DNA from: a virus
Length of the DNA: 64,000 nt
Reading direction: 5' to 3' (one strand)
IMG/VR virus record: IMGVR_UViG_3300027749_000039
Coordinates: 64,001 to 128,000 of that record
In this document: positions 1-64,000 of the stretch, piece by piece
How the letters are laid out: each line of letters opens with the position of its first letter
Numbering within the stretch: the stretch's first letter is position 1
Made by a program: the position numbers and the translations under genes
Notes under the pieces: generated by a model
Seen by the model: the letters and a program-made list of their open reading frames with translations, nothing else
What the model was told of the DNA's origin: nothing
Database searches by the model: none

Positions 1-1
1 T

Positions 2-754
2 AATTCATTTAACAAACCTGCTTATTGGTTAAATGGTTCATTTTATAATGGAGATTTTCAAAATGGTATGTGGTATAATGGTATTTTTGGTTTAGACTAT
101 AATATTGTAAATAAATTTGGCTCATTGGCTTCAAATAGTCGTAATGCTATATGGCAAGGAGGTGTTTGGGCTTCGGGTAATTTCTATTCTTATGAAAATA
201 TAATTGGAGGAACGGTAAGTCCTTCAACAATTCATAAATATTCAACTTGGAAAACAGGCAATTGGAATACAGGTAATTTCTATGGTGGTATAGTATATAA
301 TACTAATTTTAATAGCGGAAATTGGTATTCAGGCATAAATAAAGACATAGAAGTAATTGGTGTAGATTTATCTACAAATCAATTAACATTAAACGGTATA
401 TTTAGATTTAATATAGGGGATTATGTTAATGTATTAAGTGATGGAACAACAACTCCTTATTACAATATAGGAAATTATAATAATCCAGGTAGATATAGTG
501 TTGCTTTAACTGAATATGATTATACAAAAAAATGGACTTATTTAACTTTGAATTATAACTTAGGTAGTCTTAGTATAACTGGAACATATTCAGCAACTGC
601 AAGCACAAATATAGATACTGGTTTAAGATTAGTAAGTAAATTTACAGCTATACCTTGGTATGGTGGTATATGGGAAAATGGTATTTATGAAAGTGGAACT
701 TTTTATGGTGGTATGTGGTATAGGGGAGTTTTTGATGGTGTATGGGGAGTTTAA
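2..754 (+). CDS. 5'-truncated W/F-x-x-G repeat protein (probable virion protein; paralog-like to 31584..38603)
   Basis: Frame is open from base 2 (NSFNKPAYWLNGSFYNGDFQNGMW...), so the gene starts upstream of the window. Repeated WxxGxFxxG units. Confidence 0.6.
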   Translation, partial: NSFNKPAYWLNGSFYNGDFQNGMWYNGIFGLDYNIVNKFGSLASNSRNAIWQGGVWASGNFYSYENIIGGTVSPSTIHKYSTWKTGNWNTGNFYGGIVYNTNFNSGNWYSGINKDIEVIGVDLSTNQLTLNGIFRFNIGDYVNVLSDGTTTPYYNIGNYNNPGRYSVALTEYDYTKKWTYLTLNYNLGSLSITGTYSATASTNIDTGLRLVSKFTAIPWYGGIWENGIYESGTFYGGMWYRGVFDGVWGV

Positions 755-777
755 TTTTAAATAATAATATATAGTAT

Positions 778-1143
778 ATGAGAAAGTTTACAATCTATTT
801 AAAAGAGGCTGAAGAAGCAAAAATTGATTCAAATCTTAAAGATGAATTAACAGAAATGATTAAAAAGTCATTAAATACTTCCGATAACAAAACCATTGAA
901 GATTTTATTTCTGCTTACAAAAAAGATTCAGAAAGAAACCAAATAGAAGGATTGATAAATGATGCTGATGTATATGATTTTTACCTTAAATATATGGACG
1001 AAATAGATAATATCTTATCTGATAATAATTATTATGATGAATCACCAAGAGAATTAAATGTATTTAGTTTATACAAATATGTGGTTATAGGCACAAAAAA
1101 AGCTGTTGATTATATAATCAACAGCTTTGGAGGTGCAGAATAA
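778..1143 (+). CDS. hypothetical protein with capsid-targeting-like N-terminus (MRKFTIYLKE)
   Basis: ORF; TATATA at 768-773, 4 nt before the ATG. Confidence 0.55.
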   Translation: MRKFTIYLKEAEEAKIDSNLKDELTEMIKKSLNTSDNKTIEDFISAYKKDSERNQIEGLINDADVYDFYLKYMDEIDNILSDNNYYDESPRELNVFSLYKYVVIGTKKAVDYIINSFGGAE

Positions 1144-1146
1144 TTT

Positions 1147-2235
1147 CTAACAGATTTTAAAACCTATTGTTGATCTTTTATTTATAACCTCTGCATTTTT
1201 GATAATATCAGCATTATAAATATCACCCAAAGTAGTTTCACCTTTCTTATACTCTTTACCAAGTTTCTCAGCTAATTTAGTTGCTTTTTCTTCTTCTAAA
1301 GCTTTAAACTCATAAGAAGATAGTAATCTACCTTTTCTTAGTAAGGCAACATCAACATTGTCTAATTTTGTATTAAACGTGCATACTATTTGGCATTTTG
1401 CTGATTGACCTATTAATCCATCACTTAAATTAAGTAAAGACGCAATTGGTGAGTTGGTATTTAATTCACGACTAGTGATAATTTTTTCAGCATCTTCTAT
1501 AATAAATATAGAATTAGTATTATCAAGAATTAATTTTAAGAATTGTGGAGAATCCATCATTGGTGCTATTGAATTAGGCACATATATTATATTTTTACTT
1601 ACTAAGTTTGTTAGTGTAGAAATATAAGAAGTTTTACCTGTTCCTGGTATACCATAAAATAGATGTATACCAGATTTTTTAGCATTTAATTCTTTAACAA
1701 TTTTTTCATGATTTTCAGCCAGATCGTCATTGTAATTTTCTTCAGAAAATTCGTATCTTTCTAATGGAATATAAGTGATACCTAACCCGTTTTGTGTTTG
1801 AACAATAACACCAATGCATTTAGCATTCGGCTCTTTTTTGAGTTTAAACGTTTTAATTTTTTCCAATAATTCCGCTGGATATACATTACCATAATTTAGC
1901 GAAAGTCCAGTAGAATCAGCATAACCATTTTCTATCCAAGTTCTTATCATTAAGTCTTCAAAAAAGAAATATTTAGATAATACATTACCCTCATGCGTAA
2001 ATACTTTAGCATCTGGGTATGTATCTATCAAATATTGGTTTATTGATTTTAAATCAAAATAGTCGGTAAATATATGTTTACCTTCTTCGTTTTTTAGTTT
2101 AATTACTTCGACATTACACATATTGCCATAATAATGATAATACATCTCATAGAGATTTTGTGTTGAGTTTTGTGAGCCCTCTAAAGTTATTGAGCCATTT
2201 ATGTTTGCGTTTGCAGGGTTTCTTCTATCTATCAT
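1147..2235 (-). CDS. AAA+ ATPase
   Basis: Walker A GIPGTGKT, Walker B IIEDAE, sensor TFN, arginine-finger region ALLRKGR. Confidence 0.85.
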   Translation of the reverse strand: MIDRRNPANANINGSITLEGSQNSTQNLYEMYYHYYGNMCNVEVIKLKNEEGKHIFTDYFDLKSINQYLIDTYPDAKVFTHEGNVLSKYFFFEDLMIRTWIENGYADSTGLSLNYGNVYPAELLEKIKTFKLKKEPNAKCIGVIVQTQNGLGITYIPLERYEFSEENYNDDLAENHEKIVKELNAKKSGIHLFYGIPGTGKTSYISTLTNLVSKNIIYVPNSIAPMMDSPQFLKLILDNTNSIFIIEDAEKIITSRELNTNSPIASLLNLSDGLIGQSAKCQIVCTFNTKLDNVDVALLRKGRLLSSYEFKALEEEKATKLAEKLGKEYKKGETTLGDIYNADIIKNAEVINKRSTIGFKIC

Positions 2236-2240
2236 AATTA

Positions 2241-2516
2241 TTATTTAAATGTTATTTTTGTACTTCCAAATCCATATAATGGATTATATTCGTTAATGCA
2301 ACTGCCAACGTGTGGATGTTGTTTTGCTATTTTATGAATAGCAGCTTTTAATACACCCGAACCTATTCCGTGTATTACGGTTATTTCAATTTCTCCTAAT
2401 GCAAGCGCCTTATCTAGTTCATATTCAAACATATCTAATTGTATTTGAAGTGAAAAGCGTGGATCATATCCGGGAGAATTAGTAATCTCAGGAGATAAAT
2501 GCAAATCTACTACCAT
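2241..2516 (-). CDS. stand-alone Smr-domain endonuclease
   Basis: N-terminal VDLH and IHGIGSGVLK motifs typical of Smr/MutS2 C-terminal domains; 91 aa. Confidence 0.85.
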   Translation of the reverse strand: MVVDLHLSPEITNSPGYDPRFSLQIQLDMFEYELDKALALGEIEITVIHGIGSGVLKAAIHKIAKQHPHVGSCINEYNPLYGFGSTKITFK

Positions 2517-3196
2517 TTCTTTTTTACGCTGTAGCCAGCTTTATTAAGCTTAGTTCGCATTTCTTCTTTTTCTTCTGGTGTAAAATTAACTTTTACCGGA
2601 AATTCCTTACTATTAGAATCAAAGAAAGTTATTTCATAATCTTCAAATGAACACTCTATACCATAGTCATCTGGTTGATATGGATGCTCCGCACCAATAC
2701 CTTTGCCTTTTTGTACATAAAAATTGGCATCTTCATCGTCTTCTTTTGAATCGTCGGTATTCATAACTTCGTATTCATCTTCGTCCTCATCCTCATCTTC
2801 TTCGTAATCTTCGTTGTCCTCATCGTCTTTTGAATCATCGTCCTCATCTTCTTCGTCATAGTTATCATCGTCCTCATCTTCTTCGTCATAGTTATCATCG
2901 TCCTCATCTTCTTCGTCCTCATCTTCTTCGTCATCGTCCCAACTATCTCCGAAAAAATCTTTATAACCGGGAACATTTTTAAATGTATCCATACCACCCA
3001 TTCCACCAACATCAAATGCTCTACAACACATCTCTAAACATTTAATGAAGTCCTCAAATGACTCATTATTTTTATCAATATATACGATATCTTCGTCATC
3101 ACCGTCAGCATCACCAATCATATAGTTTATATGAACTTTATAGCAGTTCTTATATACTGGTTGTTCTATTTCTTTTTTACCAATTTTTATTTCCAT
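2510..3196 (-). CDS. hypothetical protein with long Asp/Glu low-complexity insert
   Basis: About 70 aa of almost pure D/E between apparently globular N- and C-terminal parts. Confidence 0.7.
   Translation of the reverse strand: MEIKIGKKEIEQPVYKNCYKVHINYMIGDADGDDEDIVYIDKNNESFEDFIKCLEMCCRAFDVGGMGGMDTFKNVPGYKDFFGDSWDDDEEDEDEEDEDDDNYDEEDEDDDNYDEEDEDDDSKDDEDNEDYEEDEDEDEDEYEVMNTDDSKEDDEDANFYVQKGKGIGAEHPYQPDDYGIECSFEDYEITFFDSNSKEFPVKVNFTPEEKEEMRTKLNKAGYSVKKKW
2835..2917. repeat. 30-bp coding tandem repeat (about 2.8 copies)
   Basis: Unit tcatcgtcctcatcttcttcgtcatagtta at 2835 and 2865, partial at 2895; encodes NYDEEDEDDD on the minus strand. Confidence 0.9.
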
Positions 3197-3200
3197 AATT

Positions 3201-4754
3201 TTAGTTATTTACTTCTTCGTTATTTACTTTATATTGTTTAATTAAATCGCTATACGTTTTTACAATACCATCATTTGTTCTTACACAAATCATAGAAGCA
3301 CCTATTTTCTTTACATCATCTACACCCATAGCACCCATTAATTCTCTTACCTCATGAACTATGTTTTCATGGAAATTAAATACTCTTACACGTTTTTCTT
3401 CTGGGTCAAGTCCTCTTACTAACTTTTTATCTTGTGTAGCTATACCTACTGGGCAAGTATTGTTATTACATTCTCTCGCTTGAATACAACCAAGTGACAT
3501 CATAAATGCTCTTGCGGCATTTACGCCATCTGCACCAAGTGCTAATAGCTTTATTATATCAAAGGAAGTTGTTGCTTTACCAGAAGCGATTACTCTTATA
3601 TCCTTTCTTAGGTTGTATTTAATTAAAACCCGATTAACTTGAATAAGTGCGTCTATAAGTGGAGTTCCAACATAGTTGGTAAATACTAACGGTGCAGCAC
3701 CAGTTCCACCTTCACCACCATCTAATGTTATAAAATCAGGGTAGCAGTCTATCTCTTTCATTTTAGAAACTAATTCATCAAATTGTTCTATATCACCCAA
3801 GCATAATTTTATACCAATAGGTTTACCGCCTGACATGCATCTTAATTTATAGATGAATTGTATCATTTCAACATTATTGCTAAAAGCTGTATGATAAGGT
3901 GGACTCATTACATCGGTTCCAGGAGTTGTATTTCTTATTTTAGATATTTCAGCCGTATTTTTAGCTGCTGGTAATATACCACCGTGTCCAGGTTTGGCAC
4001 CTTGTGATAGCTTTATTTCTATCATCTTAACTTGTGGACGAATAGCATTCTTTTCAAAAATAGCATCATTAAAATAACGCTTACCGTCTTTATCAATTCC
4101 AGAGCCAAAGTATCCTGTTCCTATTTGGAAGCATATATCACCACCATATTCTAAATGGTAGGGAGATAAGCCACCTTCACCGGTATTATGATAGAAATTA
4201 CCCAATTTAGCACCACCATTTAGAGCTTTTACAGCAGCTTCGGATAGTGCACCAAATGACATTGCTGATATATTGTATATTGAGGCGCAATAAGGTTTAG
4301 AGCAGAATTTTGAACCAATTAGAAATCTTGGTTCTTTAATTGAATTGTAATCAATTGGATAGAGATTATGTTTGAGAAACTCATAACCTTTTTCATAGAC
4401 GTTTAATTGTGTACCAAATGGTACGGTGTTTGGATCTTTTTTAGATTTTTGATAAATATCGGAACGTCTTTCCCTATTAATTGGTGTTCCATTTATATTA
4501 TCTTCAATAGCGTATTGTTGTATTTTTGACCTTTCATTTTCAAAAACCCATCTGAGCCTACCAATAATTGGATAATTTCTTAAAATAGAGTGATGAGTTT
4601 GAAATACATCATGTATATAAACTATTAATCCTATACTTAGTATAGCAGTTGTTATATAAGACAGCTCTGTATGTTTAAAATAAAGGTATGTAATTGAAGA
4701 AGCTAATAATACTAATAAATAGATGAGTATTCTTTGTCTCGTTAAGTGGCTCAT
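3201..4754 (-). CDS. FMN-binding glutamate synthase family protein (YerD/GltB2-like)
   Basis: AMSFGALS, NTGEGG, EIKLSQGAKPGHGG, DGGEGGTGAAP and the Fe-S Cys cluster CIQARECNNNTCPVG; hydrophobic N-terminal segments. Confidence 0.92.
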   Translation of the reverse strand: MSHLTRQRILIYLLVLLASSITYLYFKHTELSYITTAILSIGLIVYIHDVFQTHHSILRNYPIIGRLRWVFENERSKIQQYAIEDNINGTPINRERRSDIYQKSKKDPNTVPFGTQLNVYEKGYEFLKHNLYPIDYNSIKEPRFLIGSKFCSKPYCASIYNISAMSFGALSEAAVKALNGGAKLGNFYHNTGEGGLSPYHLEYGGDICFQIGTGYFGSGIDKDGKRYFNDAIFEKNAIRPQVKMIEIKLSQGAKPGHGGILPAAKNTAEISKIRNTTPGTDVMSPPYHTAFSNNVEMIQFIYKLRCMSGGKPIGIKLCLGDIEQFDELVSKMKEIDCYPDFITLDGGEGGTGAAPLVFTNYVGTPLIDALIQVNRVLIKYNLRKDIRVIASGKATTSFDIIKLLALGADGVNAARAFMMSLGCIQARECNNNTCPVGIATQDKKLVRGLDPEEKRVRVFNFHENIVHEVRELMGAMGVDDVKKIGASMICVRTNDGIVKTYSDLIKQYKVNNEEVNN

Positions 4755-4957
4755 GATTTTCTTTTTAAAAGGTAAAAAAGATGAATTGTAATAATAGCAA
4801 CATTTGTAAATACAATAGGCATGTCATTTTTTAATGCAGCGTATGTAATCCATAATGCACATGCTATACAACTTGTTATCCTTAACTTAAAGATACTCTT
4901 AAAAGTAAAGGATAACAAGGTTATTATAGTGGCGACATATCCTAATATATCAATCAT
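4751..4957 (-). CDS. small inner-membrane protein (YgjV-like)
   Basis: 68 aa, three hydrophobic segments, GY.A...L.SF....KLRI pattern. Confidence 0.6.
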   Translation of the reverse strand: MIDILGYVATIITLLSFTFKSIFKLRITSCIACALWITYAALKNDMPIVFTNVAIITIHLFYLLKRKS

Positions 4958-5283
4958 TTAAATAATTTCATTTTGTAAAAACTATCAATATAGGCTTCTT
5001 CGGTTTCTATATTTAGAAGATTTGGATTTATGACTGAGTCACGTTTGTTATAAAAATCATAATAACCAGATTTTGTTCTTTTAGTCATTTTATTAACAGT
5101 ATTTTCATCCACTTCTTCATCTAAGATAGATAAGTAGTTGTCATAATCCAAAAGTTCATAAAACTTAGTTATTCCCAACTTTAACTTTTCGATGAACTTT
5201 TCATTTCCTTCCTTTACAAGGAAAGTTGTCCAAGTTTCACCTTCATTACCGCAGTATTCTTCTATCTCGATATATGTTTTCAT
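4954..5283 (-). CDS. hypothetical protein
   Basis: ORF overlapping neighbours by 1-4 nt in an operon-like run. Confidence 0.6.
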   Translation of the reverse strand: MKTYIEIEEYCGNEGETWTTFLVKEGNEKFIEKLKLGITKFYELLDYDNYLSILDEEVDENTVNKMTKRTKSGYYDFYNKRDSVINPNLLNIETEEAYIDSFYKMKLFK

Positions 5284-5744
5284 TATGCCAACATTTTTTT
5301 AGCGATATCTGAAATTGTTTTACCATCTGCTTTACCGATAAGCTTCTTTGAAACTAAGCCTATTACTTTACCCATTTCACGGATAGAAGTTGCACCAGTT
5401 TCGTTAATAGCTGATTTAACTTCAGCTTCGATTTCGGCTTCAGACATTTGTTTAGGTAAAAACTTTTCGATAACAGAAATCTCGAATATTTCTTTATCAG
5501 CCAATTCTTTTCTATTATTTTCATTAAAGATAGTTGCAGATTCTTGACGTTGTTTAACCATCCTCTGCAATTCTTTCATTCTAACATCTTCGGTAATTTC
5601 TTTACCAGAAGTATTTAATGTTAAAAATGCTGCTTTAATACCTCTTAAAGCACCTAATGTTTCTGCGTCTTTTGACTTCATGGCTTCCTTCATGGATTCC
5701 ATTACTTGTGTTTCTAAACTCATATAATTTGTTTTATTTACCAA
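5283..5744 (-). CDS. yqeY: GatB/YqeY domain protein
   Basis: MKEAMKSKD..LGALRGIKAA, VKQRQESATIF, FLPKQMS..E, MGKVIG, GKADGK motifs. Confidence 0.92.
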   Translation of the reverse strand: MVNKTNYMSLETQVMESMKEAMKSKDAETLGALRGIKAAFLTLNTSGKEITEDVRMKELQRMVKQRQESATIFNENNRKELADKEIFEISVIEKFLPKQMSEAEIEAEVKSAINETGATSIREMGKVIGLVSKKLIGKADGKTISDIAKKMLA

Positions 5745-6289
5745 TTAATAATTGCTACTCTAGTAGAGGTGCCAGTTCTTGAACCTTCACGAAGTTCAGT
5801 TTTAACTGATAATCCTTTGTTTTTTAACTCTTGAACTAATTCTTTACTTACATTATGTTCCGACCGAGAAGTAAATCCATCTTCTTTATCAATTTCAATT
5901 ACTTCTAATATCCTTTCTACTTCAGAATCAATTCTAGCTTTTTCTTTTACAAGACCCTCTTCCGATAGAGAAAGTGTTATATATTCATCCATTCTTATTC
6001 TACCTAGTCTATCACCTTTTTCTCCGTCATTAATTACTTCTTGACGACCTTTTACTTCTAAAATGTTTTCATCATCATTTACATGAAGCTTGTAGGTAAT
6101 TACATACTCTGGATGCCAACCATCACTTAAGTTCCTAGTAGCGCCGCCATTTGCAGCAATAGCCGCTATAATAGATTCGAATGGAACTTCGGCTCCTCTT
6201 GTGCAGCCTTCATACCAACCAACATACTCTTCTTTAAATAAATCGAATAAACCAGCTTTTTTAAGCTCTGTTATATTTTGAATTTTCAT
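5738..6289 (-). CDS. hypothetical protein
   Basis: ORF directly downstream of the promoter at 6304-6334. Confidence 0.6.
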   Translation of the reverse strand: MKIQNITELKKAGLFDLFKEEYVGWYEGCTRGAEVPFESIIAAIAANGGATRNLSDGWHPEYVITYKLHVNDDENILEVKGRQEVINDGEKGDRLGRIRMDEYITLSLSEEGLVKEKARIDSEVERILEVIEIDKEDGFTSRSEHNVSKELVQELKNKGLSVKTELREGSRTGTSTRVAIINW

Positions 6290-6303
6290 TGATTTAATTT
6301 TAG

Positions 6304-6334
6304 TAAAGATACAAAATTATTTTTAGATAGCAAA
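6304..6334 (-). promoter_or_regulatory. Bacteroidota-type sigma promoter (TTTG-N19-TATCTTTA)
   Basis: caaa 6331-6334 and taaagata 6304-6311 on the + strand, 19-nt spacer. Confidence 0.7.
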
Positions 6335-6766
6335 ATTTGTTTCTAAAAGTTGTGTTAAAGTTAAAAATCTATGAAATGATTTTTCTTTTATTTGTTCTAT
6401 GTTTAGAAAACCAGCCCAATCTACTTCTTCTATTTGAAGTTGTTCTATTGGAACAATTTCGGATGCTAAGCCAATTTCAGATAAATCATTTATTTTAACT
6501 AAATAAAGATAAACTATTTTATGTATATCTTTTTTCTTATTATAATAAATAACCTCGATTGGAGTTTCTGTATTTAAAATCATTTTTTCGGTGATAGTAA
6601 TACCTACTTCTTCTTTGGTTTCACGAATAGCAGCTTCTATAAGCTTTTCACCTTCATCAACCCCGCCTTTTGCTGGACTATATGTTCCAACCCAAGAGCC
6701 GTTAGTTGGGTGGCAGAAAAGTATTTTATTTTTATAAATTATACAAGTTCCAGCGGATATTTTCAT
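6323..6766 (-). CDS. NUDIX hydrolase
   Basis: Nudix box GGVDEGEKLIEAAIRETKEEVG. Start moved to 6766 (MKISAG) because the longer ORF runs through a promoter. Confidence 0.88.
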   Translation of the reverse strand: MKISAGTCIIYKNKILFCHPTNGSWVGTYSPAKGGVDEGEKLIEAAIRETKEEVGITITEKMILNTETPIEVIYYNKKKDIHKIVYLYLVKINDLSEIGLASEIVPIEQLQIEEVDWAGFLNIEQIKEKSFHRFLTLTQLLETNFAI

Positions 6767-6787
6767 TTTCTTTTTCTTTTTATATGA

Positions 6788-6818
6788 CAAAGATACTAAT
6801 TTTATATTGATTTTCAAA
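6788..6818 (-). promoter_or_regulatory. Bacteroidota-type promoter (TTTG-N19-TATCTTTG)
   Basis: caaagata 6788-6795, caaa 6815-6818. Confidence 0.8.
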
Positions 6819-6841
6819 ATAAATAATTATTTTTAATTTTA

Positions 6842-7744
6842 TTATATATCTTTATTTTTCCTCTTTTCTAGTATTTTTTCTCTAGAAATTACGAATTTTA
6901 ACTTTTCATTTGGATTAGTATTGCCGTAAGCTACGGTGTTATTAATTCTTTGCTCTGATAATTTTACATATTCTTCATTAATATCTATACCAATGAAGTT
7001 TCTGTTATTCATTTTAGCCATTTTTAATGTTGTTCCAGAACCACACATTGGATCAAAAACTATATCACCTTCATTACTCCAACTTAAAATATGATCCTCA
7101 GCTAATGATTCTGGAAAGGAAGCTGGATGATTATATGATAATTTATCACCACCAAATCCTTTGCCATTATTTACATACCAAACATTATATCTAGTTCCAT
7201 ATTCTCCAACAGTAAATCCTTCTTTCATTTGTTTAATTGAACCATCTTTTTGCCTACTAGATGGTGTGCCAAATGTTTTTGTACCAGCCCATTTATTCGG
7301 TTTATCTTTAATAAGATTAACTGTATTTGGGCGTTTCCCTTTTAAAAAAACAAACATATACTCAAATACTTGATCATATCTACCTGTTTCATGATATGCG
7401 GCTCCATTTTTATGGTAAATCATAGTATCATATAATTTAAATCCAATTTCGATAAACTTCAATGCTTGGCGAAATGAATCACCAGATTCCCCACCATCGA
7501 CAACTTGGTCGTTAATAACCCAAACAACTATGCCACCATCTTTAGTAATTCTAAATAATTGTTTAACTATATCAATAAAGGGGAAAGAAAAATGTTCATC
7601 ATATTTAGTTTCGTCAATGACTCCTTTATATGAGCGAAGTGTGCCGTATGGTGGTGAGGTGACTGTTAAGTCAATTGAGTTGTCGGGTAGTGTTTTCATT
7701 ACATCGACATTATTTCCGTGTATTATATTATTTAATTCATTCAT
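6842..7744 (-). CDS. orphan beta-class DNA methyltransferase (probably N4-cytosine)
   Basis: Catalytic TSPPY precedes SAM-binding DPMCGSGT; HPASFP motif; no adjacent restriction endonuclease. Confidence 0.88.
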   Translation of the reverse strand: MNELNNIIHGNNVDVMKTLPDNSIDLTVTSPPYGTLRSYKGVIDETKYDEHFSFPFIDIVKQLFRITKDGGIVVWVINDQVVDGGESGDSFRQALKFIEIGFKLYDTMIYHKNGAAYHETGRYDQVFEYMFVFLKGKRPNTVNLIKDKPNKWAGTKTFGTPSSRQKDGSIKQMKEGFTVGEYGTRYNVWYVNNGKGFGGDKLSYNHPASFPESLAEDHILSWSNEGDIVFDPMCGSGTTLKMAKMNNRNFIGIDINEEYVKLSEQRINNTVAYGNTNPNEKLKFVISREKILEKRKNKDI

Positions 7745-7766
7745 TAAAATTATATTAATGAATATA

Positions 7767-8261
7767 TTAAAGTTTTTTATACCAGAAATGAATATGTCTT
7801 ACAAAAGGGAAAGAACCTTTAACTAATTTTGTTTTAATCCCAAAAGGTCTTTCAAATAAAATCAAATCAAAATCTCCATTTCTTTTTTCAAAAAAATCAA
7901 CGAATAAATCATCAATATATCGAATAACTTCTTTTTGGTTTGTTCCTTCTTTAATCCAAATTATATTTTGTGCTACATCGGTTGGTAGCATATATGGAAA
8001 TTGATTTTCTAAAAATAAAAAATTAGAATTACCAAATTGAATTGTATTCATTAAAGTATCTTTATCTATTGAATGATACTTTTTCTGCATCTCATCTGTT
8101 TTAATAGGAACTAATTTTAAATCACGAATATCCATCTTTGCTTTAAGCAAGTCATCAAATGACTTAAAATCTTCTAGGAAAATAATAAATGGTTGTTCGT
8201 GTGTTTCTTTTTCTAAGATATATTGTGGTGTGAGTAAGTGTAATGCTATTGAATTTAACAT
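7767..8261 (-). CDS. DUF3605/GIG1-like (HIT-like) protein
   Basis: NQFPY...IIW and C-terminal RHIHFW motifs. Confidence 0.5.
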   Translation of the reverse strand: MLNSIALHLLTPQYILEKETHEQPFIIFLEDFKSFDDLLKAKMDIRDLKLVPIKTDEMQKKYHSIDKDTLMNTIQFGNSNFLFLENQFPYMLPTDVAQNIIWIKEGTNQKEVIRYIDDLFVDFFEKRNGDFDLILFERPFGIKTKLVKGSFPFVRHIHFWYKKL

Positions 8262-8262
8262 T

Positions 8263-8592
8263 TTAATTTAATTTAATGACAATAAAGTGAAAATTTTTCC
8301 AATCTCCTTTTGTTTTTCTAACATGGTAAAAAGGATCTTTGTAAGTATTATAGTAAGTATTAGCTCTTTCCATTAAGTAATCTAAAAATGATTGTGCTTC
8401 TTCTTTTGTATTCCATATTTTAACATAATCAAGATTGTCATACCAATTAATAAACTTAATTTTTTCAGTAAATCCAATAAAATTGGACTTACTATTTATT
8501 TTTAAATCGTATTCTTCATCTAGAATTTCCGATATTCTAAAATCTCTTATTTCAGCTAATCTCTCGGCTACATAAATTGCATATTTATCCAT
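8263..8592 (-). CDS. hypothetical protein (N-terminal LAEIRDFRISEILD motif)
   Basis: ORF; motif shared with other small ORFs. Confidence 0.55.
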   Translation of the reverse strand: MDKYAIYVAERLAEIRDFRISEILDEEYDLKINSKSNFIGFTEKIKFINWYDNLDYVKIWNTKEEAQSFLDYLMERANTYYNTYKDPFYHVRKTKGDWKNFHFIVIKLN

Positions 8593-8598
8593 AAAATA

Positions 8599-8643
8599 AA
8601 AACTCTATTTTTATCTTATATTCATAAGTAAAAATAGAGTTTT
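8599..8643. terminator. long AT-rich inverted repeat, probable terminator
   Basis: 15-bp arms aaaactctattttta / taaaaatagagtttt with an inner cttat/ataag stem. Confidence 0.55.
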
Positions 8644-8648
8644 GTATA

Positions 8649-8993
8649 TTAATCATTTAATATGTCGTCTATGCGTTGTTCCCGCTGTTTAGATAGTAAA
8701 TGCTTTCTAAAAATAGTATCCTTAGTTATTACTATTTCATATATTTTTTGAAACAATTCATCATATGTTTCAAAATATTCAGGCCATAAATCATCAGGTG
8801 AATTGCCAGTTTTGTCATAGATGTTAATTTCATCATACCAAATAAGACAAAATTTTTCATAATGGAAAGTTTTACCAAACCCTTTATCAGCTATAGTGAT
8901 ATAATTACCAGGGTAATTCTCTTTTAAATGCTGATAAACTATTTCTACATCAAATTTTTCCATTATTTTTAAAAAGTATTTGTGACATAACAA
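8649..8993 (-). CDS. hypothetical protein with C-terminal REQRIDDILND tail
   Basis: ORF; shared tail motif. Confidence 0.55.
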   Translation of the reverse strand: MLCHKYFLKIMEKFDVEIVYQHLKENYPGNYITIADKGFGKTFHYEKFCLIWYDEINIYDKTGNSPDDLWPEYFETYDELFQKIYEIVITKDTIFRKHLLSKQREQRIDDILND

Positions 8994-9103
8994 TTGTTAT
9001 TATAATTAAACCTAGCATCCATGCTGGGACTATGTATATTACTATTGCGAGTTGCATTAGTAATAAAATATAAAATACACTAATTAAAATATATTTTCGC
9101 ATT

Positions 9104-10600
9104 TTAATGTATAAACTTTTCTCTTGTTCTCGGTATTAAAGAAGCTTCATCAGCAACCTGTAAGTTAAGCATTTGTTTTAAAAGTCTTTCGACTCCTAAT
9201 CCCATACCACCATGAGGTGGCATACCAAACTTAAATGGCATCAAATAACTTTCAAAGCTTTCTGGATTTAAACCTTTGCTTTTAATACTTTCGACTAATT
9301 GTTCGTAATTGTGAATACGTTGTCCACCTGAGGTTATTTCCATACCTTTATAAAGTAATTCAAATGTTTCTGAGTCAACACCATTTTCAGATGGCATAGC
9401 GTAAAAAGGTCTTTCGGATAATGGATATTTAGTTATAAATACAAAATCTGATTCATGTTTTGCTTTAACATATTCACAAATTAACTTTTCAGCTTCGGTA
9501 TTTAACCCGATACCTGGTAATTCGTACCCAAATTCAGTTTTAATTATTTCAACTGCTTCATTATAGGTAATTCTTGGAAAAGGTTTAAAGAATTTTAAAT
9601 TTAACCAAGGTTTAAAGTCTATGTTTAAGTATGTTAATTCTTTAGCACATGTTTCATGCACTTTTCTAAAGATGAAGTTTAAAACTCCTTCTTCTATATC
9701 CATAACTTCTTCAACTGAATTAATAAATCCCATTTCAAAGTCAACCCCAATAAATTCGGTAAGATGTTTATTAGTATTTGAACCTTCCGCACGATAAACT
9801 TTACCTACTTCAAAAACTCGTTCAAATACACCAACCATCATTTGTTTATAAAACTGAGGACTCTGTGTTAAAAACATTGGTTGTCCAAAGTAATCAATTT
9901 CAAACATATCAGAGCCACCTTCTAATCCGGCTGCTGAAAGTTTTGTAGAATTAATTTCAGTGAACCCATTTCCTTTTAAATACATTCTATAAGCATTAAT
10001 AACTTCAGATTGTATTTTAAATATACACCTTTCTTTTTCTTTACGCAAAGTTAAAGGTCTAAAAATATTTAGAGTATTAAAAGGTGGTAAACCTTCTTCC
10101 CTAGATATAGGGAAAGGCAAAACTTCGGCATTTGAAATTACATTAAGCGATTCCGCCATAATTTCTACTGTAAAGTCTTTAGATTGATTCGCTTCTTTAA
10201 CTATACCAACAAGTTCAACAACAGATTCTGATAACAAAGACCCAGAAACTTCTTTTGGAACAACAACTTGGCAATATCCAGTTCTATCTCTTAGTATAAG
10301 AAATGACATCTTCTTTAATTCTCTCCAATTAGAGACCCATCCTTTAATAAGGACTTTTTTGCCTATTTTATTAGGTAATTCGCTAACTAAAGTTCTTTCT
10401 AAGATTGGTTCTTCCCAAGCTTTGATTTCAACATGATCAGGCATAATATTATCTGAGCCATCAATAGCCCAAATCAAAGTAATTTTCTCATTATTTACTT
10501 TATATACTTCTCCTGTTATATGTAGTGTATCGAATAATTCGATAGGTTTTAAGTTTCTTGTTAGTTCATACCAATAATGTATGTCAATTACCATGCTCAT
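9104..10600 (-). CDS. aspS: aspartyl-tRNA synthetase, archaeal/non-discriminating type, with N-terminal extension
   Basis: OB-fold LILRDRTGYCQVV, QSPQFYKQ, motif 2 YRAEGSNTNKHLTEF, EITSGGQRIH, motif 3 PPHGGMGLGVERL; no bacterial GAD insertion. Confidence 0.88.
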   Translation of the reverse strand: MSMVIDIHYWYELTRNLKPIELFDTLHITGEVYKVNNEKITLIWAIDGSDNIMPDHVEIKAWEEPILERTLVSELPNKIGKKVLIKGWVSNWRELKKMSFLILRDRTGYCQVVVPKEVSGSLLSESVVELVGIVKEANQSKDFTVEIMAESLNVISNAEVLPFPISREEGLPPFNTLNIFRPLTLRKEKERCIFKIQSEVINAYRMYLKGNGFTEINSTKLSAAGLEGGSDMFEIDYFGQPMFLTQSPQFYKQMMVGVFERVFEVGKVYRAEGSNTNKHLTEFIGVDFEMGFINSVEEVMDIEEGVLNFIFRKVHETCAKELTYLNIDFKPWLNLKFFKPFPRITYNEAVEIIKTEFGYELPGIGLNTEAEKLICEYVKAKHESDFVFITKYPLSERPFYAMPSENGVDSETFELLYKGMEITSGGQRIHNYEQLVESIKSKGLNPESFESYLMPFKFGMPPHGGMGLGVERLLKQMLNLQVADEASLIPRTREKFIH

Positions 10601-10616
10601 ATTTTTATCAATTTAA

Positions 10617-11087
10617 TTATAATGATATATTAAGTATTTCTAATTCTAGTTCGCCATTGGGTGTTGTTACTTTAACAACATCGCCAATTTCTTTACCGAT
10701 TAAAGCTTGTGCTACTGGGCTATTAACTGAAATTCTACCTTCTTTTATATTTGTTTCTAGGTGTGGAACTATTGTGTAGTTCAATTCTTTGTTTAGTTTC
10801 TTATTTTTTAAAGCAACTGTAGTGAGAATTTGCACACTATCGGTATTAACTAATTCTTGATTAATAACAACCGAATTAGTCAATATTTCTGTTAATTTTT
10901 GAATTCTATTATTTACTGTTTCGTATTTTTCTTTAGCTGCATCATATTCAGCATTTTCGGATAAATCACCTTTATCACGAGCTTCAGCAATAGCTTCAAT
11001 ACATTCCTTAACTTCAACATATTTAAGGTGATGTATTTCAGCTTGTAGTTTTTCTATTCCGTCCTTTGTTAAGAGTGTTTTAGACAT
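10617..11087 (-). CDS. greA: transcription elongation factor GreA
   Basis: ARDKGDLSENAEYDAAKE with acidic tip residues intact; ISVNSPVAQALIGK. Confidence 0.95.
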   Translation of the reverse strand: MSKTLLTKDGIEKLQAEIHHLKYVEVKECIEAIAEARDKGDLSENAEYDAAKEKYETVNNRIQKLTEILTNSVVINQELVNTDSVQILTTVALKNKKLNKELNYTIVPHLETNIKEGRISVNSPVAQALIGKEIGDVVKVTTPNGELELEILNISL

Positions 11088-11322
11088 AATTTATGGTTAT
11101 AGTTTTATTATTAGCGTGTTCTTGGCACCAAGATTGTGCTAATTCAATTGTTTGAAAAAACATTGGTGTTGTTCTTATTTTATTACTTAGATGCAAGGCA
11201 TATTTTTCATCTCCTTTCATTTTGGTAATAAAATATTTATCAGTTTGTGATATTTCGCCTATCATTTGGAAGAATGCTGCATATTCAGTGGCATTACTTC
11301 TCCAGTTAATTTTATTTTTCAT
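11080..11322 (-). CDS. hypothetical protein
   Basis: ORF. Confidence 0.5.
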   Translation of the reverse strand: MKNKINWRSNATEYAAFFQMIGEISQTDKYFITKMKGDEKYALHLSNKIRTTPMFFQTIELAQSWCQEHANNKTITINYV

Positions 11323-11333
11323 AGCATGTATAT

Positions 11334-11384
11334 AAGAATAAAATTAAAAGTTGAGTAATTAACTCAACTTTTAATTTTATTCTT
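11334..11384. terminator. perfect 23-bp inverted repeat, probable bidirectional terminator
   Basis: aagaataaaattaaaagttgagt-aatta-actcaacttttaattttattctt. Confidence 0.65.
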
Positions 11385-11403
11385 TAGTGATACTCATCTT
11401 CTA

Positions 11404-11439
11404 AAAGATCGTCAACATCATGATATATATAATACTACT
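11404..11439 (-). repeat. 36-bp element, inverted copy of 63962..63997
   Basis: Minus strand reads agtagtattatatatatcatgatgttgacgatcttt, identical to 63962-63997 on the plus strand. Confidence 0.92.
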
Positions 11440-11441
11440 TA

Positions 11442-11846
11442 TTACTCATATACTATAACTGTCTTTGGGACAGCATGAACTTCGCATAAGTTGCCTTGTA
11501 TTTCTAACCCGTCGTAGGACGAGTAATAACCAGCTAGTTTAATATAAACATTATGATCAACAAAATGTCTAACGATATGCCATTCCATGCCATAGGCACC
11601 ATCTTGTAGTTCGGCATAACCACCTTCTTGTTCTACAATTACAATTTTACCAAGACCTTCAATTGTAATTTCCTTATTATCTTCTGATAATTTTTTAATA
11701 AGGGTTTCGTCAATTTGCTCGGCACTTTCACCATCTGCATCATCATCGTCATGATCACCTTCATATTCATCAAATTCTACGCCGGAAAACATTTGTTTGC
11801 TAATGCCGAGACGTTTCATTTCGTCTAAAATTTCTTTAAAATTCAT
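11442..11846 (-). CDS. acidic phage protein, paralog of 11872..12180
   Basis: Shared H[ND]VYI..[AG]YYSSY.G...EV.....Y core. Confidence 0.65.
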   Translation of the reverse strand: MNFKEILDEMKRLGISKQMFSGVEFDEYEGDHDDDDADGESAEQIDETLIKKLSEDNKEITIEGLGKIVIVEQEGGYAELQDGAYGMEWHIVRHFVDHNVYIKLAGYYSSYDGLEIQGNLCEVHAVPKTVIVYE

Positions 11847-11871
11847 ACGTTTTTTTATTATAGATTAAAAA

Positions 11872-12180
11872 TTACTTTTTTGGTAAATATTCAGTTTTAG
11901 TCACCTGAGTTGGGAAAACTTCTTCATATTCGGAATTATAAAAATCCGGTCCTCCGTATGAAGAATAATATGCATCAACACGTATATATACATCATGTTC
12001 TTTGAAATATCTTACACTATACCATGTAGAGCCTTGATCTTCACCACCATAACTATCAATTTCTTCTGATTCGCCTAAGCCAAGTTCTTCGGTAGTGATG
12101 TCATCACAAGCGAATTCACTAATTTCTACGTTTGCTTCGTTGAGTTTATCAACAATTTCTTTAAATGTTAATTTTGCCAT
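11872..12180 (-). CDS. acidic phage protein, paralog of 11442..11846
   Basis: Same core motif; YGGEDQGSTWYSV. Confidence 0.65.
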   Translation of the reverse strand: MAKLTFKEIVDKLNEANVEISEFACDDITTEELGLGESEEIDSYGGEDQGSTWYSVRYFKEHDVYIRVDAYYSSYGGPDFYNSEYEEVFPTQVTKTEYLPKK

Positions 12181-12961
12181 TTTTTTTGTTTTTATTTTTT
12201 GTTTTCAAATAACCTTTTTCGTCTATTTTTGACTCGATAAGTTCAACATAATTAATTTTACACCTTTGCATTATCCGATAATTTTGAATTATAAATAATG
12301 CTTCCCACATTGGAGCATGATTGATTATAAATTTTCTTAGCATCCAATTATAAGCTACACGATAATCACGATTGTATAGTCTTTCAAAAGCCATTACATA
12401 TATTTCTTCTCTAGCTAAGTCTAATTTTTCATCAAACGTGAGTTTGTTAAACTTTTCCTCGCTTACATCAACATCAGCTCCGTCTTTCAATACTTTAAGA
12501 TAAAGTGGTGTTGTATTTATATATGTGTGTAAAACGTCATGATCATATGTTGTTAAGGCATTATTGAAAAAATCTTTTGATGCCATATCTAAAACAGACC
12601 TTTTATTTTCGCCATGAAAATCATTCCAGTAAGCGTATAATTCGTCAAATAAAGGACGAATTAGTTTTGCGCCATGTTCTTGTAAAAACACGATGTCATA
12701 CATATGTTTTGACCAGAAAATATCCCAGAAAATATGACTTACTTTTAAGGTATATAAAACATCAGCACTTACGCCTTGTTTAATGTTTTCTGTTATATAC
12801 TTGAATAATACAGGATTTTCGTGATATTCATAAATTGTATTATCTATGTGTTCTGTTGGTAGTTTTTTCTCAACAAGAAAATCAAAATCTTTTGGTTCTC
12901 TTGTGAAGTCTGGAAATATACTTTTTATAGCACGACTACCAATTAGAAATTTTGCGCTCAT
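12161..12961 (-). CDS. conserved phage protein with nucleotidyltransferase-like N-terminus (DUF7275-like)
   Basis: LIGSRA...REPKDFDF (GS...DxD pattern); LYTLKVSH..W...W.KH..D; YDHD.LH. Confidence 0.5.
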   Translation of the reverse strand: MSAKFLIGSRAIKSIFPDFTREPKDFDFLVEKKLPTEHIDNTIYEYHENPVLFKYITENIKQGVSADVLYTLKVSHIFWDIFWSKHMYDIVFLQEHGAKLIRPLFDELYAYWNDFHGENKRSVLDMASKDFFNNALTTYDHDVLHTYINTTPLYLKVLKDGADVDVSEEKFNKLTFDEKLDLAREEIYVMAFERLYNRDYRVAYNWMLRKFIINHAPMWEALFIIQNYRIMQRCKINYVELIESKIDEKGYLKTKNKNKKNGKINI

Positions 12962-12979
12962 TACTTATGATTTAGATTA

Positions 12980-13010
12980 CAAAGATACAATAATTTTTGA
13001 TAAACACAAA
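12980..13010 (-). promoter_or_regulatory. Bacteroidota-type promoter (TTTG-N19-TATCTTTG)
   Basis: caaagata 12980-12987, caaa 13007-13010. Confidence 0.8.
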
Positions 13011-13016
13011 ACTTTT

Positions 13017-13658
13017 TTAGATATTATTTTTAACAACTTGTGTGTCTAAAATATCATTAAATGTTTTAATAAATACATCTTCAATAGCTTTTTCACCGGC
13101 TGGATTTATTTCCCTTGTGCCTATTCCAGCAAAATTTGCGGCTTGAATTTTTGGTGTATCTTTTAATTTGATAAAATCATCAATTATATAAGACCATTTA
13201 AACCAAACTTCTTTCTTTTGGTCAAAAACATAGACAGTTTTACCAGCCTGTATTCCCATTTGAACAGCATAACCTGTGCCACCATCAACAGATGGTGATT
13301 TACAACTAACAACATAACCACTTTTAGAAGTATCGCCTTCTTTAACAATTCTACCGATAGCAAAAATTTCCTCGGAGTATTTTACTTGAGCCCAGTTCCT
13401 AGCTAATAAACTCATATGTTTATCTATACTTTTTCTACCGAGAACTTTATTAGCTTTTTTTATTTTTTCAATACCTTCTTTATAGTCTTCTTCGGATATT
13501 TCTATTTTAGAAATAGTTTTATGACTTTTAGTTTTGTGAGACCAAGCCTTAACTTGTATTCCATACAAGATACAAAATGATTCCCATAGTGTATCTGAAC
13601 CACTAGCACCGCCGCTATGGCATATTATTTCTTCTGGTTTAAAGTTAAAAATGTCCAT
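13017..13658 (-). CDS. SLOG-superfamily-like protein
   Basis: CHSGGASGSD, LLARN, DGGTGYAV, FAGIGTR motifs. Confidence 0.5.
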   Translation of the reverse strand: MDIFNFKPEEIICHSGGASGSDTLWESFCILYGIQVKAWSHKTKSHKTISKIEISEEDYKEGIEKIKKANKVLGRKSIDKHMSLLARNWAQVKYSEEIFAIGRIVKEGDTSKSGYVVSCKSPSVDGGTGYAVQMGIQAGKTVYVFDQKKEVWFKWSYIIDDFIKLKDTPKIQAANFAGIGTREINPAGEKAIEDVFIKTFNDILDTQVVKNNI

Positions 13659-14245
13659 TATTGTGGATTTTTAACTACATGATGGTCTAACTCAGAAATT
13701 TCTTTCTTAGCCATTATATCATTAATTTCTGTTATTGAAAATGGACGATATTTCTTATACAATCTATAGGCAGTATCTATACCGACATCCATAGATTTTC
13801 CAAAATCAGGAATAGAATCATGGCTATGTCCATAAAGATGGATTGTTCCGTGATGTGACGCAGGCCAAACTCTATGAGAGTAGTGTGATATAAAATAATT
13901 TTGACCGTTTATAGTAAAAAAATCAACATCTTTACAACTACTAAATAAATTTTGGTATTCTTCGTTTAATCTTATTTCATCATCATGGTTGCCGTATAAA
14001 AAATTTATATTTTGGCAATTAATTCGCCATCTCAATTCTGGTATTTTCTTTGGATCCCCAAAGGCAAAATCACCTAAAAAATAGAGTGTATCATCAAATT
14101 TTACATATTCATTAATCGTATTAATGATAGTATCATTCATTTCAGGTATAGAGTTAAAATCTCTATAACCTGATTTCCAACGGGATATTTTTGGACCGGC
14201 AATATTCTTATGATTGAAATGCGTGTCTGATGTAAAGTATATCAT
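13658..14245 (-). CDS. calcineurin-like metallophosphoesterase (phage type)
   Basis: SDTHFNH, LGDF, GNHD, SHY, LYGHSH motifs. Confidence 0.9.
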   Translation of the reverse strand: MIYFTSDTHFNHKNIAGPKISRWKSGYRDFNSIPEMNDTIINTINEYVKFDDTLYFLGDFAFGDPKKIPELRWRINCQNINFLYGNHDDEIRLNEEYQNLFSSCKDVDFFTINGQNYFISHYSHRVWPASHHGTIHLYGHSHDSIPDFGKSMDVGIDTAYRLYKKYRPFSITEINDIMAKKEISELDHHVVKNPQ

Positions 14246-14276
14246 TTTCTTTTTTCTTTATTTATAATGTTCTTAA

Positions 14277-14308
14277 CAAAAATACAAAGTTTTTCACAGA
14301 CAGACAAA
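14277..14308 (-). promoter_or_regulatory. Bacteroidota-type promoter (TTTG-N20-TATTTTTG)
   Basis: caaaaata 14277-14284, caaa 14305-14308. Confidence 0.6.
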
Positions 14309-14467
14309 TATATTTTTAATATATAAAATAAAAATAAATATTATGAAATGGACTGAACAAGAAATATGTATTTGTTTTCTAAACATAATTTTATTATTTG
14401 TGTAAAAATACACTAAATTTATTAGTTGACAAAATTATTTCGAAGATTATTATTTAATATATAACTT

Positions 14468-14845
14468 ATGAAATATTTAATAAATTTTAAGACTTTTGAA
14501 ACAGTTGGTTTTGGTGATTCGGTGACTGGTATTGGTGCTGATGAAGGCACATTTGATCATACTAATAGTCCTGTCACAAGGCAACATGCTGAGGCTTTTG
14601 TTGATGATTTAATCAAATCACAAGAAAAGTTCCTGTTCAAAGAACTTGGAATTAAAAAACCAAAATTAGATGGTGCCGAATTAGATAGTTTTTATGATCA
14701 AATTAGAGATAAGGCAATTAAATATTTTACAAAACATCCTCATAGAATGATTAATACTAATGAAATGGATGTAAAGGGTATACCTGTCACTAATGGTGCT
14801 ATAAATGATGTAAATGTTATTCCGAAAGTCACACACGGACATTAA
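14468..14845 (+). CDS. hypothetical protein with capsid-targeting-like N-terminus (MKYLINFKTFE)
   Basis: TATATA at 14458-14463, 4 nt before the ATG. Confidence 0.6.
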   Translation: MKYLINFKTFETVGFGDSVTGIGADEGTFDHTNSPVTRQHAEAFVDDLIKSQEKFLFKELGIKKPKLDGAELDSFYDQIRDKAIKYFTKHPHRMINTNEMDVKGIPVTNGAINDVNVIPKVTHGH

Positions 14846-15873
14846 TTTAAAAAAGGAGTGAGAATTTTATCAATATCATTAATTTCATTGTATTTTATTC
14901 TAATTAAATTAATATAATTATCCTCGCAATAATCATTTTTTATTTCATCATTTGTTTTTAACTTCTCGAAAGCTTCTTGTCCACCGAAAAAATCTAATGG
15001 TTCATGATGTTGAATTCCATCAAATTCTATACACATTCTTTTACTAGGTATATAGAAATCAAAAGGTAACTCATATACATTTTTACACCCGCTAAATTTT
15101 TTTTGTCTATCAAAATTAATTTTTAATTTATTTAATAATTTAGCGATAGCTTTTTCACCCTTTGATTCTTTGCAGTAGGGACAACCTCTTCCTCTTAGAT
15201 GGCTATTAGGTAGTTGCTCAAATTCTCCATGTATTTGACATTCTATAATGACTTTTTCTCTATCCGTTTTATATATGGTTTTTGCATAATCAAATATAAA
15301 ATCATGTATTTGATTGGATTCAATTATGAATTGATCTGTGTTCTTCTTTTTATTTAATCTTTCTGGGGCATATTTTAAATGATTATGTGCAGTTTGTTCA
15401 TAAATAATTTCATTTAAAATAATTTTTATTTTAGTATTGGCTGTTTTAAAATTAACTAATGAATAATCATATTTATTGCCCCATCTTTTATGTGCTTTTT
15501 GTAAAAAAACATCTTGATCTAAATATCCTTCAACTGGATATTTTAAGTGGCTACCAGGTAATTGTTCATAAATAATTCCGTCGTGTATTATTTTTATTTT
15601 AGTTCTAGCATCAATATATTTTGTTAGCGAATAGTTATATTTATCGCCCCATATTTCCTTACTATCTTCTATGAATGAATTATTTTCTTTAATACTTGTT
15701 TTCTTTTCTGGACAATTTCCTTTAAGATGTTTAACAACTCTCTGTCTATATATTTGGGTTTTATATTCAAGTTCTATATAATCCATTTGCATAATTATAT
15801 TGGGTAGATTAGTATAATTATATTTATAACCATGTTTTTTTCTTGCCTTTTCTAAAAATACTGTTTTTGTCAT
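14842..15873 (-). CDS. free-standing homing-endonuclease-like protein (DUF723-like repeats plus C-terminal PD-(D/E)xK/Vsr-like domain)
   Basis: Repeats FxxKAxxxWGxKYDYS; CPYCKES.GE; LPFDFYIP...IEFDGIQH. Start set at 15873 (TATATA-N4-ATG). Confidence 0.75.
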   Translation of the reverse strand: MTKTVFLEKARKKHGYKYNYTNLPNIIMQMDYIELEYKTQIYRQRVVKHLKGNCPEKKTSIKENNSFIEDSKEIWGDKYNYSLTKYIDARTKIKIIHDGIIYEQLPGSHLKYPVEGYLDQDVFLQKAHKRWGNKYDYSLVNFKTANTKIKIILNEIIYEQTAHNHLKYAPERLNKKKNTDQFIIESNQIHDFIFDYAKTIYKTDREKVIIECQIHGEFEQLPNSHLRGRGCPYCKESKGEKAIAKLLNKLKINFDRQKKFSGCKNVYELPFDFYIPSKRMCIEFDGIQHHEPLDFFGGQEAFEKLKTNDEIKNDYCEDNYINLIRIKYNEINDIDKILTPFLN

Positions 15874-15998
15874 AAGGTATATATAAAAAAACAAATCTCT
15901 TGTTGGATATATATGATATGATTTTTTAATTTGATGTAAATATTTTAAACCACGGAACTTTTTTATAATATATATAATATAAAAAATGATTAATTAAG

Positions 15999-17219
15999 AT
16001 GGCAAAAGCAGTAAAAGAAGTTAAGAAATTTGAATTTTCAAAAGTTGGAACTATATTGGATAATATAGCAAAATCGTTACCTATTGTGATAGAAAAAGAA
16101 GTTAAAGAAAAAAAGTTTATATCAACTGGATGTTATATATTGGATGCGGCACTATCAGCAAGGTTACTAGGCGGAGGAATCGCTACAAATAGAATTACAG
16201 CGTTTGCTGGTGAATCAGGTGCCGGTAAATCTTTCTTAGCGTATTCCGTTTCTAAATCCGCTCAAAAAGAAGGATATTGTGTTATATATATTGATACAGA
16301 ACAAGCAATTGATTTGGAAGATTTACCTAAATTTGGCATTGATAATTCTTTGGATAAGTTTAGACTTATCCGTTCTAATAAGGTTGAAGATGTTAATATG
16401 TTATTAACACAACTATTGGATGAATTAAAAATCCAAAAATTGGAAGGAATTGAGTTGCCTAAAATACTTATAGTGTTAGATTCATTGGGTCAGATGGCTT
16501 CTAATAAAGAAAAAAATGACTTATTGAAAGGCGATCTTAAACAAGATATGACTAAAGCAAAAGCATTAGGTTCTATGTTTAGGTCTATAAATACAGACTT
16601 AGGCTTTTTAGACATACCGATGATAGTGGCAAATCATACATACTTAACATTAGATTTATTTCCCGCTGAAAAGTTAAAGGGCGGTAATGGTTTATTATAT
16701 TCTGCGTCTGTAATTGGATTTATGAGTAAGTCTAAATTAAAAACAGGAGAAGAAGATGATATGGACTTGGGTGCTTCTGGTATTAATGTTCTATTTAAGA
16801 CTTCTAAAAATCGTATGGCTAAACCAAAGAAGATTCGTTTTGATATATCTTTTGCAAATGGTTTAAATCCTTATACTGGATTAGATGCATTTTGTAGAGC
16901 AGAATATTTTGATAAAATTGGTATAGCTCAAGGTAAAATGGAAGTAGATAAGAAGACAGGTGAAATGAGATTTATACCAGGTGCCGGTAAATGGTATGTT
17001 AGACATTTGGATAAGTCTTTCTTTACAAAGAATTTGTTTAATTCTAGTATATTTACTCCAGAGGTTTTAAAAGCTATGGAGCCAATTGTAAATGATTACT
17101 TTAAGTTTAAATCATTAGAAGAAATGGAACAAGTTGCAAAAGAATTTGAAGAAGTAGTAGGTGAAGATGAATTTACTGATTCGGATAATATGGATGCGGG
17201 TGATTTCTTTGAAAATTAA
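15999..17219 (+). CDS. recA: RecA/UvsX-like recombinase
   Basis: ISTGCYILD, Walker A GESGAGKS, YIDTE, VLDSLG, GGNGLLYSAS; T4 UvsX-like rather than host RecA. Confidence 0.92.
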   Translation: MAKAVKEVKKFEFSKVGTILDNIAKSLPIVIEKEVKEKKFISTGCYILDAALSARLLGGGIATNRITAFAGESGAGKSFLAYSVSKSAQKEGYCVIYIDTEQAIDLEDLPKFGIDNSLDKFRLIRSNKVEDVNMLLTQLLDELKIQKLEGIELPKILIVLDSLGQMASNKEKNDLLKGDLKQDMTKAKALGSMFRSINTDLGFLDIPMIVANHTYLTLDLFPAEKLKGGNGLLYSASVIGFMSKSKLKTGEEDDMDLGASGINVLFKTSKNRMAKPKKIRFDISFANGLNPYTGLDAFCRAEYFDKIGIAQGKMEVDKKTGEMRFIPGAGKWYVRHLDKSFFTKNLFNSSIFTPEVLKAMEPIVNDYFKFKSLEEMEQVAKEFEEVVGEDEFTDSDNMDAGDFFEN

Positions 17220-17227
17220 TATAAAAT

Positions 17228-17389
17228 ATGAAACAGCCTATATTAAAAACAAAAAAATTAGAAGTAATAAATAGCAAAACAGATATACCAGCATTATCTA
17301 TACAAACAAATGTAGTATGGTATAGAAGAATATGGTATTCAATTACAAATCCTTTTACTTATATCTTTTTTGGATATAGAAGATATTAA
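17228..17389 (+). CDS. small ORF (53 aa) missing from the ORF track
   Basis: MKQPILKTKK...WYRRIWYSITNPFTYIFFGYRRY; fills the gap between recA and the terminator. Confidence 0.5.
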   Translation: MKQPILKTKKLEVINSKTDIPALSIQTNVVWYRRIWYSITNPFTYIFFGYRRY

Positions 17390-17418
17390 AAAAAGCGGCT
17401 CAATTGAGCCGCTTTTTT
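17389..17418. terminator. bidirectional intrinsic terminator
   Basis: Perfect palindrome aaaaaagcggctcaattgagccgctttttt between convergent genes. Confidence 0.85.
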
Positions 17419-17421
17419 ATA

Positions 17422-17907
17422 TTAATTACCTTTGATAATGCTTGCAATAACTTTAGCTCTTTCGATACCAGTTAAAGTGACATCGTCTAATTTCTTTAGG
17501 ACTTCATGCACTTTGAATAAATCTTCATCATATTCATTAATGTTATTTTCCTTCATAAATGCGATTTGGCTATCAATTATAGCCTTTTCTTTTTGAAGTT
17601 CTGTTATCTTCTCGTCTATTGAGTTTTTTGAACTTAACATTTCATCAATGGTTAGTTCTAACATTTCAATATCAGTTAAAAGGAAATTATATGGAAAATC
17701 TGATTTTAGTCTATAGTAGCTACCTAGATGATCAGTGCCACCAGCTTGTGCCATATCTATTTTAAATATAGTTCCTATTGCCATATTATGACCTGCTCTA
17801 TCTCTATTGCTAATTACTTTAGCTTTTTTACCCATTAATGCTTTAGCAACTTCAGCTTGTGAATTTGGTTCAATGCCTCTTTTCTTTAAAAATTCTTGTA
17901 AATTCAT
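17422..17907 (-). CDS. hypothetical protein with coiled coil
   Basis: Start moved to MNLQEF; the longer ORF overlaps a TACTTTTG element at 17942-17949. Confidence 0.6.
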   Translation of the reverse strand: MNLQEFLKKRGIEPNSQAEVAKALMGKKAKVISNRDRAGHNMAIGTIFKIDMAQAGGTDHLGSYYRLKSDFPYNFLLTDIEMLELTIDEMLSSKNSIDEKITELQKEKAIIDSQIAFMKENNINEYDEDLFKVHEVLKKLDDVTLTGIERAKVIASIIKGN

Positions 17908-17991
17908 TTTTGTTTGTTTTTTATTGTTTAATAATGAATTACAAAAGTAAGTTAATTTTTTGAAAAAACGAAATAATAACATATATTTTTT

Positions 17992-18399
17992 TTATAGTAA
18001 TTTTAGATTAGCTGTAATAGCATCAATTTTTTCAGAATAATGTGGTCCAATAGCAAGACAAGTTTTAGTTGGCACATTATTAAATTCAGTTCTGCCTGAA
18101 TCAACTATCATATGAACGGTCAAATCCGCTTCTTTTGCTTTATTATAGATTTCGTCTAATTCTTCTTCTGAATTGACACCAACACAGATTTTGGTAAAAG
18201 AATTTTGCATCCATTCTTTTGCTTCTTTAAGATTGCTCATACTTGTGTTAATAAATGCTTCGTTATATAGGCAATCTAACGAATCAAAAGTTCCCTTTTT
18301 TGTTAAGAATGCCATAGATGCGTGACTCGCCTGAGCCATTTCTTTTCCCCGCCTCATTTTGAGGTCTTTCCTCATTACTATTACTTGTTTAGTTGCCAT
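17992..18399 (-). CDS. pth2: peptidyl-tRNA hydrolase, Pth2 type
   Basis: KQVIVMRKDLKMRRGKEMAQASHA, FTKICV, VDSGRTEF, TCLAIGP. Confidence 0.95.
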   Translation of the reverse strand: MATKQVIVMRKDLKMRRGKEMAQASHASMAFLTKKGTFDSLDCLYNEAFINTSMSNLKEAKEWMQNSFTKICVGVNSEEELDEIYNKAKEADLTVHMIVDSGRTEFNNVPTKTCLAIGPHYSEKIDAITANLKLL

Positions 18400-18400
18400 A

Positions 18401-19138
18401 TTAAATTGTATATAAAATTGTTGGTGAATCTTTTTTTATCTCAACATCATTGAAGATAGGTACTTTTTTTATTATCTGCCTTTCTTTTTTATTACCATAT
18501 TTATCATGTTCTATTATAGTTTCAGTAATAGTTTTGGTTAATAAATCTGGATTAAAACCAGTTGTTATAAAATGAAAACCATTTTTAGTGGGTAAAGTTA
18601 GTAATATAGTTGTAATACTTGCTAAATGATTTTTTACATCATTAAAGATAGTTTTATCATCTACATCAATAACCCACTTTTTCACAGGATCAGAAGCAAA
18701 TTGACCACATGCTGATAGATGTGAATAACGACATAAACTATAATCATTATTAGATATGGCATCAGTTATTACTTTAATTGCTTCTAATGATTTTGCTGGT
18801 TCATCAGTTGCTTGTATTTCAAACTTAGGACGATAGCTACCAGATAAAATCTCTTCGATAGCAATACGAATAGTTTGTAAAGCTATTTTAGTTTCATTCC
18901 TTTTATTGATTCTAATGTAGGCTCTGGCGTTATTTTCGTGGCAAAGTGTAATTATTTCTGCTTTGAATGTATCAAAGTCGTTTATAGAATAAAAAAAGAA
19001 GTTTTTTATTACAGAAACATCTTTTTTTAAGTCGGGATTTTCCTTGCGTCTGCGAAGAATTTGTATGAAATAAAAATCACCTTTATTTAAGGTGTTTTTA
19101 CTAACAAAATCTTTGATTATATCAAAATTATCAGTCAT
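18401..19138 (-). CDS. conserved phage protein, possible AEP/prim-pol fold
   Basis: WVIDVDD and PTKNGFH resemble AEP motifs I and II; start at 19138 downstream of a promoter. Confidence 0.45.
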   Translation of the reverse strand: MTDNFDIIKDFVSKNTLNKGDFYFIQILRRRKENPDLKKDVSVIKNFFFYSINDFDTFKAEIITLCHENNARAYIRINKRNETKIALQTIRIAIEEILSGSYRPKFEIQATDEPAKSLEAIKVITDAISNNDYSLCRYSHLSACGQFASDPVKKWVIDVDDKTIFNDVKNHLASITTILLTLPTKNGFHFITTGFNPDLLTKTITETIIEHDKYGNKKERQIIKKVPIFNDVEIKKDSPTILYTI

Positions 19139-19184
19139 ATTTCTTAGTTTAAGCAAAGATAAGAAATTATTTTGAAATTACAAA
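19099..19184. repeat. 86-bp direct repeat copy 1 (promoter plus first 13 codons of 18401..19138)
   Basis: Identical to 21192..21277 except one base (19177 a vs 21270 t). Confidence 0.95.
19154..19184 (-). promoter_or_regulatory. Bacteroidota-type promoter (TTTG-N19-TATCTTTG)
   Basis: caaagata 19154-19161, caaa 19181-19184. Confidence 0.8.
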
Positions 19185-19191
19185 TTTTTAC

Positions 19192-21057
19192 TTAATAGTC
19201 ATAACCCTTACTTATTGCTAATTCAATTACCTCTGGATATGGTCTACTAATACTATCAATCGCTTCTGGATTTTGATTCACCGCAGCTAATTGTATTTTT
19301 TTACTAGGTTCATAAATATAACTAATTAACTCACCGTCTTTACTAACAGCCGCTAATTCAACTTCTTCATCCGGCGTTACATCAAGTTTACTATTATAAT
19401 CAGAACTGTAAAATAATTCAATTACTGATGGATCTTTATTAACAGCCGCTAATTGAACTTCTTTATCCGGACTTTTAATAAATTTAATAGAATTAGGAGT
19501 TTTATTAACCGCAGCTAATTGTAATCTCTTATCCGGATCTTCACCTCCTTTAAGAAAAAAACGAATATATCTACCATCTTGCTGAACAAAATTTAATTGT
19601 AAATAAAATGGCAAACTTAAATAATCCTTACTCTTTTTTAACTTATCATAAATATCCGCTATTTCTAATGCCTTCTCACAAGGATTTTTAATAAATTCTA
19701 TCGGATTAAGAACATATTGAACAAGTTCATAAAAACTTACATTCTTCATAGCCATTATTTGCATATCTTCAGTAGGATTTTCAATATATTTTATGACATT
19801 ACCATTTTGTTTTATAGCCGCTAATTGAATATCTTCTGTAGGATTATTAATATATTGAATAAGTTTCCCATCAGTATTAACAACAGATAAAAGTATATCC
19901 TTAGGTATATTATTCGTATCGCCAAAATAAGCCTGTATATAATACGGATCTCTTTTAATAGACATTAAAATTTTCCTTAAATAAGTAGTTTTCTCACTAT
20001 CTAATAACTTATTAAAGTTATACTTAGTAATAGGAAGACCCGTATCCACATAATTCGTTATCACATCATTATTCAATTTACGATTTTCTAATAACCAATC
20101 AAATTGCTCATTTGTTAATCCATGTCCTCTACCTACATATCTAATCTTATAATCAATAGATAACTCCTTAAACCACTCTAAACTATCATTCTTCTTAGCT
20201 AATATTTTTTCATCCTCAATCTCCTGCTCCGTTTTTGGCTTATGCACTAATAAAGTATCAACAGGAACACCCTTAGACTTTAAATACTTTTTATATCCTT
20301 CTACATTCGTTCCATATTCCGCAACATATCCTGTATTATTCGTAACATCAGTTAATTCAACACCATTCTCAGTATTATCATACACAACCATATGCAAAGG
20401 ATCTTCAAACGGACGATTCTTATCTACTATAAAATAAAATGTAGAAGTTTTTGTATCACGATATAATTGCCATCTATTTTTAGGTAAATAAAGTCCTATA
20501 CAAAACGGATAAGATTTACCAGTTAATGTACCCGGTTGAATATCTGCACCAGTATAACGAATACACTTATCAATTGAATTACCATCATATATGGATATAT
20601 TATTTCCTTCCCATATAGGCGATTCTTTTGTATTAAAATCAATAGTTCCTTTTTCACCTAACATTACTCTAGGCTTTTTTGAATCTAAATACTCATCCAT
20701 TTTTAAATAATCACCATACTTAAATACCTTATCATCTATCTTAACAGAATCCTTAGAATATGATAAAGGTTTAATATATCCCTTCTTAACACACTCAATA
20801 TATTTATTAAATAATTTGGCAATAGATATTTTAGGATTCTGTATTTTATCATTCCATAAAATAGCTATCGGTGCCATATTTTTTTCATTATTATCTAATA
20901 TATTAATAACCTTTTCATCGTCATTAATCCATTTAGATAATGATTTAATCTCATCTAATATAGAAGCATCTAACTGACGAGCCGCTAATATAGCCTTAGC
21001 TTCTGTTTCTGTTTTAATAGATTCAAATATATTCCAATACGTTTTTATATACTGCAT
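19192..21057 (-). CDS. protein with C-terminal helical repeats (DUF4116-like) and capsid-targeting-like N-terminus
   Basis: Repeats QLAAV.......I..I..P.; start MQYIKTYWNIFES with TATATA-N4-ATG. Confidence 0.6.
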   Translation of the reverse strand: MQYIKTYWNIFESIKTETEAKAILAARQLDASILDEIKSLSKWINDDEKVINILDNNEKNMAPIAILWNDKIQNPKISIAKLFNKYIECVKKGYIKPLSYSKDSVKIDDKVFKYGDYLKMDEYLDSKKPRVMLGEKGTIDFNTKESPIWEGNNISIYDGNSIDKCIRYTGADIQPGTLTGKSYPFCIGLYLPKNRWQLYRDTKTSTFYFIVDKNRPFEDPLHMVVYDNTENGVELTDVTNNTGYVAEYGTNVEGYKKYLKSKGVPVDTLLVHKPKTEQEIEDEKILAKKNDSLEWFKELSIDYKIRYVGRGHGLTNEQFDWLLENRKLNNDVITNYVDTGLPITKYNFNKLLDSEKTTYLRKILMSIKRDPYYIQAYFGDTNNIPKDILLSVVNTDGKLIQYINNPTEDIQLAAIKQNGNVIKYIENPTEDMQIMAMKNVSFYELVQYVLNPIEFIKNPCEKALEIADIYDKLKKSKDYLSLPFYLQLNFVQQDGRYIRFFLKGGEDPDKRLQLAAVNKTPNSIKFIKSPDKEVQLAAVNKDPSVIELFYSSDYNSKLDVTPDEEVELAAVSKDGELISYIYEPSKKIQLAAVNQNPEAIDSISRPYPEVIELAISKGYDY

Positions 21058-21071
21058 AATGTATATATAAA

Positions 21072-21231
21072 TTATTTGTTTAATTTTTGAAATTCATCGG
21101 GATAATTTATTTGCATCCATTCATACAAGTCTTTACCATAAAGCAATTTTTCTACAGATTGTTCTTCAAACGAAAACCAATCACCGGTTTCTACTAACAA
21201 AATCTTTGATTATATCAAAATTATCAGTCAT
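21072..21231 (-). pseudogene. out-of-frame fusion relic (duplicated gene start joined to an orphan 3' gene fragment)
   Basis: The duplicated ATG frame reads MTDNFDIIKDFVSRNR*. A different frame reads ...LLVETGDWFSFEEQSVEKLLYGKDLYEWMQINYPDEFQKLNK* with no start. Confidence 0.65.
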
Positions 21232-21277
21232 ATTTCTTAGTTTAAGCAAAGATAAGAAATTATTTTGAATTTACAAA
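21192..21277. repeat. 86-bp direct repeat copy 2 (contains promoter 21247..21277)
   Basis: Matches 19099..19184 at an offset of 2093 bp. Confidence 0.95.
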
Positions 21278-21279
21278 AA

Positions 21280-21984
21280 TTATTTAACATTAACAACCCA
21301 AATCATAGGATTAATTTTAGAAACAATATAATAAGCCATTCTTCTATTTCCACCTAAAATTATATATTTACCATTAATTACTAAAATACTACTGGCTTGT
21401 ATAGATTCTCCTTTTTCAATCTTTTCATCAAATTTATTCCAAGAATTTTTGTAGTAAAGATATAATTGTGCTTTTTGTAAAATATCTTTTAATTCAGGAT
21501 ATTTAGATATTAAACCTGTTTGGTAAATATTTGTTTCATTATTTTTCTTTAAAATTTGCATTACTTCGTCATACGCATTCTTTCTAGACTCTAAAAAATC
21601 TTTTTCTTTAAGAAATTCGTAAAAATCACCTCTTTCAACAGAATTAGAATCTGTTGCTATTTTTTGTATTTTTGATATATCAAATTTTTCTAACTTTCCA
21701 CTATTAAGTAATTCTTGGCATTTTTCAATAAATGGAATATATTTTTTATCAACTTTTTTCATTAATTCTTTAGTTGATAATTTGTCATCAAAAACAGGAT
21801 CTTCGTGTCTTTCAAATAATTCAGGTTCTTCTTTGAATAATTCTGAATCAAAACCTAATTGTTTTGCTACTTCTGGGAATTCTTTAAATATGCGCCAAAA
21901 TTCTTTTATTTCAAAAGCAGGTTTTACAAAATTAACTTTTGTATCTGTTGGTACAAATTCTTCATATATTTTTAGGTATTTCAT
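21280..21984 (-). CDS. hypothetical protein with capsid-targeting-like N-terminus (MKYLKIYEEF), ParB-like C-terminal motif
   Basis: TATATA-N4-ATG; ILGGNRRMAY resembles the ParB/Srx DG.HR motif. Confidence 0.5.
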   Translation of the reverse strand: MKYLKIYEEFVPTDTKVNFVKPAFEIKEFWRIFKEFPEVAKQLGFDSELFKEEPELFERHEDPVFDDKLSTKELMKKVDKKYIPFIEKCQELLNSGKLEKFDISKIQKIATDSNSVERGDFYEFLKEKDFLESRKNAYDEVMQILKKNNETNIYQTGLISKYPELKDILQKAQLYLYYKNSWNKFDEKIEKGESIQASSILVINGKYIILGGNRRMAYYIVSKINPMIWVVNVK

Positions 21985-22015
21985 AAACTATATATTATTA
22001 TGACATATAAATAAT

Positions 22016-24190
22016 ATGGAATTAAACTCAAAAATATATGTAGCTGGACATAATGGGCTTGTAGGCTCAGCAATTGTTAGAAAGCTTAAACAGTTAGGTT
22101 ATACTAATTTGATTTTTAAATCTTCAAAAGAATGTGATTTGAGAAATCAAAATGATGTATTGGAATTGTTTGAATTTGAAAAACCTGAATATATCTTTTT
22201 AGCAGCCGCTAAAGTTGGTGGTATTAAATCAAACTCTTTATATAAAGCTGATTTTATTTATGATAATTTGTTAATACAGACTAATATAATTTCAGCTTCT
22301 AATGGTGTTGGTGTTAAAAAACTTTTATTTTTGGGTAGTAGCTGTTTCCCATCTGGGAATATAGTAGCGATGAATAATTGTGAATTTAAGGATATATCAG
22401 ATGTAAATATAAATGATATTGTAATTGATAGTAGCGGTAATAAACAGTTAGTATCAGCAGTAAATAAGAAAAACATAGAAGAGGATATTCTTCTAATAAA
22501 ACCATTAGGAATGACAGTAATATCTGTTACAAAAGAACATCCATTTTTATTAAAAAATGGTGAATTTATTAATGCTGAAAAACTTATTATAGGTAATAAG
22601 TTAGTTATACCTATTTCTAAATATAAAATAGAAAATTATGTTTCAATAATAAATGATGAATTAGAGATATCAAAAAGAGAAGCATTTAATTACATAAAAA
22701 ATGGTGGAAAATTAACAGAAACTGTAAAAAAATTTAATTTATCCTATTCCACAATAAGTGGATACATTTATAATGATACAAAGCCTAAATCTATGCAAAT
22801 ACCAATTGGTTGTAATATACATGATGTAGCATGGCTTACAGGTGTGTTTTTAGCCGAGGGGTGGCTATCTGGTGTTAAAACAAATAAAAGGGGTGGGAAA
22901 CACATTGTTGCCTTCTCACCTGGGTGTAGTGAAAATTTCAAAAATAAAATAGTTCATAAAATAATTAGTGTTTTCAATATCAAACCTATCGTAACAAAAG
23001 AGAGAACTTCTTATAAAATTACTATAAATAATAAATTTATTTATTCATTTTTCGAAAAATGTTATATTAATTCTGTACACATGTCCTATACAAAGAAAAT
23101 ACCAGATTTTATTTTTAATTCAAATAAAGATTCTGTTATAGAAGTTATAAAGGGGTATTTTGAAGGTGATGGATGTAAACATATCAGAAAAAATAGAAAC
23201 AATCAATATACATGTGTTTCATCCAGTACCTCATATAATTTGACATATGGATTATTTCAGTTAATATCAAGATTAGGTATTTTTGCCAGTATTAACTTTG
23301 TGAAAAAGAAAAATGTAACAATTATTGAAGATAGAAAAGTAAATCAGAGAAATCAATATAGTTTAAGAATAAATGGTAATTGGGCTATAAAATTTTTAAA
23401 TATTGTTTTTGGTGAAAATTTATCCTTAAATAAGGAGATAAATAATGGTGTAGAGTTTGTAGAAGATTGTTTTTATGTTCCCATTACTAAAATAAGCACT
23501 ATAAATTATTCTGGTTATGTATATAATTTTACTGTCGAAGAAACAAATACATATTGTGTAAATAATATTGCAGTGCATAATTGTATTTACCCAAAAATGT
23601 GCCCTCAACCTATTAAAGAAGAATATTTACTTTCGGGATATTTAGAGGAGTCAAATGATGCCTACGCTATTGCAAAAATAGCTGGTATTAAAATGTGTCA
23701 AGCATTTAATCAACAATATAACACTAATTTTATTTCAGTTATGCCTACAAATATGTTTGGTATTGGTGACAATTACCATCCAGAGAATAGCCACGTAATT
23801 CCAGGTCTTATTAGAAGATTTCATGATGCAAAAGTTGCTAATCAAAAAGATGTTATTTGTTGGGGAGACGGAACACCAATGCGAGAGTTTTTATTTAATG
23901 AGGATTTAGCGGATGCATGTATATTTTTAATGAATAATTATAAATCATCTGATATAATAAATATAGGAACAGGTAAAGATATGACTATAAAAGAATTAAC
24001 TGAAATAATAAAGTCAGTAGTTTATCCAGGAGCTAATATAGTATTTAATAATGATGTTAATTTAAATGGAACTCCTAGAAAAGTATTAGATACTACAAAA
24101 ATAAACACCCTCGGATGGAGTCCGAAGGTGTCGTTTGAAGAAGGTGTGAAAATCGCTTATGAAGATTTTTTAAAATCCTTTATTTCTTAA
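22016..24190 (+). CDS. fcl: GDP-L-fucose synthase (GMER) interrupted by an intein
   Basis: IYVAGHNGLVGSA, AAAKVGGI, LLFLGSS|CIYPK, YAIAKIAG, MPTNMFG, WGDGTPMREFL. Exteins total 311 aa. Confidence 0.95.
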   Translation: MELNSKIYVAGHNGLVGSAIVRKLKQLGYTNLIFKSSKECDLRNQNDVLELFEFEKPEYIFLAAAKVGGIKSNSLYKADFIYDNLLIQTNIISASNGVGVKKLLFLGSSCFPSGNIVAMNNCEFKDISDVNINDIVIDSSGNKQLVSAVNKKNIEEDILLIKPLGMTVISVTKEHPFLLKNGEFINAEKLIIGNKLVIPISKYKIENYVSIINDELEISKREAFNYIKNGGKLTETVKKFNLSYSTISGYIYNDTKPKSMQIPIGCNIHDVAWLTGVFLAEGWLSGVKTNKRGGKHIVAFSPGCSENFKNKIVHKIISVFNIKPIVTKERTSYKITINNKFIYSFFEKCYINSVHMSYTKKIPDFIFNSNKDSVIEVIKGYFEGDGCKHIRKNRNNQYTCVSSSTSYNLTYGLFQLISRLGIFASINFVKKKNVTIIEDRKVNQRNQYSLRINGNWAIKFLNIVFGENLSLNKEINNGVEFVEDCFYVPITKISTINYSGYVYNFTVEETNTYCVNNIAVHNCIYPKMCPQPIKEEYLLSGYLEESNDAYAIAKIAGIKMCQAFNQQYNTNFISVMPTNMFGIGDNYHPENSHVIPGLIRRFHDAKVANQKDVICWGDGTPMREFLFNEDLADACIFLMNNYKSSDIINIGTGKDMTIKELTEIIKSVVYPGANIVFNNDVNLNGTPRKVLDTTKINTLGWSPKVSFEEGVKIAYEDFLKSFIS
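22343..23581 (+). mobile_element. 413-aa intein with LAGLIDADG homing endonuclease
   Basis: Begins CFPSG, block B VTKEHPF, LAGLIDADG-like WLTGVFLAEGW and IKGYFEGDG, ends VYNFTVEETNTYCVNNIAVHN before +1 Cys. Confidence 0.95.
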
Positions 24191-24394
24191 ATAAACTTGA
24201 TACATATAATAGGGCCATAATACGGTAAGTAATACTACTACTATATTTATCAATTCTTTATCAGTGAAATCATCTAATTCTTCACCACTTATTACTCGCA
24301 TTGAGTCTATCATCCGTGATATATCATTTGCCATTGATAAAGTGAACATAGAGCCTAATACCAGGTAGTAAAGTATAATTTGTATTAAAATCAT
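24170..24394 (-). CDS. small membrane protein
   Basis: Two hydrophobic segments, LWPYY. Confidence 0.55.
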   Translation of the reverse strand: MILIQIILYYLVLGSMFTLSMANDISRMIDSMRVISGEELDDFTDKELINIVVVLLTVLWPYYMYQVYLRNKGF

Positions 24395-25497
24395 ATTAAG
24401 CTTTTGTTAAAATGGTCTGTCCTTATTTTAGTTATGAAATCGGTAATCATTTCTTGATGTTCAAATTTATTTGGTAAATCTGAATTAATGAATATATCAT
24501 ACATTACTTTTAAATCATCTTCAGATTTATCCATTAAAGTTTGTAAGTCATATTTACCACGCCTGATATCTATCAGGTATTCTCTATTTGATCTAAATAT
24601 ATTGATAGTCTTGTCAGTAGGTATTTCCATAGCAGTTTCAATAATTCTTATATTATGAAGAATATTTTTACCATCTATTTGCTGACCATGTCCTTCTATA
24701 TCAACATATCTATCAGTATTTCTTTTTTCCAACCATTCCTGGTATTCTTTATAATACTTACAATGTTGAGAATAAGCATCTTTATGAAAGAATAATATGC
24801 CAATTGGTTTAGCATCTTTTTCTATTTCCGATAAACAAACATCATTAGCATCTTCACCAGAAGTTATACCACGATACATATAAGTAGTAGAATTAAACAA
24901 TAAATAACAATCTCTGAAATGATCTATTTTAGATAGACCACAATTCTCTAATACTAGATTATTTTGTATTAGAAATTGATTTAACTTGATTGCATTAGTT
25001 TCAAACATTTTTTCATCCTGTGAAGGAAAAGAATAAACAGAACACATATCTTCAACAGACTTTCTTTCTGTCCTATCTTTCTCCCAATTCATTTTCTTTT
25101 CTAAACCAGATGCCTTTCTTATTTGGTCTTTAGCATAATTCGCAAAACTATGACGTAGGTTTTTAGTTAAAAACAAATGTTTAAATTTTAGAATTTGCTT
25201 AAAAGTATCGGTTATGTGAACTATGCAATGTTCTGGTGCGTAAAGTAATTCTAATAAAGTTGGATTACCAGTAGAACAAGATAGTAAAAACTTTTCTAAT
25301 TCAAAGTATTTTTCATCTTTGTTTATTTCTAATTCATCTCTATAGCCATTCATATACTTATCATAAGGGTCTTGTATAAAGACACCTTTATAATCGACAT
25401 CCGAACCAGCCTGGGACTCTGTTTTTTCAATGTTAGTGCCATATGATTGGCTACCAACAATAGTTTTAAATAATATTGTATGTCCGTTAATTTTCAT
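24391..25497 (-). CDS. Pol-beta-like nucleotidyltransferase (RlaP/PF10127-like)
   Basis: IVGSQSYGT...SDVDYKGVF; FELEKFL...GNPTLLELL; REYLIDIRRGK. Confidence 0.8.
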   Translation of the reverse strand: MKINGHTILFKTIVGSQSYGTNIEKTESQAGSDVDYKGVFIQDPYDKYMNGYRDELEINKDEKYFELEKFLLSCSTGNPTLLELLYAPEHCIVHITDTFKQILKFKHLFLTKNLRHSFANYAKDQIRKASGLEKKMNWEKDRTERKSVEDMCSVYSFPSQDEKMFETNAIKLNQFLIQNNLVLENCGLSKIDHFRDCYLLFNSTTYMYRGITSGEDANDVCLSEIEKDAKPIGILFFHKDAYSQHCKYYKEYQEWLEKRNTDRYVDIEGHGQQIDGKNILHNIRIIETAMEIPTDKTINIFRSNREYLIDIRRGKYDLQTLMDKSEDDLKVMYDIFINSDLPNKFEHQEMITDFITKIRTDHFNKSLI

Positions 25498-25502
25498 TTC
25501 TT

Positions 25503-25706
25503 TTATATTGTTAGATTAACAAAATTTCTTGCGTTTGTAAACCGCTCATTCCAATTATATCCGGTAGCTGAATTAGTTTTCTTAACAGAAAAATCACCTA
25601 TTTTTTGGCAAGCTTGTTCAAATGAATTAGCATTAACTAATAATGTGCCAATTCCATTATATCCCAAATGTCGTGAATCGTGTTCGAATTCAATTAAAAA
25701 TTGCAT
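25503..25706 (-). CDS. hypothetical protein
   Basis: Start moved to MQFLIEF, downstream of the promoter at 25721-25751. Confidence 0.5.
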   Translation of the reverse strand: MQFLIEFEHDSRHLGYNGIGTLLVNANSFEQACQKIGDFSVKKTNSATGYNWNERFTNARNFVNLTI

Positions 25707-25720
25707 AATAAAATTTTTTA

Positions 25721-25751
25721 CAAAAATACGCATTTTTTATCAAAAAACAAA
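25721..25751 (-). promoter_or_regulatory. Bacteroidota-type promoter (TTTG-N19-TATTTTTG)
   Basis: caaaaata 25721-25728, caaa 25748-25751. Confidence 0.7.
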
Positions 25752-25785
25752 GAAAAGAAGCATAAATGTTTTTGATATATAAGTT

Positions 25786-26487
25786 ATGAAATATAATATA
25801 ATAGGTTTAGATCCTAGTTTAATCTCTACTGGTCTTGTAGTAAATGGAAAATTATTTAATTATTGTAGAGAAAAAGACGCTACAAATAAGAGTGGATTAA
25901 GTAAATGGTTTAAGTATGCAGAATCAGAATTAATATTAAGATATATTGATTATAGAGAATATGAAAATTACTCTGATGGTGAATTAATTAAATTAAAAGA
26001 TTATGATGCAATTACTACTTTAATAATTAAAGATATAGAAGAAAATATAGATAAAACTTTACCAACTAAAATTGGTATTGAAGGATATAGTTTTGGTTCA
26101 AACGTTGGTCCATTGATAGATTTAGTGACTTTTTCTACATTATTGAGGAAAAAGTTATTTGATTACATTAGTCAAGATATAACCGTATTTTCCCCTTCAT
26201 CATTAAAGGTAGAAGCTTGTAAATTAACTTATCCACCTATTAATGAGGGTAAGAAAAAAGAAAAGTGGGTTTATAAAAATAATGAGGGTGTATCTGCTGG
26301 TTCTTTTACAAAGCATGGTATGTTTTTAGCAATAGTGGAAAATAATGACTTAAATGATAATTGGAGTAAATTGTGTAAAAGTTTAAAAACTGATATAATG
26401 AGTGCTACTAAGGTTCCAAAGCCATTTGAAGACGTGGATGATGCCTGGCTTCTGTTTAATATCCTCAAAGGGAGTAGGGGATACTAA
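25786..26487 (+). CDS. RuvC-like Holliday junction resolvase (phage type)
   Basis: IIGLDPSLISTG, IGIEGYSFGS, PSSLK, EDVDDAW; TATATA-N4-ATG. Confidence 0.75.
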   Translation: MKYNIIGLDPSLISTGLVVNGKLFNYCREKDATNKSGLSKWFKYAESELILRYIDYREYENYSDGELIKLKDYDAITTLIIKDIEENIDKTLPTKIGIEGYSFGSNVGPLIDLVTFSTLLRKKLFDYISQDITVFSPSSLKVEACKLTYPPINEGKKKEKWVYKNNEGVSAGSFTKHGMFLAIVENNDLNDNWSKLCKSLKTDIMSATKVPKPFEDVDDAWLLFNILKGSRGY

Positions 26488-26521
26488 ACTTTTAATATAT
26501 AATTATATACAACAATAGTTT

Positions 26522-27583
26522 ATGATTAAAAATGAATTTATAAAAATAAAAGTATCGTCTGGGCTAAAACAGAATTATTCTGGATTAGGATATGATTTTA
26601 AACAAAAAGAAGTTGATTTTAAGATAAGTGATTTAAAAGAAGTTTCAAATCAAAGAGTAGATGTTATATGCGATTTATGTTCGGAAGAATATAATATTCA
26701 ATATTGTAAATATGTTAAAAATATTAAAAGAAATGGATTTTATTCATGTCAAGGATGTGCCTTAAAAAAGAGGACAGAAATGATGATTAATAATAATTTG
26801 TCTTTAAATCCTGATAGTCAAAAAAAGAAAAAGGAAACTTTCATCAAAAATTACGGTGTTGATAATCCGTCTAAAGCAGAAAAGATAAAAATTAAAAAGA
26901 AAGAAACTTGTTTAAAAAATTACGGTGCTGAGTCGGGATTGCAATTAAGACATAAAGTAAAACAGGGAATGTTGGATAAATATGGTGTAGAATATCCTCT
27001 TCAATCAGAAGTTATAAAGAGTAAAATGTATGAAGATTTGATTGTTAAGTATGGTGTTAGTAATGTTTCTAAACTTATAGATATAAAGAAGAAAAAAGAA
27101 GAAACATGTTTTAAAAATTATGGTGTGAATAGTCCAAGTCAAAATAAAGAAATATCGAAAAAACAAATTATTACATATAAAGAAAATTATTTAGAAAAAT
27201 ATGGCGTTGAACACCCAATGCAAAGAAAAGATATTTTTGAAAAAATGTTATTATCTGCTTATAAAATAGTTTATTATAATGAAGAATTATTTAGTCAAGG
27301 AACATATGAATTAGATTTTTTGAATTATTGTAAAGAAAAAAATATTATAGATTTAGTTTCAAATGGTCCTTCATTAGAATATGAATTAAATAGCAAAAAA
27401 CATGTATACCATGCAGATTTTTATATAGAAAAATATAATTTAATCATAGAGGTCAAATCTAATTATACATATAATGTTGATTTAGAGAAAAATTTAGCAA
27501 AAGAAAAATATTCAAAATTAAATGGTTATAACTTTTTATTCATAATAGATAAAAATTATGATACATTAAAAAATTATAACTAA
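26522..27583 (+). CDS. free-standing homing-endonuclease-like protein (K..YGV.NPS repeats plus PD-(D/E)xK domain)
   Basis: Zn-ribbon-like ICDLC...SCQGC; about six KETxxKxYGVxxPS repeats; YHADFYI...IIEVKS. Confidence 0.7.
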   Translation: MIKNEFIKIKVSSGLKQNYSGLGYDFKQKEVDFKISDLKEVSNQRVDVICDLCSEEYNIQYCKYVKNIKRNGFYSCQGCALKKRTEMMINNNLSLNPDSQKKKKETFIKNYGVDNPSKAEKIKIKKKETCLKNYGAESGLQLRHKVKQGMLDKYGVEYPLQSEVIKSKMYEDLIVKYGVSNVSKLIDIKKKKEETCFKNYGVNSPSQNKEISKKQIITYKENYLEKYGVEHPMQRKDIFEKMLLSAYKIVYYNEELFSQGTYELDFLNYCKEKNIIDLVSNGPSLEYELNSKKHVYHADFYIEKYNLIIEVKSNYTYNVDLEKNLAKEKYSKLNGYNFLFIIDKNYDTLKNYN

Positions 27584-27585
27584 TA

Positions 27586-27792
27586 ATGAAAAAAGGTGAT
27601 AAAGTAATTTGTATAAAAGATTATATTCGTATAACGAAAACGGGAATTATTTTAGACAATTTTAAGAAAAATTCTATATATGAAATAGCAGATATTCATG
27701 GTGATAGAATCTTTGTTTTTAAGGAAAATAATATAGATTTTAGGAGTTTTAAAAAAAGACCTAATTTTTCTAATTATTTTTCTAAAATATAA
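27586..27792 (+). CDS. small beta-rich hypothetical protein (KGD.VICIKD family)
   Basis: N-terminus resembles 30302..30562. Confidence 0.5.
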   Translation: MKKGDKVICIKDYIRITKTGIILDNFKKNSIYEIADIHGDRIFVFKENNIDFRSFKKRPNFSNYFSKI

Positions 27793-27815
27793 TATATAAT
27801 AAAAATAATAAAATT

Positions 27816-28022
27816 ATGAAAGTAAAAAAATTTAATGAAAGTGTTTTTAATACTTTAGTTGACCAACGACTTGATGAGTGTATCTCTATGATAGGTAGTT
27901 CTTTTAATTTAGAAGTTAAAGATAAAGAAGCTGCTAAAAAAGATTTAGTAGAATTGCTTGAAAAGCATTATATTACAATAAACCAAGATGATAGTATGAA
28001 TAGTGGTGAATTTAAATTCTAA
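27816..28022 (+). CDS. hypothetical protein with capsid-targeting-like N-terminus (MKVKKFNES)
   Basis: ORF; upstream TATATA. Confidence 0.55.
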   Translation: MKVKKFNESVFNTLVDQRLDECISMIGSSFNLEVKDKEAAKKDLVELLEKHYITINQDDSMNSGEFKF

Positions 28023-28053
28023 AAACAATCCGTAAAACTTACGGATTGTTTTT
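28021..28053. terminator. intrinsic terminator
   Basis: aaaaacaatccgtaa-aac-ttacggattgttttt. Confidence 0.8.
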
Positions 28054-28066
28054 TTATATAACACCT

Positions 28067-28582
28067 ATGAAGAAAAAGAGAGACAACTTAAAAAAGTATA
28101 TATCTAGAATAATACAGGAATCTCATAATAATAATATGATAAGACAAACTAAATATGTAGATAATTTCTACTATTGCGAATATAATGAGGAAATATCTAA
28201 AAAATTCTATAAGTTTTTAGAATTGGCTTTAAATTTAAAAGTTGATACTACTATCGGTGTGGATAATATATGTTTAAATATAAATTTGTCCGAGTATGAT
28301 AAATCAAATCAAACAGCAAACATAGGTAAAACGGTTAATAGTATATATGATGATAGTTTTATTACTTTTTATATAACAAAAACAAATTTTAAAATTAACC
28401 GGAACCACATGGAAATATGTGGGTATAAAGATAATTTCATATATAACTTATTTAAAGACAAGATTATCCAATCACATGAGCAAAAATCATCTGATATATT
28501 TCATACAACTATTAATGATATTTTAGATAAGGTGCCGCATATTGGTAGAGAATATAAAATAGACGAAATCTTGAACGATTAA
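28067..28582 (+). CDS. hypothetical protein with C-terminal REYKIDEILND tail
   Basis: Start moved to MKKKRD downstream of the terminator. Confidence 0.55.
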   Translation: MKKKRDNLKKYISRIIQESHNNNMIRQTKYVDNFYYCEYNEEISKKFYKFLELALNLKVDTTIGVDNICLNINLSEYDKSNQTANIGKTVNSIYDDSFITFYITKTNFKINRNHMEICGYKDNFIYNLFKDKIIQSHEQKSSDIFHTTINDILDKVPHIGREYKIDEILND

Positions 28583-28614
28583 AACTTTTCGCTTAATTTT
28601 ATATATCATCTTAT

Positions 28615-30309
28615 ATGATTATAAGCGAAATCACACTTAAAAACTTTAAATCTTTCGGCAATAACGAGCAAACATTAAAACTAAACACACAAAGCGGTGA
28701 ACTAATACTTTTAGCAGGTTCAAATGGTAATGGTAAATCATCTTTGATTGAATCATTTGAATATGTGCTTTATAACTGCGTTAAAAGTGGTAAAAGTAAA
28801 AAATGGGCTACTTTGTCTTCTCTTCCGAATAGAATTAATGGAGAGTTATTAACTAAAATAAAGTTTAATTCTGGTGGAGTAGAAGTAGATGTTGAAAGAG
28901 GATATGCACCAGCCGTCCTTAAATTGACTGAAAATGGAATTACAAATGAAAGAGCTGGTAAATCTAATCTAAATGATACAATAGAAAAGTATATAGGTTT
29001 CGATGTAGAAACATTTAAGTCATTTATTTCTATGTCAGTTAATAATTTTAAAAACTTTATATCACTTTCTAATGAGGAGAAGCAAATACTTTTAGATAAA
29101 TTATTTAATTTAGAGGTAATAAATATTTTAAATAGTATATTAAAAGATTTAAATAAATCAAATAAAGCTTTAATTTTAAAACATGAAACTGAAATTAATA
29201 CCTTAGAAGGTTCAATTAATTCTATTCGTGTATCTATACAAAAATCTTTGGAAAAAGAACAAGAAGATATACAAGGTGAGATACAAAGTCTTAAAGATTT
29301 AATGGAAGCACAAAAAGGTAAATATGCTGAATTAAAGGAAAAAGTTGAAAAAATTAAATTAAAAGACCAAGAGTTAAAGCAACAAGTAGATAAAGAAAGA
29401 GAGCAGTATATGCTGGTGCAAAATGAGGTTAGAAACACTCAAAAAAGCATTGATTTATATAATTGTGGTAAATGTCCTACATGTGAAACGTCTTTTGATG
29501 GAGAACATTTTGTTAGTTTATTAGAAACTTTAATTGAAAAAAAGAAATCATCTGACGCAATTAAAGGCGAAATGGAAGCAAATATTGTTTCTCTTAAAGA
29601 GAAACAAAAGAAATTGCAAAGTATTTCGGATGAAACTACAAAAGCGTTTAATGATATAACTTATTTGTTGAAGAATTATAAGGCTCAAATTGATAAATTA
29701 CAATTAAAAGCTAATAATGAAACAAAATCTTCTACTTCGGTTCAAGAATTTGAAAATACTATTTTAGAATTAGTTTCAAAAAAAGAACAAAGTCAAGGAA
29801 ATTGTGATTTATTTAAAGAAAAAGAAACATATTATAAAGAATTAACGAAAGTATTTTCAGATGAAGGTGTTAAAAAATCTATTATAGCTGGTATAATTAA
29901 ACCTATTAATCTGTTTATAACAGAGAATATAAAACATATGGGTTTACCTTTTACGGTTCAATTAGACGAAACATTTACTGCTGAAATTAAACAATTTGGA
30001 GTAGTAGTTGAGCATGATTCTCTTTCTACTGGTGAAACAAGAAGGTTAAATCTTGCAATTTTAATTGCTTATTTAAAATTGATTAGGACAAAGAGACATA
30101 TTAATATATTATTTTTGGATGAAGTATTTTCTTCAATAGATTTAGAAGGTATAGAAAGCATTTTATTTTTATTAAAGCAATTTGCTACATCATATAATAT
30201 AAATATATTTGTGGTGCATCATGCAATTATGAATAGAGAGTATTTTGATAGGATAATACAAATAGATAAAAATGTATTTTCGGAAATAAAAGAATTAGTA
30301 AATGAATAA
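28615..30309 (+). CDS. SbcC/Rad50/T4 gp46-like recombination ATPase
   Basis: Walker A GSNGNGKS, Zn-hook CPTC, signature LSTGE, Walker B FLDEVF, H-loop VVHH. Confidence 0.92.
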   Translation: MIISEITLKNFKSFGNNEQTLKLNTQSGELILLAGSNGNGKSSLIESFEYVLYNCVKSGKSKKWATLSSLPNRINGELLTKIKFNSGGVEVDVERGYAPAVLKLTENGITNERAGKSNLNDTIEKYIGFDVETFKSFISMSVNNFKNFISLSNEEKQILLDKLFNLEVINILNSILKDLNKSNKALILKHETEINTLEGSINSIRVSIQKSLEKEQEDIQGEIQSLKDLMEAQKGKYAELKEKVEKIKLKDQELKQQVDKEREQYMLVQNEVRNTQKSIDLYNCGKCPTCETSFDGEHFVSLLETLIEKKKSSDAIKGEMEANIVSLKEKQKKLQSISDETTKAFNDITYLLKNYKAQIDKLQLKANNETKSSTSVQEFENTILELVSKKEQSQGNCDLFKEKETYYKELTKVFSDEGVKKSIIAGIIKPINLFITENIKHMGLPFTVQLDETFTAEIKQFGVVVEHDSLSTGETRRLNLAILIAYLKLIRTKRHINILFLDEVFSSIDLEGIESILFLLKQFATSYNINIFVVHHAIMNREYFDRIIQIDKNVFSEIKELVNE

Positions 30310-30562
30310 ATTAAAAGAAGGTGATACACTAATTTGTCGCAAAGATGTAGTTGATACCATAAGTGGTGATATACTATTTAATATAGGACTTAATTATGTG
30401 ATAGACTATGTAGGTAGGTTAAATATTGAGGTTAAAGATAATAAAAATGATACTTGGGACTTTTTGACAGATGAAACTTATCCTTCTTATATTTATAAGA
30501 CATTTATAACTCTTGCAGACTGGCGGGAAGTTCAAATTGATAATATATTAAATGATGAATAA
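30302..30562 (+). CDS. small protein with C-terminal LADWREVQIDNILND tail
   Basis: KEGDTLICRKD N-terminus; shared tail. Confidence 0.6.
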   Translation: MNKLKEGDTLICRKDVVDTISGDILFNIGLNYVIDYVGRLNIEVKDNKNDTWDFLTDETYPSYIYKTFITLADWREVQIDNILNDE

Positions 30563-30827
30563 GTTTTATAAAATAAAAAGAAGGTGGAAATCTATAAAAA
30601 AGTTTATTATAGTGTTTTTATTATCATTCCTATTAATGGAAATAATAGAGCATAGTATAACTTACTTTTTTAAGATAGATTTACATCAATTGAAATGGGG
30701 TTGGATTGGATTTATATTAATATATGGATTTAAATATCATATATTATGTTGTATAATTCCTGGTATATGGACTACTTATAAGTGTAGGCATAAAAATAAA
30801 TGTGAGCATACTCACTGCGATATATAA
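30552..30827 (+). CDS. small membrane protein with Cys/His-rich C-terminus
   Basis: Hydrophobic segments; KCRHKNKCEHTHC. Confidence 0.55.
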   Translation: MMNKFYKIKRRWKSIKKFIIVFLLSFLLMEIIEHSITYFFKIDLHQLKWGWIGFILIYGFKYHILCCIIPGIWTTYKCRHKNKCEHTHCDI

Positions 30828-30829
30828 AA

Positions 30830-31567
30830 ATGGATAAATATAAAAATTATTACGGAATACTTGGTGTTAATAAGACAGCTACACCAAAAGAAATTAAAAC
30901 ATCTTATTATGCTATATCTATGGATTCACATCCGGATAAAGGTGGTGATGAAAATATATTTAAAGAAATAACAGAAGCTTATAAAGTGTTATCAAATAAA
31001 ACTACAAAGGATGATTATGATTCTAAATCAAAATTTGGTGCAAATTATGATGAGTTATTAGAGATTTATGATTTTGAGTTTAGTAATGAAACTAAAAATT
31101 ATGAAAGAGATAATGATATGTATCGTGAGTGGAAAGATAAAGAAGAATTAACTATAATTCTTCATATTGATGAAACTTTTAATGGTTCGATTGAATATGA
31201 AAGATATGTTTTGTGTAAGAAATGTGGTGGTTGTGGAAAAGATAATGACTCTAAAATTGCAATTAAAGACGAAACAGGTAAAATTATTAAATATTTTGAT
31301 GCATCTGAAGGTTGTGATTTTTGTGAAGGAACTGGTAAATGGGGTGAATTAGATTGTTTATATTGTTTTGGTGCTGGTAAAGTAAATGGTAAAGATTGTG
31401 ATACTTGTAAAGGCGAAAAAAGAATAAAGGGTAAGCAGAAAATAAATGGTATAAAAATAAAAGCAGATAATAAAGATCATAAAATAGAATTTATGGGTCA
31501 TGTATCAAAAGATATACCAGGAAAAGTAGGACATTTATGGTTAATAATAAAAAAAGCGACTGAATAA
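30830..31567 (+). CDS. dnaJ: DnaJ-like co-chaperone (J domain plus Zn finger, short C-terminus)
   Basis: NYYGILGV, HPDKGG, four CxxCxGxG repeats. Confidence 0.88.
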   Translation: MDKYKNYYGILGVNKTATPKEIKTSYYAISMDSHPDKGGDENIFKEITEAYKVLSNKTTKDDYDSKSKFGANYDELLEIYDFEFSNETKNYERDNDMYREWKDKEELTIILHIDETFNGSIEYERYVLCKKCGGCGKDNDSKIAIKDETGKIIKYFDASEGCDFCEGTGKWGELDCLYCFGAGKVNGKDCDTCKGEKRIKGKQKINGIKIKADNKDHKIEFMGHVSKDIPGKVGHLWLIIKKATE

Positions 31568-31587
31568 GTCGCTTTTTTTATTATTAA
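31541..31587. terminator. bidirectional terminator (21-bp arms)
   Basis: ttaataataaaaaaagcgact-gaata-agtcgctttttttattattaa between convergent genes. Confidence 0.85.
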
Positions 31588-34500
31588 AAAGTTCTAGTTA
31601 TAGTAGCTGCGGTGTTAGATGCTGGGTTAGTAAACATATTACCACTATTTGCTGGTGTATAAACACTGCTCGAACTACCAATAGTATCTACATCTATTGT
31701 TAATACTATATTACCAACATAGTTGTAATTAGCATTAGTGTAATCAATATAAGGAGCGATAGCTACATATGGATAATATATTGTTTGATCTATATTTGAT
31801 TCTGTTGCATACTGTAAGAACGGAATCATATCTACTTCATAAAAAGACATATTTGTTATAGATGCACTTAAACTACTATACATATATAAATCGAATGATT
31901 TCTTGTTATAAAAGTATTCAGTTTTAGTTAATACGCTAGTTAATGCGTGATTGAATGAACCAGGTGAAGCAGCCCAACCTACGCTCTCATTATAAGAAGT
32001 ATTGAGTATTCTTATATTAGTAGCTTGATGTGGTTCAGTAAATGTCATATCAACTTGGTAATATCTATCAGATTCAGTATTTAATTTAACATTTGTATTG
32101 CTTATAATTAATTCACCACCTTGTAAGTTTAATAGTTCTGAAGTTGGATCAGTCATGTTTGATTCTACATCAGTTGTGCCATATGTATTAGAATATGTCC
32201 AGCTATTATTTAATAAATTATCTAAACCTACATATGCATTAGTAGAAGATACTGGATTTTCAAAATTACCGCTATCTGGTATTAGATTATTGTATATTGT
32301 TGACTTATTACCCAACATATAATTAATATTATTATTACCTATTTTAAAATATGAATTAGAACTTAATATATCATAAGTAGGTGAACCATAAATATTTTGA
32401 TAATTATATGTATAAGGATATTCACCGCCACCACCACTTATAAATGTGCTAAATATAGTGCTTTTTTTATTTAAATTAACTTGTGATTGTGTTGAATAAT
32501 TAACATCAATCCAAGATAGATATAATGAAGAATTTGCTTGACCTACATTATTATCTTTAAATGAGAAATTTTGAACTAATCCAGTATTATATGTAGCAAT
32601 GCCACCAGTTATAGAATAAGTTCCAATAGAAGACATAAAATGCCCACCATCAAATATACCATCTATTAAATGCGAATTAGACATTTCAGCTATATATGGA
32701 TAACCTTTAAATAATCCATAATTCCATATACCACTAAAATAACCACATAAAAATCCACCTGAAAGCCAAACATTTTTGCTTAAGTAAATAAGGTGATTTT
32801 GTGAATCTTTTGTTATTTCAAGTATTGGTGAAGTTAACGTATATTCCAATACTATTGATGAATTATCAACATAAACAACTTTGAACTTATCTTTTAATAA
32901 TTTTCTTATACCATTTACATCTATTCCAATTACATTACCAACACTCACATAATCACCTATATTAAATATAGTTGTTATAGTTGTGTCTATAAATTTTAAT
33001 TGTAATCTATGTGTATATTTGCTAATTTTTATATAAGAAGCTACAGGATATAAATCACAATAAGTTAATGTATCATCATTTCTATAACCATTTTCCCATA
33101 TACCATTTTCCCATACTCCACTATAGAACATACCATTCCCATATTGTAATCCAACACCAATATCACTTGTTAAAGTTAATGCTGGTAAAGATAAAGTTGC
33201 GGTAATAGAAGGTGAAGCACTTGCGCCATATACATTATATAATTTATTATTATATAATGGATTATATGATATAAGAGATTCATTTACGGTAACTGATAAT
33301 ATAGAAACTTGCTCTGCTAATGAATTACCAGAAGAGCTTTTAAGTATCTGTAATTTTGTATTTGTAAATCCGCTAGTCCAGTAATATATATCGTCTTTAG
33401 TATAGCTTTTTGTTATAGTAGATGTTCCTACCGCACAATTTGTATATGAAACAGTATAGCCCATTTGAACTCCTATTTGAACATTATTTGGCATACTTGT
33501 TATAGATAATGTTAGTGGATAGTCAATATGCACTATAACTTTTACAGTATAATTTGCATAATCAGTAAATACATTATTTGAGAACACACCGCCACTTTGA
33601 ATCATTCCAGTCAAAGGATATGATGTATAATTATTTGGTTGATTTAACTTATAATTATTTGCTGGAATTGTAGTCACATTGACATGTGCAAAGGTGTATA
33701 ATCCACCTGAATATGAATGTGCAGGATAATATGTTGTGACAGTATATGTAGATGAATATGTCCATGTGCCTAATACAGCCCAACCTCTATTATCACCACC
33801 TGCAGCATATGTAAATGTAGGATCATATAATACTTCTGGTGAACTTCCTGTGAAGGCATTCATCAAATGTATAGAATTATTATTAGAAGCTGAAGCTATA
33901 TTATATAATACAGATTGTGCCATCGGATCAATAATCTGTAACTGTGTAGAATCTATAGTTGAAGTTCCAAAGTTTGAACCATACCAGTTACCATTTCTCC
34001 ATAAACCAGATTCCCAATATATATTTTCAGCAGTTCCATAATTCCATGTTCCTTTTCTCCAGATTCCACCTAACATATAACCACTGTTAAACTTACCATC
34101 TTTCCACTCCGATATATAGAATGCGCTATTATTAAATACACCATTAATCCAAACACAACTATTATTGAAATTAAATGATAGTGTATTAGAGTTAGTGCCT
34201 CCTGATAAACTTTGATCAATAAAAGGATTAAATGAGCTACTATTAAATTCTCCACTAATGAAAGAACCATTTAACCAAGCACTATTGTAGATAATACCTG
34301 AGCTATGTGAGAAAGTTCCACCTAACCAAAGCATATTTTGGAAAACAACGTTATTTGTGATTTTTTTAGTATCTGTTGCTCTTAATAGCTCTGTGTAAAC
34401 TCTTTGATTGGGATTACCAATATGTGCTTGTGTAACAACATAGCCATCTAACCATATACCATAATAGTTATTAGTAAATGAGTTTACAAAATTGATTTCA

Positions 34501-37500
34501 TTTTTAAAACTCGCTGTTGTTGAACTACCATTAAATTTACCATTTGTAAATACACCTGAATACCAAAATTTACCATTAAATATACCACCATTAAACTCAC
34601 CATCATACCAAGTTGAGTTGGTAACAAATACTGGTTCGCCAAATTGACCTCCGTTAAATTTACCATATTCCCATGAACAATTCTCTACTCTTATATCTGT
34701 ATCTAATGATACTATACTTATAGTAAATCCAGTGCCAGTACTTGTTGTATTTGGTATAGTATTATAATTTCCTATTGCATAATTATTACCTTTTTCGTCT
34801 ATTGTGTAACTTACAATATGTCCGATTGAGTTATTATATAGACTAGTTGAATGTGTAGTTGTTGAAGGTGTATAACCAGTTCCATAAGATGATAGTGTAA
34901 ATGAAGTCACATTACCAATGTAACCCACTGATAGCACTTGACCAGATGCAGGTGTTGTGCCATTACTTATTGTAAATGAATCACCTACTATATAGCCTAA
35001 GCCTGGTGAAACAATAGATGCGTCTATTATTGGACCAGAATTACCACTATAAAGAATAGAGCTATATGTACCCGAAGCTGAAAATCCAAATCCATTGCTT
35101 AATATAGTAAATCCGGTAACAGTTCCGCCAGTACTAACTGATATTCTACCTCTTGTTTGTGAGGTGTTAGAAAAGTTATCAATATAGGCTAATTCGCTAG
35201 AGGTGTAACCAGTTCCGCCAGAATATATATTATATGTTAATATACTAAAAGTAGGTGCGGCACTTACTGTTAATACTCTTAATATAAATCCAGAGCCAGC
35301 AGTATTACCAACTGCATTTATTTGTAAAGTTAGTCCACTAGCATTGCTTACACTATTAATTGTTCCTGTGGCTGTGTTATCACCACCTATTATGCTAAAT
35401 GTATCACCTATATTAAATCCATATCCAGGATTTAATATACTTGTTGAATAATGTGATACATTACTTGAAGTGTAACCATAGTATGATAAAAATTTGCCAT
35501 TATTGAATATACCATTTTTCCATTTAGCAAATCCGTCAAATCTACCTCCATTAAAAGTGCCATTATACCAAGTAGATTGTGCATCATCGCCAAAACTTGT
35601 AAATTCTCCATCGTTAAATACTCCATTATACCAATGTATAGTTGAAGCACCGCCTATTATAGCACTTTCGACAGTTCCGTTATACCAATATGTTTGTGTG
35701 GCACCTACACTTAAATTCGGGTAATAACCCATAGTGGTTATTAAATATGGTGAATTTTTTAATCCCAGTATACCATTATTCCATATACCACCATACCATT
35801 TTGAATTATATAGTCTACCATTATTAAATACACCATCTATCCATACTGAATTATAGAATTGTCCGCTATTAAATATACCATCTCTCCAAGAGCGATAATA
35901 ACCTACGCTATAATCATCATATGATGTTAATGTAATTGACGTATCATCCGAATTTACAAAATAACCATTATTAAAAGTGCTATTCAACCAATATCCGTTA
36001 TTAAATACTCCATTTGAAAAAGTTTGTCCAGAAAATATATTATTAAATGAAATAGCATTATTCCAAGTTGTGTTCAAGATGTGTGATTTATATATAACAC
36101 CACTGTTTATAGCATTGAAATCATCTTTAAATAAAGTATTTATAAATCTTAATTTATCTATATTACTTACAGTTAAGTTTTGATCAGTATTATCAAACGT
36201 AGAATTGTATATTGTTGAATTATTTATTAAAATTGTTTTAAATAAACCAGATTCTATCGTTGAATTTTCTATTTTAAATCTATTTACACTAATATAATTT
36301 GGTAAAAATCCATTTATAGAAAATACACCACCAGGTGTCAGTCCTAATATATTATTAGTTACTTCTGTTAAATACAATTGTCTCCAAGTAGATACAGGTG
36401 TTATATATTCTACTTTAAATGTTCCAGAAAATTTTGTAACATTTGAATAAATATCAGTATAGTCAATACCGTTTAACCATATATAGTCATCTACATCAAA
36501 TGTATCATATTGATTATATACATCAGTAGTTAATCTAATTATTAAAGAATTTGTTGAACCAAATGGCATTGATATGCCTAAATTGTCACCATCTAATTGT
36601 ATTTTAGACGAGATGCTATTAAAACTAGAACCACTTTCCCAAGTAGAGTTTAATAATAATCCACTTTCGAAATCAGCTATGGATAACATAGTATCAGTAA
36701 ATAAATTATTTACTGAATATGGTGTGATAATGCTATTATTAGATGTAATTGTAGAGCCTGATTGATACCATGCTAATGTACTTCCTAAATCAATATCAAT
36801 TGATGGTAGTTCGGTTGTATTTGCTGTATGTGTAGTCGAATAAATAGAACCATCAAAATTTATAGAAGTTTTGTATAAGTTTTCATTTTTATTCTTTCTA
36901 GATACAATTATTGGATCTGTTGATAGTTCTGGATTATTAAAATAGTCTAGTATATACTCATTCTCTATATTTAGATAAACTTTATTTTCATCGTTAAATG
37001 ATGTTAAATATAAATCCTTTTTAATTTTATCAATATGTATAACTTCAAAATTTTGCATCCTTAATAAATCTATTTCGGATATAAATAATTTTAAAATTCC
37101 TCTTAATGAGACTCCATCAATAGTATAACTCCATAAATCTGCCTTTAATATATTTACACCATTTTCGGAATTATATGTACCACTTGCTACACTATTCTTA
37201 ATTTGATTAGAGGATAATCTACTTGTCTGTACTTTGGAATTAATAATATTAGAATCTAATATGCTAGAATTAGATAGCAATGCTGTGTTAAAATCGCAAA
37301 ATTTATAATAACCGCTTTTAGAAGCTATTGAATAAGAATATGATAGTCCATAATATACGTCTAAACTACTTATTCCATAATTAGTTAAACCTATATTACA
37401 ATTATTGAAATTACCATTTATTATACTTGCTTGTTCTATATTAGAATCTATGATATAGTTGAACCCAAACCCTTTGTTATTTGAATAATCAGTTGTTTGT

Positions 37501-38603
37501 ATTGGTACTCCATTTGAATTTATGTAACAATAATAATTTTGTAAAAATTCTGTATCACTAAGATTTGTAGGAGAATTAAAGTTTATGCCTCTAGAAGGTG
37601 TTCCTGAATTTATAGTTGAGTTAACGACAGATACCGGTGTGTTTTCATAAAATTGTGCATTTAATAACGCAGTATTAGCATTACCACTATTGGTATTGTT
37701 ATTATTTGTTTTTGAATTTAATACTCCATTTTTCCAATTAGAATTTATAAAAATACCAGAATTCCATTTAGCTGAATTACCATACCAATTTATTTGGTCT
37801 ATATATGTTCCAAATATACCATCATTCCACGTTCCCTTAAATAATCCATTTCTAAAATTTAATTTAGAAATGTATGGTTTATTTGATGGTATATCAAAGT
37901 TCCATTTATTTAGGGTTTCACTATATGCATATACACCTCTTGATTTTAAAGTTGTATTGTTAAATATAATATCTTCACCTATTATTAGTAATTTTCCATT
38001 ATTTGTAAGTGAATATGTTGGTGATCCAGTAGTTGCAAATGGTATAGAAGAAGTGCCTAAAAAATTTCCTAATTCAAACCATAATGATACACCACTTGAA
38101 TTTGATAATCTTTGATAAAACCCAGAATTTGCAATACCACCATATTCTCCAAATATAGAATTTGTTGACCCAGAAAATGTTGAATCTACAAATGCTATAT
38201 TATTTGATAGTTTATATTCAAATTTATTATAAGTATTGTTACTTACATTATCGTAGGAATTAATGGTGGTATTATTAATATAATCAAATTCTCTTTGAGA
38301 AGATATATGATATACCTTAATATACTCATCTATATTATTTATTGATGAAGGTAAGTTGCCTGTGTAATCTATATCTAATGTTACACGGCATCTATCTATA
38401 TCTAAGATTGTATAACCATCTATTCCAGCTGAATAATTACTGGAAGAAATAAAATTATCAGAATCGTAATTACCATTAATTATAAACACCTTATCACCAA
38501 CTACAAAATTAGTGGCGAATTCAGAATAAAATACAGTTTTCTTATAACCGTTATAATTAACTGAATCAACATAATTAAGTAAGCCAGAAGCAAATTTTCC
38601 CAT
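31584..38603 (-). CDS. 2339-aa putative virion/tail protein with WxxGxF repeats and Gly-rich repeats
   Basis: Asn/Ser/Thr/Gly-rich; blocks of WxxGxFxxG; I.xxGxGYxxGD.F.I repeats; TATATA-N4-ATG. Confidence 0.65.
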   Translation of the reverse strand: MGKFASGLLNYVDSVNYNGYKKTVFYSEFATNFVVGDKVFIINGNYDSDNFISSSNYSAGIDGYTILDIDRCRVTLDIDYTGNLPSSINNIDEYIKVYHISSQREFDYINNTTINSYDNVSNNTYNKFEYKLSNNIAFVDSTFSGSTNSIFGEYGGIANSGFYQRLSNSSGVSLWFELGNFLGTSSIPFATTGSPTYSLTNNGKLLIIGEDIIFNNTTLKSRGVYAYSETLNKWNFDIPSNKPYISKLNFRNGLFKGTWNDGIFGTYIDQINWYGNSAKWNSGIFINSNWKNGVLNSKTNNNNTNSGNANTALLNAQFYENTPVSVVNSTINSGTPSRGINFNSPTNLSDTEFLQNYYCYINSNGVPIQTTDYSNNKGFGFNYIIDSNIEQASIINGNFNNCNIGLTNYGISSLDVYYGLSYSYSIASKSGYYKFCDFNTALLSNSSILDSNIINSKVQTSRLSSNQIKNSVASGTYNSENGVNILKADLWSYTIDGVSLRGILKLFISEIDLLRMQNFEVIHIDKIKKDLYLTSFNDENKVYLNIENEYILDYFNNPELSTDPIIVSRKNKNENLYKTSINFDGSIYSTTHTANTTELPSIDIDLGSTLAWYQSGSTITSNNSIITPYSVNNLFTDTMLSIADFESGLLLNSTWESGSSFNSISSKIQLDGDNLGISMPFGSTNSLIIRLTTDVYNQYDTFDVDDYIWLNGIDYTDIYSNVTKFSGTFKVEYITPVSTWRQLYLTEVTNNILGLTPGGVFSINGFLPNYISVNRFKIENSTIESGLFKTILINNSTIYNSTFDNTDQNLTVSNIDKLRFINTLFKDDFNAINSGVIYKSHILNTTWNNAISFNNIFSGQTFSNGVFNNGYWLNSTFNNGYFVNSDDTSITLTSYDDYSVGYYRSWRDGIFNSGQFYNSVWIDGVFNNGRLYNSKWYGGIWNNGILGLKNSPYLITTMGYYPNLSVGATQTYWYNGTVESAIIGGASTIHWYNGVFNDGEFTSFGDDAQSTWYNGTFNGGRFDGFAKWKNGIFNNGKFLSYYGYTSSNVSHYSTSILNPGYGFNIGDTFSIIGGDNTATGTINSVSNASGLTLQINAVGNTAGSGFILRVLTVSAAPTFSILTYNIYSGGTGYTSSELAYIDNFSNTSQTRGRISVSTGGTVTGFTILSNGFGFSASGTYSSILYSGNSGPIIDASIVSPGLGYIVGDSFTISNGTTPASGQVLSVGYIGNVTSFTLSSYGTGYTPSTTTHSTSLYNNSIGHIVSYTIDEKGNNYAIGNYNTIPNTTSTGTGFTISIVSLDTDIRVENCSWEYGKFNGGQFGEPVFVTNSTWYDGEFNGGIFNGKFWYSGVFTNGKFNGSSTTASFKNEINFVNSFTNNYYGIWLDGYVVTQAHIGNPNQRVYTELLRATDTKKITNNVVFQNMLWLGGTFSHSSGIIYNSAWLNGSFISGEFNSSSFNPFIDQSLSGGTNSNTLSFNFNNSCVWINGVFNNSAFYISEWKDGKFNSGYMLGGIWRKGTWNYGTAENIYWESGLWRNGNWYGSNFGTSTIDSTQLQIIDPMAQSVLYNIASASNNNSIHLMNAFTGSSPEVLYDPTFTYAAGGDNRGWAVLGTWTYSSTYTVTTYYPAHSYSGGLYTFAHVNVTTIPANNYKLNQPNNYTSYPLTGMIQSGGVFSNNVFTDYANYTVKVIVHIDYPLTLSITSMPNNVQIGVQMGYTVSYTNCAVGTSTITKSYTKDDIYYWTSGFTNTKLQILKSSSGNSLAEQVSILSVTVNESLISYNPLYNNKLYNVYGASASPSITATLSLPALTLTSDIGVGLQYGNGMFYSGVWENGIWENGYRNDDTLTYCDLYPVASYIKISKYTHRLQLKFIDTTITTIFNIGDYVSVGNVIGIDVNGIRKLLKDKFKVVYVDNSSIVLEYTLTSPILEITKDSQNHLIYLSKNVWLSGGFLCGYFSGIWNYGLFKGYPYIAEMSNSHLIDGIFDGGHFMSSIGTYSITGGIATYNTGLVQNFSFKDNNVGQANSSLYLSWIDVNYSTQSQVNLNKKSTIFSTFISGGGGEYPYTYNYQNIYGSPTYDILSSNSYFKIGNNNINYMLGNKSTIYNNLIPDSGNFENPVSSTNAYVGLDNLLNNSWTYSNTYGTTDVESNMTDPTSELLNLQGGELIISNTNVKLNTESDRYYQVDMTFTEPHQATNIRILNTSYNESVGWAASPGSFNHALTSVLTKTEYFYNKKSFDLYMYSSLSASITNMSFYEVDMIPFLQYATESNIDQTIYYPYVAIAPYIDYTNANYNYVGNIVLTIDVDTIGSSSSVYTPANSGNMFTNPASNTAATITRTF

Positions 38604-38646
38604 CTTATATATAGACCTTTATTCTATATATAAAATAATACTAGTC

Positions 38647-39210
38647 TTAGTAATTAGATTTTACATATTCCACTAATTTAACTAGATTAGCAGAATTTAA
38701 TGGATATTTATCTACCAAAGATTCCAAGAATTTAGTTCTACCTTCTTTATATAAGTCACCAGCAAATTTATATTCATAATGTATACCGCTTTCCCATTCT
38801 AATAGGGAATCGAAGTCTCTTTCAACAATATTCATATCATATTTGTTAAATTTTTCTGATAAATAATTTTCTCCATTATGTAATGCTGTATCTAAAATAG
38901 CTTGCTTAATATCTAATATGTGAATATCTTTCTTTTCTAAGCATAAAGAGTGAAAAAATTCAGCCGATTTAGTTTCATTATCAGTTCTAGTGGGATCATA
39001 AACTATATCATGAAACAAACTAGCTAATAATAATTTTTCGGTAGTTTTCTCATTTAATTTTCCTGCAATATAATCATTTGTAATCATGTTGTTTAAGTCA
39101 ACTAAATGATTTAGGTTATGATAACCTCTATGTGGTTCGTTCCACATTTCTAAAAGCATATCAAGATTTGCTTTTATTTTATATTTTTCCAAAAGTGTGC
39201 TAAAGTTCAT
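38647..39210 (-). CDS. HD-superfamily phosphohydrolase (COG4339-like)
   Basis: EPHRGYHNLNH, LFHDIVYD, NETKSAE, EY......Y..GR..FL. Confidence 0.8.
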   Translation of the reverse strand: MNFSTLLEKYKIKANLDMLLEMWNEPHRGYHNLNHLVDLNNMITNDYIAGKLNEKTTEKLLLASLFHDIVYDPTRTDNETKSAEFFHSLCLEKKDIHILDIKQAILDTALHNGENYLSEKFNKYDMNIVERDFDSLLEWESGIHYEYKFAGDLYKEGRTKFLESLVDKYPLNSANLVKLVEYVKSNY

Positions 39211-39266
39211 AAAATAATTATTTTCTTATATATTTATAATTTAGTTCTACAAAGATACGATTTTAT

Positions 39267-39297
39267 TTTGAAAAGTTAGAATTATTTCTTATTTTTG
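39267..39297 (+). promoter_or_regulatory. Bacteroidota-type promoter (TTTG-N19-TATTTTTG); divergent TATCTTTG at 39250-39257 on the minus strand
   Basis: tttg 39267-39270, tatttttg 39290-39297. Confidence 0.7.
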
Positions 39298-39311
39298 TAA
39301 AAAAATAACTT

Positions 39312-39911
39312 ATGCTTAAAGTAGGACTTACTGGTAATTATTGTTCTGGGGTAGATGAGATTGCTGAGATTTATAAAAACCTTCAAATACCTATATTTGA
39401 AGTTGATTTAATTATAAAATTTATGTTTTATAATAATTCTGAATCAATTAAAAAAATACAAAAAGAATTTGGTAAAATAGTATTTACCAATAACATATTA
39501 GATATGGTTGCTTTTAATGAACCAACTAAATTTAGAAGATTATTAAAAATAATTGAATTAGATTTAATTGTTGCTTATGAAAGATGGAGACAAGTTAATC
39601 AAAAAGCAAAGTTTACTATATTTAAATCATCTATATTATTTGAATCTAATTGGAATAATATAATGAACTTAAACATATCAGTATTTAAACCAAATGGATT
39701 AAGAGTTGAAGCTATACAGCGAAAGAATAAAATGAAGTCATCTGACGCTTATAGCTTAATTGATACTGAAATGGATGTGTTTCAAAAGAATAGATTATCT
39801 GATTATACAATCAATAATTATCCAGCATATTGTGATAGTGTTGAGAAACAAATTATAGCTATTAATAAATCTATAATGACTAAAACATATTCTTCAATTA
39901 TCTCAACATAA
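39312..39911 (+). CDS. dephospho-CoA kinase-like protein with degenerate P-loop
   Basis: MLKVGLTG start and overall CoaE layout (ILFES, R..RD/N, SDYTINN); P-loop GNYCSGVD lacks Lys-Ser/Thr. Confidence 0.7.
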   Translation: MLKVGLTGNYCSGVDEIAEIYKNLQIPIFEVDLIIKFMFYNNSESIKKIQKEFGKIVFTNNILDMVAFNEPTKFRRLLKIIELDLIVAYERWRQVNQKAKFTIFKSSILFESNWNNIMNLNISVFKPNGLRVEAIQRKNKMKSSDAYSLIDTEMDVFQKNRLSDYTINNYPAYCDSVEKQIIAINKSIMTKTYSSIIST

Positions 39912-39940
39912 AAAAAGCGGCTATATAGCCGCTTTTTTTA
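39909..39940. terminator. bidirectional terminator
   Basis: Palindrome taaaaaaagcggctatatagccgcttttttta. Confidence 0.85.
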
Positions 39941-40216
39941 TTCTGGTTGCTTAATTTTTATTATAAAATCTTCACCTTTCTTAACTTGTTCTTGAAAAGA
40001 ACCTAAAGCCTTTGAAATTAAAGCCCTATCTAAATCATTAAAAATATCAGCATTATCGTAGCATACTTGAACTGCATTGATTATAATATTCAATGCCATA
40101 GTAGTATTAATAGTTGGTGTATTGAGGATTTCTTTTATTTCTTCCATTTGTTGTTTCATTTCTGGTGAAACTTCCATTTCTGGTGCCAATTCGGCGTTTT
40201 GAATTTGTTCGTTCAT
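39938..40216 (-). CDS. hypothetical protein
   Basis: ORF. Confidence 0.55.
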   Translation of the reverse strand: MNEQIQNAELAPEMEVSPEMKQQMEEIKEILNTPTINTTMALNIIINAVQVCYDNADIFNDLDRALISKALGSFQEQVKKGEDFIIKIKQPE

Positions 40217-40234
40217 AAATGTTTATATTTTTAT

Positions 40235-41230
40235 TTATATATCAATTGTTATATTGTCTATATTGAGCCCTAATTTTTCAGCTTGTAGCCTCAGTGGTTT
40301 TCTAATAATCTCTAAGAAGGTTGATTTAATTTTACTCTTAAACTTATTTAGTCTAATTACTTCTCTCATATCATTATTCAAATCACCATTAGAGTTTGGT
40401 AAATAAGATGCCATTCTTAATTTATTATTAAAATAATTTATATCACCTATAAAATCATGTTCAATAGCATTTGGGTTAAGTGTCTCGTAAATAAATTCAC
40501 CACTATCACCCTGTGGTAGAAACACATTTTTATTAAACGGTATTTGTTCAGCTCCATCTATCGTGACTTTACCAGTGTAATTATCAATGTCCCAATTACT
40601 CAGATGTGTTTCTATGAAAGTTCCAATAGATTCTTCAGCTTTTTGTTTAGATAGACCTTTTATCGGAATTTCATATTTATTAGTTGTTGACGATATTTTA
40701 ATATTATACATAATCATACAATTTTCTATCATTGATAATTGATTGTATGGTTTCATTAACCTTTCAACATATGATGTTTCTGAGTCTGAATAGGAAATAA
40801 ATATAACTTGTGAATCATATAGAATTCTTTTTAATTGCTCATCTTCTGGATATTGAATCCAATAATTTCCATGTTCTTTAGCATACGCTGGTACTAACGT
40901 AGCAGGACTTAATCTACTGAATGATAATATGTTTTCTTTTTTATCATCCCATATAATTTCTAATGAAATATAACCATCTATCATTAAATCTCTAAATGTG
41001 TTAGACATATTAATTTCATTATCAAAACCTAATTTTTTAATTAGTTCCTTGAATATTGGACGAATGTTAGCTTCATCTTCGCTGCTAAATGTGCCTAATC
41101 TAATAGAAACATTTATACATTCATTACACATTATGTCTAGATAATATCTAATTTCATCTTTAATCGAATATTCCCTTAATATTCTTTTCTTATCCGCATA
41201 AGATTTGTCTTGGTATGGAATTTGTTTCAT
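40235..41230 (-). CDS. short T4 gp20-like portal homologue
   Basis: LDIMCNECI, DGYISLEI, RLSPATL, VERLMKPYNQLSMIENCMIMY, DINYFNNKLRMAS resemble gp20 motifs; only 331 aa. Confidence 0.6.
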   Translation of the reverse strand: MKQIPYQDKSYADKKRILREYSIKDEIRYYLDIMCNECINVSIRLGTFSSEDEANIRPIFKELIKKLGFDNEINMSNTFRDLMIDGYISLEIIWDDKKENILSFSRLSPATLVPAYAKEHGNYWIQYPEDEQLKRILYDSQVIFISYSDSETSYVERLMKPYNQLSMIENCMIMYNIKISSTTNKYEIPIKGLSKQKAEESIGTFIETHLSNWDIDNYTGKVTIDGAEQIPFNKNVFLPQGDSGEFIYETLNPNAIEHDFIGDINYFNNKLRMASYLPNSNGDLNNDMREVIRLNKFKSKIKSTFLEIIRKPLRLQAEKLGLNIDNITIDI

Positions 41231-41269
41231 TTTATTTCATTTTTATACAATTTTATATTAATTAATTAA

Positions 41270-41410
41270 TTAAAGTTTAAAAAAAGATTAAATGGTGTTG
41301 TTTATGATTCGTATCATGACGCTTCAAAAGCATTAAACATCCACATCGTTACAATAAGATGGAGATGTTTAAGCAAAAACCCTAATTTTATTAATTACAT
41401 ATTAATTTGA
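41270..41410 (+). pseudogene. start-less relic of a homing-endonuclease C-terminal HTH (NUMOD1-like)
   Basis: Reads LNGVVYDSYHDASKALNIHIVTIRWRCLSKNPNFINYILI*; bounded by an upstream stop with no ATG. Confidence 0.6.
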
Positions 41411-42490
41411 TAATGGTATATCTATTTTTTCCGCAGATTGATAACCAACTAATTTTATATCTTCATATGTTATATCATAAATGGATTTATTTGCTATTAC
41501 TAATTTAGGTAGAGGGTATGTTTTTTGTTTCAATTGTTTTTCTACACCTTCCATTTGATTAAGATAAATATGACAGTCACCGCCAGATAAAATCAATTCA
41601 TCTGGAACCATATTAACTTCTTTTGCTAATAGCTGTAAAAGTAAACCATATGAAGCTATATTAAATGGTAAGCCTAATGGCACATCAATTGATCTCATAT
41701 TGAATTTTAAACTTAATTTTCTTTTTGGAACATTTTGTTGATCTAATTCATAGTCTTTCCAATCAACTTTATATTTTGGATTTTGATACGCTGTGTCAAA
41801 ATACCATTTATTTCTTTCTTCCGTAGACATTTCTCTTGTATAACATTGAAACAAATAGTGGCATGGTGGCAAAACCATTTGTTCTAAATCACCTACATTC
41901 CAAGCGTTTACCATTAATCTTCTTGAATCTGGATTTGTCTTTAAATCTTTGATTAAGTTTGCTATTTGATCTACCTCAAGTGTATGTATCTTCATTTCTG
42001 TATTATCAATACTTGTCCATTTTCTCCATTGTTTACCATAAACTGGTCCTAATTCACCCCATTTAGCGGCAAAATCATTATCAGTTTTTATTTTTTCAAT
42101 AAATTCTTCTCTTGATAAAGGTCTAAAATTAACAAGTTCAGTAGCATGTGCCATAAAAGATAATTCACCAAGTGAATCATATCGCGAATTATGCTCTTTT
42201 GTTGTTTTATTAACATAATTCTTATATGCATCTCCAACCCAAATATAACAACCATTATCTACTAAATATTTTATATTTGTATCACCTTTAAGGAACCAAA
42301 GAAGTTCTACAACCATGGCTTTCCATGCCATCTTTTTTGAAGTCATAAGAGGAAATCCCTCTTGCATATTAAATCTCATATCATAGCTGAACACAGATTT
42401 AGTTCCTGTTCCTGTACGATCTGATTTTTCTGTACCAAATTCTTTTATATGACGGATTAAGTCAAAGTATTGTTTATCTACACTATTCAT
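41402..42490 (-). CDS. thyA: thymidylate synthase
   Basis: DRTGTGT, ELLWFLKG, GPVYGKQWR, LPPCH, RSIDVPLGLPFN, DCHIY; start moved to MNSVDKQY. Confidence 0.97.
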   Translation of the reverse strand: MNSVDKQYFDLIRHIKEFGTEKSDRTGTGTKSVFSYDMRFNMQEGFPLMTSKKMAWKAMVVELLWFLKGDTNIKYLVDNGCYIWVGDAYKNYVNKTTKEHNSRYDSLGELSFMAHATELVNFRPLSREEFIEKIKTDNDFAAKWGELGPVYGKQWRKWTSIDNTEMKIHTLEVDQIANLIKDLKTNPDSRRLMVNAWNVGDLEQMVLPPCHYLFQCYTREMSTEERNKWYFDTAYQNPKYKVDWKDYELDQQNVPKRKLSLKFNMRSIDVPLGLPFNIASYGLLLQLLAKEVNMVPDELILSGGDCHIYLNQMEGVEKQLKQKTYPLPKLVIANKSIYDITYEDIKLVGYQSAEKIDIPLSN

Positions 42491-42529
42491 AAAAATTATA
42501 AGCATAAATGAGAAAAAGTTTAAAAATAA

Positions 42530-42559
42530 AAAAAGCCGCACAAATTTGTGCGGCTTTTT
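42530..42559. terminator. intrinsic terminator
   Basis: Palindrome aaaaagccgcacaaatttgtgcggcttttt. Confidence 0.8.
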
Positions 42560-42574
42560 ATTTTGTAATTTAAA

Positions 42575-43702
42575 TTATGCTACTGCTAAGTAAATCTTGC
42601 GATTCATTCTTTCGATAGCTATAACCTTTACTTTTACTGTTTGACCAGCATTGAAAGTTTTTTCAGCTTTTTCTAATTCAGAGTTATGAATCAATCCAAT
42701 TGTTTCATCGTCTAAGAAAATGAGTGTTCCAAATTGTTTGTTTTCTTTCACTTTGCCTGTTAAAGTTTGTCCAATCTTAATATTATCCCACAAAGTTTCT
42801 CTTAAAATTTGAGTTAAGATAATCTTAGAATCCTTTATTATTTCCTTTATGTAGAATTGTATTTCATATCCCGAAGGAATTTGCTTAATCTTTTCTTGCC
42901 ACTCTGGATCTATATTCGTTTTGTGAATCATACCTGTGAGACAAATATCACCATTTGAATTGGAAGCGAATTCAACGAATACGCCGAAATCAGTGGTTCC
43001 TGTTACGCTACCTGTGTAAACTGTATTTGTTTTTAATTCCTTTATTGCTTCTGGAATCAAAGATTGTAAATACTTTCTTCTTGAAACGATGTAAGTTCCT
43101 TCTTCTCTCGAAAAAGATTCTATCATTACCGCAAGTGTTTTACCAACAATTGTTTCTGGTTCAGAAAGTCTGTTAATACCTGCAAGTGTGTTCGGCATAA
43201 ACCCTGGTAAAATAATTGTGTCATATTGTAACTCAACATTGTAACCAGCCGGTGTCATTTCTTTAATGAAGGCGACAATACTATCTTCTTCTTTTAGAGC
43301 TTTAATTGTGTCGTGCGCTCTAGTCTCGTAGAGTTGTGCTACAGAACCTTCGATTAAGTAGTTTCTGTTGTTAACCTTTGAAACTAATAAATCAACTTCA
43401 TCTCCAATATTGAGTGATTTGAAATATTTAAGTTCATTTGGTTTGTTATCAACTCTGACATAATCTTTGAAACCTCCTTCGAACATAAGTGATTCTTTAT
43501 TCATACCAACATAAATTAAGGTATAAACCTCCCCTTCTTGGGGAACATTTACTACCATAGAATCGTAGAGTGAATTAAGTAAGGCTTTTTGTATTAAAAG
43601 CTCTTGATTTGATTTTACCTCGTTATCGAAGTCAAAATCAACGTCTGTGTTGTTGGAAAAATACTTTTTCCTTTTTTCGTTGTAAATAATGGTTTTGCCC
43701 AT
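42575..43702 (-). CDS. rpsA: ribosomal protein bS1 homologue (multiple S1 domains)
   Basis: Repeated S1 motifs: AGYNVEL..LPGFMP, TDFGVFVEF...GMIH.TNI, QFGTLIFL...GLIHNSEL...VKVKVI; IVSRRKYL. Confidence 0.8.
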   Translation of the reverse strand: MGKTIIYNEKRKKYFSNNTDVDFDFDNEVKSNQELLIQKALLNSLYDSMVVNVPQEGEVYTLIYVGMNKESLMFEGGFKDYVRVDNKPNELKYFKSLNIGDEVDLLVSKVNNRNYLIEGSVAQLYETRAHDTIKALKEEDSIVAFIKEMTPAGYNVELQYDTIILPGFMPNTLAGINRLSEPETIVGKTLAVMIESFSREEGTYIVSRRKYLQSLIPEAIKELKTNTVYTGSVTGTTDFGVFVEFASNSNGDICLTGMIHKTNIDPEWQEKIKQIPSGYEIQFYIKEIIKDSKIILTQILRETLWDNIKIGQTLTGKVKENKQFGTLIFLDDETIGLIHNSELEKAEKTFNAGQTVKVKVIAIERMNRKIYLAVA

Positions 43703-43751
43703 TTTTATTTGTTTTTAAAGTGTAATAGCAATATTGCTGTTAATATTTAGT

Positions 43752-43782
43752 TAAAATTACAGAAAAGTTTTGAAAAAACAAA
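43752..43782 (-). promoter_or_regulatory. possible Bacteroidota-type promoter (TTTG-N19-TAATTTTA) for the bS1 homologue
   Basis: caaa 43779-43782, taaaatta 43752-43759. Confidence 0.5.
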
Positions 43783-43805
43783 AGTTTTTAGAATTATTTT
43801 TTTTG

Positions 43806-44177
43806 TTATTCATTTTCTTTCTTTAAACCCATCTTAGCGATATAATCTCGGATGCGGATTGCGTCTTCGTATTTCTCTAATTTAAGACATTCTTCAAGTT
43901 TTTTATTTAAATCCTCTAAAATCTTTTTGGGATTTTTCTTTTTGCTTTTATAAGAATCATCAAAGATATTATAATAATCGTTCATCTCCTCAATATCCTT
44001 AAAAATAGGTATTGGGCTGTCTTCTAAATCACTTAATTTTTCACTTTCGACTAATAATTTAAGGAATAAGTCATTGAATGCCACATTGTCTATAAGATAT
44101 TTGGCTAAATGATTTGGACGATTTTGAAATATTTTTAGTAGTTTTACTAGATTTCTGTATATTCTATCTTCTGACAT
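43806..44177 (-). CDS. protein with C-terminal UvrB/UvrC (UVR) motif
   Basis: LNKKLEECLKLEKYEDAIRIRD. Confidence 0.7.
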   Translation of the reverse strand: MSEDRIYRNLVKLLKIFQNRPNHLAKYLIDNVAFNDLFLKLLVESEKLSDLEDSPIPIFKDIEEMNDYYNIFDDSYKSKKKNPKKILEDLNKKLEECLKLEKYEDAIRIRDYIAKMGLKKENE

Positions 44178-44207
44178 AATTAGTATATTTTTAAGTGCTT
44201 CTAAAGT

Positions 44208-44927
44208 TTAAATCTTTGTAAAATATAAATTATAATAGTAATTATAAGAAAATTTAGAACTAGGTTTCTCTTGATTAAATGTTATAGTATTAACCATTTT
44301 AATGGTATCATTTTTTGCGGTATATATTGATATTAAATTATTTGAATCCGCAATTTTTTCAGTAAATAAATTACTATTTTGTAATAATGGTATATTAATA
44401 TTATAAGTATTATTTCTTATAGGACTATTTAAATCATTATAAGTAATAAATAAATCTATATTGGTTAATTGGTAAAGTTGCACTAAGTTATCAACAACAT
44501 ACTGATTTATGGCATAATTGATGTCGTTATTTAAAGTTATATTATTTGAAACACCTTCAAATGTCCTATACTTTTTAAGAGTTGCAAATAAAAAATTTTT
44601 TAAAATAGCGCCGTAATTTACTGTTAATATCCAAGAAGTGTTTGCGGAAAGTTGTGTGTTCGTTTGTGACTTATTTATTACTAATGAGCTATTAGTAAGT
44701 TTATCCGAATTAGTATTATATATTTTTGGACCTAATAATTGTTCGGCTGTTAAATTTAACTGCTCATTATTAATATTCTGATAGTAAATTATATTTTGAT
44801 TTTCGATAGAAATTGAACTATCAAATTTTACTAATTTTGAGGCAAAAAAAGATTTCTTCTCTTTCATCGAAAGAGTTCCATAAACTTTATTATATGTAAA
44901 TTCTGGTGATATGTGCGTTATTTTCAT
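44208..44927 (-). CDS. putative virion protein
   Basis: Asn-rich, adjacent to large structural-type genes. Confidence 0.5.
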   Translation of the reverse strand: MKITHISPEFTYNKVYGTLSMKEKKSFFASKLVKFDSSISIENQNIIYYQNINNEQLNLTAEQLLGPKIYNTNSDKLTNSSLVINKSQTNTQLSANTSWILTVNYGAILKNFLFATLKKYRTFEGVSNNITLNNDINYAINQYVVDNLVQLYQLTNIDLFITYNDLNSPIRNNTYNINIPLLQNSNLFTEKIADSNNLISIYTAKNDTIKMVNTITFNQEKPSSKFSYNYYYNLYFTKI

Positions 44928-44928
44928 A

Positions 44929-47900
44929 TTATGATAAATTTTTTGGTGTTATAGTTATAGGATTAAATGATACAGTAGAATCAATTAATGCTGTTGGTAT
45001 ATTAGTAACAAAAACAGGTATACATTCAGTGTGATATTCAATATCCCAACTAGATTTAAATATAAATATATCTGTTGTAGTATATCCAAATTCATCTAAC
45101 ATAGGATATATTGATTTCAAATTAGGTGAATTTTTCAATTTTAATTGACTACCATTTCTATTTACCTTAGATATTACTGTTTCTTTCAACATACCAAAAT
45201 TGGTAAGGTCAGTGTCAAATATAGTATTAGTAGAATATGTTAATCCTTTTTTAAATAAATCAACAGTTAAAAAGATTGGATCATAATAACCACTATGTCT
45301 ATATAAAGTATTATATATTTGGTTAGTTAATCCTGAATAATTTGGTATAGGTTCTGTATCAAATGTATTTTTCTCAATAACAGAAGCTAAATGTAAATTA
45401 TTATAAAAATTCTTTTTGCTCAAAGATGGCACCGCTCCATTATTTAAAGTTAAACTTGGTTTAATTTGACTTGGTTTTAAAGTCATCGGCACTTTAATTA
45501 AAGAAGAAAAGCGACTTTTAACCATATCTGGTGTATCTATTTTTAGTATAGAACTTATATTATCAAATGATGTTATTTGGTTAAAATCATGTATCTTTAC
45601 TTCATTATCATCAATGATAATATATTTTACCTTATTTATAAATCCATAGTTATTCTGAACATCATTAACTGCACTTATTAAATTATTTGCTGTTAAATTT
45701 GAATATAAATCTTTATATAAATCATCTCTATCTGTATTTGATAAGTTGCCTAATGTATTATCATTTATATAAATATTTAATAAAATATTTTTATATTTTT
45801 TATTGATAAAGATATAAATACCATTATCTAATGTAGAATTATTTATATTACTATTACAAATATAATACCTATTATTAAAATAAATAATGTTATTGGAATT
45901 AACGGAACTACCATATACATAATTAGTGCTAGGTGTAAATGTATATAGCTGTATCCAATCAATAGACGAGTCTGGTGTCACTCCTAATGTTGTTATAGTA
46001 TTGGTATAAAATAATGAATTATTATAAATAACTAAATTACTTGGATAATAGATTTGTATTGGACTCCAAAGATTTACTACGCTCCATTGCACATTTGGGC
46101 TACCAAATGAATCATAGTAATTAGATTTAGTCCAATTATTTGTTGAAGGAGTATATATATTTGAACTAGTATTTGAAATCCAAACTTGATTCTGATATAA
46201 TACTACATCACCTATATTATAAGTTGCACTAGGATTATAAAATGTATTTGTTGTTGTCCCATTATTATAATAATATTCATTATAATTAAACACAATATTT
46301 GATAAACTAGGCGTAGCTCCAGTATATGTAGAGTATGTATTTAATGGTGACCAAAAAATTGTATTAATAGTAGAATAAGTCCAATTAGAACTATTTCCTG
46401 GATTTATATTTGGATCTTGTATAAAAGAATTAGTTATTGACGTATATAATATCTCTTGATAGGTTACAAAGCTTCCTAAATCATATTCTTTCTCATATTT
46501 CCAGTTATCTACAATACTCCAATTCATTAAATTATTTGAATAAGTTAATGATATTTGATTAATATTTGTTGTATCCGTTTCTATTGTTGTATTATTTTTA
46601 GATAATAAAATAGTAAACTTATAATCGTCATAAGTATTATTATTTGTTGTATTAATATTTTGAATTATACCATTTGAAACTTTTACACTACTTACATCAA
46701 ACGCTTTTATTTTTAATCCTTTAAATAAAGTTATATTTGGTATATCACTATCGCCACTATTAAATAATGAAAATTTACTAATATTATCAATTAATGTTGA
46801 ATTATTTAAGTAAACTTTCCTATCAAAAAATATACTAAAATAATCATAACTTAAATCCAAATATTGGTTTATATCAAAATAATAATTTTGATCGATAGAA
46901 TTATTGCTAATTTGTTCTACATGCAGACTATGGAAAGCATAACTAATTGTAGAAGAATTGATTGAATAAAAATAATCTAAATTTCTATTAATTCTTTTTG
47001 GTTGAGTTAAGAAAGTATCCGCTGTTTTATTATGTAATTCGGCTGTAAATGAATTATTTAAATAATATGGATAATCATTACTAGATAATGAATTTTTAAA
47101 TCCCCATTTAGTATGCTGTGAATTTTTTAACCACAATTTATTTAAATTATAATTATTATTCTCATCTTTGTCTATTTTAAAGGTTTCATTATTTGCGGTG
47201 TAATGTGACGAAGCTGGTATATTTGCTACTAAATTATTAACAGTAAAATCTACTTTAGTTCTTGGGAAGTCTATACTTTCCAAGTTCTCCATGTGCATTT
47301 TTGGCTCATCAGTCTGTATAACTGTATTCTCTATTTCATATTCATGGTTTGCAAATTTTGTGTTAACAATAGTTTCGTCAAAATATTTAATATCAGTAAA
47401 CTGTAATTTATAAATTGGAAAAGATACAGGTGTATTATTAGATGTAGTAGAGAGCATATCAATAGTGGTATTATATGCAGGGTCTGGATAGTTTATATAA
47501 TAATTAAGCGTAGTTGAATTTATTTTGAATCCATAGTCAGAATAGATATAATAATCACCATTATCATATTGTAATGTGTGATATTGTTCTCCTATCTTAA
47601 TCAACCATACATCAGCGGTATTCCAATCATCTATTACAAATGAACTACCATCTAAATAAGTTATTTTATTATTAGAGTCTATTGTAATAACACTTTTATT
47701 TATTAAAGCTTGTTTACCAGTCAAATCTATGTCACTTAATATTATCCAATGATATGTATTAAATCCAGCAATATTTACTGGGACTTTTACAACTTCATAA
47801 AAATTACCAAGTATTTCTATGAAAATCTTTGATTGTTCTAATGTCTTATCAGTAAATGGTTTGTTGAAAGTGCTAGTTAGTATATTACCACTAAGTATTT

Positions 47901-48795
47901 CACAATCAGACACAACTATAGAAGCTAAATATGTAGTAACAGATTTAGATAAAATCATATCATCTAAATAAAATCCGCTATATCTATTTATGCTCCAAGG
48001 TCTTAGTGAAGTAGGAGTTGCTGGTGTATCATTAAATAAAAAATTCATGTTGAATATATTTGGATAAACAATATGATTCTTTTTAAATCCGTCATATATA
48101 AACTTTTCCAAATCATGGAATGCATTTTCGTAATCTAGTACATCATCAAAGTAATAAGGGCTTTTTGTATAACCACCTTTTAAATAGTCAATGCCATTCC
48201 AATAAGAAAATTGTAATTTTCTAAAGTCTATTTCAAATCCAGTATCCGGAAAAGCTGTATTATTGGTTATATTATTATATAACCATTGACCTAATTCTGT
48301 TTTATTCGTTAAATCAAATATTTTAACACATTTTAATTTATTTAAAATTTCCGAACTAAAATTATTTTTAGTTACCGTTGTTAGACCAGCGCCATCTATT
48401 CTAAAAATTATAAAATAATTTGGAATACCAGTTTTTGAAGCATATAATGGCGCAAAATATTCAAAATCTTCTGGATAAAATTTATTATCGGCTATATCTT
48501 GGCAACCAGAAATATATAAATCATCTAATTGCTTATCAAAAGAATTAAACATTATATTACTATCATTTTCGTATTTAACAGCAAATGCAATTTCTGGATC
48601 TAAACCATAGAAAAAATTAGGCAAAAGAGCGTCATAATAACTATCTTTATTAAATTGGAAATTCTTGTATATACTATTGGATAAATTACTATTACTTTCT
48701 ATACTATCTAAGTATAAATTATAATTACTATCAACTGTTATTTTGATATTTGTACTTAATCCAACATTTGTCTTTATTAATGAAAATGATCTCAT
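44929..48795 (-). CDS. 1288-aa putative virion protein with CBM5/12-like repeats
   Basis: Three to four Y..GD.V.Y....(W/Y).......P.....W units in the C-terminal half. Confidence 0.55.
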   Translation of the reverse strand: MRSFSLIKTNVGLSTNIKITVDSNYNLYLDSIESNSNLSNSIYKNFQFNKDSYYDALLPNFFYGLDPEIAFAVKYENDSNIMFNSFDKQLDDLYISGCQDIADNKFYPEDFEYFAPLYASKTGIPNYFIIFRIDGAGLTTVTKNNFSSEILNKLKCVKIFDLTNKTELGQWLYNNITNNTAFPDTGFEIDFRKLQFSYWNGIDYLKGGYTKSPYYFDDVLDYENAFHDLEKFIYDGFKKNHIVYPNIFNMNFLFNDTPATPTSLRPWSINRYSGFYLDDMILSKSVTTYLASIVVSDCEILSGNILTSTFNKPFTDKTLEQSKIFIEILGNFYEVVKVPVNIAGFNTYHWIILSDIDLTGKQALINKSVITIDSNNKITYLDGSSFVIDDWNTADVWLIKIGEQYHTLQYDNGDYYIYSDYGFKINSTTLNYYINYPDPAYNTTIDMLSTTSNNTPVSFPIYKLQFTDIKYFDETIVNTKFANHEYEIENTVIQTDEPKMHMENLESIDFPRTKVDFTVNNLVANIPASSHYTANNETFKIDKDENNNYNLNKLWLKNSQHTKWGFKNSLSSNDYPYYLNNSFTAELHNKTADTFLTQPKRINRNLDYFYSINSSTISYAFHSLHVEQISNNSIDQNYYFDINQYLDLSYDYFSIFFDRKVYLNNSTLIDNISKFSLFNSGDSDIPNITLFKGLKIKAFDVSSVKVSNGIIQNINTTNNNTYDDYKFTILLSKNNTTIETDTTNINQISLTYSNNLMNWSIVDNWKYEKEYDLGSFVTYQEILYTSITNSFIQDPNINPGNSSNWTYSTINTIFWSPLNTYSTYTGATPSLSNIVFNYNEYYYNNGTTTNTFYNPSATYNIGDVVLYQNQVWISNTSSNIYTPSTNNWTKSNYYDSFGSPNVQWSVVNLWSPIQIYYPSNLVIYNNSLFYTNTITTLGVTPDSSIDWIQLYTFTPSTNYVYGSSVNSNNIIYFNNRYYICNSNINNSTLDNGIYIFINKKYKNILLNIYINDNTLGNLSNTDRDDLYKDLYSNLTANNLISAVNDVQNNYGFINKVKYIIIDDNEVKIHDFNQITSFDNISSILKIDTPDMVKSRFSSLIKVPMTLKPSQIKPSLTLNNGAVPSLSKKNFYNNLHLASVIEKNTFDTEPIPNYSGLTNQIYNTLYRHSGYYDPIFLTVDLFKKGLTYSTNTIFDTDLTNFGMLKETVISKVNRNGSQLKLKNSPNLKSIYPMLDEFGYTTTDIFIFKSSWDIEYHTECIPVFVTNIPTALIDSTVSFNPITITPKNLS

Positions 48796-48817
48796 TTATT
48801 TAATTTAATTTTAATTA

Positions 48818-51800
48818 TTATGCTGTGCGTATAGCGGCATTAGAATTACTTTGAATACTATTTACTCTATTTAGTGTAAACTTAATAGTAAATGTAAATG
48901 GTGAATTATCTGCTTGATTATACATTAGAAATTTCAATTCCTTTATATGTCTAACATTTTGACTTACTCCATTTAATATAATATATTGATAATTTGCACC
49001 ACTTTGACTATTATCTAATGCATTCATTTTAAAATAAATATTTATAGGAATATTTATTGTATTAAGAGATGTTAAATAATGTACTTGTTGTGTATTAGTT
49101 TCTTGTATATTAGTTAATTGTTGAACTGATGGGTGAATACTAGTTAATAATTTATTTGTTGAAGAAATTGAACTAGTTGTATCTATCCATTTTGAGCTAT
49201 CAATCAATGATTTATTATTACCTATAAAGGATAATACAGAAGCATCCGAATATCCTATATTGTATTCAGGTGATGATAATATATCAGTAATTGAGTTATT
49301 ACCATTTGTTGCAAATAAATTACCTATATTTTGACTTAACGGTGTAACTGTTGTTTGATTTACTGAATCATAGTTGACGCTCCAAAAAAATTGATTATCT
49401 ATTTGAGTTTTTGAAACACCAGTTACATCACTAGTTATTAATTCATCTTGGTCATCTACCCAAAATACTTGAGGCACCGCACTATTATACACGTCACTGT
49501 TAACACCAGACGTATATGTAGTGCTAGATAATAAACCTAATGTGCTATTCGGTGTTGAATTAGCAACTGTAATAAAGAAATCCTTAACTACATAAATATT
49601 ATTGGCATAAACTCTACCAGATGGAACACCAGGACCAACAAATGGAAATAAATAATCTTCACAATTAACCGTAAAGTTTAATACAGTATTTTTTTCAACA
49701 ATAAATTTATTGCTATTTTTAAATACCGTAACAACTAATTTGCCTTGTGCATTTGTTATAACTGCTTGTAATTCGGCAATTTTATCGGTTAATGATTTTA
49801 AATAATCCATCAAATCTATTGAATTGCCATTTACATCTTTAAATCCTGATAAAATTTTATCAGAAGATAAATAATAAGTAGAGTTATTAACAACAGTTTT
49901 TTGAGATAATAAATCATTTAATCCATTATTATTTAGAGTGGTTAATAGATTAGCTTTAATTGCCTCTTGTTTAGCATTATCTATTACTGAACTATTGTTA
50001 TTAACTGCGTTTAATAAGTTATCAGGAAATCCAACTGTAATGCTATTAGACCAATCAGAGTATAATGGAGAGTCTGGATAACCAACTTCTGAAATAGATC
50101 TCATTCTAATTAATATTGTTTCATTTTTTTGAATTGGTATATTTAATTGATTAATATTAATACTCTCTGGATTATTCATATCATCAACTACCCAAGTAAA
50201 AGAACCAGAAGAAGCATCATAAACTCTTTTTAATGCGGTAGTGCCTAATTGCTGCCAATTAGAATAAGCTGCTGTTTTTGGAACAGCAGATTTAGAAATT
50301 GTGCTAGATAAACCAACAGATGTATCATATAAAGTAAAAGTTTGTATTGGTGTTTCGCTACCATCTTTACTTAATCTTTTATATTGCACATCAAATTTAA
50401 CAATTTGTTGTGGCTTAACTAAATTAGCTTGCCCAGCATTTGAATATGTTGGTACCATTGCCGCTGGTATAGTCCAGAAACCTCTAACCGCAAATGTAGG
50501 CTCAACAGTTACATTTGTAGTTGATGTGGTTAATATTTGACTATTAACCGAATCTTTTAGATTACTAACTGAATGATATTGCGTATGTAATCCGTTTACA
50601 TCATTTAAAGCTTGTTGTTTATCAGCGTCACTACTAAATCTAGTTACCTGTATTTGCTTATTTTTAGATTGGATTGCATTTGAAATTTGTTGTAATTGAT
50701 TATCCAAACTAGAAACTTGTGAAGCTTGTTGCTTAATTAAATTAGAATTAGCTGTATTAGTTAAATGTAGGTTTGTTTGTATAACCTGAAAATTACTAGA
50801 TACTAAATATGGTGCAGTAGGTGTTATTCCTGTATTAACAGGTTGATTTCTATTAACTAAATCTTTTAAAGCAGCACCATAATCACTAACATTAGCATTA
50901 TAATATTGAGTCATCGATAAGCCATTATTATCATCGTAAGAGCTTAAACTCAAATCATTAGTATAATAACCTATGCCATAACTCCAATTTCTACTTAATA
51001 TGTAGTTTGTGTTATTTAATGCTTTGACAAAAAGAACATTTCTTTCATTATAACCAACTGGTATATTTATAGTTTGATCTGTTAATATAGGTGAATAAAA
51101 TTTCAATGTGTTAGTTCCAATCGGAATTGGTTGATTACCAGTAACAGATGTTAAAGTTATTTTAAAATTAGAAGATGAATTAGATATATTAGTAATTTGG
51201 AATATAGTATTTGCGTTAGCTATATTAACTATTAAAGAATCTCCAATAGCTAATTGCTTTGGTGTATTTGTTAATATTTCTGTATAAGTTAATGTATCTA
51301 TATAATACCATAATATATTATTAGTATCAGTTTCCGCTCTTAATACACTAAATATACCACTATATTGTAATTGATTTGGTGTTAATTGCATTGTTTCTTC
51401 TTTATAATCAGCATTACCCGGTGACAATACTCCCGGTGTTGTTTGCTGCCAACCTAAGAAATCATTCAAAACTATATTTGATTTATTATTAAATAATTGG
51501 TTAAAACTAGTTAACGCAGATGAACCTAAATTAGTTAATGTGCCAGTTGAATCAATTTCAAAAGAAATTACATATCTTCTATATAAGATTTCTTTAGTAT
51601 CCATATCAATTTTACCACTTAAATCAATGTTAATAAATAATTCTGGATCCATTAAAGCATCAAATAAATAATTTCTTTTACTAACAAAAGTAGTTGGAAC
51701 ATTTATTTGAGATATATCAGCTGGTTCTAAATTTAAATCAACTGTTATAATTCTTTGAAAACTATTTGGTCCAGTTTTCATAATAGCTCCATTATTATTT

Positions 51801-52036
51801 AATCCATATAAAGTATTAATATTATTATTCATTCTATTAATCTCCGATTGTAAATAACTAAATGACGGCATACTAACAACAGTTGGCGCACCAGTTGAAT
51901 CAACAACAGTTAAATTAACAGAAGCAGCAGTTGTTGTGGTTAAGCTATTAATGTTATTTAATAGTTGGACTACATTATTATTAAAGTTAATTATTTGTTC
52001 GGCAACCGTATGGTATGAATTATAAGTATTTGGCAT
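48818..52036 (-). CDS. 1072-aa putative virion/baseplate protein
   Basis: N/S/T-rich, central coiled coil, fibronectin-like IRMRSISEVG..SPLYSDWS segment; upstream TATATA. Confidence 0.5.
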   Translation of the reverse strand: MPNTYNSYHTVAEQIINFNNNVVQLLNNINSLTTTTAASVNLTVVDSTGAPTVVSMPSFSYLQSEINRMNNNINTLYGLNNNGAIMKTGPNSFQRIITVDLNLEPADISQINVPTTFVSKRNYLFDALMDPELFINIDLSGKIDMDTKEILYRRYVISFEIDSTGTLTNLGSSALTSFNQLFNNKSNIVLNDFLGWQQTTPGVLSPGNADYKEETMQLTPNQLQYSGIFSVLRAETDTNNILWYYIDTLTYTEILTNTPKQLAIGDSLIVNIANANTIFQITNISNSSSNFKITLTSVTGNQPIPIGTNTLKFYSPILTDQTINIPVGYNERNVLFVKALNNTNYILSRNWSYGIGYYTNDLSLSSYDDNNGLSMTQYYNANVSDYGAALKDLVNRNQPVNTGITPTAPYLVSSNFQVIQTNLHLTNTANSNLIKQQASQVSSLDNQLQQISNAIQSKNKQIQVTRFSSDADKQQALNDVNGLHTQYHSVSNLKDSVNSQILTTSTTNVTVEPTFAVRGFWTIPAAMVPTYSNAGQANLVKPQQIVKFDVQYKRLSKDGSETPIQTFTLYDTSVGLSSTISKSAVPKTAAYSNWQQLGTTALKRVYDASSGSFTWVVDDMNNPESININQLNIPIQKNETILIRMRSISEVGYPDSPLYSDWSNSITVGFPDNLLNAVNNNSSVIDNAKQEAIKANLLTTLNNNGLNDLLSQKTVVNNSTYYLSSDKILSGFKDVNGNSIDLMDYLKSLTDKIAELQAVITNAQGKLVVTVFKNSNKFIVEKNTVLNFTVNCEDYLFPFVGPGVPSGRVYANNIYVVKDFFITVANSTPNSTLGLLSSTTYTSGVNSDVYNSAVPQVFWVDDQDELITSDVTGVSKTQIDNQFFWSVNYDSVNQTTVTPLSQNIGNLFATNGNNSITDILSSPEYNIGYSDASVLSFIGNNKSLIDSSKWIDTTSSISSTNKLLTSIHPSVQQLTNIQETNTQQVHYLTSLNTINIPINIYFKMNALDNSQSGANYQYIILNGVSQNVRHIKELKFLMYNQADNSPFTFTIKFTLNRVNSIQSNSNAAIRTA

Positions 52037-52092
52037 CTTAAAAGATATGTTTTTATTATATATTAAATCTAATACTTTTCTAAAAAAATATT

Positions 52093-52123
52093 TTTGTTTT
52101 TTGAAATCTTTTGCGTATCTTTG
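52093..52123 (+). promoter_or_regulatory. Bacteroidota-type promoter (TTTG-N19-TATCTTTG)
   Basis: tttg 52093-52096, tatctttg 52116-52123. Confidence 0.8.
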
Positions 52124-52138
52124 TGTAAAAATATAATT

Positions 52139-53986
52139 ATGTCAATAGTAGAAAATCTAGTTAAACAACTAACTCAATACAATGAGGCGTATCGTTCAGG
52201 TGAAGCACTTATTTCCGATACTGAATATGATTTATTAGTAGAACAGCTCGAAGAATTAGATCCAAATAATTCTTTTTTCGATAATGTTGGTATAAAAGTT
52301 GCCGATAAAGAAAGAGAAAGAAAGTTGCCTATCACAATGGCTTCCATGAATAAGATTAAATCAATGGAAGAAGTTGCTGATTGGTGCCGCTTAAAAGGTA
52401 TACCTATTGATTCATATGTAGTATTAACACCTAAATATGACGGACTTTCATTATGTGTTGATGAAACTAAAAATAATGCTACTACTCGTGGTGATGGTAA
52501 ACTTGGACAAGCATCAGATGAACACTATAAGTTAATCAAAAATCATTTGAGCAATATTAATATGCCAACAGATATTTTTGAATTTACTTACGGTGAGGTA
52601 ATGATGTCAAGAGAAACTTTTAAAACAAAGTATTCTATGAACTTCGCTAATCCAAGAAATCTTGTTGCTGGTTTAATTAATAACAAACAAGCAACCGAAT
52701 CACTTAAAGATACTGAATATATTAAATATGGTGGTGTGTGTGCGGATGGTAATAGAAATCTCTTTGCGTATAAAAATGAAATGCTAACTATGTTAAATAA
52801 CTTGCAAAAGATTCAAGTTCCATTTAAAGTAGTTAAAATATCTGAATTGAACGAAGAATTTTTAGTAAATACATTTAAAGAATGGTCAATAGATTATGAA
52901 ATTGATGGTGTAATTGTAGAAATCAATGACTTAAAATTACAAGAAAAACTTGGACGTGAGCGTTCCGGAAACCCTGTATGGGCAAGAGCATTTAAATCTC
53001 CACAATTTGAGCAATCTGCAATTACTACTGTAATAGGTATATCATGGAATATATCTAAACAAGGTTACTTAAAACCTATTCTTCACATTGACCCAGTGCG
53101 CTTAGATGGTGTTACTGTATCTAATGTAACAGGTAATAATGCACGCTTTGTTAAAGATATGGGTCTTGGTATTGGAGCTAAAATTCGTGTTGTTCGTTCT
53201 GGTATGGTTATTCCTTTAGTTAAAGAGGTAATTGAACCAGTTGAATTTGTTATGCCTGATATTGATAATATTGGTTGGAATGAAAATGAGGTTGAGTTAA
53301 TAACTTTAACTGAAACAAAAGAACAAAAATTCAAGCAATTGGTTTCTTTCTTTGAAATACTTGAAGTAGAAAATGCTGGCGAGGGTGTATTCGCCCAACT
53401 TTGGGATGCTGGATATCAAACTGTTAAGCAAGTATTAGAGCTAAAGCCTGCTAATATGGAAAAACTTGAAGGTTTTGGTAAACGCAAAGCAGAAATTGTA
53501 TATAATGCCATTCAAAGTAGAGTAAATAATGTAGAATTATCTAAACTACAACACGCAACTGGTATATTTAAAATGCTTGGTAGTAAAAAACTTGCATTAT
53601 TAGAAGGCTTTAAGACTAAACCAACACTTGGTGAAGTAATGGCTATTGAAGGATTTGCTGAAAAGTCAGCAGAATCGTATTTAACTGGTTATGATTTATT
53701 TAATGATTTTATCAAAGACCTTCCAATTACTATTTCTGAAAAGAAAGTAGTGCAAAAAGCATCTAACGAATTAGAAGGTAAGTCATTCTGCTTTACAGGT
53801 GTTCGTTGCAAAGATTTAGAACCTATTATAGAAAGCAAAGGTGGCAAAATCGCATCTGGTGTTTCTAAAAGTTTAACTTATTTAGTTGCAAAAGACCCTA
53901 CTTCAGGTAGTTCTAAGTTAGTTAAAGCAGAAGAATTAGGTGTAATATTGTTAAGCGTCCAAGATTTAGAAAATTTATTGAAATAA
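52139..53986 (+). CDS. ligA: NAD-dependent DNA ligase
   Basis: YRSGEALISDTEYD, KYDG, EIDGVIV, AFK, HhH EGFGKRKA, BRCT FCFTG..GVSKSLTYLV; no Zn-finger cysteines evident. Confidence 0.95.
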   Translation: MSIVENLVKQLTQYNEAYRSGEALISDTEYDLLVEQLEELDPNNSFFDNVGIKVADKERERKLPITMASMNKIKSMEEVADWCRLKGIPIDSYVVLTPKYDGLSLCVDETKNNATTRGDGKLGQASDEHYKLIKNHLSNINMPTDIFEFTYGEVMMSRETFKTKYSMNFANPRNLVAGLINNKQATESLKDTEYIKYGGVCADGNRNLFAYKNEMLTMLNNLQKIQVPFKVVKISELNEEFLVNTFKEWSIDYEIDGVIVEINDLKLQEKLGRERSGNPVWARAFKSPQFEQSAITTVIGISWNISKQGYLKPILHIDPVRLDGVTVSNVTGNNARFVKDMGLGIGAKIRVVRSGMVIPLVKEVIEPVEFVMPDIDNIGWNENEVELITLTETKEQKFKQLVSFFEILEVENAGEGVFAQLWDAGYQTVKQVLELKPANMEKLEGFGKRKAEIVYNAIQSRVNNVELSKLQHATGIFKMLGSKKLALLEGFKTKPTLGEVMAIEGFAEKSAESYLTGYDLFNDFIKDLPITISEKKVVQKASNELEGKSFCFTGVRCKDLEPIIESKGGKIASGVSKSLTYLVAKDPTSGSSKLVKAEELGVILLSVQDLENLLK

Positions 53987-54651
53987 TGAAAATAGTAACA
54001 TTTAGTGATACACACAATTGTCACGATCAGGTGGTTTTGCCTGATTGTGACAATTGTATTTTTGGTGGCGACTTATCTGGTAGAGGTAACCGAATAGAAA
54101 CATCTTTCTTTTTTAGATGGTATAATGCACAAACGCAATGTAAACATAAAATTATGATTGTCGGAAATCACGATATATGTTTTCAAGAAAAATTTAATGA
54201 AGAAACACAAGCAAACCGTTGGCTCGAAACATTAATAGCGCAATATCCTGATATAATTGTATTAGATAATAGATACCCAGATGGAGTTAGAATTGAAGGC
54301 ATAAACATATATGGCAGCCCAGCTACACCATGGTATCATGGTGAAAGATGGGCATTTAACTACCATAGACAAGATATAGCAGAAATCTGGAGTAAAATTC
54401 CAACAAATACTGATATTCTTATAACGCATGGACCAGCTTATGGTATTTTAGACAAAACTTTAACAGAAAAAAATGCAGGTTGTCCAGAATTGCTACAAAG
54501 AATAAAAGAAATAAAGCCTAAATATCATATATGTGGGCATATACACGAATCATATGGTGCTCATTATGAGGATGAAACTATGCACATTAATTGCTCAATA
54601 ATTGATAAAGATTATTATCCAACAAATAAGCCAATAGATTTTATCTATTAA
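53986..54651 (+). CDS. metallophosphoesterase (MPPED-like)
   Basis: SDTH, GDLS, GNHD, LITHGP, CGHIHE. Confidence 0.9.
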   Translation: MKIVTFSDTHNCHDQVVLPDCDNCIFGGDLSGRGNRIETSFFFRWYNAQTQCKHKIMIVGNHDICFQEKFNEETQANRWLETLIAQYPDIIVLDNRYPDGVRIEGINIYGSPATPWYHGERWAFNYHRQDIAEIWSKIPTNTDILITHGPAYGILDKTLTEKNAGCPELLQRIKEIKPKYHICGHIHESYGAHYEDETMHINCSIIDKDYYPTNKPIDFIY

Positions 54652-54687
54652 ATAAAAAAACTGCTTAATTAAGCAGTTTTTTTATTT
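54650..54687. terminator. bidirectional terminator
   Basis: Palindrome aaataaaaaaactgcttaattaagcagtttttttattt between convergent genes. Confidence 0.85.
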
Positions 54688-56171
54688 TCAGTATATTTTT
54701 TTCCAGTAGTTCCAGTTATATAATTGTGTTTATAATACTCACCCATGGTTATATATGGATATATTCCTTTTTTTCTATCTCTTTCAACAATTACTAATGC
54801 GTTTAATATATCTTCTTCCAAATGTTTTATCCTATCAAATGATATTCTAACCATAGCTATATTATTTTGTTTACAATAATCATCTTTTAGTTTATCTGAT
54901 TTTTTTCTAGAAGATAAATCCTGATTATTATATACTTTCATAAAATGCGTAGGACCATCATATTCTATAACACAATTTAAATCTGGTAAATAGGTATCTA
55001 ATCTTAAAACTTTTTTATCCTTTAAATCATTAAATGTTTTCTGTGGTATATTAGTTATTTTTAGGATTTTTAATGTTTTTGCTAATACTTTCTCACCGTC
55101 CGTTTCTCTGCAAAATGGACATATACATCCATATAAAATTTTAGAAGGTTTTATTAGTAACTTTTCAATTTCACCCGAAGCATGTTTCTTTTTATTATTA
55201 CATATAACAATAACCTTTTGTTGAGTATTAACATATTTAGTTTCTTCAAAACTAAATTGTGGTATAATCTTACCATTATCATCTATAATAGTTTCAGTAT
55301 TTGCTTCTATGGCTCTATCTAAAAAAACATCTGGATTAATAGTTTTTTTCAAAGCTCTGGTTTTGAACCCACATTCACGACATCCATTTCCTTGCAAAAA
55401 ACTACTAGGTAATATTAAAAAATTTTTAATATTCCCGTCTTTATGCCATTTTTTATTATGGCAGGTAATTAACACCTTGGTATTATTCTTAATATAATTA
55501 ACTTTTTCATAACTATACTGTGGTATAACTTTATCATTATCATCTATAATAGTTTCGTTGTGTGCCTCTTTAGCCTTATTTACAAAATCGTCAGTATTGC
55601 TACTCTGTTTTAATGCCATATTTTTCTTCCCACATTTGGGACAACCCTCACTTCTCAAAAAATTAGAAGGTCTTATTGGAAAATCTTCAATATTTCCGGT
55701 TTTATGATTTTTTTTATTATGACATGTAATAATAACCTTATCTTTAGCTTTAACATAATTAGTTTTTTCATAACTATATTGTGGCACAACACTACCATTA
55801 TCATCTATAATAGTTTCAGTATGTATCTCTTTGGCTTTATTTATGAAATCACTTGTATTAAGTGTGTTTTTTAACGCAACATTTTTTACAGAACATTCAT
55901 TACAACCCTTTCCACTTAAAAATTCATTAGGTGATATTAGAAAATTTTTAATTTTTCTGTCTTTATGCCATTTTTTATTATGACATGTAATAATAACTTT
56001 ATCTTTACTACCAATATAATTTACCTTTTCGTAGCTATATTGTGATGTTTTATTTCCATTATCATCTTCAATAGTTTCAGGATGCTTTAATTTAGCTTTT
56101 TCTATAAACTCATCCTGAGTTAATTTTTTTTTCTCAAATATTTTATACTTAATCAAATACTTCATCTCCAC
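54669..56171 (-). CDS. endonuclease-like protein: four Zn-binding DUF723-like repeats plus PD-(D/E)xK/Vsr-like domain, with capsid-targeting-like N-terminus
   Basis: Four roughly 85-aa repeats FIxKAKxxHxETI.DDN...QYSYEK.NY...ITCHNKK...GC..C; LRLDTYLP...IEYDGPTH. Confidence 0.7.
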   Translation of the reverse strand: MEMKYLIKYKIFEKKKLTQDEFIEKAKLKHPETIEDDNGNKTSQYSYEKVNYIGSKDKVIITCHNKKWHKDRKIKNFLISPNEFLSGKGCNECSVKNVALKNTLNTSDFINKAKEIHTETIIDDNGSVVPQYSYEKTNYVKAKDKVIITCHNKKNHKTGNIEDFPIRPSNFLRSEGCPKCGKKNMALKQSSNTDDFVNKAKEAHNETIIDDNDKVIPQYSYEKVNYIKNNTKVLITCHNKKWHKDGNIKNFLILPSSFLQGNGCRECGFKTRALKKTINPDVFLDRAIEANTETIIDDNGKIIPQFSFEETKYVNTQQKVIVICNNKKKHASGEIEKLLIKPSKILYGCICPFCRETDGEKVLAKTLKILKITNIPQKTFNDLKDKKVLRLDTYLPDLNCVIEYDGPTHFMKVYNNQDLSSRKKSDKLKDDYCKQNNIAMVRISFDRIKHLEEDILNALVIVERDRKKGIYPYITMGEYYKHNYITGTTGKKYTENKKTA

Positions 56172-57049
56172 GGATTATTTTCTATTATTTTTATACCACT
56201 CAATCTCACTAATCCATTACCTAACTCTTTCAAATATTTCTTTAACTCACCTATAGTTCTATCACCCTGTTTACCATTAAAACTAATAGTTATTAAAGTA
56301 TTATCATCAATCGCTGCTTTTTGACCATAAATACGAGACTCATTCACTAAACTTAATACCGTATTATACAAATCTATGCCACGTATATTGCGCCAATTGA
56401 TACGCAACATAGCATCATTAAAATTAGTTACTTTAGAATCCCACTCCCTTGCATTAAAAAATTTATCAATAAATACCTTTTTTTTCTTACGATTAACTAT
56501 CTCATCTCCAATTGGTGATTTAGCTATAACATGCGCCGTTTCTATATCTTTTGGTGGATTATTCGCCTTTAAAATAAATTTCTGAAAAGGATTTTCTTTT
56601 AAATTAATTGGTGTATTTAAAGAAGCACCCTTGGAATATTTATTTCTTGGCTCTTCTTTATTTGACCATATCTTATCTAAATACTGACTTCTTACCTTAA
56701 TACCTTTTTTTAAAAAATCTTTACGTTCATTAAAATTATAAAATTGTTTAATCAATTTTATACGGTACGCTTCCTCAATAGGATATAATCTAAATATATC
56801 TAAATCTTTACTAACATAAATAGAAGCATCATTATAATAATTTAATTTCCATATAGATAATAACCACTCTTTATATTCCTCTAATTTATCAGCAAACACA
56901 GTTTCTAAATATAAAAATTGCTGATTAGTCCAATTCTTAAAAGATCCAACATTTTGCTTACGATAATATACCTTATCATTTTTAGCAATAGGCACAATCT
57001 TTACAAATTTAGTAGGCTTCATAGATTCAAATGTTAATAAATACTTCAT
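56162..57049 (-). CDS. hypothetical protein with capsid-targeting-like N-terminus (MKYLLTFES)
   Basis: TATATA-N4-ATG. Confidence 0.55.
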   Translation of the reverse strand: MKYLLTFESMKPTKFVKIVPIAKNDKVYYRKQNVGSFKNWTNQQFLYLETVFADKLEEYKEWLLSIWKLNYYNDASIYVSKDLDIFRLYPIEEAYRIKLIKQFYNFNERKDFLKKGIKVRSQYLDKIWSNKEEPRNKYSKGASLNTPINLKENPFQKFILKANNPPKDIETAHVIAKSPIGDEIVNRKKKKVFIDKFFNAREWDSKVTNFNDAMLRINWRNIRGIDLYNTVLSLVNESRIYGQKAAIDDNTLITISFNGKQGDRTIGELKKYLKELGNGLVRLSGIKIIENNPWR

Positions 57050-57134
57050 ATGGTATATATAAAAATGTGTATTTTATTTTAAGAAATATTAACCTTAGAT
57101 TTTATCTATTAAACAGAAAAAAATATGTTAATTA

Positions 57135-57166
57135 TTTGTTAAACACAAAAAATTGTCGTATCTTTA
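57135..57166 (+). promoter_or_regulatory. Bacteroidota-type promoter (TTTG-N20-TATCTTTA) upstream of the sigma gene
   Basis: tttg 57135-57138, tatcttta 57159-57166. Confidence 0.55.
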
Positions 57167-57300
57167 ATAGATAAAAATAAATATACAGAATTTTTATAAT
57201 TTGTTAAAAAAAAGTTAAAATTTTTACAACTTTTTTAAACTTTAATTATATAATATATAATTAAGCGATAAAAAGCAAATTATAAAAATTAACGGCAAAA

Positions 57301-57918
57301 ATGGCAATTAACACAACAACTTCACAACAGGAATCCCTCTTTAAAGAACGCACAGGCGAATCATTCGCATTTTTCTACGAAAAATTCTATCCAAGATTAG
57401 TTTACAACATTAACGGTATAACACAAGACGAAGTCCTAGCTGAGGACGTAGCTACCGAAGCGTTTATCAAAGCATTTGAAAAAATTGACCAGTATGAAAA
57501 AGGTAAAGCGCAGTTTTCAACATGGTTATTCACAATCGCAAGACACTTAGCATTACAAGAATTAAAACAAAGCAGGAAAGTATCTTCAATTGACTCCGAA
57601 GTAGATGAAGAAGGAACTACTATGAAAGACTTCTTACAAGAAGAAGACAATAATGATGAATTCTTATTTACATTAAATAACAAAAAGGCAGCACTAATCA
57701 AAAAATATATCGGTGAATTAAAACAACCATATAGAATGGTAATTGAAATGAGAGAAATAAAAAAGATGCAATATAAAGATATTGCGGATGAATTAGGTAG
57801 AAATCTTTCAACAGTAAAATCACAAATTAGACAAGGAAGAAATCTTCTAATTAAAGCATCTGAAAAGGAATTTAAATTATTAGATGAGCAAGGCTTAGAA
57901 GGTGAAATTTATTGCTAA
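57301..57918 (+). CDS. ECF-type RNA polymerase sigma factor
   Basis: Region 2 AEDVATEAFIKAF...FSTWLFTIAR; region 4 YKDIADELGRNLSTVKSQIRQGR. Confidence 0.92.
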   Translation: MAINTTTSQQESLFKERTGESFAFFYEKFYPRLVYNINGITQDEVLAEDVATEAFIKAFEKIDQYEKGKAQFSTWLFTIARHLALQELKQSRKVSSIDSEVDEEGTTMKDFLQEEDNNDEFLFTLNNKKAALIKKYIGELKQPYRMVIEMREIKKMQYKDIADELGRNLSTVKSQIRQGRNLLIKASEKEFKLLDEQGLEGEIYC

Positions 57919-57960
57919 TAAAAAATCGTTAATGTTAAAAAACATTAACGATTTTTTATT
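57917..57960. terminator. intrinsic terminator
   Basis: aataaaaaatcgttaatgtt-aaaa-aacattaacgattttttatt; TATCTTTG follows at 57976-57983. Confidence 0.8.
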
Positions 57961-57988
57961 TTAAGAATTATTTTGTATCTTTGAGCTT

Positions 57989-58732
57989 ATGAAAAAGCTT
58001 ATATTCTTATCATTATTGGCGAATAGCGTATTCGCACAAGACACGACCACATTTAAAGGTAATGTGACATTATTGGGTAATTATTCATCTGGTAATTATA
58101 ATGCAATTACAATAGGCGGTAAATTAAATTGTATTTATAATCGCAAGCATAATTTAGCAGAATTAACTTCCGCATATAGATATACTAAAATAGATGATAA
58201 ATGCTCACCAAAAGAAGATGAAAAATATGCGTTATTTTCATATTCACATCGTGTAAATAACATAAAAATAATTGGTGTAAGCGAAAATGAGATATCCTAT
58301 GTCAGGCAAATTGATTTAAGAGCTACAATAGGTTCTGGATTTGGCTATAAATTTATAAATACTAAAAAAACAGAACTTGAAATAAGTGAAGTTTTATTAT
58401 TTGAAGATATAAAATATTATAATAAAGAATATAACATATCAACATTAAGGTATTCTACAAGAATAAAATTTACTTATACAAATTATCCATTCAATTTTTC
58501 AACTATATGGTTAGTTCAGCCGCCAATATGGCAAACACAACCTATATCTCCTATTAATAATGGATATAAAGATAATTTTAATATGAGAAGTAATACAACA
58601 ATAGATATAAATCTATCTAAAAAGATAGTTATTGGCATATCAGATGAATTTATAATGCAAACTTATGTTAAACAATTTGGTAAAAAACCTGCCGATAATT
58701 CAGTTAACTTTTATATAAAATATTCATTTTAA
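57989..58732 (+). CDS. outer-membrane beta-barrel protein (DUF481-like)
   Basis: Signal peptide MKKLIFLSLLANSVFA|QD; alternating beta strands; LRATIGSGFGY; C-terminal YIKYSF beta-signal. Confidence 0.75.
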   Translation: MKKLIFLSLLANSVFAQDTTTFKGNVTLLGNYSSGNYNAITIGGKLNCIYNRKHNLAELTSAYRYTKIDDKCSPKEDEKYALFSYSHRVNNIKIIGVSENEISYVRQIDLRATIGSGFGYKFINTKKTELEISEVLLFEDIKYYNKEYNISTLRYSTRIKFTYTNYPFNFSTIWLVQPPIWQTQPISPINNGYKDNFNMRSNTTIDINLSKKIVIGISDEFIMQTYVKQFGKKPADNSVNFYIKYSF

Positions 58733-59386
58733 ATGTCAAAAATAATACCAGTAATCCATACTATTAATTTGGAACAAGTTCAATATAACGTCAATTTATG
58801 CCAGGCTAACGGTATAAATGACGTTTTCCTCATTTCACACAAAGTCCGTAATTGGAAAAAAGCAGTTTTTGATTTTCAACTATATTTAGATTGGATTAGA
58901 ACTACATATCCTACTATAAAAGTAGGAGTTAATTTCCTACAACTAGATACTTTACCTGCTGTTGCGGAATCTTCTATACTTGGTTTTGATTATTTGTGGG
59001 CGGATAAATCTTACTTACAAAATAAATCAACTTTATATATTGCTGAAGAGATTGCTGAAAATAAAATTACACCTTATTTTGGTTGTGTCGCTTTTAAATA
59101 TCAAAAGCCAGAAGAAGATTTAGAATGGAGTTGTCTTAAAGCAAAAGAATTAATAGATGTAGTTGTTACTTCTGGTGATGGCACTTCATATGCGCCAGAT
59201 ATTGAGAAAATTAAAACTATAAAAAGATTTATTGGTGATAAACCATTAGCAATAGCAAGTGGTATATCACCGGAAAATAAATCTATGTATAAAGAGTGGG
59301 TAGATTACTTTATGGTAGCATCTAGTATAACAGATAACTATGAAAACATAATAGAATCAAGATTGAAAGATTTAATCAACTTTTAA
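58733..59386 (+). CDS. BtpA/SgcQ-family TIM-barrel protein
   Basis: IIPVIH, VGVNFL, YFGCVAFKYQ, VVVTSGDGT, LAIASGISPEN, FMVASSI. Confidence 0.75.
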   Translation: MSKIIPVIHTINLEQVQYNVNLCQANGINDVFLISHKVRNWKKAVFDFQLYLDWIRTTYPTIKVGVNFLQLDTLPAVAESSILGFDYLWADKSYLQNKSTLYIAEEIAENKITPYFGCVAFKYQKPEEDLEWSCLKAKELIDVVVTSGDGTSYAPDIEKIKTIKRFIGDKPLAIASGISPENKSMYKEWVDYFMVASSITDNYENIIESRLKDLINF

Positions 59387-59423
59387 TACTTGCATTTGTA
59401 TAAAAATAAAAATAACAATAAAT

Positions 59424-59747
59424 ATGATTTTAGAAGTAAAAGACGGTAATTTAGAAGAAATTATTAAAGAAGGAGTCGCACTTGTTGATTTATGGGCACC
59501 ATGGTGTGGACCTTGTAGAGTATTAGGTCCAATTGTAGATGGTTTAGCTGTTGATTTAGAAATGGCTGGTTCCGCTATAAAAGTAGCTAAAATGAATGTA
59601 GACGAGAATAGAGATGTTGCAGTTGAATTAGGAGTCACAAGTATTCCAACTATTCTTATTTACAAAGACGGTGTAATTGTAGATAGAGCAATTGGTGTGA
59701 CTCAAAAGCCAAAATTGATGGAAATGTTAGAAAAATATACTAACTAA
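59424..59747 (+). CDS. trxA: thioredoxin
   Basis: LVDLWAPWCGPCR, KMNVDEN, SIPT. Confidence 0.96.
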   Translation: MILEVKDGNLEEIIKEGVALVDLWAPWCGPCRVLGPIVDGLAVDLEMAGSAIKVAKMNVDENRDVAVELGVTSIPTILIYKDGVIVDRAIGVTQKPKLMEMLEKYTN

Positions 59748-59755
59748 TAAAAAAT

Positions 59756-59786
59756 TTTGTTTTTCGATTTTTATTTCTTATCTTTG
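59756..59786 (+). promoter_or_regulatory. Bacteroidota-type promoter (TTTG-N19-TATCTTTG)
   Basis: tttg 59756-59759, tatctttg 59779-59786. Confidence 0.8.
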
Positions 59787-59801
59787 TAAAAAGAATAAAA
59801 A

Positions 59802-60878
59802 ATGAACTTTTTAGACGAATTTCTCAAATTAACTGCATATACTACGCCATTTAAGCAAGAATCTGATTTAGAAGACTATCTTAATAGCAAAATCCCTGGT
59901 CTTATGAAAGACGCAATCGGTAATTATCATAAAATTATTGGTGATAGTGAAACACTTTTTACTTGCCATCTAGATAATTATTGCCGAGATAAAAGAGCTG
60001 TCACGCATGTTATAGAAGATAATATAATTTGCACTGATGGACTAACTATACTAGGAGCTGATAATAAAGCAGGTGTATTAGTTCTTATATACCTTATAAG
60101 CAATAATGTCCCTGGGCATTATTGCTTCTTTATTGGTGAAGAACCAATTGAATCTGGTGGACTTTATGGTTCTACTTTATTTGCTAAATATTATAAAGAT
60201 ATTAAAAAATTTAAAAGAGCTATTGCTTTTGATAGAAAAGCTACTGGTTCAATTATTACTAGGCAAATGGCTCAAACATGTTGTTCTAATGATTTTGCCC
60301 TTGCTCTTTGTAAAGAATTTAATGATTATGGATTATGGATGGAACCAGACGAAACTGGGTATTATACAGATACAGCTGCATTTTTAGAGCTAATACCAGA
60401 ATGCACTAATATATCTGTTGGCGTATATGACGAACATTCTACAGAAGAATCCATAGATATAGAATATCTAGAAACAATAGCCAAGACAGCCGTCCTAATA
60501 GATTGGGAATATCTACCTACACATAGAACACCAAATTCTTGGATGCCCCTCGAAAATGAGGGTGATGCTATTGTTGCACCTCATATCGAAACGGTGAATC
60601 AAACTTTATATAAAGCAGTTAAATCTATTTTATCTAATTTTAATTTCCGGTGCATGAATAAACTAGACTTTAAAAGTGGTAAAACAATGATGTTTAATAA
60701 TTGGTTTTATGATCTACCATTAACCGTAATTATTAGAAATGCTATTATTACTATAAATGGTAATAGAATACCTATACATGTTGGGCGGAATCAGTTTATT
60801 GATCCACAAGATATACAACATATAATAGAAGGTACAGTAGAAGTAGAGAATATTAACAATTTTGATTGGGATTTTTAA
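59802..60878 (+). CDS. M20/M28-family zinc peptidase-like protein
   Basis: TCHLD, LGADNKAG, FIGEE, AIAFDR, YTDT, NISVG. Confidence 0.75.
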   Translation: MNFLDEFLKLTAYTTPFKQESDLEDYLNSKIPGLMKDAIGNYHKIIGDSETLFTCHLDNYCRDKRAVTHVIEDNIICTDGLTILGADNKAGVLVLIYLISNNVPGHYCFFIGEEPIESGGLYGSTLFAKYYKDIKKFKRAIAFDRKATGSIITRQMAQTCCSNDFALALCKEFNDYGLWMEPDETGYYTDTAAFLELIPECTNISVGVYDEHSTEESIDIEYLETIAKTAVLIDWEYLPTHRTPNSWMPLENEGDAIVAPHIETVNQTLYKAVKSILSNFNFRCMNKLDFKSGKTMMFNNWFYDLPLTVIIRNAIITINGNRIPIHVGRNQFIDPQDIQHIIEGTVEVENINNFDWDF

Positions 60879-60880
60879 AA

Positions 60881-61318
60881 ATGAGTATAAATAACAAAAA
60901 AGCATATTACGAGTATTCTATATTAGAAGAATATGTAGCTGGGCTTAAATTATTAGGTTCAGAAGTTAAAGCATTGCGTGAAGGTAATGGCAATATTAAC
61001 GATACATATGTTCTTATAATGGACGATGAAGTATATGTAAGAGGCATGTATATTGCTAAACATAAAGAGTCATCTTGGATGAATCATGAAGAAGTTCGTG
61101 ATAGGAAACTGCTTTTAACTAAAAAGCAAATCAACGATTTAAAAAAAGATTTGAAAGTTAATGGTATTACCATTGTTCCTATTAGCCTATTTACTATGGG
61201 TGGTAAGTTTAAACTTAAAATAGGTGTAGCAAAGGGCAAAAAGAATTATGATAAGAAACAATCTATCAAAGAAAAGGATATTAAACGTCAAACTGATAGA
61301 GATTTAAATAATTACTAA
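60881..61318 (+). CDS. smpB: SsrA-binding protein SmpB
   Basis: NKKAYYEY, AGLKLLGSEVKALR, RKLLL, IVP, GKKNYDKK..IK tail; start at MSINN. Confidence 0.96.
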   Translation: MSINNKKAYYEYSILEEYVAGLKLLGSEVKALREGNGNINDTYVLIMDDEVYVRGMYIAKHKESSWMNHEEVRDRKLLLTKKQINDLKKDLKVNGITIVPISLFTMGGKFKLKIGVAKGKKNYDKKQSIKEKDIKRQTDRDLNNY

Positions 61319-61555
61319 ATGAAACATACAGAAAAACTAATCCCATTTGGATGGGATGACTGGGAAGAACATGATATATTACTTAATTCTTATTATAATG
61401 TTGAATTTACAGAAGATTTTGGTGAATTTAAAAAAGGTGAGAAATTTTCCTCAATTACTGTAGATTACATTAAAGGTATAATCGAAGCATTTATTGGTTC
61501 TCCTAGTGATGATTTAAAAATAAAAACAGTTGCCTTTAAAGCAACACCTATTTAA
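61319..61555 (+). CDS. hypothetical protein
   Basis: ORF directly after smpB. Confidence 0.55.
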   Translation: MKHTEKLIPFGWDDWEEHDILLNSYYNVEFTEDFGEFKKGEKFSSITVDYIKGIIEAFIGSPSDDLKIKTVAFKATPI

Positions 61556-61556
61556 A

Positions 61557-61647
61557 AAACGAATGTTAAACCACTTGATCATGGGATAGTAGGATTGGTA
61601 TCAATCCAAGATTAATGGCTTCTCAACCCATTTCTATCTATTCGTTT
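61557..61647 (+). ncRNA. candidate structured RNA element 1 (three-way junction)
   Basis: gatag/ctatc closing stem, UA, ggattg/caatcc hairpin, AAGAU, aatgg/ccatt hairpin; outer aaacgaat/attcgttt. Homologous to element 2. Confidence 0.5.
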
Positions 61648-61649
61648 AT

Positions 61650-61729
61650 AAAGCAAATATGACAGTAGGCTAAGCCAAAGTGCCGAGATAATTGGTAAGG
61701 CACACCAATTCTGTCTATTTGCTTTTTTT
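61650..61729 (+). ncRNA. candidate structured RNA element 2 (three-way junction, possible pseudoknot, ends in a U-tract)
   Basis: aaagcaaata/tatttgcttt plus gacag/ctgtc, UA, ggc/gcc, GAGAU, aattggt/accaatt; loop ggcac complements gtgcc. Confidence 0.55.
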
Positions 61730-61731
61730 AT

Positions 61732-61762
61732 TTTGTAAAGTCAAATATTTTTCGTATCTTTG
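61732..61762 (+). promoter_or_regulatory. Bacteroidota-type promoter (TTTG-N19-TATCTTTG) for leuS
   Basis: tttg 61732-61735, tatctttg 61755-61762. Confidence 0.8.
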
Positions 61763-61776
61763 TAAAAATTACAAAA

Positions 61777-63045
61777 ATGAACAAATATATTACAGTCATG
61801 TTTCCTTATCCGTCTGGTGACGGGTTGCACATAGGACATGTATATAATTACGCAATAATGGACTCATATTGTCGCTATATGCGATATATGGGCAACGAAG
61901 TATATCAGCCTTTTGGGTTTGATGCCTTTGGTTTGCCTGCAGAAAATTATGCTAAAAAAGTAGGTAGAGATCCAAAAGATGTCACTTATGAAAACATAGA
62001 AAAGTTCCGTATTCAAATGAAACAAATGAATACTAAATTTGAAGAAGTATTGATTACTTCGGATCCTTCCTACCAGAAATGGACACAATGGTTGTTCATG
62101 AAATTGAAAGAACATGGGCTGGCTTATAAGAAAGACGGTGAAGTAAATTACTGTCCTTCTTGTGAAACTGTATTGGCTCGTGAACAAGTAAAAGAAGGTA
62201 AATGCGAAAGGTGTAGTTCTGTTATTGAGATGAAAACTATGAATCAGTGGTATTTTAAGATTACTGATTATAAAGAACGCTTGATTAAAAACTTGGATAA
62301 AATAGATTATCCTACTTCTACTATTAATGCACAACGCATGTGGTTGGAAAACTTGCATGATTGGTGTGTTAGTCGTCAAAGAAGTTGGGGTTGTCCTATA
62401 CCTATTGAAGGCGAAACAGACACAATGGATACATTTGTCGATTCATCTTTTTATTTTATCCGTTATTGTGACCCATTTAATGAAAATGAAATGTGTGCCA
62501 AAGACAAATATAAACAAGTTGATGTTTATGTTGGTGGTAACGAACATGCTTGTATGCACTTGATTTATGCAAGGTTTATTAACATGTTCTTGTATGATAT
62601 TGGTGTAGTTTCAGAAGAAGAACCTTTTCGGAAGTGCATCCATCAGGGAATGATTCTAAACGAAGGCGAGAAGATGTCCAAATCAAAGGGCAATACTATT
62701 AATCCAGATTCTTATGACCAGGACACCTTAAGATTCTATCTTATGTTTATCGGACATTACTTTGATGGTGGTTCATGGTCTGATCAGAATATAGCTGGTA
62801 TTAATCGCTTTATTAATCGTTTTAAAGAGTGGATGTCAAGAGAGGGTGATGATGTTATAGATGTGCCATCTTTTAAAACTAAAATATCTAATTATACAGA
62901 ATCTTTTAAGTTTAATAAGGTTGTATCTGAATTTATGACATTGGTTAATAAAGAACGGATAAAAAACTTGACCGCAGATTCTAAAGAAGAGTTGATTTCC
63001 ATCTTGGAGATTTACATGCCTGGCATAAGAAATAAATTAATTTAA
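61777..63045 (+). CDS. leuS: minimal leucyl-tRNA synthetase lacking the CP1 editing and C-terminal domains
   Basis: MFPYPSG..LHIGH, GFDAFGLPAEN, Zn finger CPSC/CERC, DW.VSRQR.WG.PIP, DTMDTF.DSS, YVGG.EHA..HL.YARF, KMSKSKGN; 422 aa. Confidence 0.9.
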   Translation: MNKYITVMFPYPSGDGLHIGHVYNYAIMDSYCRYMRYMGNEVYQPFGFDAFGLPAENYAKKVGRDPKDVTYENIEKFRIQMKQMNTKFEEVLITSDPSYQKWTQWLFMKLKEHGLAYKKDGEVNYCPSCETVLAREQVKEGKCERCSSVIEMKTMNQWYFKITDYKERLIKNLDKIDYPTSTINAQRMWLENLHDWCVSRQRSWGCPIPIEGETDTMDTFVDSSFYFIRYCDPFNENEMCAKDKYKQVDVYVGGNEHACMHLIYARFINMFLYDIGVVSEEEPFRKCIHQGMILNEGEKMSKSKGNTINPDSYDQDTLRFYLMFIGHYFDGGSWSDQNIAGINRFINRFKEWMSREGDDVIDVPSFKTKISNYTESFKFNKVVSEFMTLVNKERIKNLTADSKEELISILEIYMPGIRNKLI

Positions 63046-63046
63046 T

Positions 63047-63355
63047 ATGAAACACAAAGCACATAGAGCGAACCCGCAATATTATTTTGGCGAAGAAACA
63101 CCTTGTCATAAATTAGCAAATGATCTTATGGCTAATTTAGAATATAGCGGAGTGCTATCTGATGCTTTTTTAAGCTATATTTACACTAGTTTATTTAATA
63201 TGATATACTATCACGATCATAATGATTTAGCTAATGGTAAGCAGTTATATAGCGATATAAACGATTTTTTAGATAGGTATTCTCTATTCTCTGATAGTTA
63301 TAAATCAACTGTTAGACGTCCATTTTTATTAATATTAAATTCAATTGAAAATTGA
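63047..63355 (+). CDS. hypothetical protein
   Basis: ORF. Confidence 0.5.
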   Translation: MKHKAHRANPQYYFGEETPCHKLANDLMANLEYSGVLSDAFLSYIYTSLFNMIYYHDHNDLANGKQLYSDINDFLDRYSLFSDSYKSTVRRPFLLILNSIEN

Positions 63356-63558
63356 GATTAGATAGAATGCGATGGTTTGGTCCAGCAAGACCCGAAGATA
63401 AACCAGGTGTAGAAGGTTGGCGACATAGCAGATTATTCAAAGTAGTTAGGCATCAGGGTGCTAAAGCTCTTCGTGCTATAAGCAAAAAATTATGTAAGGA
63501 ATCTATATCAGATAATGATATAGATTTTCCTACGTCTAAATATACAAGAAATCACTAA
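63352..63558 (+). CDS. hypothetical basic protein
   Basis: ORF; start uncertain. Confidence 0.45.
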   Translation: MRLDRMRWFGPARPEDKPGVEGWRHSRLFKVVRHQGAKALRAISKKLCKESISDNDIDFPTSKYTRNH

Positions 63559-63803
63559 TGGATATAAAATTAATAGGCATTTGGAATGACTCAGCAAGTG
63601 ATAAACCATTTTTTTGCGGATTACCACTAATTGGTCAAATATATGAAGGACATTTAGATCCTGATACAAACAATTCTTGGCTTGTAGTGACTACCAGTAA
63701 TAAAATTGGATATCGAATATTTCCAAAAGAATTTCTCATGCCACTTGCTGAATGGCGAGATAAACAAATAGATTCAATTTTACAAGATGACGAAGAAAAA
63801 TAA
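63558..63803 (+). CDS. small protein with C-terminal LAEWRDKQIDSILQD tail
   Basis: Shared tail motif. Confidence 0.6.
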   Translation: MDIKLIGIWNDSASDKPFFCGLPLIGQIYEGHLDPDTNNSWLVVTTSNKIGYRIFPKEFLMPLAEWRDKQIDSILQDDEEK

Positions 63804-63963
63804 AAAACCACGAGATATAGTTAAAGAAACTGAAGAATATTTAGTTTTCCTCAAAAAACGCTTAGATTCGGCTAATTATAAAGCGAATGTTTCAAAAGAA
63901 GAATATGATGAAACAAAGGCAAAATATGATAAGGTTAAATTAAGATTAAAATTATTAAAATAG
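63787..63963 (+). CDS. small basic helical protein (58 aa) missing from the ORF track
   Basis: MTKKNKKPRDIVKETEEYLVFLKKRLDSANYK...LKLLK*. Confidence 0.55.
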   Translation: MTKKNKKPRDIVKETEEYLVFLKKRLDSANYKANVSKEEYDETKAKYDKVKLRLKLLK

Positions 63964-63997
63964 TAGTATTATATATATCATGATGTTGACGATCTTT
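63962..63997 (+). repeat. 36-bp element containing TATATA-N4-ATG (inverted copy at 11404..11439)
   Basis: Exact match to the reverse complement of 11404-11439; ATG at 63980 opens MMLTIFN, which runs off the window. Confidence 0.9.
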
Positions 63998-64000
63998 AAT

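Follow-up and report, generated by a model that had tools for sequence, protein, structure and literature searches.

The four translation-related genes described here, encoding an Smr nuclease, a Pth2, an S1-like protein and SmpB of a megaphage, are probably separate members of a scattered set acting on the host translation machinery, and not components of a single rescue pathway. They lie in the window, the whole stretch of 64,000 nucleotides that was analysed, and the original prediction had read them as most steps of a collision-to-rescue cycle of the phage's own. ORFs for all four exist exactly where they had been placed, and the identification of SmpB and Pth2 as real rescue and recycling factors held, but the single cycle was not supported. 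The genes, together with their neighbours and other translation genes, are as follows.

1147..2235, minus strand: AAA+ ATPase, directly downstream of Smr (Pfam AAA, E 1.5e-10)
2241..2516, minus strand: stand-alone Smr (SMR) domain nuclease, 91 aa (Pfam Smr, E 8.9e-10)
5283..5744, minus strand: YqeY (GatB/YqeY-domain) protein (Pfam YqeY, E 1.7e-41)
9104..10600, minus strand: class II (Asp/Asn/Lys-type) aminoacyl-tRNA synthetase (Pfam tRNA-synt_2, E 3.9e-77)
17992..18399, minus strand: Pth2, archaeal/eukaryotic-type peptidyl-tRNA hydrolase, 135 aa (Pfam PTH2, E 8e-33)
24391..25497, minus strand: RlaP-family nucleotidyltransferase (Pfam RlaP, E 9.3e-13)
42575..43702, minus strand: bS1-like protein with four S1 (OB) domains, 375 aa (Pfam S1, E 4.5e-17)
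60881..61318, plus strand: SmpB, full-length, 145 aa (Pfam SmpB, E 1.4e-49)
61777..63045, plus strand: class I aminoacyl-tRNA synthetase-like protein, downstream of SmpB (Pfam tRNA-synt_1g, tRNA-synt_1)

The window lies inside a fragment of 190.6 kb (approximately 31% complete, 28% GC) that carries 46 tRNAs; tRNA/tmRNA and Rfam scans of the window itself gave zero tRNA, tmRNA or Rfam families. The proteins closest to its SmpB and S1-like protein were those of LR745206, LR756502, LR756501, LR756504 and the Lak phages, a group of 634-735-kb Mahaphage genomes with Bacteroidetes as predicted hosts. A Shine-Dalgarno-like 4-mer was found in 1% of start regions and in 7% of random positions, and the sequence upstream of the starts was A-rich. 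Bacteroidia ribosomes are known to ignore Shine-Dalgarno sequences. Based on the SmpB and S1 similarity and on the composition of the start regions, we assign the window to a Mahaphage/Lak-type megaphage, whose host is probably a Bacteroidota.

The SmpB protein was intact, as had been predicted. It passed both NCBIfam equivalog cut-offs (173.6 vs 130), and its alignment to solved SmpBs reached through the C-terminal tail. An alternative TTG start is present at 60866, overlapping the upstream gene. SmpB, a core gene in this clade, occurred in every relative examined. The gene order DUF481, BtpA, 358-aa protein, SmpB and class I aminoacyl-tRNA synthetase was kept in a 726.6-kb relative, and relatives also have a class I aminoacyl-tRNA synthetase-like gene beside SmpB. 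The class II enzyme is counted among the dispersed translation genes. The RlaP protein belongs to a family associated with RNA-repair pathways.

Pth2 exceeded the cut-off of TIGR00283 (100.2 bits vs 82), in agreement with its original identification. Its residues K19, D100 and T104 aligned with K18, D86 and T90 of Sulfolobus Pth2 (1xty), which we take to be the catalytic residues in both proteins. The nearest GenBank phage homologues were found in LR756511, LR745208 and XacN1 and not in the relatives sharing the genome backbone, and homologues with 40-55% identity were present in XacN1, Myrna, Atu_ph07 and the phiM12 group. The genome analysed here additionally has another PTH2-like gene, which is divergent and contains a TAG at codon 3.

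The assignment of the S1-like protein as a bS1 homologue could be retained in part. Residues 55-373 were collinear with residues 19-345 of E. coli bS1, corresponding to domains 1-4, in alignments to solved chains. Domains 5-6 are absent, and the NCBIfam bS1 models gave at most 104 bits against cut-offs of at least 368 (104 vs 524 for bS1). As the scores are far under these cut-offs, we describe the protein as bS1-like and not as an equivalog.

The Smr protein scored 39 bits with the Pfam Smr model (cut-off 25.7), and contains both motifs that had been noticed, DxH as D4-L5-H6 and HGxG as H49-G50-I51-G52. DLH and HGIG were invariant across 13 homologues with 63-77% identity, and the mean column identity of 84% in these homologues indicates strong constraint. 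Among the NCBIfam models, the MutS2 C-terminus matched best (35 bits), while the SmrB model gave 16 bits against a cut-off of 128. When the AlphaFold model of the protein (pLDDT 91) was used in a structure search, the best PDB matches were Smr domains of MutS2, including that in the collided-disome complex, and SmrB ranked only 16th. A profile search against 1.84 billion representatives revealed that, outside its own family, the protein matches Smr domains at the C-terminus of larger proteins (250-390 aa), almost all from Bacteroidota. The identity was 44% over 89 residues to the C-terminus of Bacteroidota proteins of 330-360 aa. The N-terminus of these cellular relatives is predicted to form a small beta-barrel, which agrees with the Bacteroidetes KOW-SMR proteins designated as the 'third clade' of bacterial SMR proteins by Saito et al. 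(bioRxiv 10.1101/2021.08.16.456513; Nature 2022). Judging from its sequence, the 91-aa protein is a KOW-less derivative of this clade that has lost the N-terminal part.

The 91-aa Smr family was confined to one narrow subclade and was absent from the seven Mahaphage and Lak genomes from GenBank that were searched. The gene is situated in a variable island, in which a Glu-synthase-like protein, an acidic protein and the AAA ATPase are present or absent depending on the relative. In each of the four subclade members, YqeY lies upstream of Smr and shares its strand, with an order common to L050, L022 and L024. As the AAA+ ATPase was present beside Smr in two relatives and missing from a third, it is not an obligate partner of Smr.

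The Smr, Pth2, S1 and SmpB genes follow each other at distances of 15.5, 24.2 and 17.2 kb and are found in four unrelated gene neighbourhoods. Their co-occurrence was examined in 19 near-complete relatives, all SmpB-positive. A homologue of the S1-like protein, which is core to the megaphage clade, was present in 15, and PTH2 in seven. A tmRNA above the Rfam cut-off was detected in 11, and phage tmRNAs may be too divergent for ARAGORN, which detected only one of four Rfam-supported ones. An Smr-like gene was found in two (four including weak matches), and belonged to a different mini-Smr family. No pairwise association was observed among S1, tmRNA, PTH2 and Smr in these 19 genomes (Fisher p 0.39-1.0), S1 presence being unrelated to tmRNA presence, and association was still absent after near-duplicate genomes were collapsed. 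The genes are thus distributed independently and patchily, the very result that the original prediction had named as speaking against one pathway. A tmRNA above the Rfam cut-off was absent from several of the closest complete relatives (LR745206, LR756502, G013 and G014), and ssrA was not found in the 190.6-kb fragment, which speaks against a single collision-to-rescue cycle. G007, whose S1 is 60% identical and in which the syntenic region is covered, harboured neither Smr nor PTH2. The 726.6-kb relative had no member of the Smr family and carried PTH2 in another neighbourhood (IF3, GrpE, DnaJ).

Within the subclade, the set is stable, since G003, the closest fragment, has all four genes identically ordered and spaced, and Smr and PTH2 are apparently found together on contigs of 243.8, 232.8 and 53.8 kb. 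This leaves room for functional cooperation of the four genes inside the subclade. Four other SmpB-bearing megaphages carry mini-Smr proteins of another, unrelated family (DLHG...TG[IL]S, 73-78 aa), so that a stand-alone Smr was captured more than once in the group. The repeated capture hints at selection linked to translation.

In the explanation that we favour, this megaphage, like its relatives, would have accumulated a large and scattered translation gene set. The four genes would have entered it on separate occasions, and each most likely works independently of the others. Where ribosomes stall on broken mRNAs, SmpB would supply them with tmRNA, which is phage-encoded in about half of the relatives and would have to come from the host in the others. 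Taking into account the Shine-Dalgarno-less start regions and the ribosomes of Bacteroidia, in which such initiation is the normal start of translation, the S1-like protein most likely binds to the 30S subunit, to which it would bring the A-rich phage mRNAs. Pth2 would be accessory, passing horizontally between large phages and hydrolysing peptidyl-tRNA released from stalled or damaged complexes. The 91-aa Smr would be a recent acquisition of one narrow subclade, the catalytic SMR domain deriving from the KOW-SMR protein of the host lineage, and probably still cuts RNA via its DxH motif.

The originally proposed cycle would have Smr cutting at collisions, SmpB and tmRNA rescuing the upstream ribosomes, Pth2 recycling and S1 aiding tmRNA binding, possibly keeping ribosomes running while host defences cut tRNA or mRNA. 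For the family of every domain, participation in rescue has been documented or proposed, the Smr catalytic motifs are strongly constrained, and the Smr model resembles the domain in the MutS2-collided-disome structure. The collinearity in the nearest relative and the recurrence of stand-alone Smr in SmpB-bearing megaphages also fit. Nevertheless, we consider this single pathway distinctly improbable and unsupported, because the genes assort independently, tmRNA is absent from the fragment and from several of the closest complete relatives, the S1-like protein has a simpler likely role in initiation on Shine-Dalgarno-less mRNAs and is unlinked to tmRNA presence, and there is no operon or neighbourhood link. 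Moreover, the protein is a bare SMR domain without a recruitment domain, and SmrB reduced to its SMR domain fails to bind ribosomes (Saito et al.). Cleavage at collisions is also not a general rule for the domain, as PMC10897456 reports that in B. subtilis ribosomes are split by MutS2 while the mRNA stays uncut.

A function of Smr outside rescue, either as a free nuclease used to degrade host mRNA or DNA or for recombination, or as a competitor without KOW that takes up the SMR site of collided host ribosomes and so dampens the host's own KOW-SMR quality-control response, is unlikely. Retention of only the catalytic domain of a host-type protein and its location in a variable island would be consistent with such a role, as would the first description of SMR domains as DNA-nicking nucleases (T. 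thermophilus MutS2, PMC1807967). However, the kept DxH motif speaks against a purely passive decoy, a conserved DNA-metabolism partner is absent beside the gene, and Saito et al. favour RNA as the main SMR substrate. We regard it as highly improbable that SmpB is directed against the host, binding host tmRNA where no phage tmRNA exists and redirecting or sequestering it, which could, for example, keep phage proteins from being tagged and degraded or dampen a host stress signal. In eight of the 19 SmpB-bearing relatives, no tmRNA exceeded the Rfam cut-off, and none was found in the fragment, but 69% of the genome is missing and divergent phage tmRNAs may escape detection. An SmpB that is full-length and retains the conserved C-terminal tail, on which its function depends, is what would be expected of an active factor.

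Concerning known systems, the four S1 domains of the phage protein are collinear with domains 1-4 of bS1 (rpsA), whereas the protein is shorter (375 aa vs 557 aa in E. coli) and has a 54-residue N-terminal extension without bS1 alignment. With E. coli SmrB, a collision-triggered mRNA endonuclease, phage Smr shares the SMR fold and DxH motif, but the sequence similarity is weak and the N-terminal uS2-binding hook, required for ribosome binding of SmrB (Saito et al.), is absent. The DLH, VIHGxGxGxLK and NEYxPxYGFGxT signatures are shared with Bacteroidetes KOW-SMR, from which phage Smr differs in being without approximately 260 N-terminal residues comprising the KOW-like barrel, a middle beta domain and a linker. 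Single members of the set had been said to be known from huge phages, and this is correct. Al-Shayeb et al. 2020, Nature 578:425 (PMC7162821) described tmRNA, SmpB, multi-domain S1, many tRNAs and aminoacyl-tRNA synthetases in huge phages, with a model in which host translation is redirected by the phage; Smr and peptidyl-tRNA hydrolase go unmentioned in its main text. PTH2 in jumbo phages was reported as a ribosome-rescue aid by Iyer, Anantharaman, Krishnan, Burroughs & Aravind 2021, Viruses 13:63 (PMC7824862), who proposed that it frees ribosomes jammed by tRNAs cut by defence nucleases. The defence-countering idea for PTH2 is therefore already published, and our Pth2, likewise an archaeo-eukaryotic-type enzyme in a large phage, differs in nothing essential. 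SmpB, tmRNA, S1 and PTH2 are a known gene set of huge phages, and the four genes of the window look like individual aids to protein synthesis. The similarity of its SmpB and S1 places the present genome in the same clade as the Mahaphages including the Lak phages; its subclade adds the 91-aa Smr, and stand-alone Smr appears to be the sole member of the set previously unreported in huge phages.

The four genes that had been read as steps of one collision-to-rescue cycle were all found exactly where the original prediction had placed them, and each matched the Pfam family named for it. In the window they occupy the following positions.

2241-2516, minus strand: Smr, 91 residues, Pfam E-value 8.9e-10
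17992-18399, minus strand: PTH2 (Pth2), 135 residues, Pfam E-value 8e-33
42575-43702, minus strand: S1-like protein, 375 residues, Pfam E-value 4.5e-17
60881-61318, plus strand: SmpB, 145 residues, Pfam E-value 1.4e-49

The genes are separated by 15.5, 24.2 and 17.2 kb. Smr belongs to a run of genes on one strand for a methylase, a NUDIX protein, YqeY, a 68-residue membrane protein, a Glu-synthase-like protein, an acidic protein, Smr and an AAA ATPase. Pth2 is flanked by two proteins of unknown family, with a RecA-like gene nearby, and the S1 gene lies between those for thymidylate synthase and a UVR-motif protein. SmpB is preceded by a 358-residue protein of unknown family and followed by a class I aminoacyl-tRNA synthetase-like gene, an arrangement kept in a 726.6-kb relative. 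The neighbourhoods are unrelated, and we saw nothing that physically links the four loci.

Gene order around Smr was compared in the subclade formed by this phage and three relatives (L050, L022 and L024). The backbone from YqeY to Smr was kept in all four members; the Glu-synthase-like FMN protein, the acidic protein and the AAA ATPase had been gained or lost, placing Smr in a small variable island. The acidic protein (228 residues; 2510-3196, minus strand) carries long Asp/Glu-rich repeats, and its stop codon overlaps the Smr start. Its gene is present in one relative (195 residues) and absent from two others. As the acidic protein and the downstream AAA ATPase are each missing in some subclade members, we rejected them as obligate partners of Smr. 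All four members keep the 68-residue hydrophobic protein (4751-4957, minus strand) at its place between YqeY and the Smr island. Linkage of SMR genes with rpsU in some bacteria (Saito et al., bioRxiv 10.1101/2021.08.16.456513) led us to consider bS21 for this ORF; it was ruled out, as the ORF encodes a small membrane protein matching MtN3/SemiSWEET.

The window corresponds to positions 64001-128000 of its source record (G000), an IMG/VR virus sequence of 190,602 bp, about 31% of a genome as estimated by CheckV. The GC content of the record is 27.9%, and its 46 tRNA genes include one whose anticodon is CUA. The window itself contains no tRNA, no tmRNA and no other Rfam family. The SmpB and S1 proteins were closest to those of LR745206, LR756502, LR756501, LR756504 and the Lak Prevotella phages. 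These 634-735-kb genomes and the Lak genomes belong to the 'Mahaphage' clade and have been predicted to replicate in Bacteroidetes. Over the 186 ORF starts of the whole record, a Shine-Dalgarno-like 4-mer was present at 1% of start regions compared with 7% of random positions, and A was enriched at positions -12, -11, -9, -7, -5 and -3. Start regions poor in Shine-Dalgarno sequences and rich in A are a Bacteroidia-type initiation signal.

Several other features of the record were noted. TAG is scarce as a stop codon (10 of 214 ORFs). Past the window end, at G000:C1:185257-190467 (minus strand), reading TAG as sense fuses two long ORFs into a 1736-residue frame that contains one in-frame TAG. 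Roughly 30 further ORFs of the record lengthen when TAG is read as sense. Recoding, read-through or chance may account for this. The T4 gp20-like portal ORF (window 39938-41230, minus strand; 331 residues) covers profile positions 8-351 of 433, and a 92-residue ORF follows in the same frame after two closely spaced stop codons; this could reflect truncation, a split gene or just C-terminal divergence. We did not retain the idea that a recoded TAG splits this ORF, as recoding was not established and an ordinary stop ends the ORF, with a second stop after it. The NAD-dependent epimerase/dehydratase gene at window 22016-24190 (plus strand) is split by an intein that carries a LAGLIDADG homing-endonuclease domain. 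A nucleotidyltransferase of the RNA-repair-pathway RlaP family (DNA polymerase beta-type) is encoded at window 24391-25497 on the minus strand; neither an RtcB ligase nor an RF-1/ArfB-type domain was found in the contig.

The distribution of the components was examined in 19 near-complete SmpB-positive huge phages (seven GenBank genomes and twelve IMG/VR records, the latter at least 91% complete), each searched in six frames. An S1 homolog was present in 15 of the 19, a tmRNA above the Rfam gathering score in 11, PTH2 above the cut-off in seven and Smr above the cut-off in two, with two additional weak matches. No pair of components was associated (Fisher p 0.39-1.0), and the same was true when near-duplicate genomes were collapsed. 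Seven genomes carried S1 and no tmRNA, and three carried tmRNA and no S1. The relative G007, whose S1 is 60% identical and whose sequence covers the syntenic region, has neither Smr nor PTH2. The 726.6-kb relative, an ENA scaffold, encodes an SmpB 69% identical with gene order kept, and its PTH2 lies in another neighbourhood (IF3, GrpE and DnaJ). No member of the Smr family was found on contigs larger than 363.7 kb; equal contig sizes indicate that Smr shares ENA metagenome contigs of 243.8, 232.8 and 53.8 kb with PTH2. All four genes in the same order and spacing were found only in this genome and in a 90-kb fragment (G003; S1 80% identical). The components are thus patchy and independent among the 19 genomes, the very pattern that the original prediction had named as speaking against itself. 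We consider that each of the four genes probably acts alone on the host ribosome pool.

SmpB had been described as intact, and this proved correct. The protein scored above both equivalog cut-offs (TIGR00086 and NF003843; 173.6 bits against 130, and 161.7 against 119.1). The match is full-length, with the basic C-terminal tail, the GKK...DKR/K...IK region, after the OB-like core, and the alignment runs through this tail to residue 154 of 161 in 5zey_C and 150 of 156 in 1p6v_A. Residues G119, K120, K121, K125, I129, K130, D133 and R136 are invariant in seven phage SmpBs (this protein and those of six relatives). SmpB would rescue non-stop complexes together with a phage or host tmRNA. We searched for ssrA in the 190.6-kb fragment with Rfam RF00023, ARAGORN, a pattern of the 5'/3' acceptor stem and an nhmmer profile for which six phage tmRNAs were used, and obtained only tRNA-sized matches. 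These negatives are weak because ARAGORN detected just one of four Rfam-supported phage tmRNAs. The ssrA scan covered about 31% of the genome; tmRNA did occur in 11 of the 19 relatives. In eight of the 19 genomes (LR745206, LR756502, LR756501, G011-G014 and G016), all with a full SmpB, no tmRNA passed the Rfam gathering score; either these phages use the host tmRNA or their own is too divergent to detect. Among the closest complete relatives, LR745206, LR756502, G013 and G014 gave no tmRNA-length match or a partial one below the cut-off, and a smaller repeat search of LR745206 and LR756502 added nothing. A weak 344-nt Rfam match in LR756501 (21 bits) was dismissed as a tmRNA candidate, ARAGORN having failed to confirm it.

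The protein predicted as a bS1 homolog fits that name in part. It is collinear with domains 1-4 of bS1 in solved structures, but reached at best 104 bits against a cut-off of 524 and stayed far below every bS1 equivalog (TIGR00717 and NF models), and the full domain set is not present. Domain 1 aligns from residue 55, leaving a 54-residue N-terminal extension without alignment to bS1. The protein probably recruits the A-rich phage mRNAs that lack Shine-Dalgarno sequences.

Pth2 matched its family over the full length; it scored 113.5 bits on PF01981 (cut-off 23) and 100.2 on TIGR00283 (cut-off 82), and fell below the cut-off of NF003314 (104.3 against 126). In an alignment with 1xty, residues K19, D100 and T104 correspond to K18, D86 and T90 of the Sulfolobus enzyme, which we take to be catalytic. 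A role in recycling peptidyl-tRNA would be expected. The canonical PTH2 was nearest to those of LR756511, LR745208 and Xanthomonas phage XacN1, and mycobacteriophages with genomes down to 59.5 kb carry canonical PTH2 as well; we therefore infer that PTH2 moves among phages independently of their backbone. PTH2 across jumbo phages has been proposed to free ribosomes jammed by tRNAs cut by defence nucleases (Iyer et al. 2021, PMC7824862). A divergent second PTH2-like gene (G000:C1:55307-55672; L218:1308-1673; Pfam 36 bits) lies about 0.8 kb from the tRNA with the amber-reading CUA anticodon (G000:C1:54412-54485), the two being about 8.5-9.6 kb ahead of the window start. Its frame opens with ATG-TTG-TAG, and it has GY for GK, the Lys aligned with the catalytic Lys of Pth2 being apparently replaced.

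The Smr protein exceeded the PF01713 gathering score (39 bits against 25.7). We confirmed the DLH and HGxG motifs as D4-L5-H6 and H49-G50-I51-G52, both invariant in 13 homologs with a mean column identity of 84%. Roles for the catalytic DxH motif and the GxG loop have been described (Saito et al., bioRxiv 10.1101/2021.08.16.456513), and conservation of DxH argues for a putatively active nuclease. The protein starts three residues ahead of DLH, so that its 91 residues are the SMR domain only. In a structure search with the AlphaFold model (pLDDT 91), the top PDB matches were MutS2 Smr domains (TM 0.70 to 2zqe); the best matches include MutS2 Smr from the B. subtilis collided-disome complex, with SmrB ranking 16th. 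On the SmrB model NF003432, which has a cut-off of 128 bits, the protein reached 16.3.

We made a profile from the 13 members of the Smr family and ran it on 1.84 billion representative proteins. Outside the family's own cluster, the profile mainly retrieved C-terminal Smr domains of 250-390-residue proteins that are nearly confined to Bacteroidota (Chitinophagaceae, Taibaiella, Flavobacterium, Segetibacter and others). Phage Smr is 44% identical to the last 89 residues of these proteins (representative P0016). Pfam called no second domain in them and no KOW at their N-terminus; they open with a conserved MKFxxGDxV...PVF, and their N-terminal 45 residues are predicted to form a small beta-barrel, after which comes a beta-rich middle domain. 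As the closest similarity is to this C-terminal SMR domain of Bacteroidota, Smr is the captured catalytic domain of a protein from the host lineage, with the N-terminal domains lost. Smr is probably a recent acquisition and a predicted RNA nuclease. In IMG/VR, Smr as a single-sequence query found no relative and the profile found only G003, while GenBank phages gave no clear relative and one marginal match (E 0.01). Our literature search found no description of a phage-encoded Smr, and the KOW-less Smr is apparently the sole undescribed element of the finding.

A second type of stand-alone Smr was present in LR745206 (L021), G011 (L133), G014 (L131) and G015 (L132). These mini-Smr proteins of 73-78 residues carry DLHG or DLHD, with TG[IL/N]S replacing HGxG, are unrelated to the 91-residue family by BLAST, and are absent from the G000 contig. 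Given two unrelated families in a genome set that is entirely SmpB-positive, stand-alone Smr entered SmpB-bearing megaphages at least twice.

This recurrent capture keeps a weaker form of the single-pathway idea alive. One reading would be that megaphages with SmpB repeatedly captured stand-alone SMR nucleases that cut mRNA at collided host ribosomes and thereby feed phage SmpB and Pth2. We regard this reading as quite unlikely; if true, it would constitute a phage-controlled add-on to ribosome quality control, with a bare SMR domain functional on Bacteroidia ribosomes in the absence of KOW or hook domains. The original reading of the four genes as one coordinated rescue pathway, by which the virus would run its own ribosome quality-control cycle, is also quite unlikely. 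The functions proposed for the individual genes find partial support, but the lack of pairwise association, the 15-25 kb between genes and the different neighbourhood of PTH2 in the 726.6-kb relative speak against a single co-inherited module. A role of Smr outside rescue, as a free nuclease or a competitor of the host KOW-SMR protein, is unlikely though worth considering. It touches Smr alone and overlaps with the reading that each gene acts by itself. SmrB requires its N-terminal extension for ribosome binding and, reduced to the SMR domain, fails to bind (Saito et al., bioRxiv 10.1101/2021.08.16.456513). A report on MutS2 describes recruitment via both SMR and KOW domains and ribosome splitting without mRNA cleavage (PMC10897456). 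These published properties weaken the case for carrying SmrB function over directly to the phage protein.

For the independent action that we favour, huge phages offer a precedent: tmRNA, SmpB, release factors, RRF and multi-domain S1 proteins have been listed in them, together with a model for how phages redirect host translation (Al-Shayeb et al. 2020, PMC7162821). Rather than to one pathway, our results point to this known pattern, in which huge phages gather translation-support genes piecemeal. The core genes of Mahaphages include SmpB and a four-domain S1-like protein, whereas tmRNA is detectable in only about half of the genomes, and the SMR nuclease family of the subclade is traceable to the KOW-SMR protein of the host phylum. 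Testing co-occurrence in this way can rapidly deflate claims that genes listed for a huge phage form a 'dispersed pathway'.

The bS1 of E. coli consists of six S1 domains and attaches to uS2 of the 30S subunit through its N-terminal helix and domain 1; the phage S1-like protein has domains 1-4 only, in contrast to this full complement. SmrB hooks uS2 with an N-terminal acidic-aromatic helix, an extension that phage Smr does not have. The SMR domain of the phage is most similar to that of the Bacteroidota KOW-SMR clade, but stands without the N-terminal KOW-like domain, and could be a natural minimal construct for the function of the SMR domain alone on Bacteroidia ribosomes.

What the first reader, a model, noticed from the sequence alone, without database searches (positions are those of the whole stretch)
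61557..61729. Tandem pair of homologous, covarying structured elements between smpB and leuS (candidate new ncRNA motif)
Seen: both copies follow outer stem - GAYAG - UA - GG..CC hairpin - RAGAU - hairpin - CURUC - UAUUYG. The closing stem covaries (GAUAG/CUAUC versus GACAG/CUGUC), and both inner hairpins differ in sequence yet still pair. Copy 2 can refold into an H-type pseudoknot (gtgcc 61680-84 with ggcac 61699-703) and ends in a U-tract; copy 1 has a 19-nt insert at the bulge. I cannot match it to a known riboswitch or ribozyme. Inference: a conserved RNA (riboswitch-like attenuator, ribozyme, protein-binding decoy, or SmpB/LeuRS ligand) at the centre of the translation module.
Basis: partly seen in the sequence, partly recalled or inferred. 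Interest (0 to 1): 0.82.

Follow-up and report, generated by a model that had tools for sequence, protein, structure and literature searches.

The report
Conserved folded RNA module, tandem copies
Two adjacent 76-91-base stretches at the end of a giant lake phage's smpB operon are diverged copies of a small folded RNA whose core recurs almost unchanged in a few other uncultured phages; it matches no catalogued RNA family and is not tied to SmpB or LeuRS, and what it does is still open.

Summary
Window 61557-61647 (long form, A) and 61650-61725 (short form, B) share one architecture. A closing helix P1 stacks on a 5-bp helix P2 (GAYAG/CURUC). P2 encloses two hairpins, P3 and P4, joined by UA and RAGA.

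A covariance model built only from A-type sequences finds B at 25.4 bits. I recovered 4 distinct A forms and 3 distinct B forms from metagenomes and IMG/VR. P1 covaries strongly. The inner helices have only a few compensating changes. The A core is 92-96% identical between phages whose LeuRS third codon positions are 64-73% identical.

Rfam, ARAGORN and pattern scans give no known family.

The context contradicts a leuS leader. A Bacteroidota-type promoter lies after the element, so it is the 3' end of the orf358-smpB-orf78 operon, and B plus its U run is the terminator. Other copies sit behind a phosphatase gene, behind their own promoter, or inside a larger RNA in a phage record (80% complete) in which neither SmpB nor LeuRS was found. 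Close relatives with smpB-leuS synteny lack it.

Best reading: a portable structured RNA module, often embedded in a terminator. Its function is unknown.

The parts
59756..59786 (+). Bacteroidota-type promoter (TTTG-N19-TAnnTTTG) in front of orf358-smpB-orf78
   Evidence: 15 such sites in the window against 4.7 expected, and 0 of 100 shuffles reach 15. This site lies 16 nt before the orf358 start.
60866..61318 (+). smpB
   Evidence: Pfam SmpB, E 1.6e-49.
61319..61555 (+). 78-aa ORF without a Pfam family. Its TAA stop lies 1 nt before P1 of the long form.
   Evidence: A homologue lies downstream of the element in L199.
61557..61647 (+). Long form (A). P1 61557-65 with 61639-47. J1/2 61566-84 (invariant 19 nt). 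P2 61585-89 with 61634-38. UA 61590-91. P3 61592-97 with 61602-07. J3/4 61608-13. P4 61614-18 with 61628-32, loop 61619-27.
   Evidence: Segment table. R1 78.5 bits. R2 118.6 bits. P1 covariation.
61650..61725 (+). Short form (B). P1 61650-59 with 61716-25. Bulge 61660. P2 61661-65 with 61711-15. UA 61666-67. P3 61668-70 with 61682-84 (or with 61674-76). J3/4 61685-89. P4 61690-95 with 61705-10, loop 61696-704.
   Evidence: R1 70.1 bits. 25.4 bits against the A-only model. Fold z -4.3.
61723..61734 (+). U-rich run (T7 A T4) directly after P1 of B; with P1 it makes an intrinsic-terminator shape
   Evidence: Sequence. In L178, L194 and L199 the same kind of run follows the single A copy.
61732..61762 (+). 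Bacteroidota-type promoter for leuS, downstream of the element
   Evidence: The -7 box and its flanks are conserved after the element in L178, L194 and L199.
61777..63045 (+). 422-aa LeuRS-like gene
   Evidence: Pfam tRNA-synt_1g and tRNA-synt_1.

Best explanation
A and B are two diverged copies of a self-contained, portable structured RNA domain read from the + strand. P1 and P2 stack, and P2 closes a three-way junction with P3 and P4. The junction nucleotides are conserved (UA, RAGA, the P2 sequence, and the inner four pairs of P1).

In this phage the pair forms the 3' end of the orf358-smpB-orf78 transcript. P1 of B plus the U run stops RNA polymerase just before the separate leuS promoter. 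This would leave a compact 3'-terminal RNA of roughly 170 nt, or separate A and B pieces.

The conserved junction, and in the long form the invariant 19-nt single strand, most likely bind a partner (a protein or another RNA) after release. That makes it an RNA 'moron', or 3'-end-derived small RNA, rather than a leader of leuS.

Shown here: the homology, the P1 pairing, the strand, the position relative to promoters, and the patchy and context-independent occurrence. Inferred: that termination happens at B, that a stable RNA results, and that it acts in trans.
For: - Family: R1 hits of 58-79 bits in the window (two), L176, L178, L194, L195, L199, L200, L168 and L179.
- Pairing: 5 of 13 P1 pairs change on both sides among the 4 A forms, 98% of cells are paired, 0 of 500 shuffles reach this, and slid controls fall to 34-57%.
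- Strand: 7 G-U cells and no A-C cells in the helices, from 4 independent G-U sites. In L176 a promoter site at 2441-2472 (+) ends 6 nt before P1, and a U run follows the element.
- Selection: A-core identity is 92-96% against 64-73% at LeuRS third codon positions. The differences lie in the P3 loop, J3/4 position 5, the first two loop-4 bases and the P3 closing pair.
- Position: the promoter lies after the element. U runs follow P1 in the window (B), L176, L178 and L199.
- Portability: the element is the only tblastx similarity between L176 and the 190-kb genome, and between L179 and L168. It follows three different upstream contexts.
Against:
- The inner helices rest on few events: 3 pairs with double changes, which 106 of 500 shuffles also reach.
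- The consensus fold is 0.4-4.5 kcal/mol above the MFE. The long form has a competing cloverleaf-like fold.
- The short forms in L168 and L179 have no U run and sit inside a larger RNA 25-40 nt before ORFs. Termination is therefore not the family's defining role.
- No target for the 19-nt strand was found in the 190 kb held: the hits at up to 5 mismatches are no more than shuffled seeds give.
- Only 7 distinct sequences exist.
Confidence: 0.4

Rival explanations
1. Conditional terminator (riboswitch- or protein-controlled). The junction is an aptamer embedded in the terminator stem P1. Binding of a ligand or protein decides whether P1 forms, and so whether upstream transcription reads through into the next cassette (leuS here). 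The tandem A+B would act as a two-input gate.
For: - The variable, covarying P1 with invariant junction nucleotides is the usual conservation pattern of aptamers.
- P1 is directly followed by U runs in four contexts.
- In L176 the order is promoter, element, U run.
- The long form has two competing folds.
- There is a precedent for an aptamer embedded in a terminator stem: the HMP-PP riboswitch (PMC6478431).
Against: - A promoter follows the element in the window, L178 and L199, so downstream genes do not depend on read-through.
- Downstream genes differ: leuS, a 253-aa ORF, or the orf78 homologue.
- The short forms of L168 and L179 have no U run.
- No Rfam riboswitch matches.
- No metabolic gene association points to a ligand.
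Confidence: 0.2
2. Ordinary terminator/promoter boundary cassette of a hyperplastic region, as with the PeSLs of T4-like phages. The hairpins only stop transcription and serve as recombination points. The core conservation reflects recent exchange, not an RNA function.
For: - The unit of element, U run and promoter is kept while the ORF after it differs between relatives.
- The smpB-leuS interval holds different small ORFs in each relative.
- PeSLs are composite terminator/promoter sequences that mediate such shuffling (PMC4122927, PMC2839356).
Against: - There are only one or two copies per genome, not a repeated family.
- P1 has diverged with compensation while the 75-nt interior stayed 92-96% identical. 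That is the reverse of what a plain terminator or a recent transfer would give.
- A 75-nt three-way junction is not needed for termination. The relative L006 uses a simple hairpin at the same place.
Confidence: 0.15
3. DNA-level element: a strand-specific single-stranded DNA hairpin (a priming or origin signal, or the end of an IS200/IS605- or REP-like mobile element) rather than an RNA.
For: The inverted-repeat architecture folds equally well on both strands. Occurrence is context-independent. G-T wobble is also tolerated in DNA hairpins.
Against: - The outer stem varies and covaries, whereas transposase-bound ends are conserved.
- I saw no direct repeats flanking the copies, and no transposase-like gene among the neighbouring ORFs I scanned.
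- There are one or two copies per genome.
- It is consistently placed between a stop codon or promoter and a U run on the coding strand.
Confidence: 0.07
4. Leader-peptide attenuator. The long form holds an invariant 8-codon mini-ORF (peptide MLNHLIMG) starting in the last bases of P1 at 61563 and ending in two UAG codons inside P2. Ribosome pausing at its Leu codons, or amber suppression, would block P1 and P2 and allow read-through to leuS.
For: - The mini-ORF is identical in all four A forms.
- It holds UUA and UUG, and leuS uses TTG for 16 of 21 leucines.
- The phage has a CUA-anticodon tRNA.
- Other agents of this scan report leader-peptide attenuators elsewhere in this genome (I did not check these).
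Against: - The short forms lack the ORF yet keep the core.
- Only 2 of 8 codons are Leu.
- An 8-codon open frame is not unusual in 28% G+C DNA (my estimate).
- There is no synonymous variation to show coding.
- The promoter between element and leuS again removes the need.
- No clear antiterminator pairing exists.
Confidence: 0.04
5. tRNA- or tmRNA-like ligand or decoy for the neighbouring SmpB or mini-LeuRS.
For: Adjacency to smpB and leuS in the window and in its nearest relatives. No tmRNA was found in the 190 kb held.
Against: - ARAGORN and the Rfam tRNA and tmRNA models find nothing on either strand.
- There is no T-loop, no G3-U70 and no CCA context (sequence).
- The element is absent from most phages with the same smpB-leuS pair.
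- It is present in a record where neither gene was found.
Confidence: 0.04

Closest known systems
Intrinsic (Rho-independent) terminators
   Same: A stem directly followed by a U run at the end of an operon. There is an A-rich 5' flank and a U-rich 3' flank (B in the window; A in L176, L178 and L199).
   Different: The stem closes a 50-75-nt conserved three-way junction instead of a small loop. The interior is under sequence selection. Some family members (L168, L179) have no U run.
HMP-PP (thiS) riboswitch, a terminator-embedded aptamer (PMC6478431)
   Same: A conserved ligand-binding-like interior sits inside what is otherwise a terminator hairpin. Tandem arrangements are known for that class.
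   Different: There is no sequence or structure match (Rfam). There is no conserved downstream gene, and a promoter follows the element. The resemblance is architectural only.
PeSL composite terminator/promoter cassettes of T4-like phages (PMC2839356, PMC4122927)
   Same: A stem-loop plus promoter unit at the borders of variable small ORFs in a hyperplastic region. Gene content differs between close relatives at exactly this unit.
   Different: PeSLs are many-copy simple stem-loops. Here there are one or two copies per genome, a large branched fold, a covarying stem and an invariant interior.
3'-UTR-derived and terminator-sharing small RNAs of bacteria, such as CpxQ and SroC (own knowledge, not checked here)
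   Same: A small RNA that shares the terminator of an upstream mRNA, with a conserved single-stranded stretch 5' of a structured 3' end. It can also have its own promoter.
   Different: No Hfq- or ProQ-type features or targets were identified. The conserved part is mainly a junction, not a linear seed. It is phage-borne and found in varied genomic contexts.
T-box leaders and tandem glycine riboswitches
   Same: A structured RNA next to an aminoacyl-tRNA synthetase gene, and tandem homologous domains.
   Different: No Rfam match. The element lies upstream of the leuS promoter, not in its leader. There is no T-box sequence or specifier architecture. The association with leuS is not conserved.

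Membership tests
Any Rfam 15 family | Score at or above the family's gathering threshold | tested here: not met
   No hits at gathering in the 64-kb window. The best E in 61300-61900 is 0.48, a snoRNA model at 24.8 bits against a threshold of 60. Nothing over the element in L168, L176, L178 or L179.
tRNA / tmRNA | Cloverleaf or tRNA-like domain with T-arm, found by ARAGORN or the Rfam models | tested here: not met
   ARAGORN finds 0 genes in the window. It finds 46 tRNAs elsewhere in the genome, none here, and no tmRNA. There are no tRNA or tmRNA hits at E up to 10.
T-box leader | Lies in the 5' leader of the regulated aaRS gene, downstream of its promoter | tested here: not met
   The promoter at 61732-61762 lies after the element.
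T-box leader | Stem I with specifier loop, and the T-box antiterminator sequence | tested here: not met
   No match to the Rfam T-box model at E up to 10.
Intrinsic terminator | Stable stem immediately followed by a U run | tested here: met
   In B, the 10-bp P1 is followed by T7 A T4. It is also met for A in L176, L178 and L199. It is weak for A in the window and not met for L168 and L179. The simple scanner does not call it because the 'loop' is 55-75 nt.
Intrinsic terminator | Transcripts end there | not testable with these tools
Leader-peptide attenuator | Short ORF enriched in regulatory codons, plus mutually exclusive terminator and antiterminator | tested here: inconclusive
   There is an invariant 8-codon ORF with 2 Leu codons in the long form only. 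Alternative folds exist, but none is a clear antiterminator.
PeSL-type terminator/promoter cassette | Composite stem-loop plus promoter flanking variable ORFs | tested here: met
PeSL-type terminator/promoter cassette | Repeated many times per genome | tested here: not met
   Only the two adjacent copies in 190 kb.
MITE / IS-end | Conserved terminal inverted repeats, target-site duplication, multiple copies | tested here: not met
   The outer stems differ and covary. I saw no flanking direct repeats. Copy number is one or two.
Tandem-aptamer riboswitch (glycine type) | Two homologous aptamers in one 5' leader, matching the family model | tested here: not met
   No Rfam hit. It is not in a leader. 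Relatives carry a single copy.

The most novel reading that the evidence does not exclude
A previously undescribed, horizontally mobile phage RNA 'moron': a self-contained three-way-junction RNA found in long, short and composite forms. It moves between otherwise dissimilar freshwater phages and binds a host or phage factor, for example as a decoy, an anti-defence RNA, or a sensor embedded in a terminator.
Probability: 0.25. Interest if true: 0.75.

Novelty: new variant of a known kind. Interest (0 to 1): 0.5.

Why it matters
Huge phages are known for protein-coding translation genes and tRNAs. Very little is known about their small structured RNAs.

This one is unusual in three ways. Its interior is kept almost letter for letter while its closing stem drifts with compensation. 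It travels between unrelated gene neighbourhoods. It comes in modular forms: long, short, tandem, or nested in a larger RNA.

If it binds a factor or a ligand, it would be a new RNA class with a compact, testable fold of 50-90 nt. If it is only an elaborate terminator, it still shows how operon borders are built and exchanged in Bacteroidota-infecting megaphages. It also removes a tempting but wrong link to SmpB and LeuRS.

Tried and rejected
- Synteny route: 31 IMG/VR loci with the LeuRS gene carry no motif. CM R1 over 34 whole phage records found only the known copies plus one 18.5-bit chance-level hit, L184.
- Loose pattern scans of IMG/VR returned mostly chance matches. Only L168 was real.
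- The genome-contig scan gave one forced 25-bit hit in a Paenibacillus genome, judged chance.
- The orf78 protein has no IMG/VR relatives.
- Metallophosphatase relatives at 88% or lower identity (P0122-P0125) lack the element.
- The seed-target search for the 19-nt strand in the genome gave nothing above shuffles.
- A longer coding frame with TAG read through is rejected, because P3-loop indels of 4, 5 and 6 nt shift the frame between homologues.
- MAFFT could not align the long and short forms with P1 in register. The R2-based alignment A9 was cluttered by reverse-strand hits. The seven-sequence pair table was therefore made from coordinates in a script, with helix ends chosen by me.
- A remembered resemblance of domain X (L168, L179) to a Cas13b repeat could not be verified in the paper library and is not used.

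Full report
**Setting.** The window is bases 64001-128000 of a 190.6-kb IMG/VR virus record, estimated 31% complete and 28% G+C. It belongs to the huge phages that carry a half-size LeuRS. The nearest GenBank record is the 635-kb uncultured phage LR745206.1. The stretch 61556-61776 is intergenic. It lies between a 78-aa ORF without a family (61319-61555) and the 422-aa LeuRS gene (61777-63045). smpB ends at 61318.

**Observation.** The nine-base words around P2 occur only here in the 190 kb, in register and 76-77 nt apart. I divided each copy into segments by coordinates.
- Long form A is 61557-61647. It has P1 (9 bp), a 19-nt single strand J1/2, P2 (5 bp), UA, P3 (6 bp), J3/4 (6 nt), P4 (5 bp with a 9-nt loop), and one U.
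- Short form B is 61650-61725. It has P1 (10 bp), a one-base bulge, P2, UA, P3 (3 bp), J3/4 (5 nt), and P4 (6 bp with a 9-nt loop).

A simple local alignment of A and B is weak (z 2.9). However, a covariance model built from A-type sequences only (R2) scores B at 25.4 bits. It also scores the short forms of two other contigs at 25.7 and 21.4 bits. The homology is therefore real.

**Relatives.** Synteny did not help. None of 31 LeuRS loci from IMG/VR has the motif. The one with smpB directly upstream (L006) has a plain hairpin terminator instead. Pattern scans found true homologues:
- L168, from a 106-kb IMG/VR phage.
- L176, L178 and L179, from metagenomes.

Looking up contigs of close LeuRS relatives added L194 and L195 (identical to L178), L199 and L200, and L191, the same phage from another assembly. 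This gives four distinct long forms (window, L176, L178, L199) and three distinct short forms (window, L168, L179).

The element is absent from the following:
- 30 further LeuRS-bearing phage records, including seven complete 370-520-kb genomes and LR745206.1.
- L192, L193 and L196-198, whose LeuRS is 87-89% identical.
- More distant relatives of the metallophosphatase gene it often follows.
- One representative genome per prokaryote species, at the stringency of my pattern.

**Structure.** Among the four long forms, 5 of 13 P1 pairs change on both sides. 98% of cells are paired, no shuffle out of 500 reaches the observed values, and sliding the partner drops pairing to 34-57%. Across all seven sequences every cell of P1-P4 as I delimited them is a standard pair. 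There are 7 G-U and no A-C cells (I chose the helix ends).

The inner helices have less support:
- P2 differs by one U-A to C-G swap that splits long from short forms, so it is a single event.
- P3 has one A-U to C-G change, and a C to U change giving G-U in L199.
- P4 has four different sequences that all pair.

On the MAFFT alignment the inner-helix covariation is not significant. The consensus fold is 0.4-4.5 kcal/mol above the MFE. The long form has a competing cloverleaf-like fold in which J1/2 forms its own hairpin. So P1 is established, and the junction is plausible but thinly tested.

**Strand and selection.** The G-U pairs come from four independent sites, and they would be A-C mismatches on the other strand. 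In L176 the only Bacteroidota-type promoter match in the contig (2441-2472, + strand) ends 6 nt before P1, and a U run follows the element. Both point to a + strand RNA.

The long-form interior is 92-96% identical between phages whose LeuRS genes are 64-73% identical at third codon positions. The few differences fall in the P3 loop, one J3/4 base, two loop-4 bases and the P3 closing pair.

**Context.** The pattern TTTG-N17-21-TAnnTTTG occurs 15 times in the window against 4.7 expected. One site (59756-59786) precedes orf358-smpB-orf78. Another (61732-61762) lies between the element and leuS. The element is therefore the 3' end of the smpB operon and not a leuS leader. B with its T7 A T4 run has the shape of an intrinsic terminator.

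The arrangement in each locus is:

| Locus | Arrangement |
|---|---|
| Window | smpB, orf78, A, B, U run, promoter, leuS |
| L178 / L194 | metallophosphatase gene, single A, U run, same promoter, 253-aa ORF, leuS |
| L199 / L200 | metallophosphatase gene, single A, U run, same promoter, orf78 homologue |
| L176 | divergent ORF, own promoter, A, U run (stand-alone) |
| L168 / L179 | outer helix P0 enclosing domain X and a short form, no U run, 25-40 nt before unrelated ORFs |

In L168 and L179 the outer helix P0 has a different sequence in each (17 bp and 6 bp), and domain X is a second conserved domain with its own covarying stem.

By tblastx, the element is the only similarity between L176 and the 190-kb genome, and between L179 and L168. 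No SmpB or this LeuRS was found in the 106-kb record of L168, which is 80% complete.

**Interpretation.** The data fit a portable RNA domain that is frequently built into a terminator, but whose conserved interior serves another purpose. I rank a released, partner-binding small RNA first (0.40). The module can stand alone with its own promoter, can lack a U run, and keeps junction and single-strand sequence rather than stem sequence.

The rivals rank as follows:
- A conditional terminator with an embedded aptamer is second (0.20). The HMP-PP riboswitch shows such an architecture exists (PMC6478431). The promoter after the element and the changing downstream genes weaken it.
- A plain PeSL-like boundary cassette (PMC4122927, PMC2839356) explains the gene shuffling around the unit. 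It does not explain the invariant interior or the single copy (0.15).
- A DNA-level hairpin signal, a leader-peptide attenuator and an SmpB/LeuRS ligand are minor options.

**Known families.** Rfam 15 gives nothing at gathering thresholds in the window and nothing meaningful at E up to 10 around the element or in the homologous loci. ARAGORN finds no tRNA or tmRNA here. I found no description of this motif in two literature searches, which is weak evidence of novelty.

**Verdict.** This is a real and apparently undescribed structured RNA family. It is small and patchy. Its closing helix is well supported and its core is strongly conserved. It is wrongly linked by position to SmpB and LeuRS, and its function is open.

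Noticed in passing
window 61563-61592: The long form holds an invariant mini-ORF (peptide MLNHLIMG) that starts in the last three bases of P1 and ends in two consecutive UAG codons inside P2. The phage carries a CUA-anticodon tRNA (genome 54412-54485). The short forms lack the ORF.
   Followed up: partly
window 61575-61584: Ten bases of the invariant single strand equal the 5'-terminal region of 16S rRNA that the 27F primer targets (from memory; most Bacteroidota differ there by one base). They include the self-complementary hexamer UGAUCA, which could allow dimerisation.
   Followed up: no
L168:318-512 (-) and L179:2700-2872 (-): A larger conserved RNA: an outer helix P0 (17 bp in L168, 6 bp of different sequence in L179) encloses a separate domain X with its own covarying stem, followed by the short-form domain. 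The flanking ORFs are unrelated between the two contigs.
   Followed up: partly
window 59756-61776 and loci L006, L178, L192, L193, L196, L199: The interval between smpB and leuS is hyperplastic. Each relative has a different set of small ORFs (metallophosphatase, 78-aa, 253-aa and others) between the same two genes.
   Followed up: partly
L199:1290-1325: The -7 promoter box after the element ends only 4 nt before the ATG of the orf78 homologue, which suggests a leaderless or nearly leaderless mRNA.
   Followed up: no
window 61777-63045: leuS uses TTG for 16 of its 21 leucine codons, while neighbouring genes prefer TTA, CTT and CTA. An earlier agent's note said the same.
   Followed up: partly
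window, 15 sites listed: Bacteroidota-type promoters (TTTG-N17-21-TAnnTTTG, often with TATCTTTG) are three times over-represented, which points to a Bacteroidota host. Sigma-70-type sites are not enriched.
   Followed up: partly
L179:1233-1356 (-): An Rfam tRNA hit spans 124 nt for a 71-position model, so this may be a tRNA gene with an intron or a long insertion.
   Followed up: no
window 54014-54057: A 20-bp hairpin followed by a T run overlaps a promoter match (54036-54064). This is another composite terminator/promoter unit.
   Followed up: no

Follow-up and report, generated by a model that had tools for sequence, protein, structure and literature searches.

Gene and domain architecture

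The window analysed here, a 64,000-nt stretch of viral DNA, belongs to a 190-kb fragment that covers about 31% of a Mahaphage-type huge phage genome (roughly 600 kb) in which promoters are of the Bacteroidota type. On its plus strand, at 61777–63045, lies an uninterrupted ORF of 422 aa plus stop, identified as a leucyl-tRNA synthetase (LeuRS) gene by profile match, AlphaFold model and structural superposition; we call its product mini-LeuRS. The best family for the protein was bacterial LeuRS (leuS_bact, NCBIfam TIGR00396; E 6e-122, 408.4 bits), followed by the Val, Met and Ile synthetases at no more than 155 bits (ValRS 155), and its best matches in the PDB were LeuRS throughout. The score lies under the curated whole-protein leuS_bact cut-off of 548.4 bits because domains are missing, and only positions 17–221, 411–428, 484–569 and 604–755 of the 843 in the profile are covered.

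These losses were established in three independent ways, namely the leuS_bact profile, a phmmer comparison with Thermus thermophilus LeuRS (1H3N) and a MAFFT alignment with full-length and CP1-less relatives. In the phmmer comparison, mini-LeuRS residues 3–190 corresponded to T. thermophilus (Tt) 35–224, 192–210 to 418–436, 206–294 to 487–578 and 299–360 to 637–702, while the junctions in the MAFFT alignment read QRMWLEN/LHDWCVSRQ, WGCPIPI/EGETDTMDTF and QGMIL-NEGE-KMSKS. The protein lacks about 30 N-terminal residues, the CP1 editing domain, the ZN2 insert, the leucine-specific domain, and the linker and C-terminal domain. CP1, about 190 aa in full-length LeuRS, is deleted at N192/L193 (62350–62355, plus strand; phmmer and MAFFT), where QRMWLEN is joined straight to LHDWCVSRQ with zero linker and the surrounding W-L-E-N-L-H-D-W-C-V-S-R is 82–100% conserved in the mini-LeuRS family; PF13603, the CP1 editing domain, had no match in the protein, and the 1H3N alignment skips from Tt224 to Tt418. 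The ZN2 insert, about 50 aa in full-length enzymes, is deleted at I210/E211 (62404–62409, plus strand; phmmer and alignments). In place of the leucine-specific domain, the alignment shows an N-E-G-E tetrapeptide that leads into KMSKS (residues 299–303; 62659–62685 for both, plus strand).

What remains is well preserved among 139 mini-LeuRS sequences. The HIGH motif (H18-I-G-H21, with LHIGH at residues 17–21; 61828–61839, plus strand) has invariant H18, G20 and H21, and around KMSKS, K299, M300 and K302 are invariant and G297 is found in 133 of the 139. The ZN1 zinc knuckle (C126, C129, C143 and C146; 62152–62214, plus strand) is kept, aligning by MAFFT with ZN1 of full-length LeuRS and carrying all four Cys in 133/139. 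The residues that we take to form the leucine pocket of the T. thermophilus structure 1H3N (M40, F41, Y43, D80, F501, Y507, H541 and H545) are matched by identical residues in mini-LeuRS (M8, F9, Y11, D49, F220, Y226, H257 and H261), and these eight positions, like HIGH, KMSKS and E256, vary little or not at all in the family. A helical bundle of the anticodon-binding type (residues 311–422; 62707–63042, plus strand; model helices 315–421) follows, and its last helix is the end of the protein, which thus has neither linker nor C-terminal elbow-binding domain.

An earlier, sequence-only reading of this DNA had described a continuous LeuRS ORF with HIGH and KMSKS and a clean loss of CP1 at an uninterrupted W..DW..SRQ junction; the 422-aa leuS_bact match confirms the former, and profile, phmmer and MAFFT all confirm the latter. 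It was also right that the second Zn region and the leucine-specific domain are absent, although the latter loss is not special to mini-LeuRS, since P0126 and P0142, its nearest full-length relatives, have no leucine-specific domain either. Its statement that the protein ends inside the anticodon-binding bundle does not hold: the bundle is all but complete, and no more than the linker and C-terminal domain, about 85 aa, is lost beyond it.

Predicted structure

The AlphaFold (AF2) model of mini-LeuRS is compact and confident (pLDDT 92.4, pTM 0.90), and it superposes over its full length on solved LeuRS cores with Z about 38 and an rmsd of 1.8–2.0 Å. Superposition (VIA) on T. thermophilus LeuRS gave Z 38.7 and 1.9 Å over 419 residues, and on Mycoplasma mobile LeuRS (3ZIU) Z 37.8 and 1.8 Å over all 422. 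Residues 1–422 of the model map to T. thermophilus 33–792 (of 878), Escherichia coli 33–773 (of 860) and M. mobile 36–554 (637-aa chain); identity to the T. thermophilus and E. coli enzymes is 40–42% over structurally aligned residues. The best Foldseek match was the CP1-less M. mobile LeuRS (TMq 0.91). We found no electrostatic compensation for the lost tRNA-binding domains, as the mini-LeuRS core is mildly acidic (pI about 5.9–6.3) compared to a pI of 8.4 for the equivalent columns of full-length relatives.

Family, distribution and selection

Mini-LeuRS belongs to a phage-only family of >130 sequences of 410–440 aa with identical junctions and a common end point, the junctions being shared nearly letter for letter, far beyond chance. 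The family comprises >120 clusters (71–92% identity) on contigs of up to 780 kb and is represented at 31 IMG/VR loci, and one complete relative, LR745206.1, encodes a mini-LeuRS that is 83% identical. No mini-LeuRS orthologue appeared among the best matches from 185,579 species genomes. An origin from a Bacteroidota LeuRS was considered and rejected: judging from sequence comparison, the closest cellular N-terminal halves (50–55% identity) come from mixed phyla, and no donor would be nameable.

Dozens of independent assemblies, drawn from several sources, agree exactly in stop position and junctions, and 202 of the 422 positions are ≥90% conserved in the 139 sequences. The median dN/dS was 0.068 for 24 pairs with dS 0.2–1 (0.03–0.10 for unsaturated pairs), the pairs being phylogenetically related and hence not independent. 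Divided by part, dN/dS was 0.072 for the helical bundle and 0.076 and 0.041 for the catalytic parts. The catalytic parts of the protein and its tRNA-binding part are thus alike under purifying selection. The role of the bundle in known LeuRSs is to bind tRNA, not to activate the amino acid, and its being as constrained as the catalytic core therefore points to a tRNA-dependent role.

Together, these results bear out the earlier proposal of a streamlined, selected protein: dN/dS is low, the C-terminus is as conserved as the junctions, and the suggested check of homologues yielded >130 that share the junctions. The pseudogene alternative raised at the same time is ruled out by a dN/dS of about 0.07 together with the conserved junctions and stop. 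CP1-less LeuRS, on the other hand, proved less rare in metagenomes than had been assumed, given that the best 150 matches of a representative search include forms of 500–706 aa.

Search for the missing domains

We searched for a separate CP1 or C-terminal domain in the 190-kb fragment and in two complete relatives, LR745206.1 and LR756501.1 (635 and 735 kb), using PF13603, TIGR00396 and one full-length relative as queries. PF13603 had no match in the fragment or in LR756501.1 and a single one in LR745206.1, inside IleRS. The LeuRS-type C-terminal domain (residues 740–835 of the full-length relative) had no match in the three records even at E ≤ 10, and TIGR00396 and the full-length relative retrieved nothing from them beyond other class Ia synthetases. 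Separate CP1 or C-terminal subunits, which the sequence-only reading had named as a finding that would speak against it, were thus not found in these records.

A short ORF begins 2 nt past the mini-LeuRS stop codon. It was rejected as the missing C-terminus, as the ORFs at this place are unalike between orthologous loci and resemble neither LeuRS nor its C-terminal domain; a profile overhang across the TAA stop in LR745206.1 was likewise dismissed as noise. A free-standing protein of LR745206.1, 176 aa long, has a tRNA_bind (Trbp111-type) OB fold (52.7 bits, above the Pfam cut-off) and may be the detached C-terminal domain of the truncated MetRS. No tRNA_bind gene was found in the 190-kb fragment or in LR756501.1.

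Leucine codons and cognate-residue avoidance

The mini-LeuRS gene encodes 16 of its 21 leucines with TTG, compared to 10% genome-wide (G = 58, p = 3e-11), which makes it the most extreme of 135 ORFs in its Leu codons, the next highest TTG fraction being 0.29. The genome is TTA-rich and TTG is rare in it; five phage tRNAs have Leu anticodons, namely a type II tRNA with UAA and short-armed ones with CAA, UAG and, twice, AAG. Nearly invariant leucines (L17, L53, L133, L262 and L272) are among the TTG-coded positions, and the leucine content of the protein is low (5.0%, median 8.1%). The bias recurs in orthologues, distant ones included, in which TTG accounts for 18/18, 19/19, 20/20 and 24–26 of 26–27 leucines, with one lineage using CTG instead for 19 of 20. 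Among distant orthologues, Leu codon identity is 76–100% compared to 20–55% for Arg, Ser and the four-fold families.

Other synthetases of these phages nearly or wholly lack their cognate residue. A blind depletion scan of this phage genome returned AsnRS (2 Asn, 33 expected), TyrRS (0 Tyr) and GlnRS (1 Gln); LR745206.1 encodes a ValRS with 0 Val, a MetRS with 0 Met and an IleRS with 0 Ile, and no Leu at all occurs in the 520-aa CP1-less LeuRS of LR756501.1. Another Leu-poor ORF (2510–3196, minus strand; 2 Leu in 227 aa) was set aside, since its product is an acidic protein of low complexity that is unconnected to LeuRS. Al-Shayeb et al. (2020) list the synthetases of huge phages without domain analysis, and our literature search found nothing specific on phage LeuRS architecture or on cognate avoidance in phage synthetases. 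Both the TTG bias of the mini-LeuRS gene and the near-total lack of cognate residues in other phage synthetases are new here.

Locus surroundings

A pattern search placed a Bacteroidota-type promoter-like site (TTTG, 20 nt, TATCTTTG) at 61732–61762 on the plus strand, 14 nt before the mini-LeuRS ATG; the consensus behind it is what we take to be that of Bacteroidota promoters. Within the window, TTTG-N18-21-TAnnTTTG is found 13 times, compared to 3.5 ± 1.7 in shuffles (0/100 reached 13), and several copies lie directly upstream of ORF starts. The RNA elements near the gene are upstream of its own promoter-like site and hence not obviously within the mini-LeuRS transcript. Rfam at gathering thresholds had no matches in the whole window, and at E ≤ 5 the region 61300–63700 gave only snoRNA/miRNA noise, with no T-box or other known leader before the gene. 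ARAGORN detected no tRNA in the window. An smpB gene lies two ORFs upstream of mini-LeuRS, yet ARAGORN found no tmRNA in the 190-kb record.

Role of mini-LeuRS

Our preferred reading, held with moderate confidence, is that mini-LeuRS is an editing-free enzyme with which a Mahaphage-type huge phage of a Bacteroidota host restores the supply of Leu-tRNA. Such an enzyme would consist of its Rossmann catalytic fold, ZN1 and the helical bundle that binds tRNA; leucine would be activated and then transferred to tRNA-Leu in the infected cell, the acceptor presumably being the tRNA-Leu of the host or at least one of the five phage tRNAs with Leu anticodons. Without CP1, some mischarging might be expected. 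The Leu-tRNA so supplied would keep the TTA-rich phage genome translated, and a gene with few leucines, mostly TTG, could itself be translated when ordinary Leu-tRNA is scarce, with TTG decoded by a separate, phage-encoded isoacceptor, tRNA(CAA). Because its leucines are nearly all specified by one rare codon, the gene is probably shaped for production under scarcity of charged leucine tRNA. The Leu-codon restriction, the cognate avoidance in other synthetases and the constraint on the bundle favour such a translation-linked role over a non-ribosomal one.

What weighs against this reading is that mini-LeuRS, with no electrostatic compensation, lacks a C-terminal domain that is essential in bacterial LeuRS: its deletion from the T. 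thermophilus and E. coli enzymes abolishes aminoacylation, and it is the part that holds the G19:C56 elbow pair of the tRNA (PMC3561953). That inactivation would fit an alternative, in our opinion unlikely, in which mini-LeuRS depends for tRNA-Leu charging on another phage protein, an elbow-binding cofactor that replaces the lost domain in trans. Proteins of the Arc1p and Trbp111 type supply tRNA binding in this manner to other synthetases, several synthetases of these phages are trimmed, the mini-LeuRS core is no more basic than full-length enzymes, and LR745206.1 carries its Trbp111-type protein alongside the 83%-identical mini-LeuRS. However, that protein may be just a piece of MetRS, neither LR756501.1 nor the 31% of the genome at hand has a tRNA_bind gene, and all three records lack a LeuRS-type C-terminal domain. 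A split enzyme like the alpha-beta LeuRS of Aquifex aeolicus, with CP1 and/or the C-terminal part encoded elsewhere, has a precedent in nature (PMC3643597) and a candidate partner in the short ORF past the stop codon, but we regard it as very improbable given that PF13603 occurs in the three records only within an IleRS, that the C-terminal domain has no match in them, and that the downstream ORFs differ between loci.

Intact motifs are themselves no proof of charging, because archaeal LeuRS paralogues with damaged CP1 or C-terminal domains activate leucine and do not charge tRNA (PMC9437257). Mini-LeuRS, which scores under the LeuRS cut-off and whose loss of CP1, ZN2 and the C-terminal domain resembles the damaged domains of archaeal LeuRS-I, an enzyme that makes Leu-AMP and binds tRNA without aminoacylation (PMC9437257), could in the same way be a leucine-activating paralogue outside direct ribosomal translation, be it a regulator that forms Leu-AMP or binds tRNA, or a leucine donor to another acceptor. 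We think this improbable: the tRNA-binding bundle is constrained as strongly as the active site, avoidance of the cognate residue or its main codon is what would be expected of enzymes that restore a failing charging step, and the phage has matching tRNAs and many further translation genes (PMC7162821). That the gene is a decaying remnant or an assembly artefact, as half the normal length and a score under the family cut-off might suggest, is to be discounted almost entirely; it is already refuted by the conservation data, namely the low dN/dS, the 202 conserved positions, the junctions and stop recurring in independent assemblies, and the confident, compact fold prediction.

The preferred reading of mini-LeuRS as a supplier of Leu-tRNA can be extended, more speculatively, to a private charging system of huge phages that bootstraps itself, an idea we hold to be possible but doubtful. 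Synthetases purged of their cognate residue, or for leucine restricted to one rare codon, would remain producible after a collapse or shut-off of host charging, and mini-LeuRS would be paired with phage tRNA-Leu, including species with a short variable arm and an unusual elbow, dispensing with the elbow contact and tolerating mischarging. The restricted Leu codons and absent cognate residues lead to the prediction that huge phages expect charged cognate tRNA to run out in infection and carry enzymes built to restart charging. An editing-free LeuRS, together with the editing-free ValRS of a relative, would mean that statistical mistranslation is accepted, and such phages would be insensitive to inhibitors acting via the CP1 editing site. 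If mini-LeuRS charges tRNA, it would do so by holding tRNA-Leu in a second way, novel for a LeuRS, and would provide a naturally minimal scaffold that stands between complete enzymes and engineered urzymes.

Comparison with known systems

To our knowledge, 422 aa would be the smallest size of any natural LeuRS. Mini-LeuRS shares with canonical LeuRS (1H3N/1OBC, 4AQ7) the catalytic core, ZN1, the bundle, HIGH and KMSKS and the leucine pocket, but is without their CP1 editing domain, ZN2 insert, leucine-specific domain and C-terminal domain for elbow binding. M. mobile LeuRS, which is likewise a natural bacterial-type LeuRS without CP1, reportedly mistranslates, as Li et al. are said to have described in PNAS in 2011. 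It is catalytically active, and in both proteins a Gly-containing tetrapeptide replaces the leucine-specific domain, GKDG in M. mobile and NEGE in the phage (PDB 3ZIU; PMC3643597). The M. mobile enzyme is nevertheless larger (637 aa), with a nonapeptide linker, KEEIDGKIT, at the CP1 site (PMC3643597) where the phage protein has none, about 100 more residues in the aligned core (36–554 compared to 422) and a C-terminal domain of about 80 residues past the bundle, whereas the phage protein stops at the equivalent of M. mobile 554. Unlike it, the phage protein is viral, lacks the ZN2 insert and is encoded by a Leu-codon-restricted gene.

CP1-less or CP1-reduced forms of LeuRS also occur in other huge phages and in metagenomes, comprising P0122 (530 aa), the LeuRS of LR756501.1 (520 aa), P0125–P0131, P0159 and P0244 (569–706 aa) and a Calothrix anomala ORF, and in all of them the site of the CP1 deletion is that of mini-LeuRS. 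P0122, 58% identical, shares the ZN2 and C-terminal losses as well, but retains a shrunken CP1 with TTxPxT and GTG...D motifs; the LR756501.1 form retains ZN2 and the 569–706-aa forms the C-terminal domain, while mini-LeuRS has neither. We know of no characterisation of any of these forms. LeuRS-I of Sulfolobaceae and haloarchaeal LeuRS2 are possible analogues, being additional LeuRSs in which the editing or C-terminal domain is impaired (PMC9437257); these are full-length archaeal-type or chimeric cellular enzymes, whereas the phage protein is of bacterial type, trimmed cleanly to half their size.

The codon pattern also has counterparts. Under starvation, isoacceptors are reportedly charged selectively, a finding ascribed to Elf et al. 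in 2003, and the mini-LeuRS gene would resemble that situation in its use of codons whose tRNAs remain charged at low supply. The cognate bias of biosynthetic enzymes (PMC4209129) is similar in that an amino acid is depleted from the proteins that restore its supply; here, the proteins are phage aminoacyl-tRNA synthetases, and the effect goes to the extreme of zero residues or one single codon.

Domain architecture of the mini-LeuRS

The gene at 61777-63045 (+) is an uninterrupted 422-aa ORF whose best family by far is leuS_bact (6e-122, 408 bits, versus 155 bits for ValRS). Only positions 17-221, 411-428, 484-569 and 604-755 of this 843-position profile are covered, and in alignment with Thermus thermophilus LeuRS the protein makes three jumps along the reference: 224 to 418 (CP1), 436 to 487 (ZN2 insert) and 578 to 637 (leucine-specific domain). 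In a MAFFT alignment that includes both full-length and CP1-less relatives, the corresponding junctions fall at QRMWLEN/LHDWCVSRQ, WGCPIPI/EGETDTMDTF and QGMIL-NEGE-KMSKS. The protein retains HIGH, KMSKS, the ZN1 cysteines and an aligned counterpart of every T. thermophilus leucine-pocket residue; about 30 N-terminal residues are absent too. Since the nearest full-length relatives, P0126 and P0142, likewise lack the leucine-specific domain, its loss predates the phage form.

An AlphaFold2 model built from a 55-sequence alignment (pLDDT 92.4, pTM 0.90) ranked the CP1-less LeuRS of Mycoplasma mobile first in Foldseek (TMq 0.91). In VIA-align, the whole model (422 residues) superposes on residues 33-792 of T. 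thermophilus LeuRS, with Z 38.7 and rmsd 1.9 A, and also on residues 33-773 of the E. coli and 36-554 of the M. mobile enzyme; the helical bundle is therefore essentially whole. The profile coverage, alignment and junctions thus bear out the sequence-only reading of a HIGH- and KMSKS-containing ORF without CP1, ZN2 and the leucine-specific domain, whereas its proposal that the protein stops inside the anticodon-binding bundle is corrected by the superposition. At its C-terminal end the protein lacks the linker and the ~85-aa domain, which in bacterial LeuRS binds the tRNA elbow.

The missing parts do not appear to be supplied as separate subunits, as that reading had considered. The CP1 profile PF13603 matched nothing in the 190-kb record or in the 735-kb phage genome LR756501.1, and gave a single weak match, inside IleRS, in the related huge-phage genome LR745206.1; when a full-length LeuRS relative was searched against all three records (E <= 10), its last 95 residues were unmatched. 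The ORF at 63047-63355, starting 2 nt past the mini-LeuRS stop, has no Pfam family and was rejected as the missing part: it is unlike the ORF 3' of the LR745206.1 orthologue, which itself has no LeuRS similarity. Genes 3' of the mini-LeuRS differ among orthologous loci.

Conservation and phage context

A word-indexed search recovered >120 clusters at 71-92% identity to the mini-LeuRS, nearly all of 410-440 aa and on contigs of up to 780 kb; 31 IMG/VR loci carry the family, and the end of every orthologue falls at the same helix. Among 139 aligned family sequences, both deletion junctions are almost invariant and 202 of the 422 positions are conserved at >=90%. Pairs with unsaturated dS gave dN/dS of 0.03-0.10 (Nei-Gojobori), with regional values of 0.076 (residues 1-190), 0.041 (191-310) and 0.072 (bundle, 311-422). 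Junction conservation and dN/dS both support the earlier suggestion of a streamlined protein under selection, and the mini-LeuRS is a conserved phage family rather than a relic. As the bundle serves tRNA binding and not amino-acid activation in known LeuRSs, the constraint on it is taken here to point to a role that depends on tRNA.

Clustering at 50% reduces the family to one representative plus fragments. The gene occurs in published huge-phage genomes, where some sources label it plain leucyl-tRNA synthetase; we found no description of its architecture in the literature. No orthologue was present among the best matches from 185,579 species genomes, in which the best one-piece match was a Calothrix anomala ORF (37% identity). 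This CP1-less LeuRS-like ORF (strain FACHB-343, contig L051, 507-2273) aligns in one piece with residues 4-415 of the phage protein.

The window corresponds to bases 64001-128000 of a 190,602-bp IMG/VR virus record estimated by CheckV to be 31% complete, implying a genome of ~600 kb. It is AT-rich (G+C 23-33%), and large ORFs match phage families including NAD-dependent DNA ligase, SbcC-like protein and HNH endonuclease. An ORF of 2339 aa at 31584-38603 (-) matches no PHROG and shows strong depletion of Lys and Glu (79 K versus 206 expected). The closest public genome is LR745206.1 (634,780 bp, labelled 'uncultured phage'); genomes >634 kb have been placed in the Mahaphage clade, with predicted Bacteroidetes hosts (Al-Shayeb et al. 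2020, PMC7162821). The Bacteroidota promoter pattern TTTG-N18-21-TAnnTTTG occurs at 13 sites in the window versus 3.5 expected, for example at 12980-13010 (-), 19154-19184 (-) and 59756-59786 (+), often directly 5' of ORF starts; this enrichment and placement fit a Bacteroidota host. A match at 61732-61762 lies 14 nt 5' of the mini-LeuRS ATG.

Between that promoter-like site and the smpB operon lie two adjacent structured elements (61557-61729; MFE -48.3 kcal/mol, z = -3.0), the second followed by a U run, which have no Rfam match and, being 5' of the gene's own promoter-like site, are possibly in the upstream transcript. The SmpB gene (60866-61318; Pfam 1.6e-49) is full-length, notwithstanding which ARAGORN found no tmRNA in the 190-kb record. 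The same program predicted 46 tRNA genes there, including, outside the window, an amber suppressor (anticodon CTA; 54412-54485). It also called, again outside the window, a tRNA of 90 nt (133744-133833) whose anticodon has four bases (ctga), lying between tRNA-Arg and tRNA-Ser.

Cognate-codon restriction

Cognate-codon restriction is a noteworthy feature added to the reduced architecture. TTG provides 16 of the 21 Leu codons of the mini-LeuRS gene, as against 10% (TTA, 67%) across the record's 135 ORFs; this is the highest TTG fraction of any ORF in the record (runner-up 0.29), and in the gene's codon table no other amino acid deviates nearly as much as Leu (G = 58, p = 3e-11). Leu content is also low (5.0% versus a median of 8.1%). 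Because the TTG positions include leucines nearly invariant across all LeuRSs, TTG means leucine. Orthologues use TTG in 18/18, 19/19, 19/19, 20/20 and 24-26 of 26-27 Leu codons, the exceptions being one lineage with CTG (19/20) and some mixed lineages. Where distant orthologues share a Leu position, they use the identical codon in 76-100% of cases, versus 20-55% for Arg, Ser and four-fold families, from which we conclude that selection maintains the codon choice.

An annotation-blind scan of all record ORFs for amino acids that are significantly depleted, with NCBIfam naming afterwards, placed three other synthetases, all outside the window, among the top matches: AsnRS (L048, 909-2099; 2 Asn versus 33 expected), TyrRS (L049, 589-1683; 0 Tyr versus 21) and GlnRS (L050, 883-2472; 1 Gln versus 14). 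LR745206.1 encodes a 443-aa ValRS without CP1 and with zero valines (L047, 3379-4710 (-)), a 457-aa MetRS that starts with GTG and contains no ATG codon (L047, 1196-2569 (-)) and an IleRS with zero isoleucines in 690 residues (L014, 1423-3492 (+)). We know of no described natural CP1-less ValRS. Our literature search found no paper describing cognate avoidance in phage synthetases, the nearest published idea being the cognate bias of amino-acid biosynthetic enzymes (PMC4209129).

Predicted role in tRNA-Leu charging

On balance, the mini-LeuRS probably still charges tRNA-Leu, and would do so without proofreading. The gene is seemingly shaped for translation at times when the TTA decoders, which form the main Leu-tRNA pool, are depleted: the TTG decoder, tRNA(CAA), is otherwise in low demand in this phage and is also phage-encoded. 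Charged tRNA might become scarce because the phage shuts off host synthetases, host defences act on tRNA, host enzymes fail to charge phage tRNAs, or amino acids run out.

The main objection to charging is biochemical: the LeuRSs of T. thermophilus and E. coli no longer charge tRNA once their C-terminal domain is deleted (PMC3561953), and we saw no compensating positive charge in the mini-LeuRS. A lead bearing on this objection comes from the five Leu-anticodon tRNAs of the record (157982-162315, outside the window; UAA, CAA, UAG and two AAG), all with A73. Only tRNA UAA has a long variable arm, the others being 73-77 nt with short arms; the T loops of tRNA CAA and one AAG begin with A (atcgtag, atcgttg), and tRNA UAG has no GG in the D loop. 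In Streptomyces, elbow stability is less important for charging type I tRNA-Leu(CAA) than type II species (PMC6614811). A second lead is a stand-alone Trbp111-type tRNA_bind OB-fold protein predicted in LR745206.1 (L133, 1282-1812; 176 aa, 52.7 bits), which could help in trans; its gene lies ~10 kb from those of the truncated MetRS and ValRS, and neither the 190-kb fragment nor LR756501.1 yielded a counterpart.

Comparison with other reduced LeuRSs

Related reduced forms suggest, from their sequences, an order of domain losses. P0122 (530 aa, 58% identical to the mini-LeuRS; L131, 2488-4080), whose gene neighbours one for a GIY-YIG endonuclease on small phage-like contigs, shares the ZN2 and C-terminal losses and keeps a shrunken CP1 with the editing-site motifs TTxPxT and GTG...D, suggesting that CP1 was lost last. 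It uses CTT/CTA in 24 of 26 Leu codons, while neighbouring genes use 80% TTA. The 520-aa LeuRS of LR756501.1 (L006, 3950-5512) lacks CP1 and the C-terminal domain, keeps ZN2 and contains zero leucines, and forms of 569-706 aa lack CP1 and keep the C-terminal domain. CP1-less LeuRS, at first taken to be rare on the example of M. mobile, therefore occurs more widely among uncultured sequences than that single case implies. Compared with the M. mobile enzyme, the mini-LeuRS additionally lacks the CP1 linker, the ZN2 insert and the C-terminal domain.
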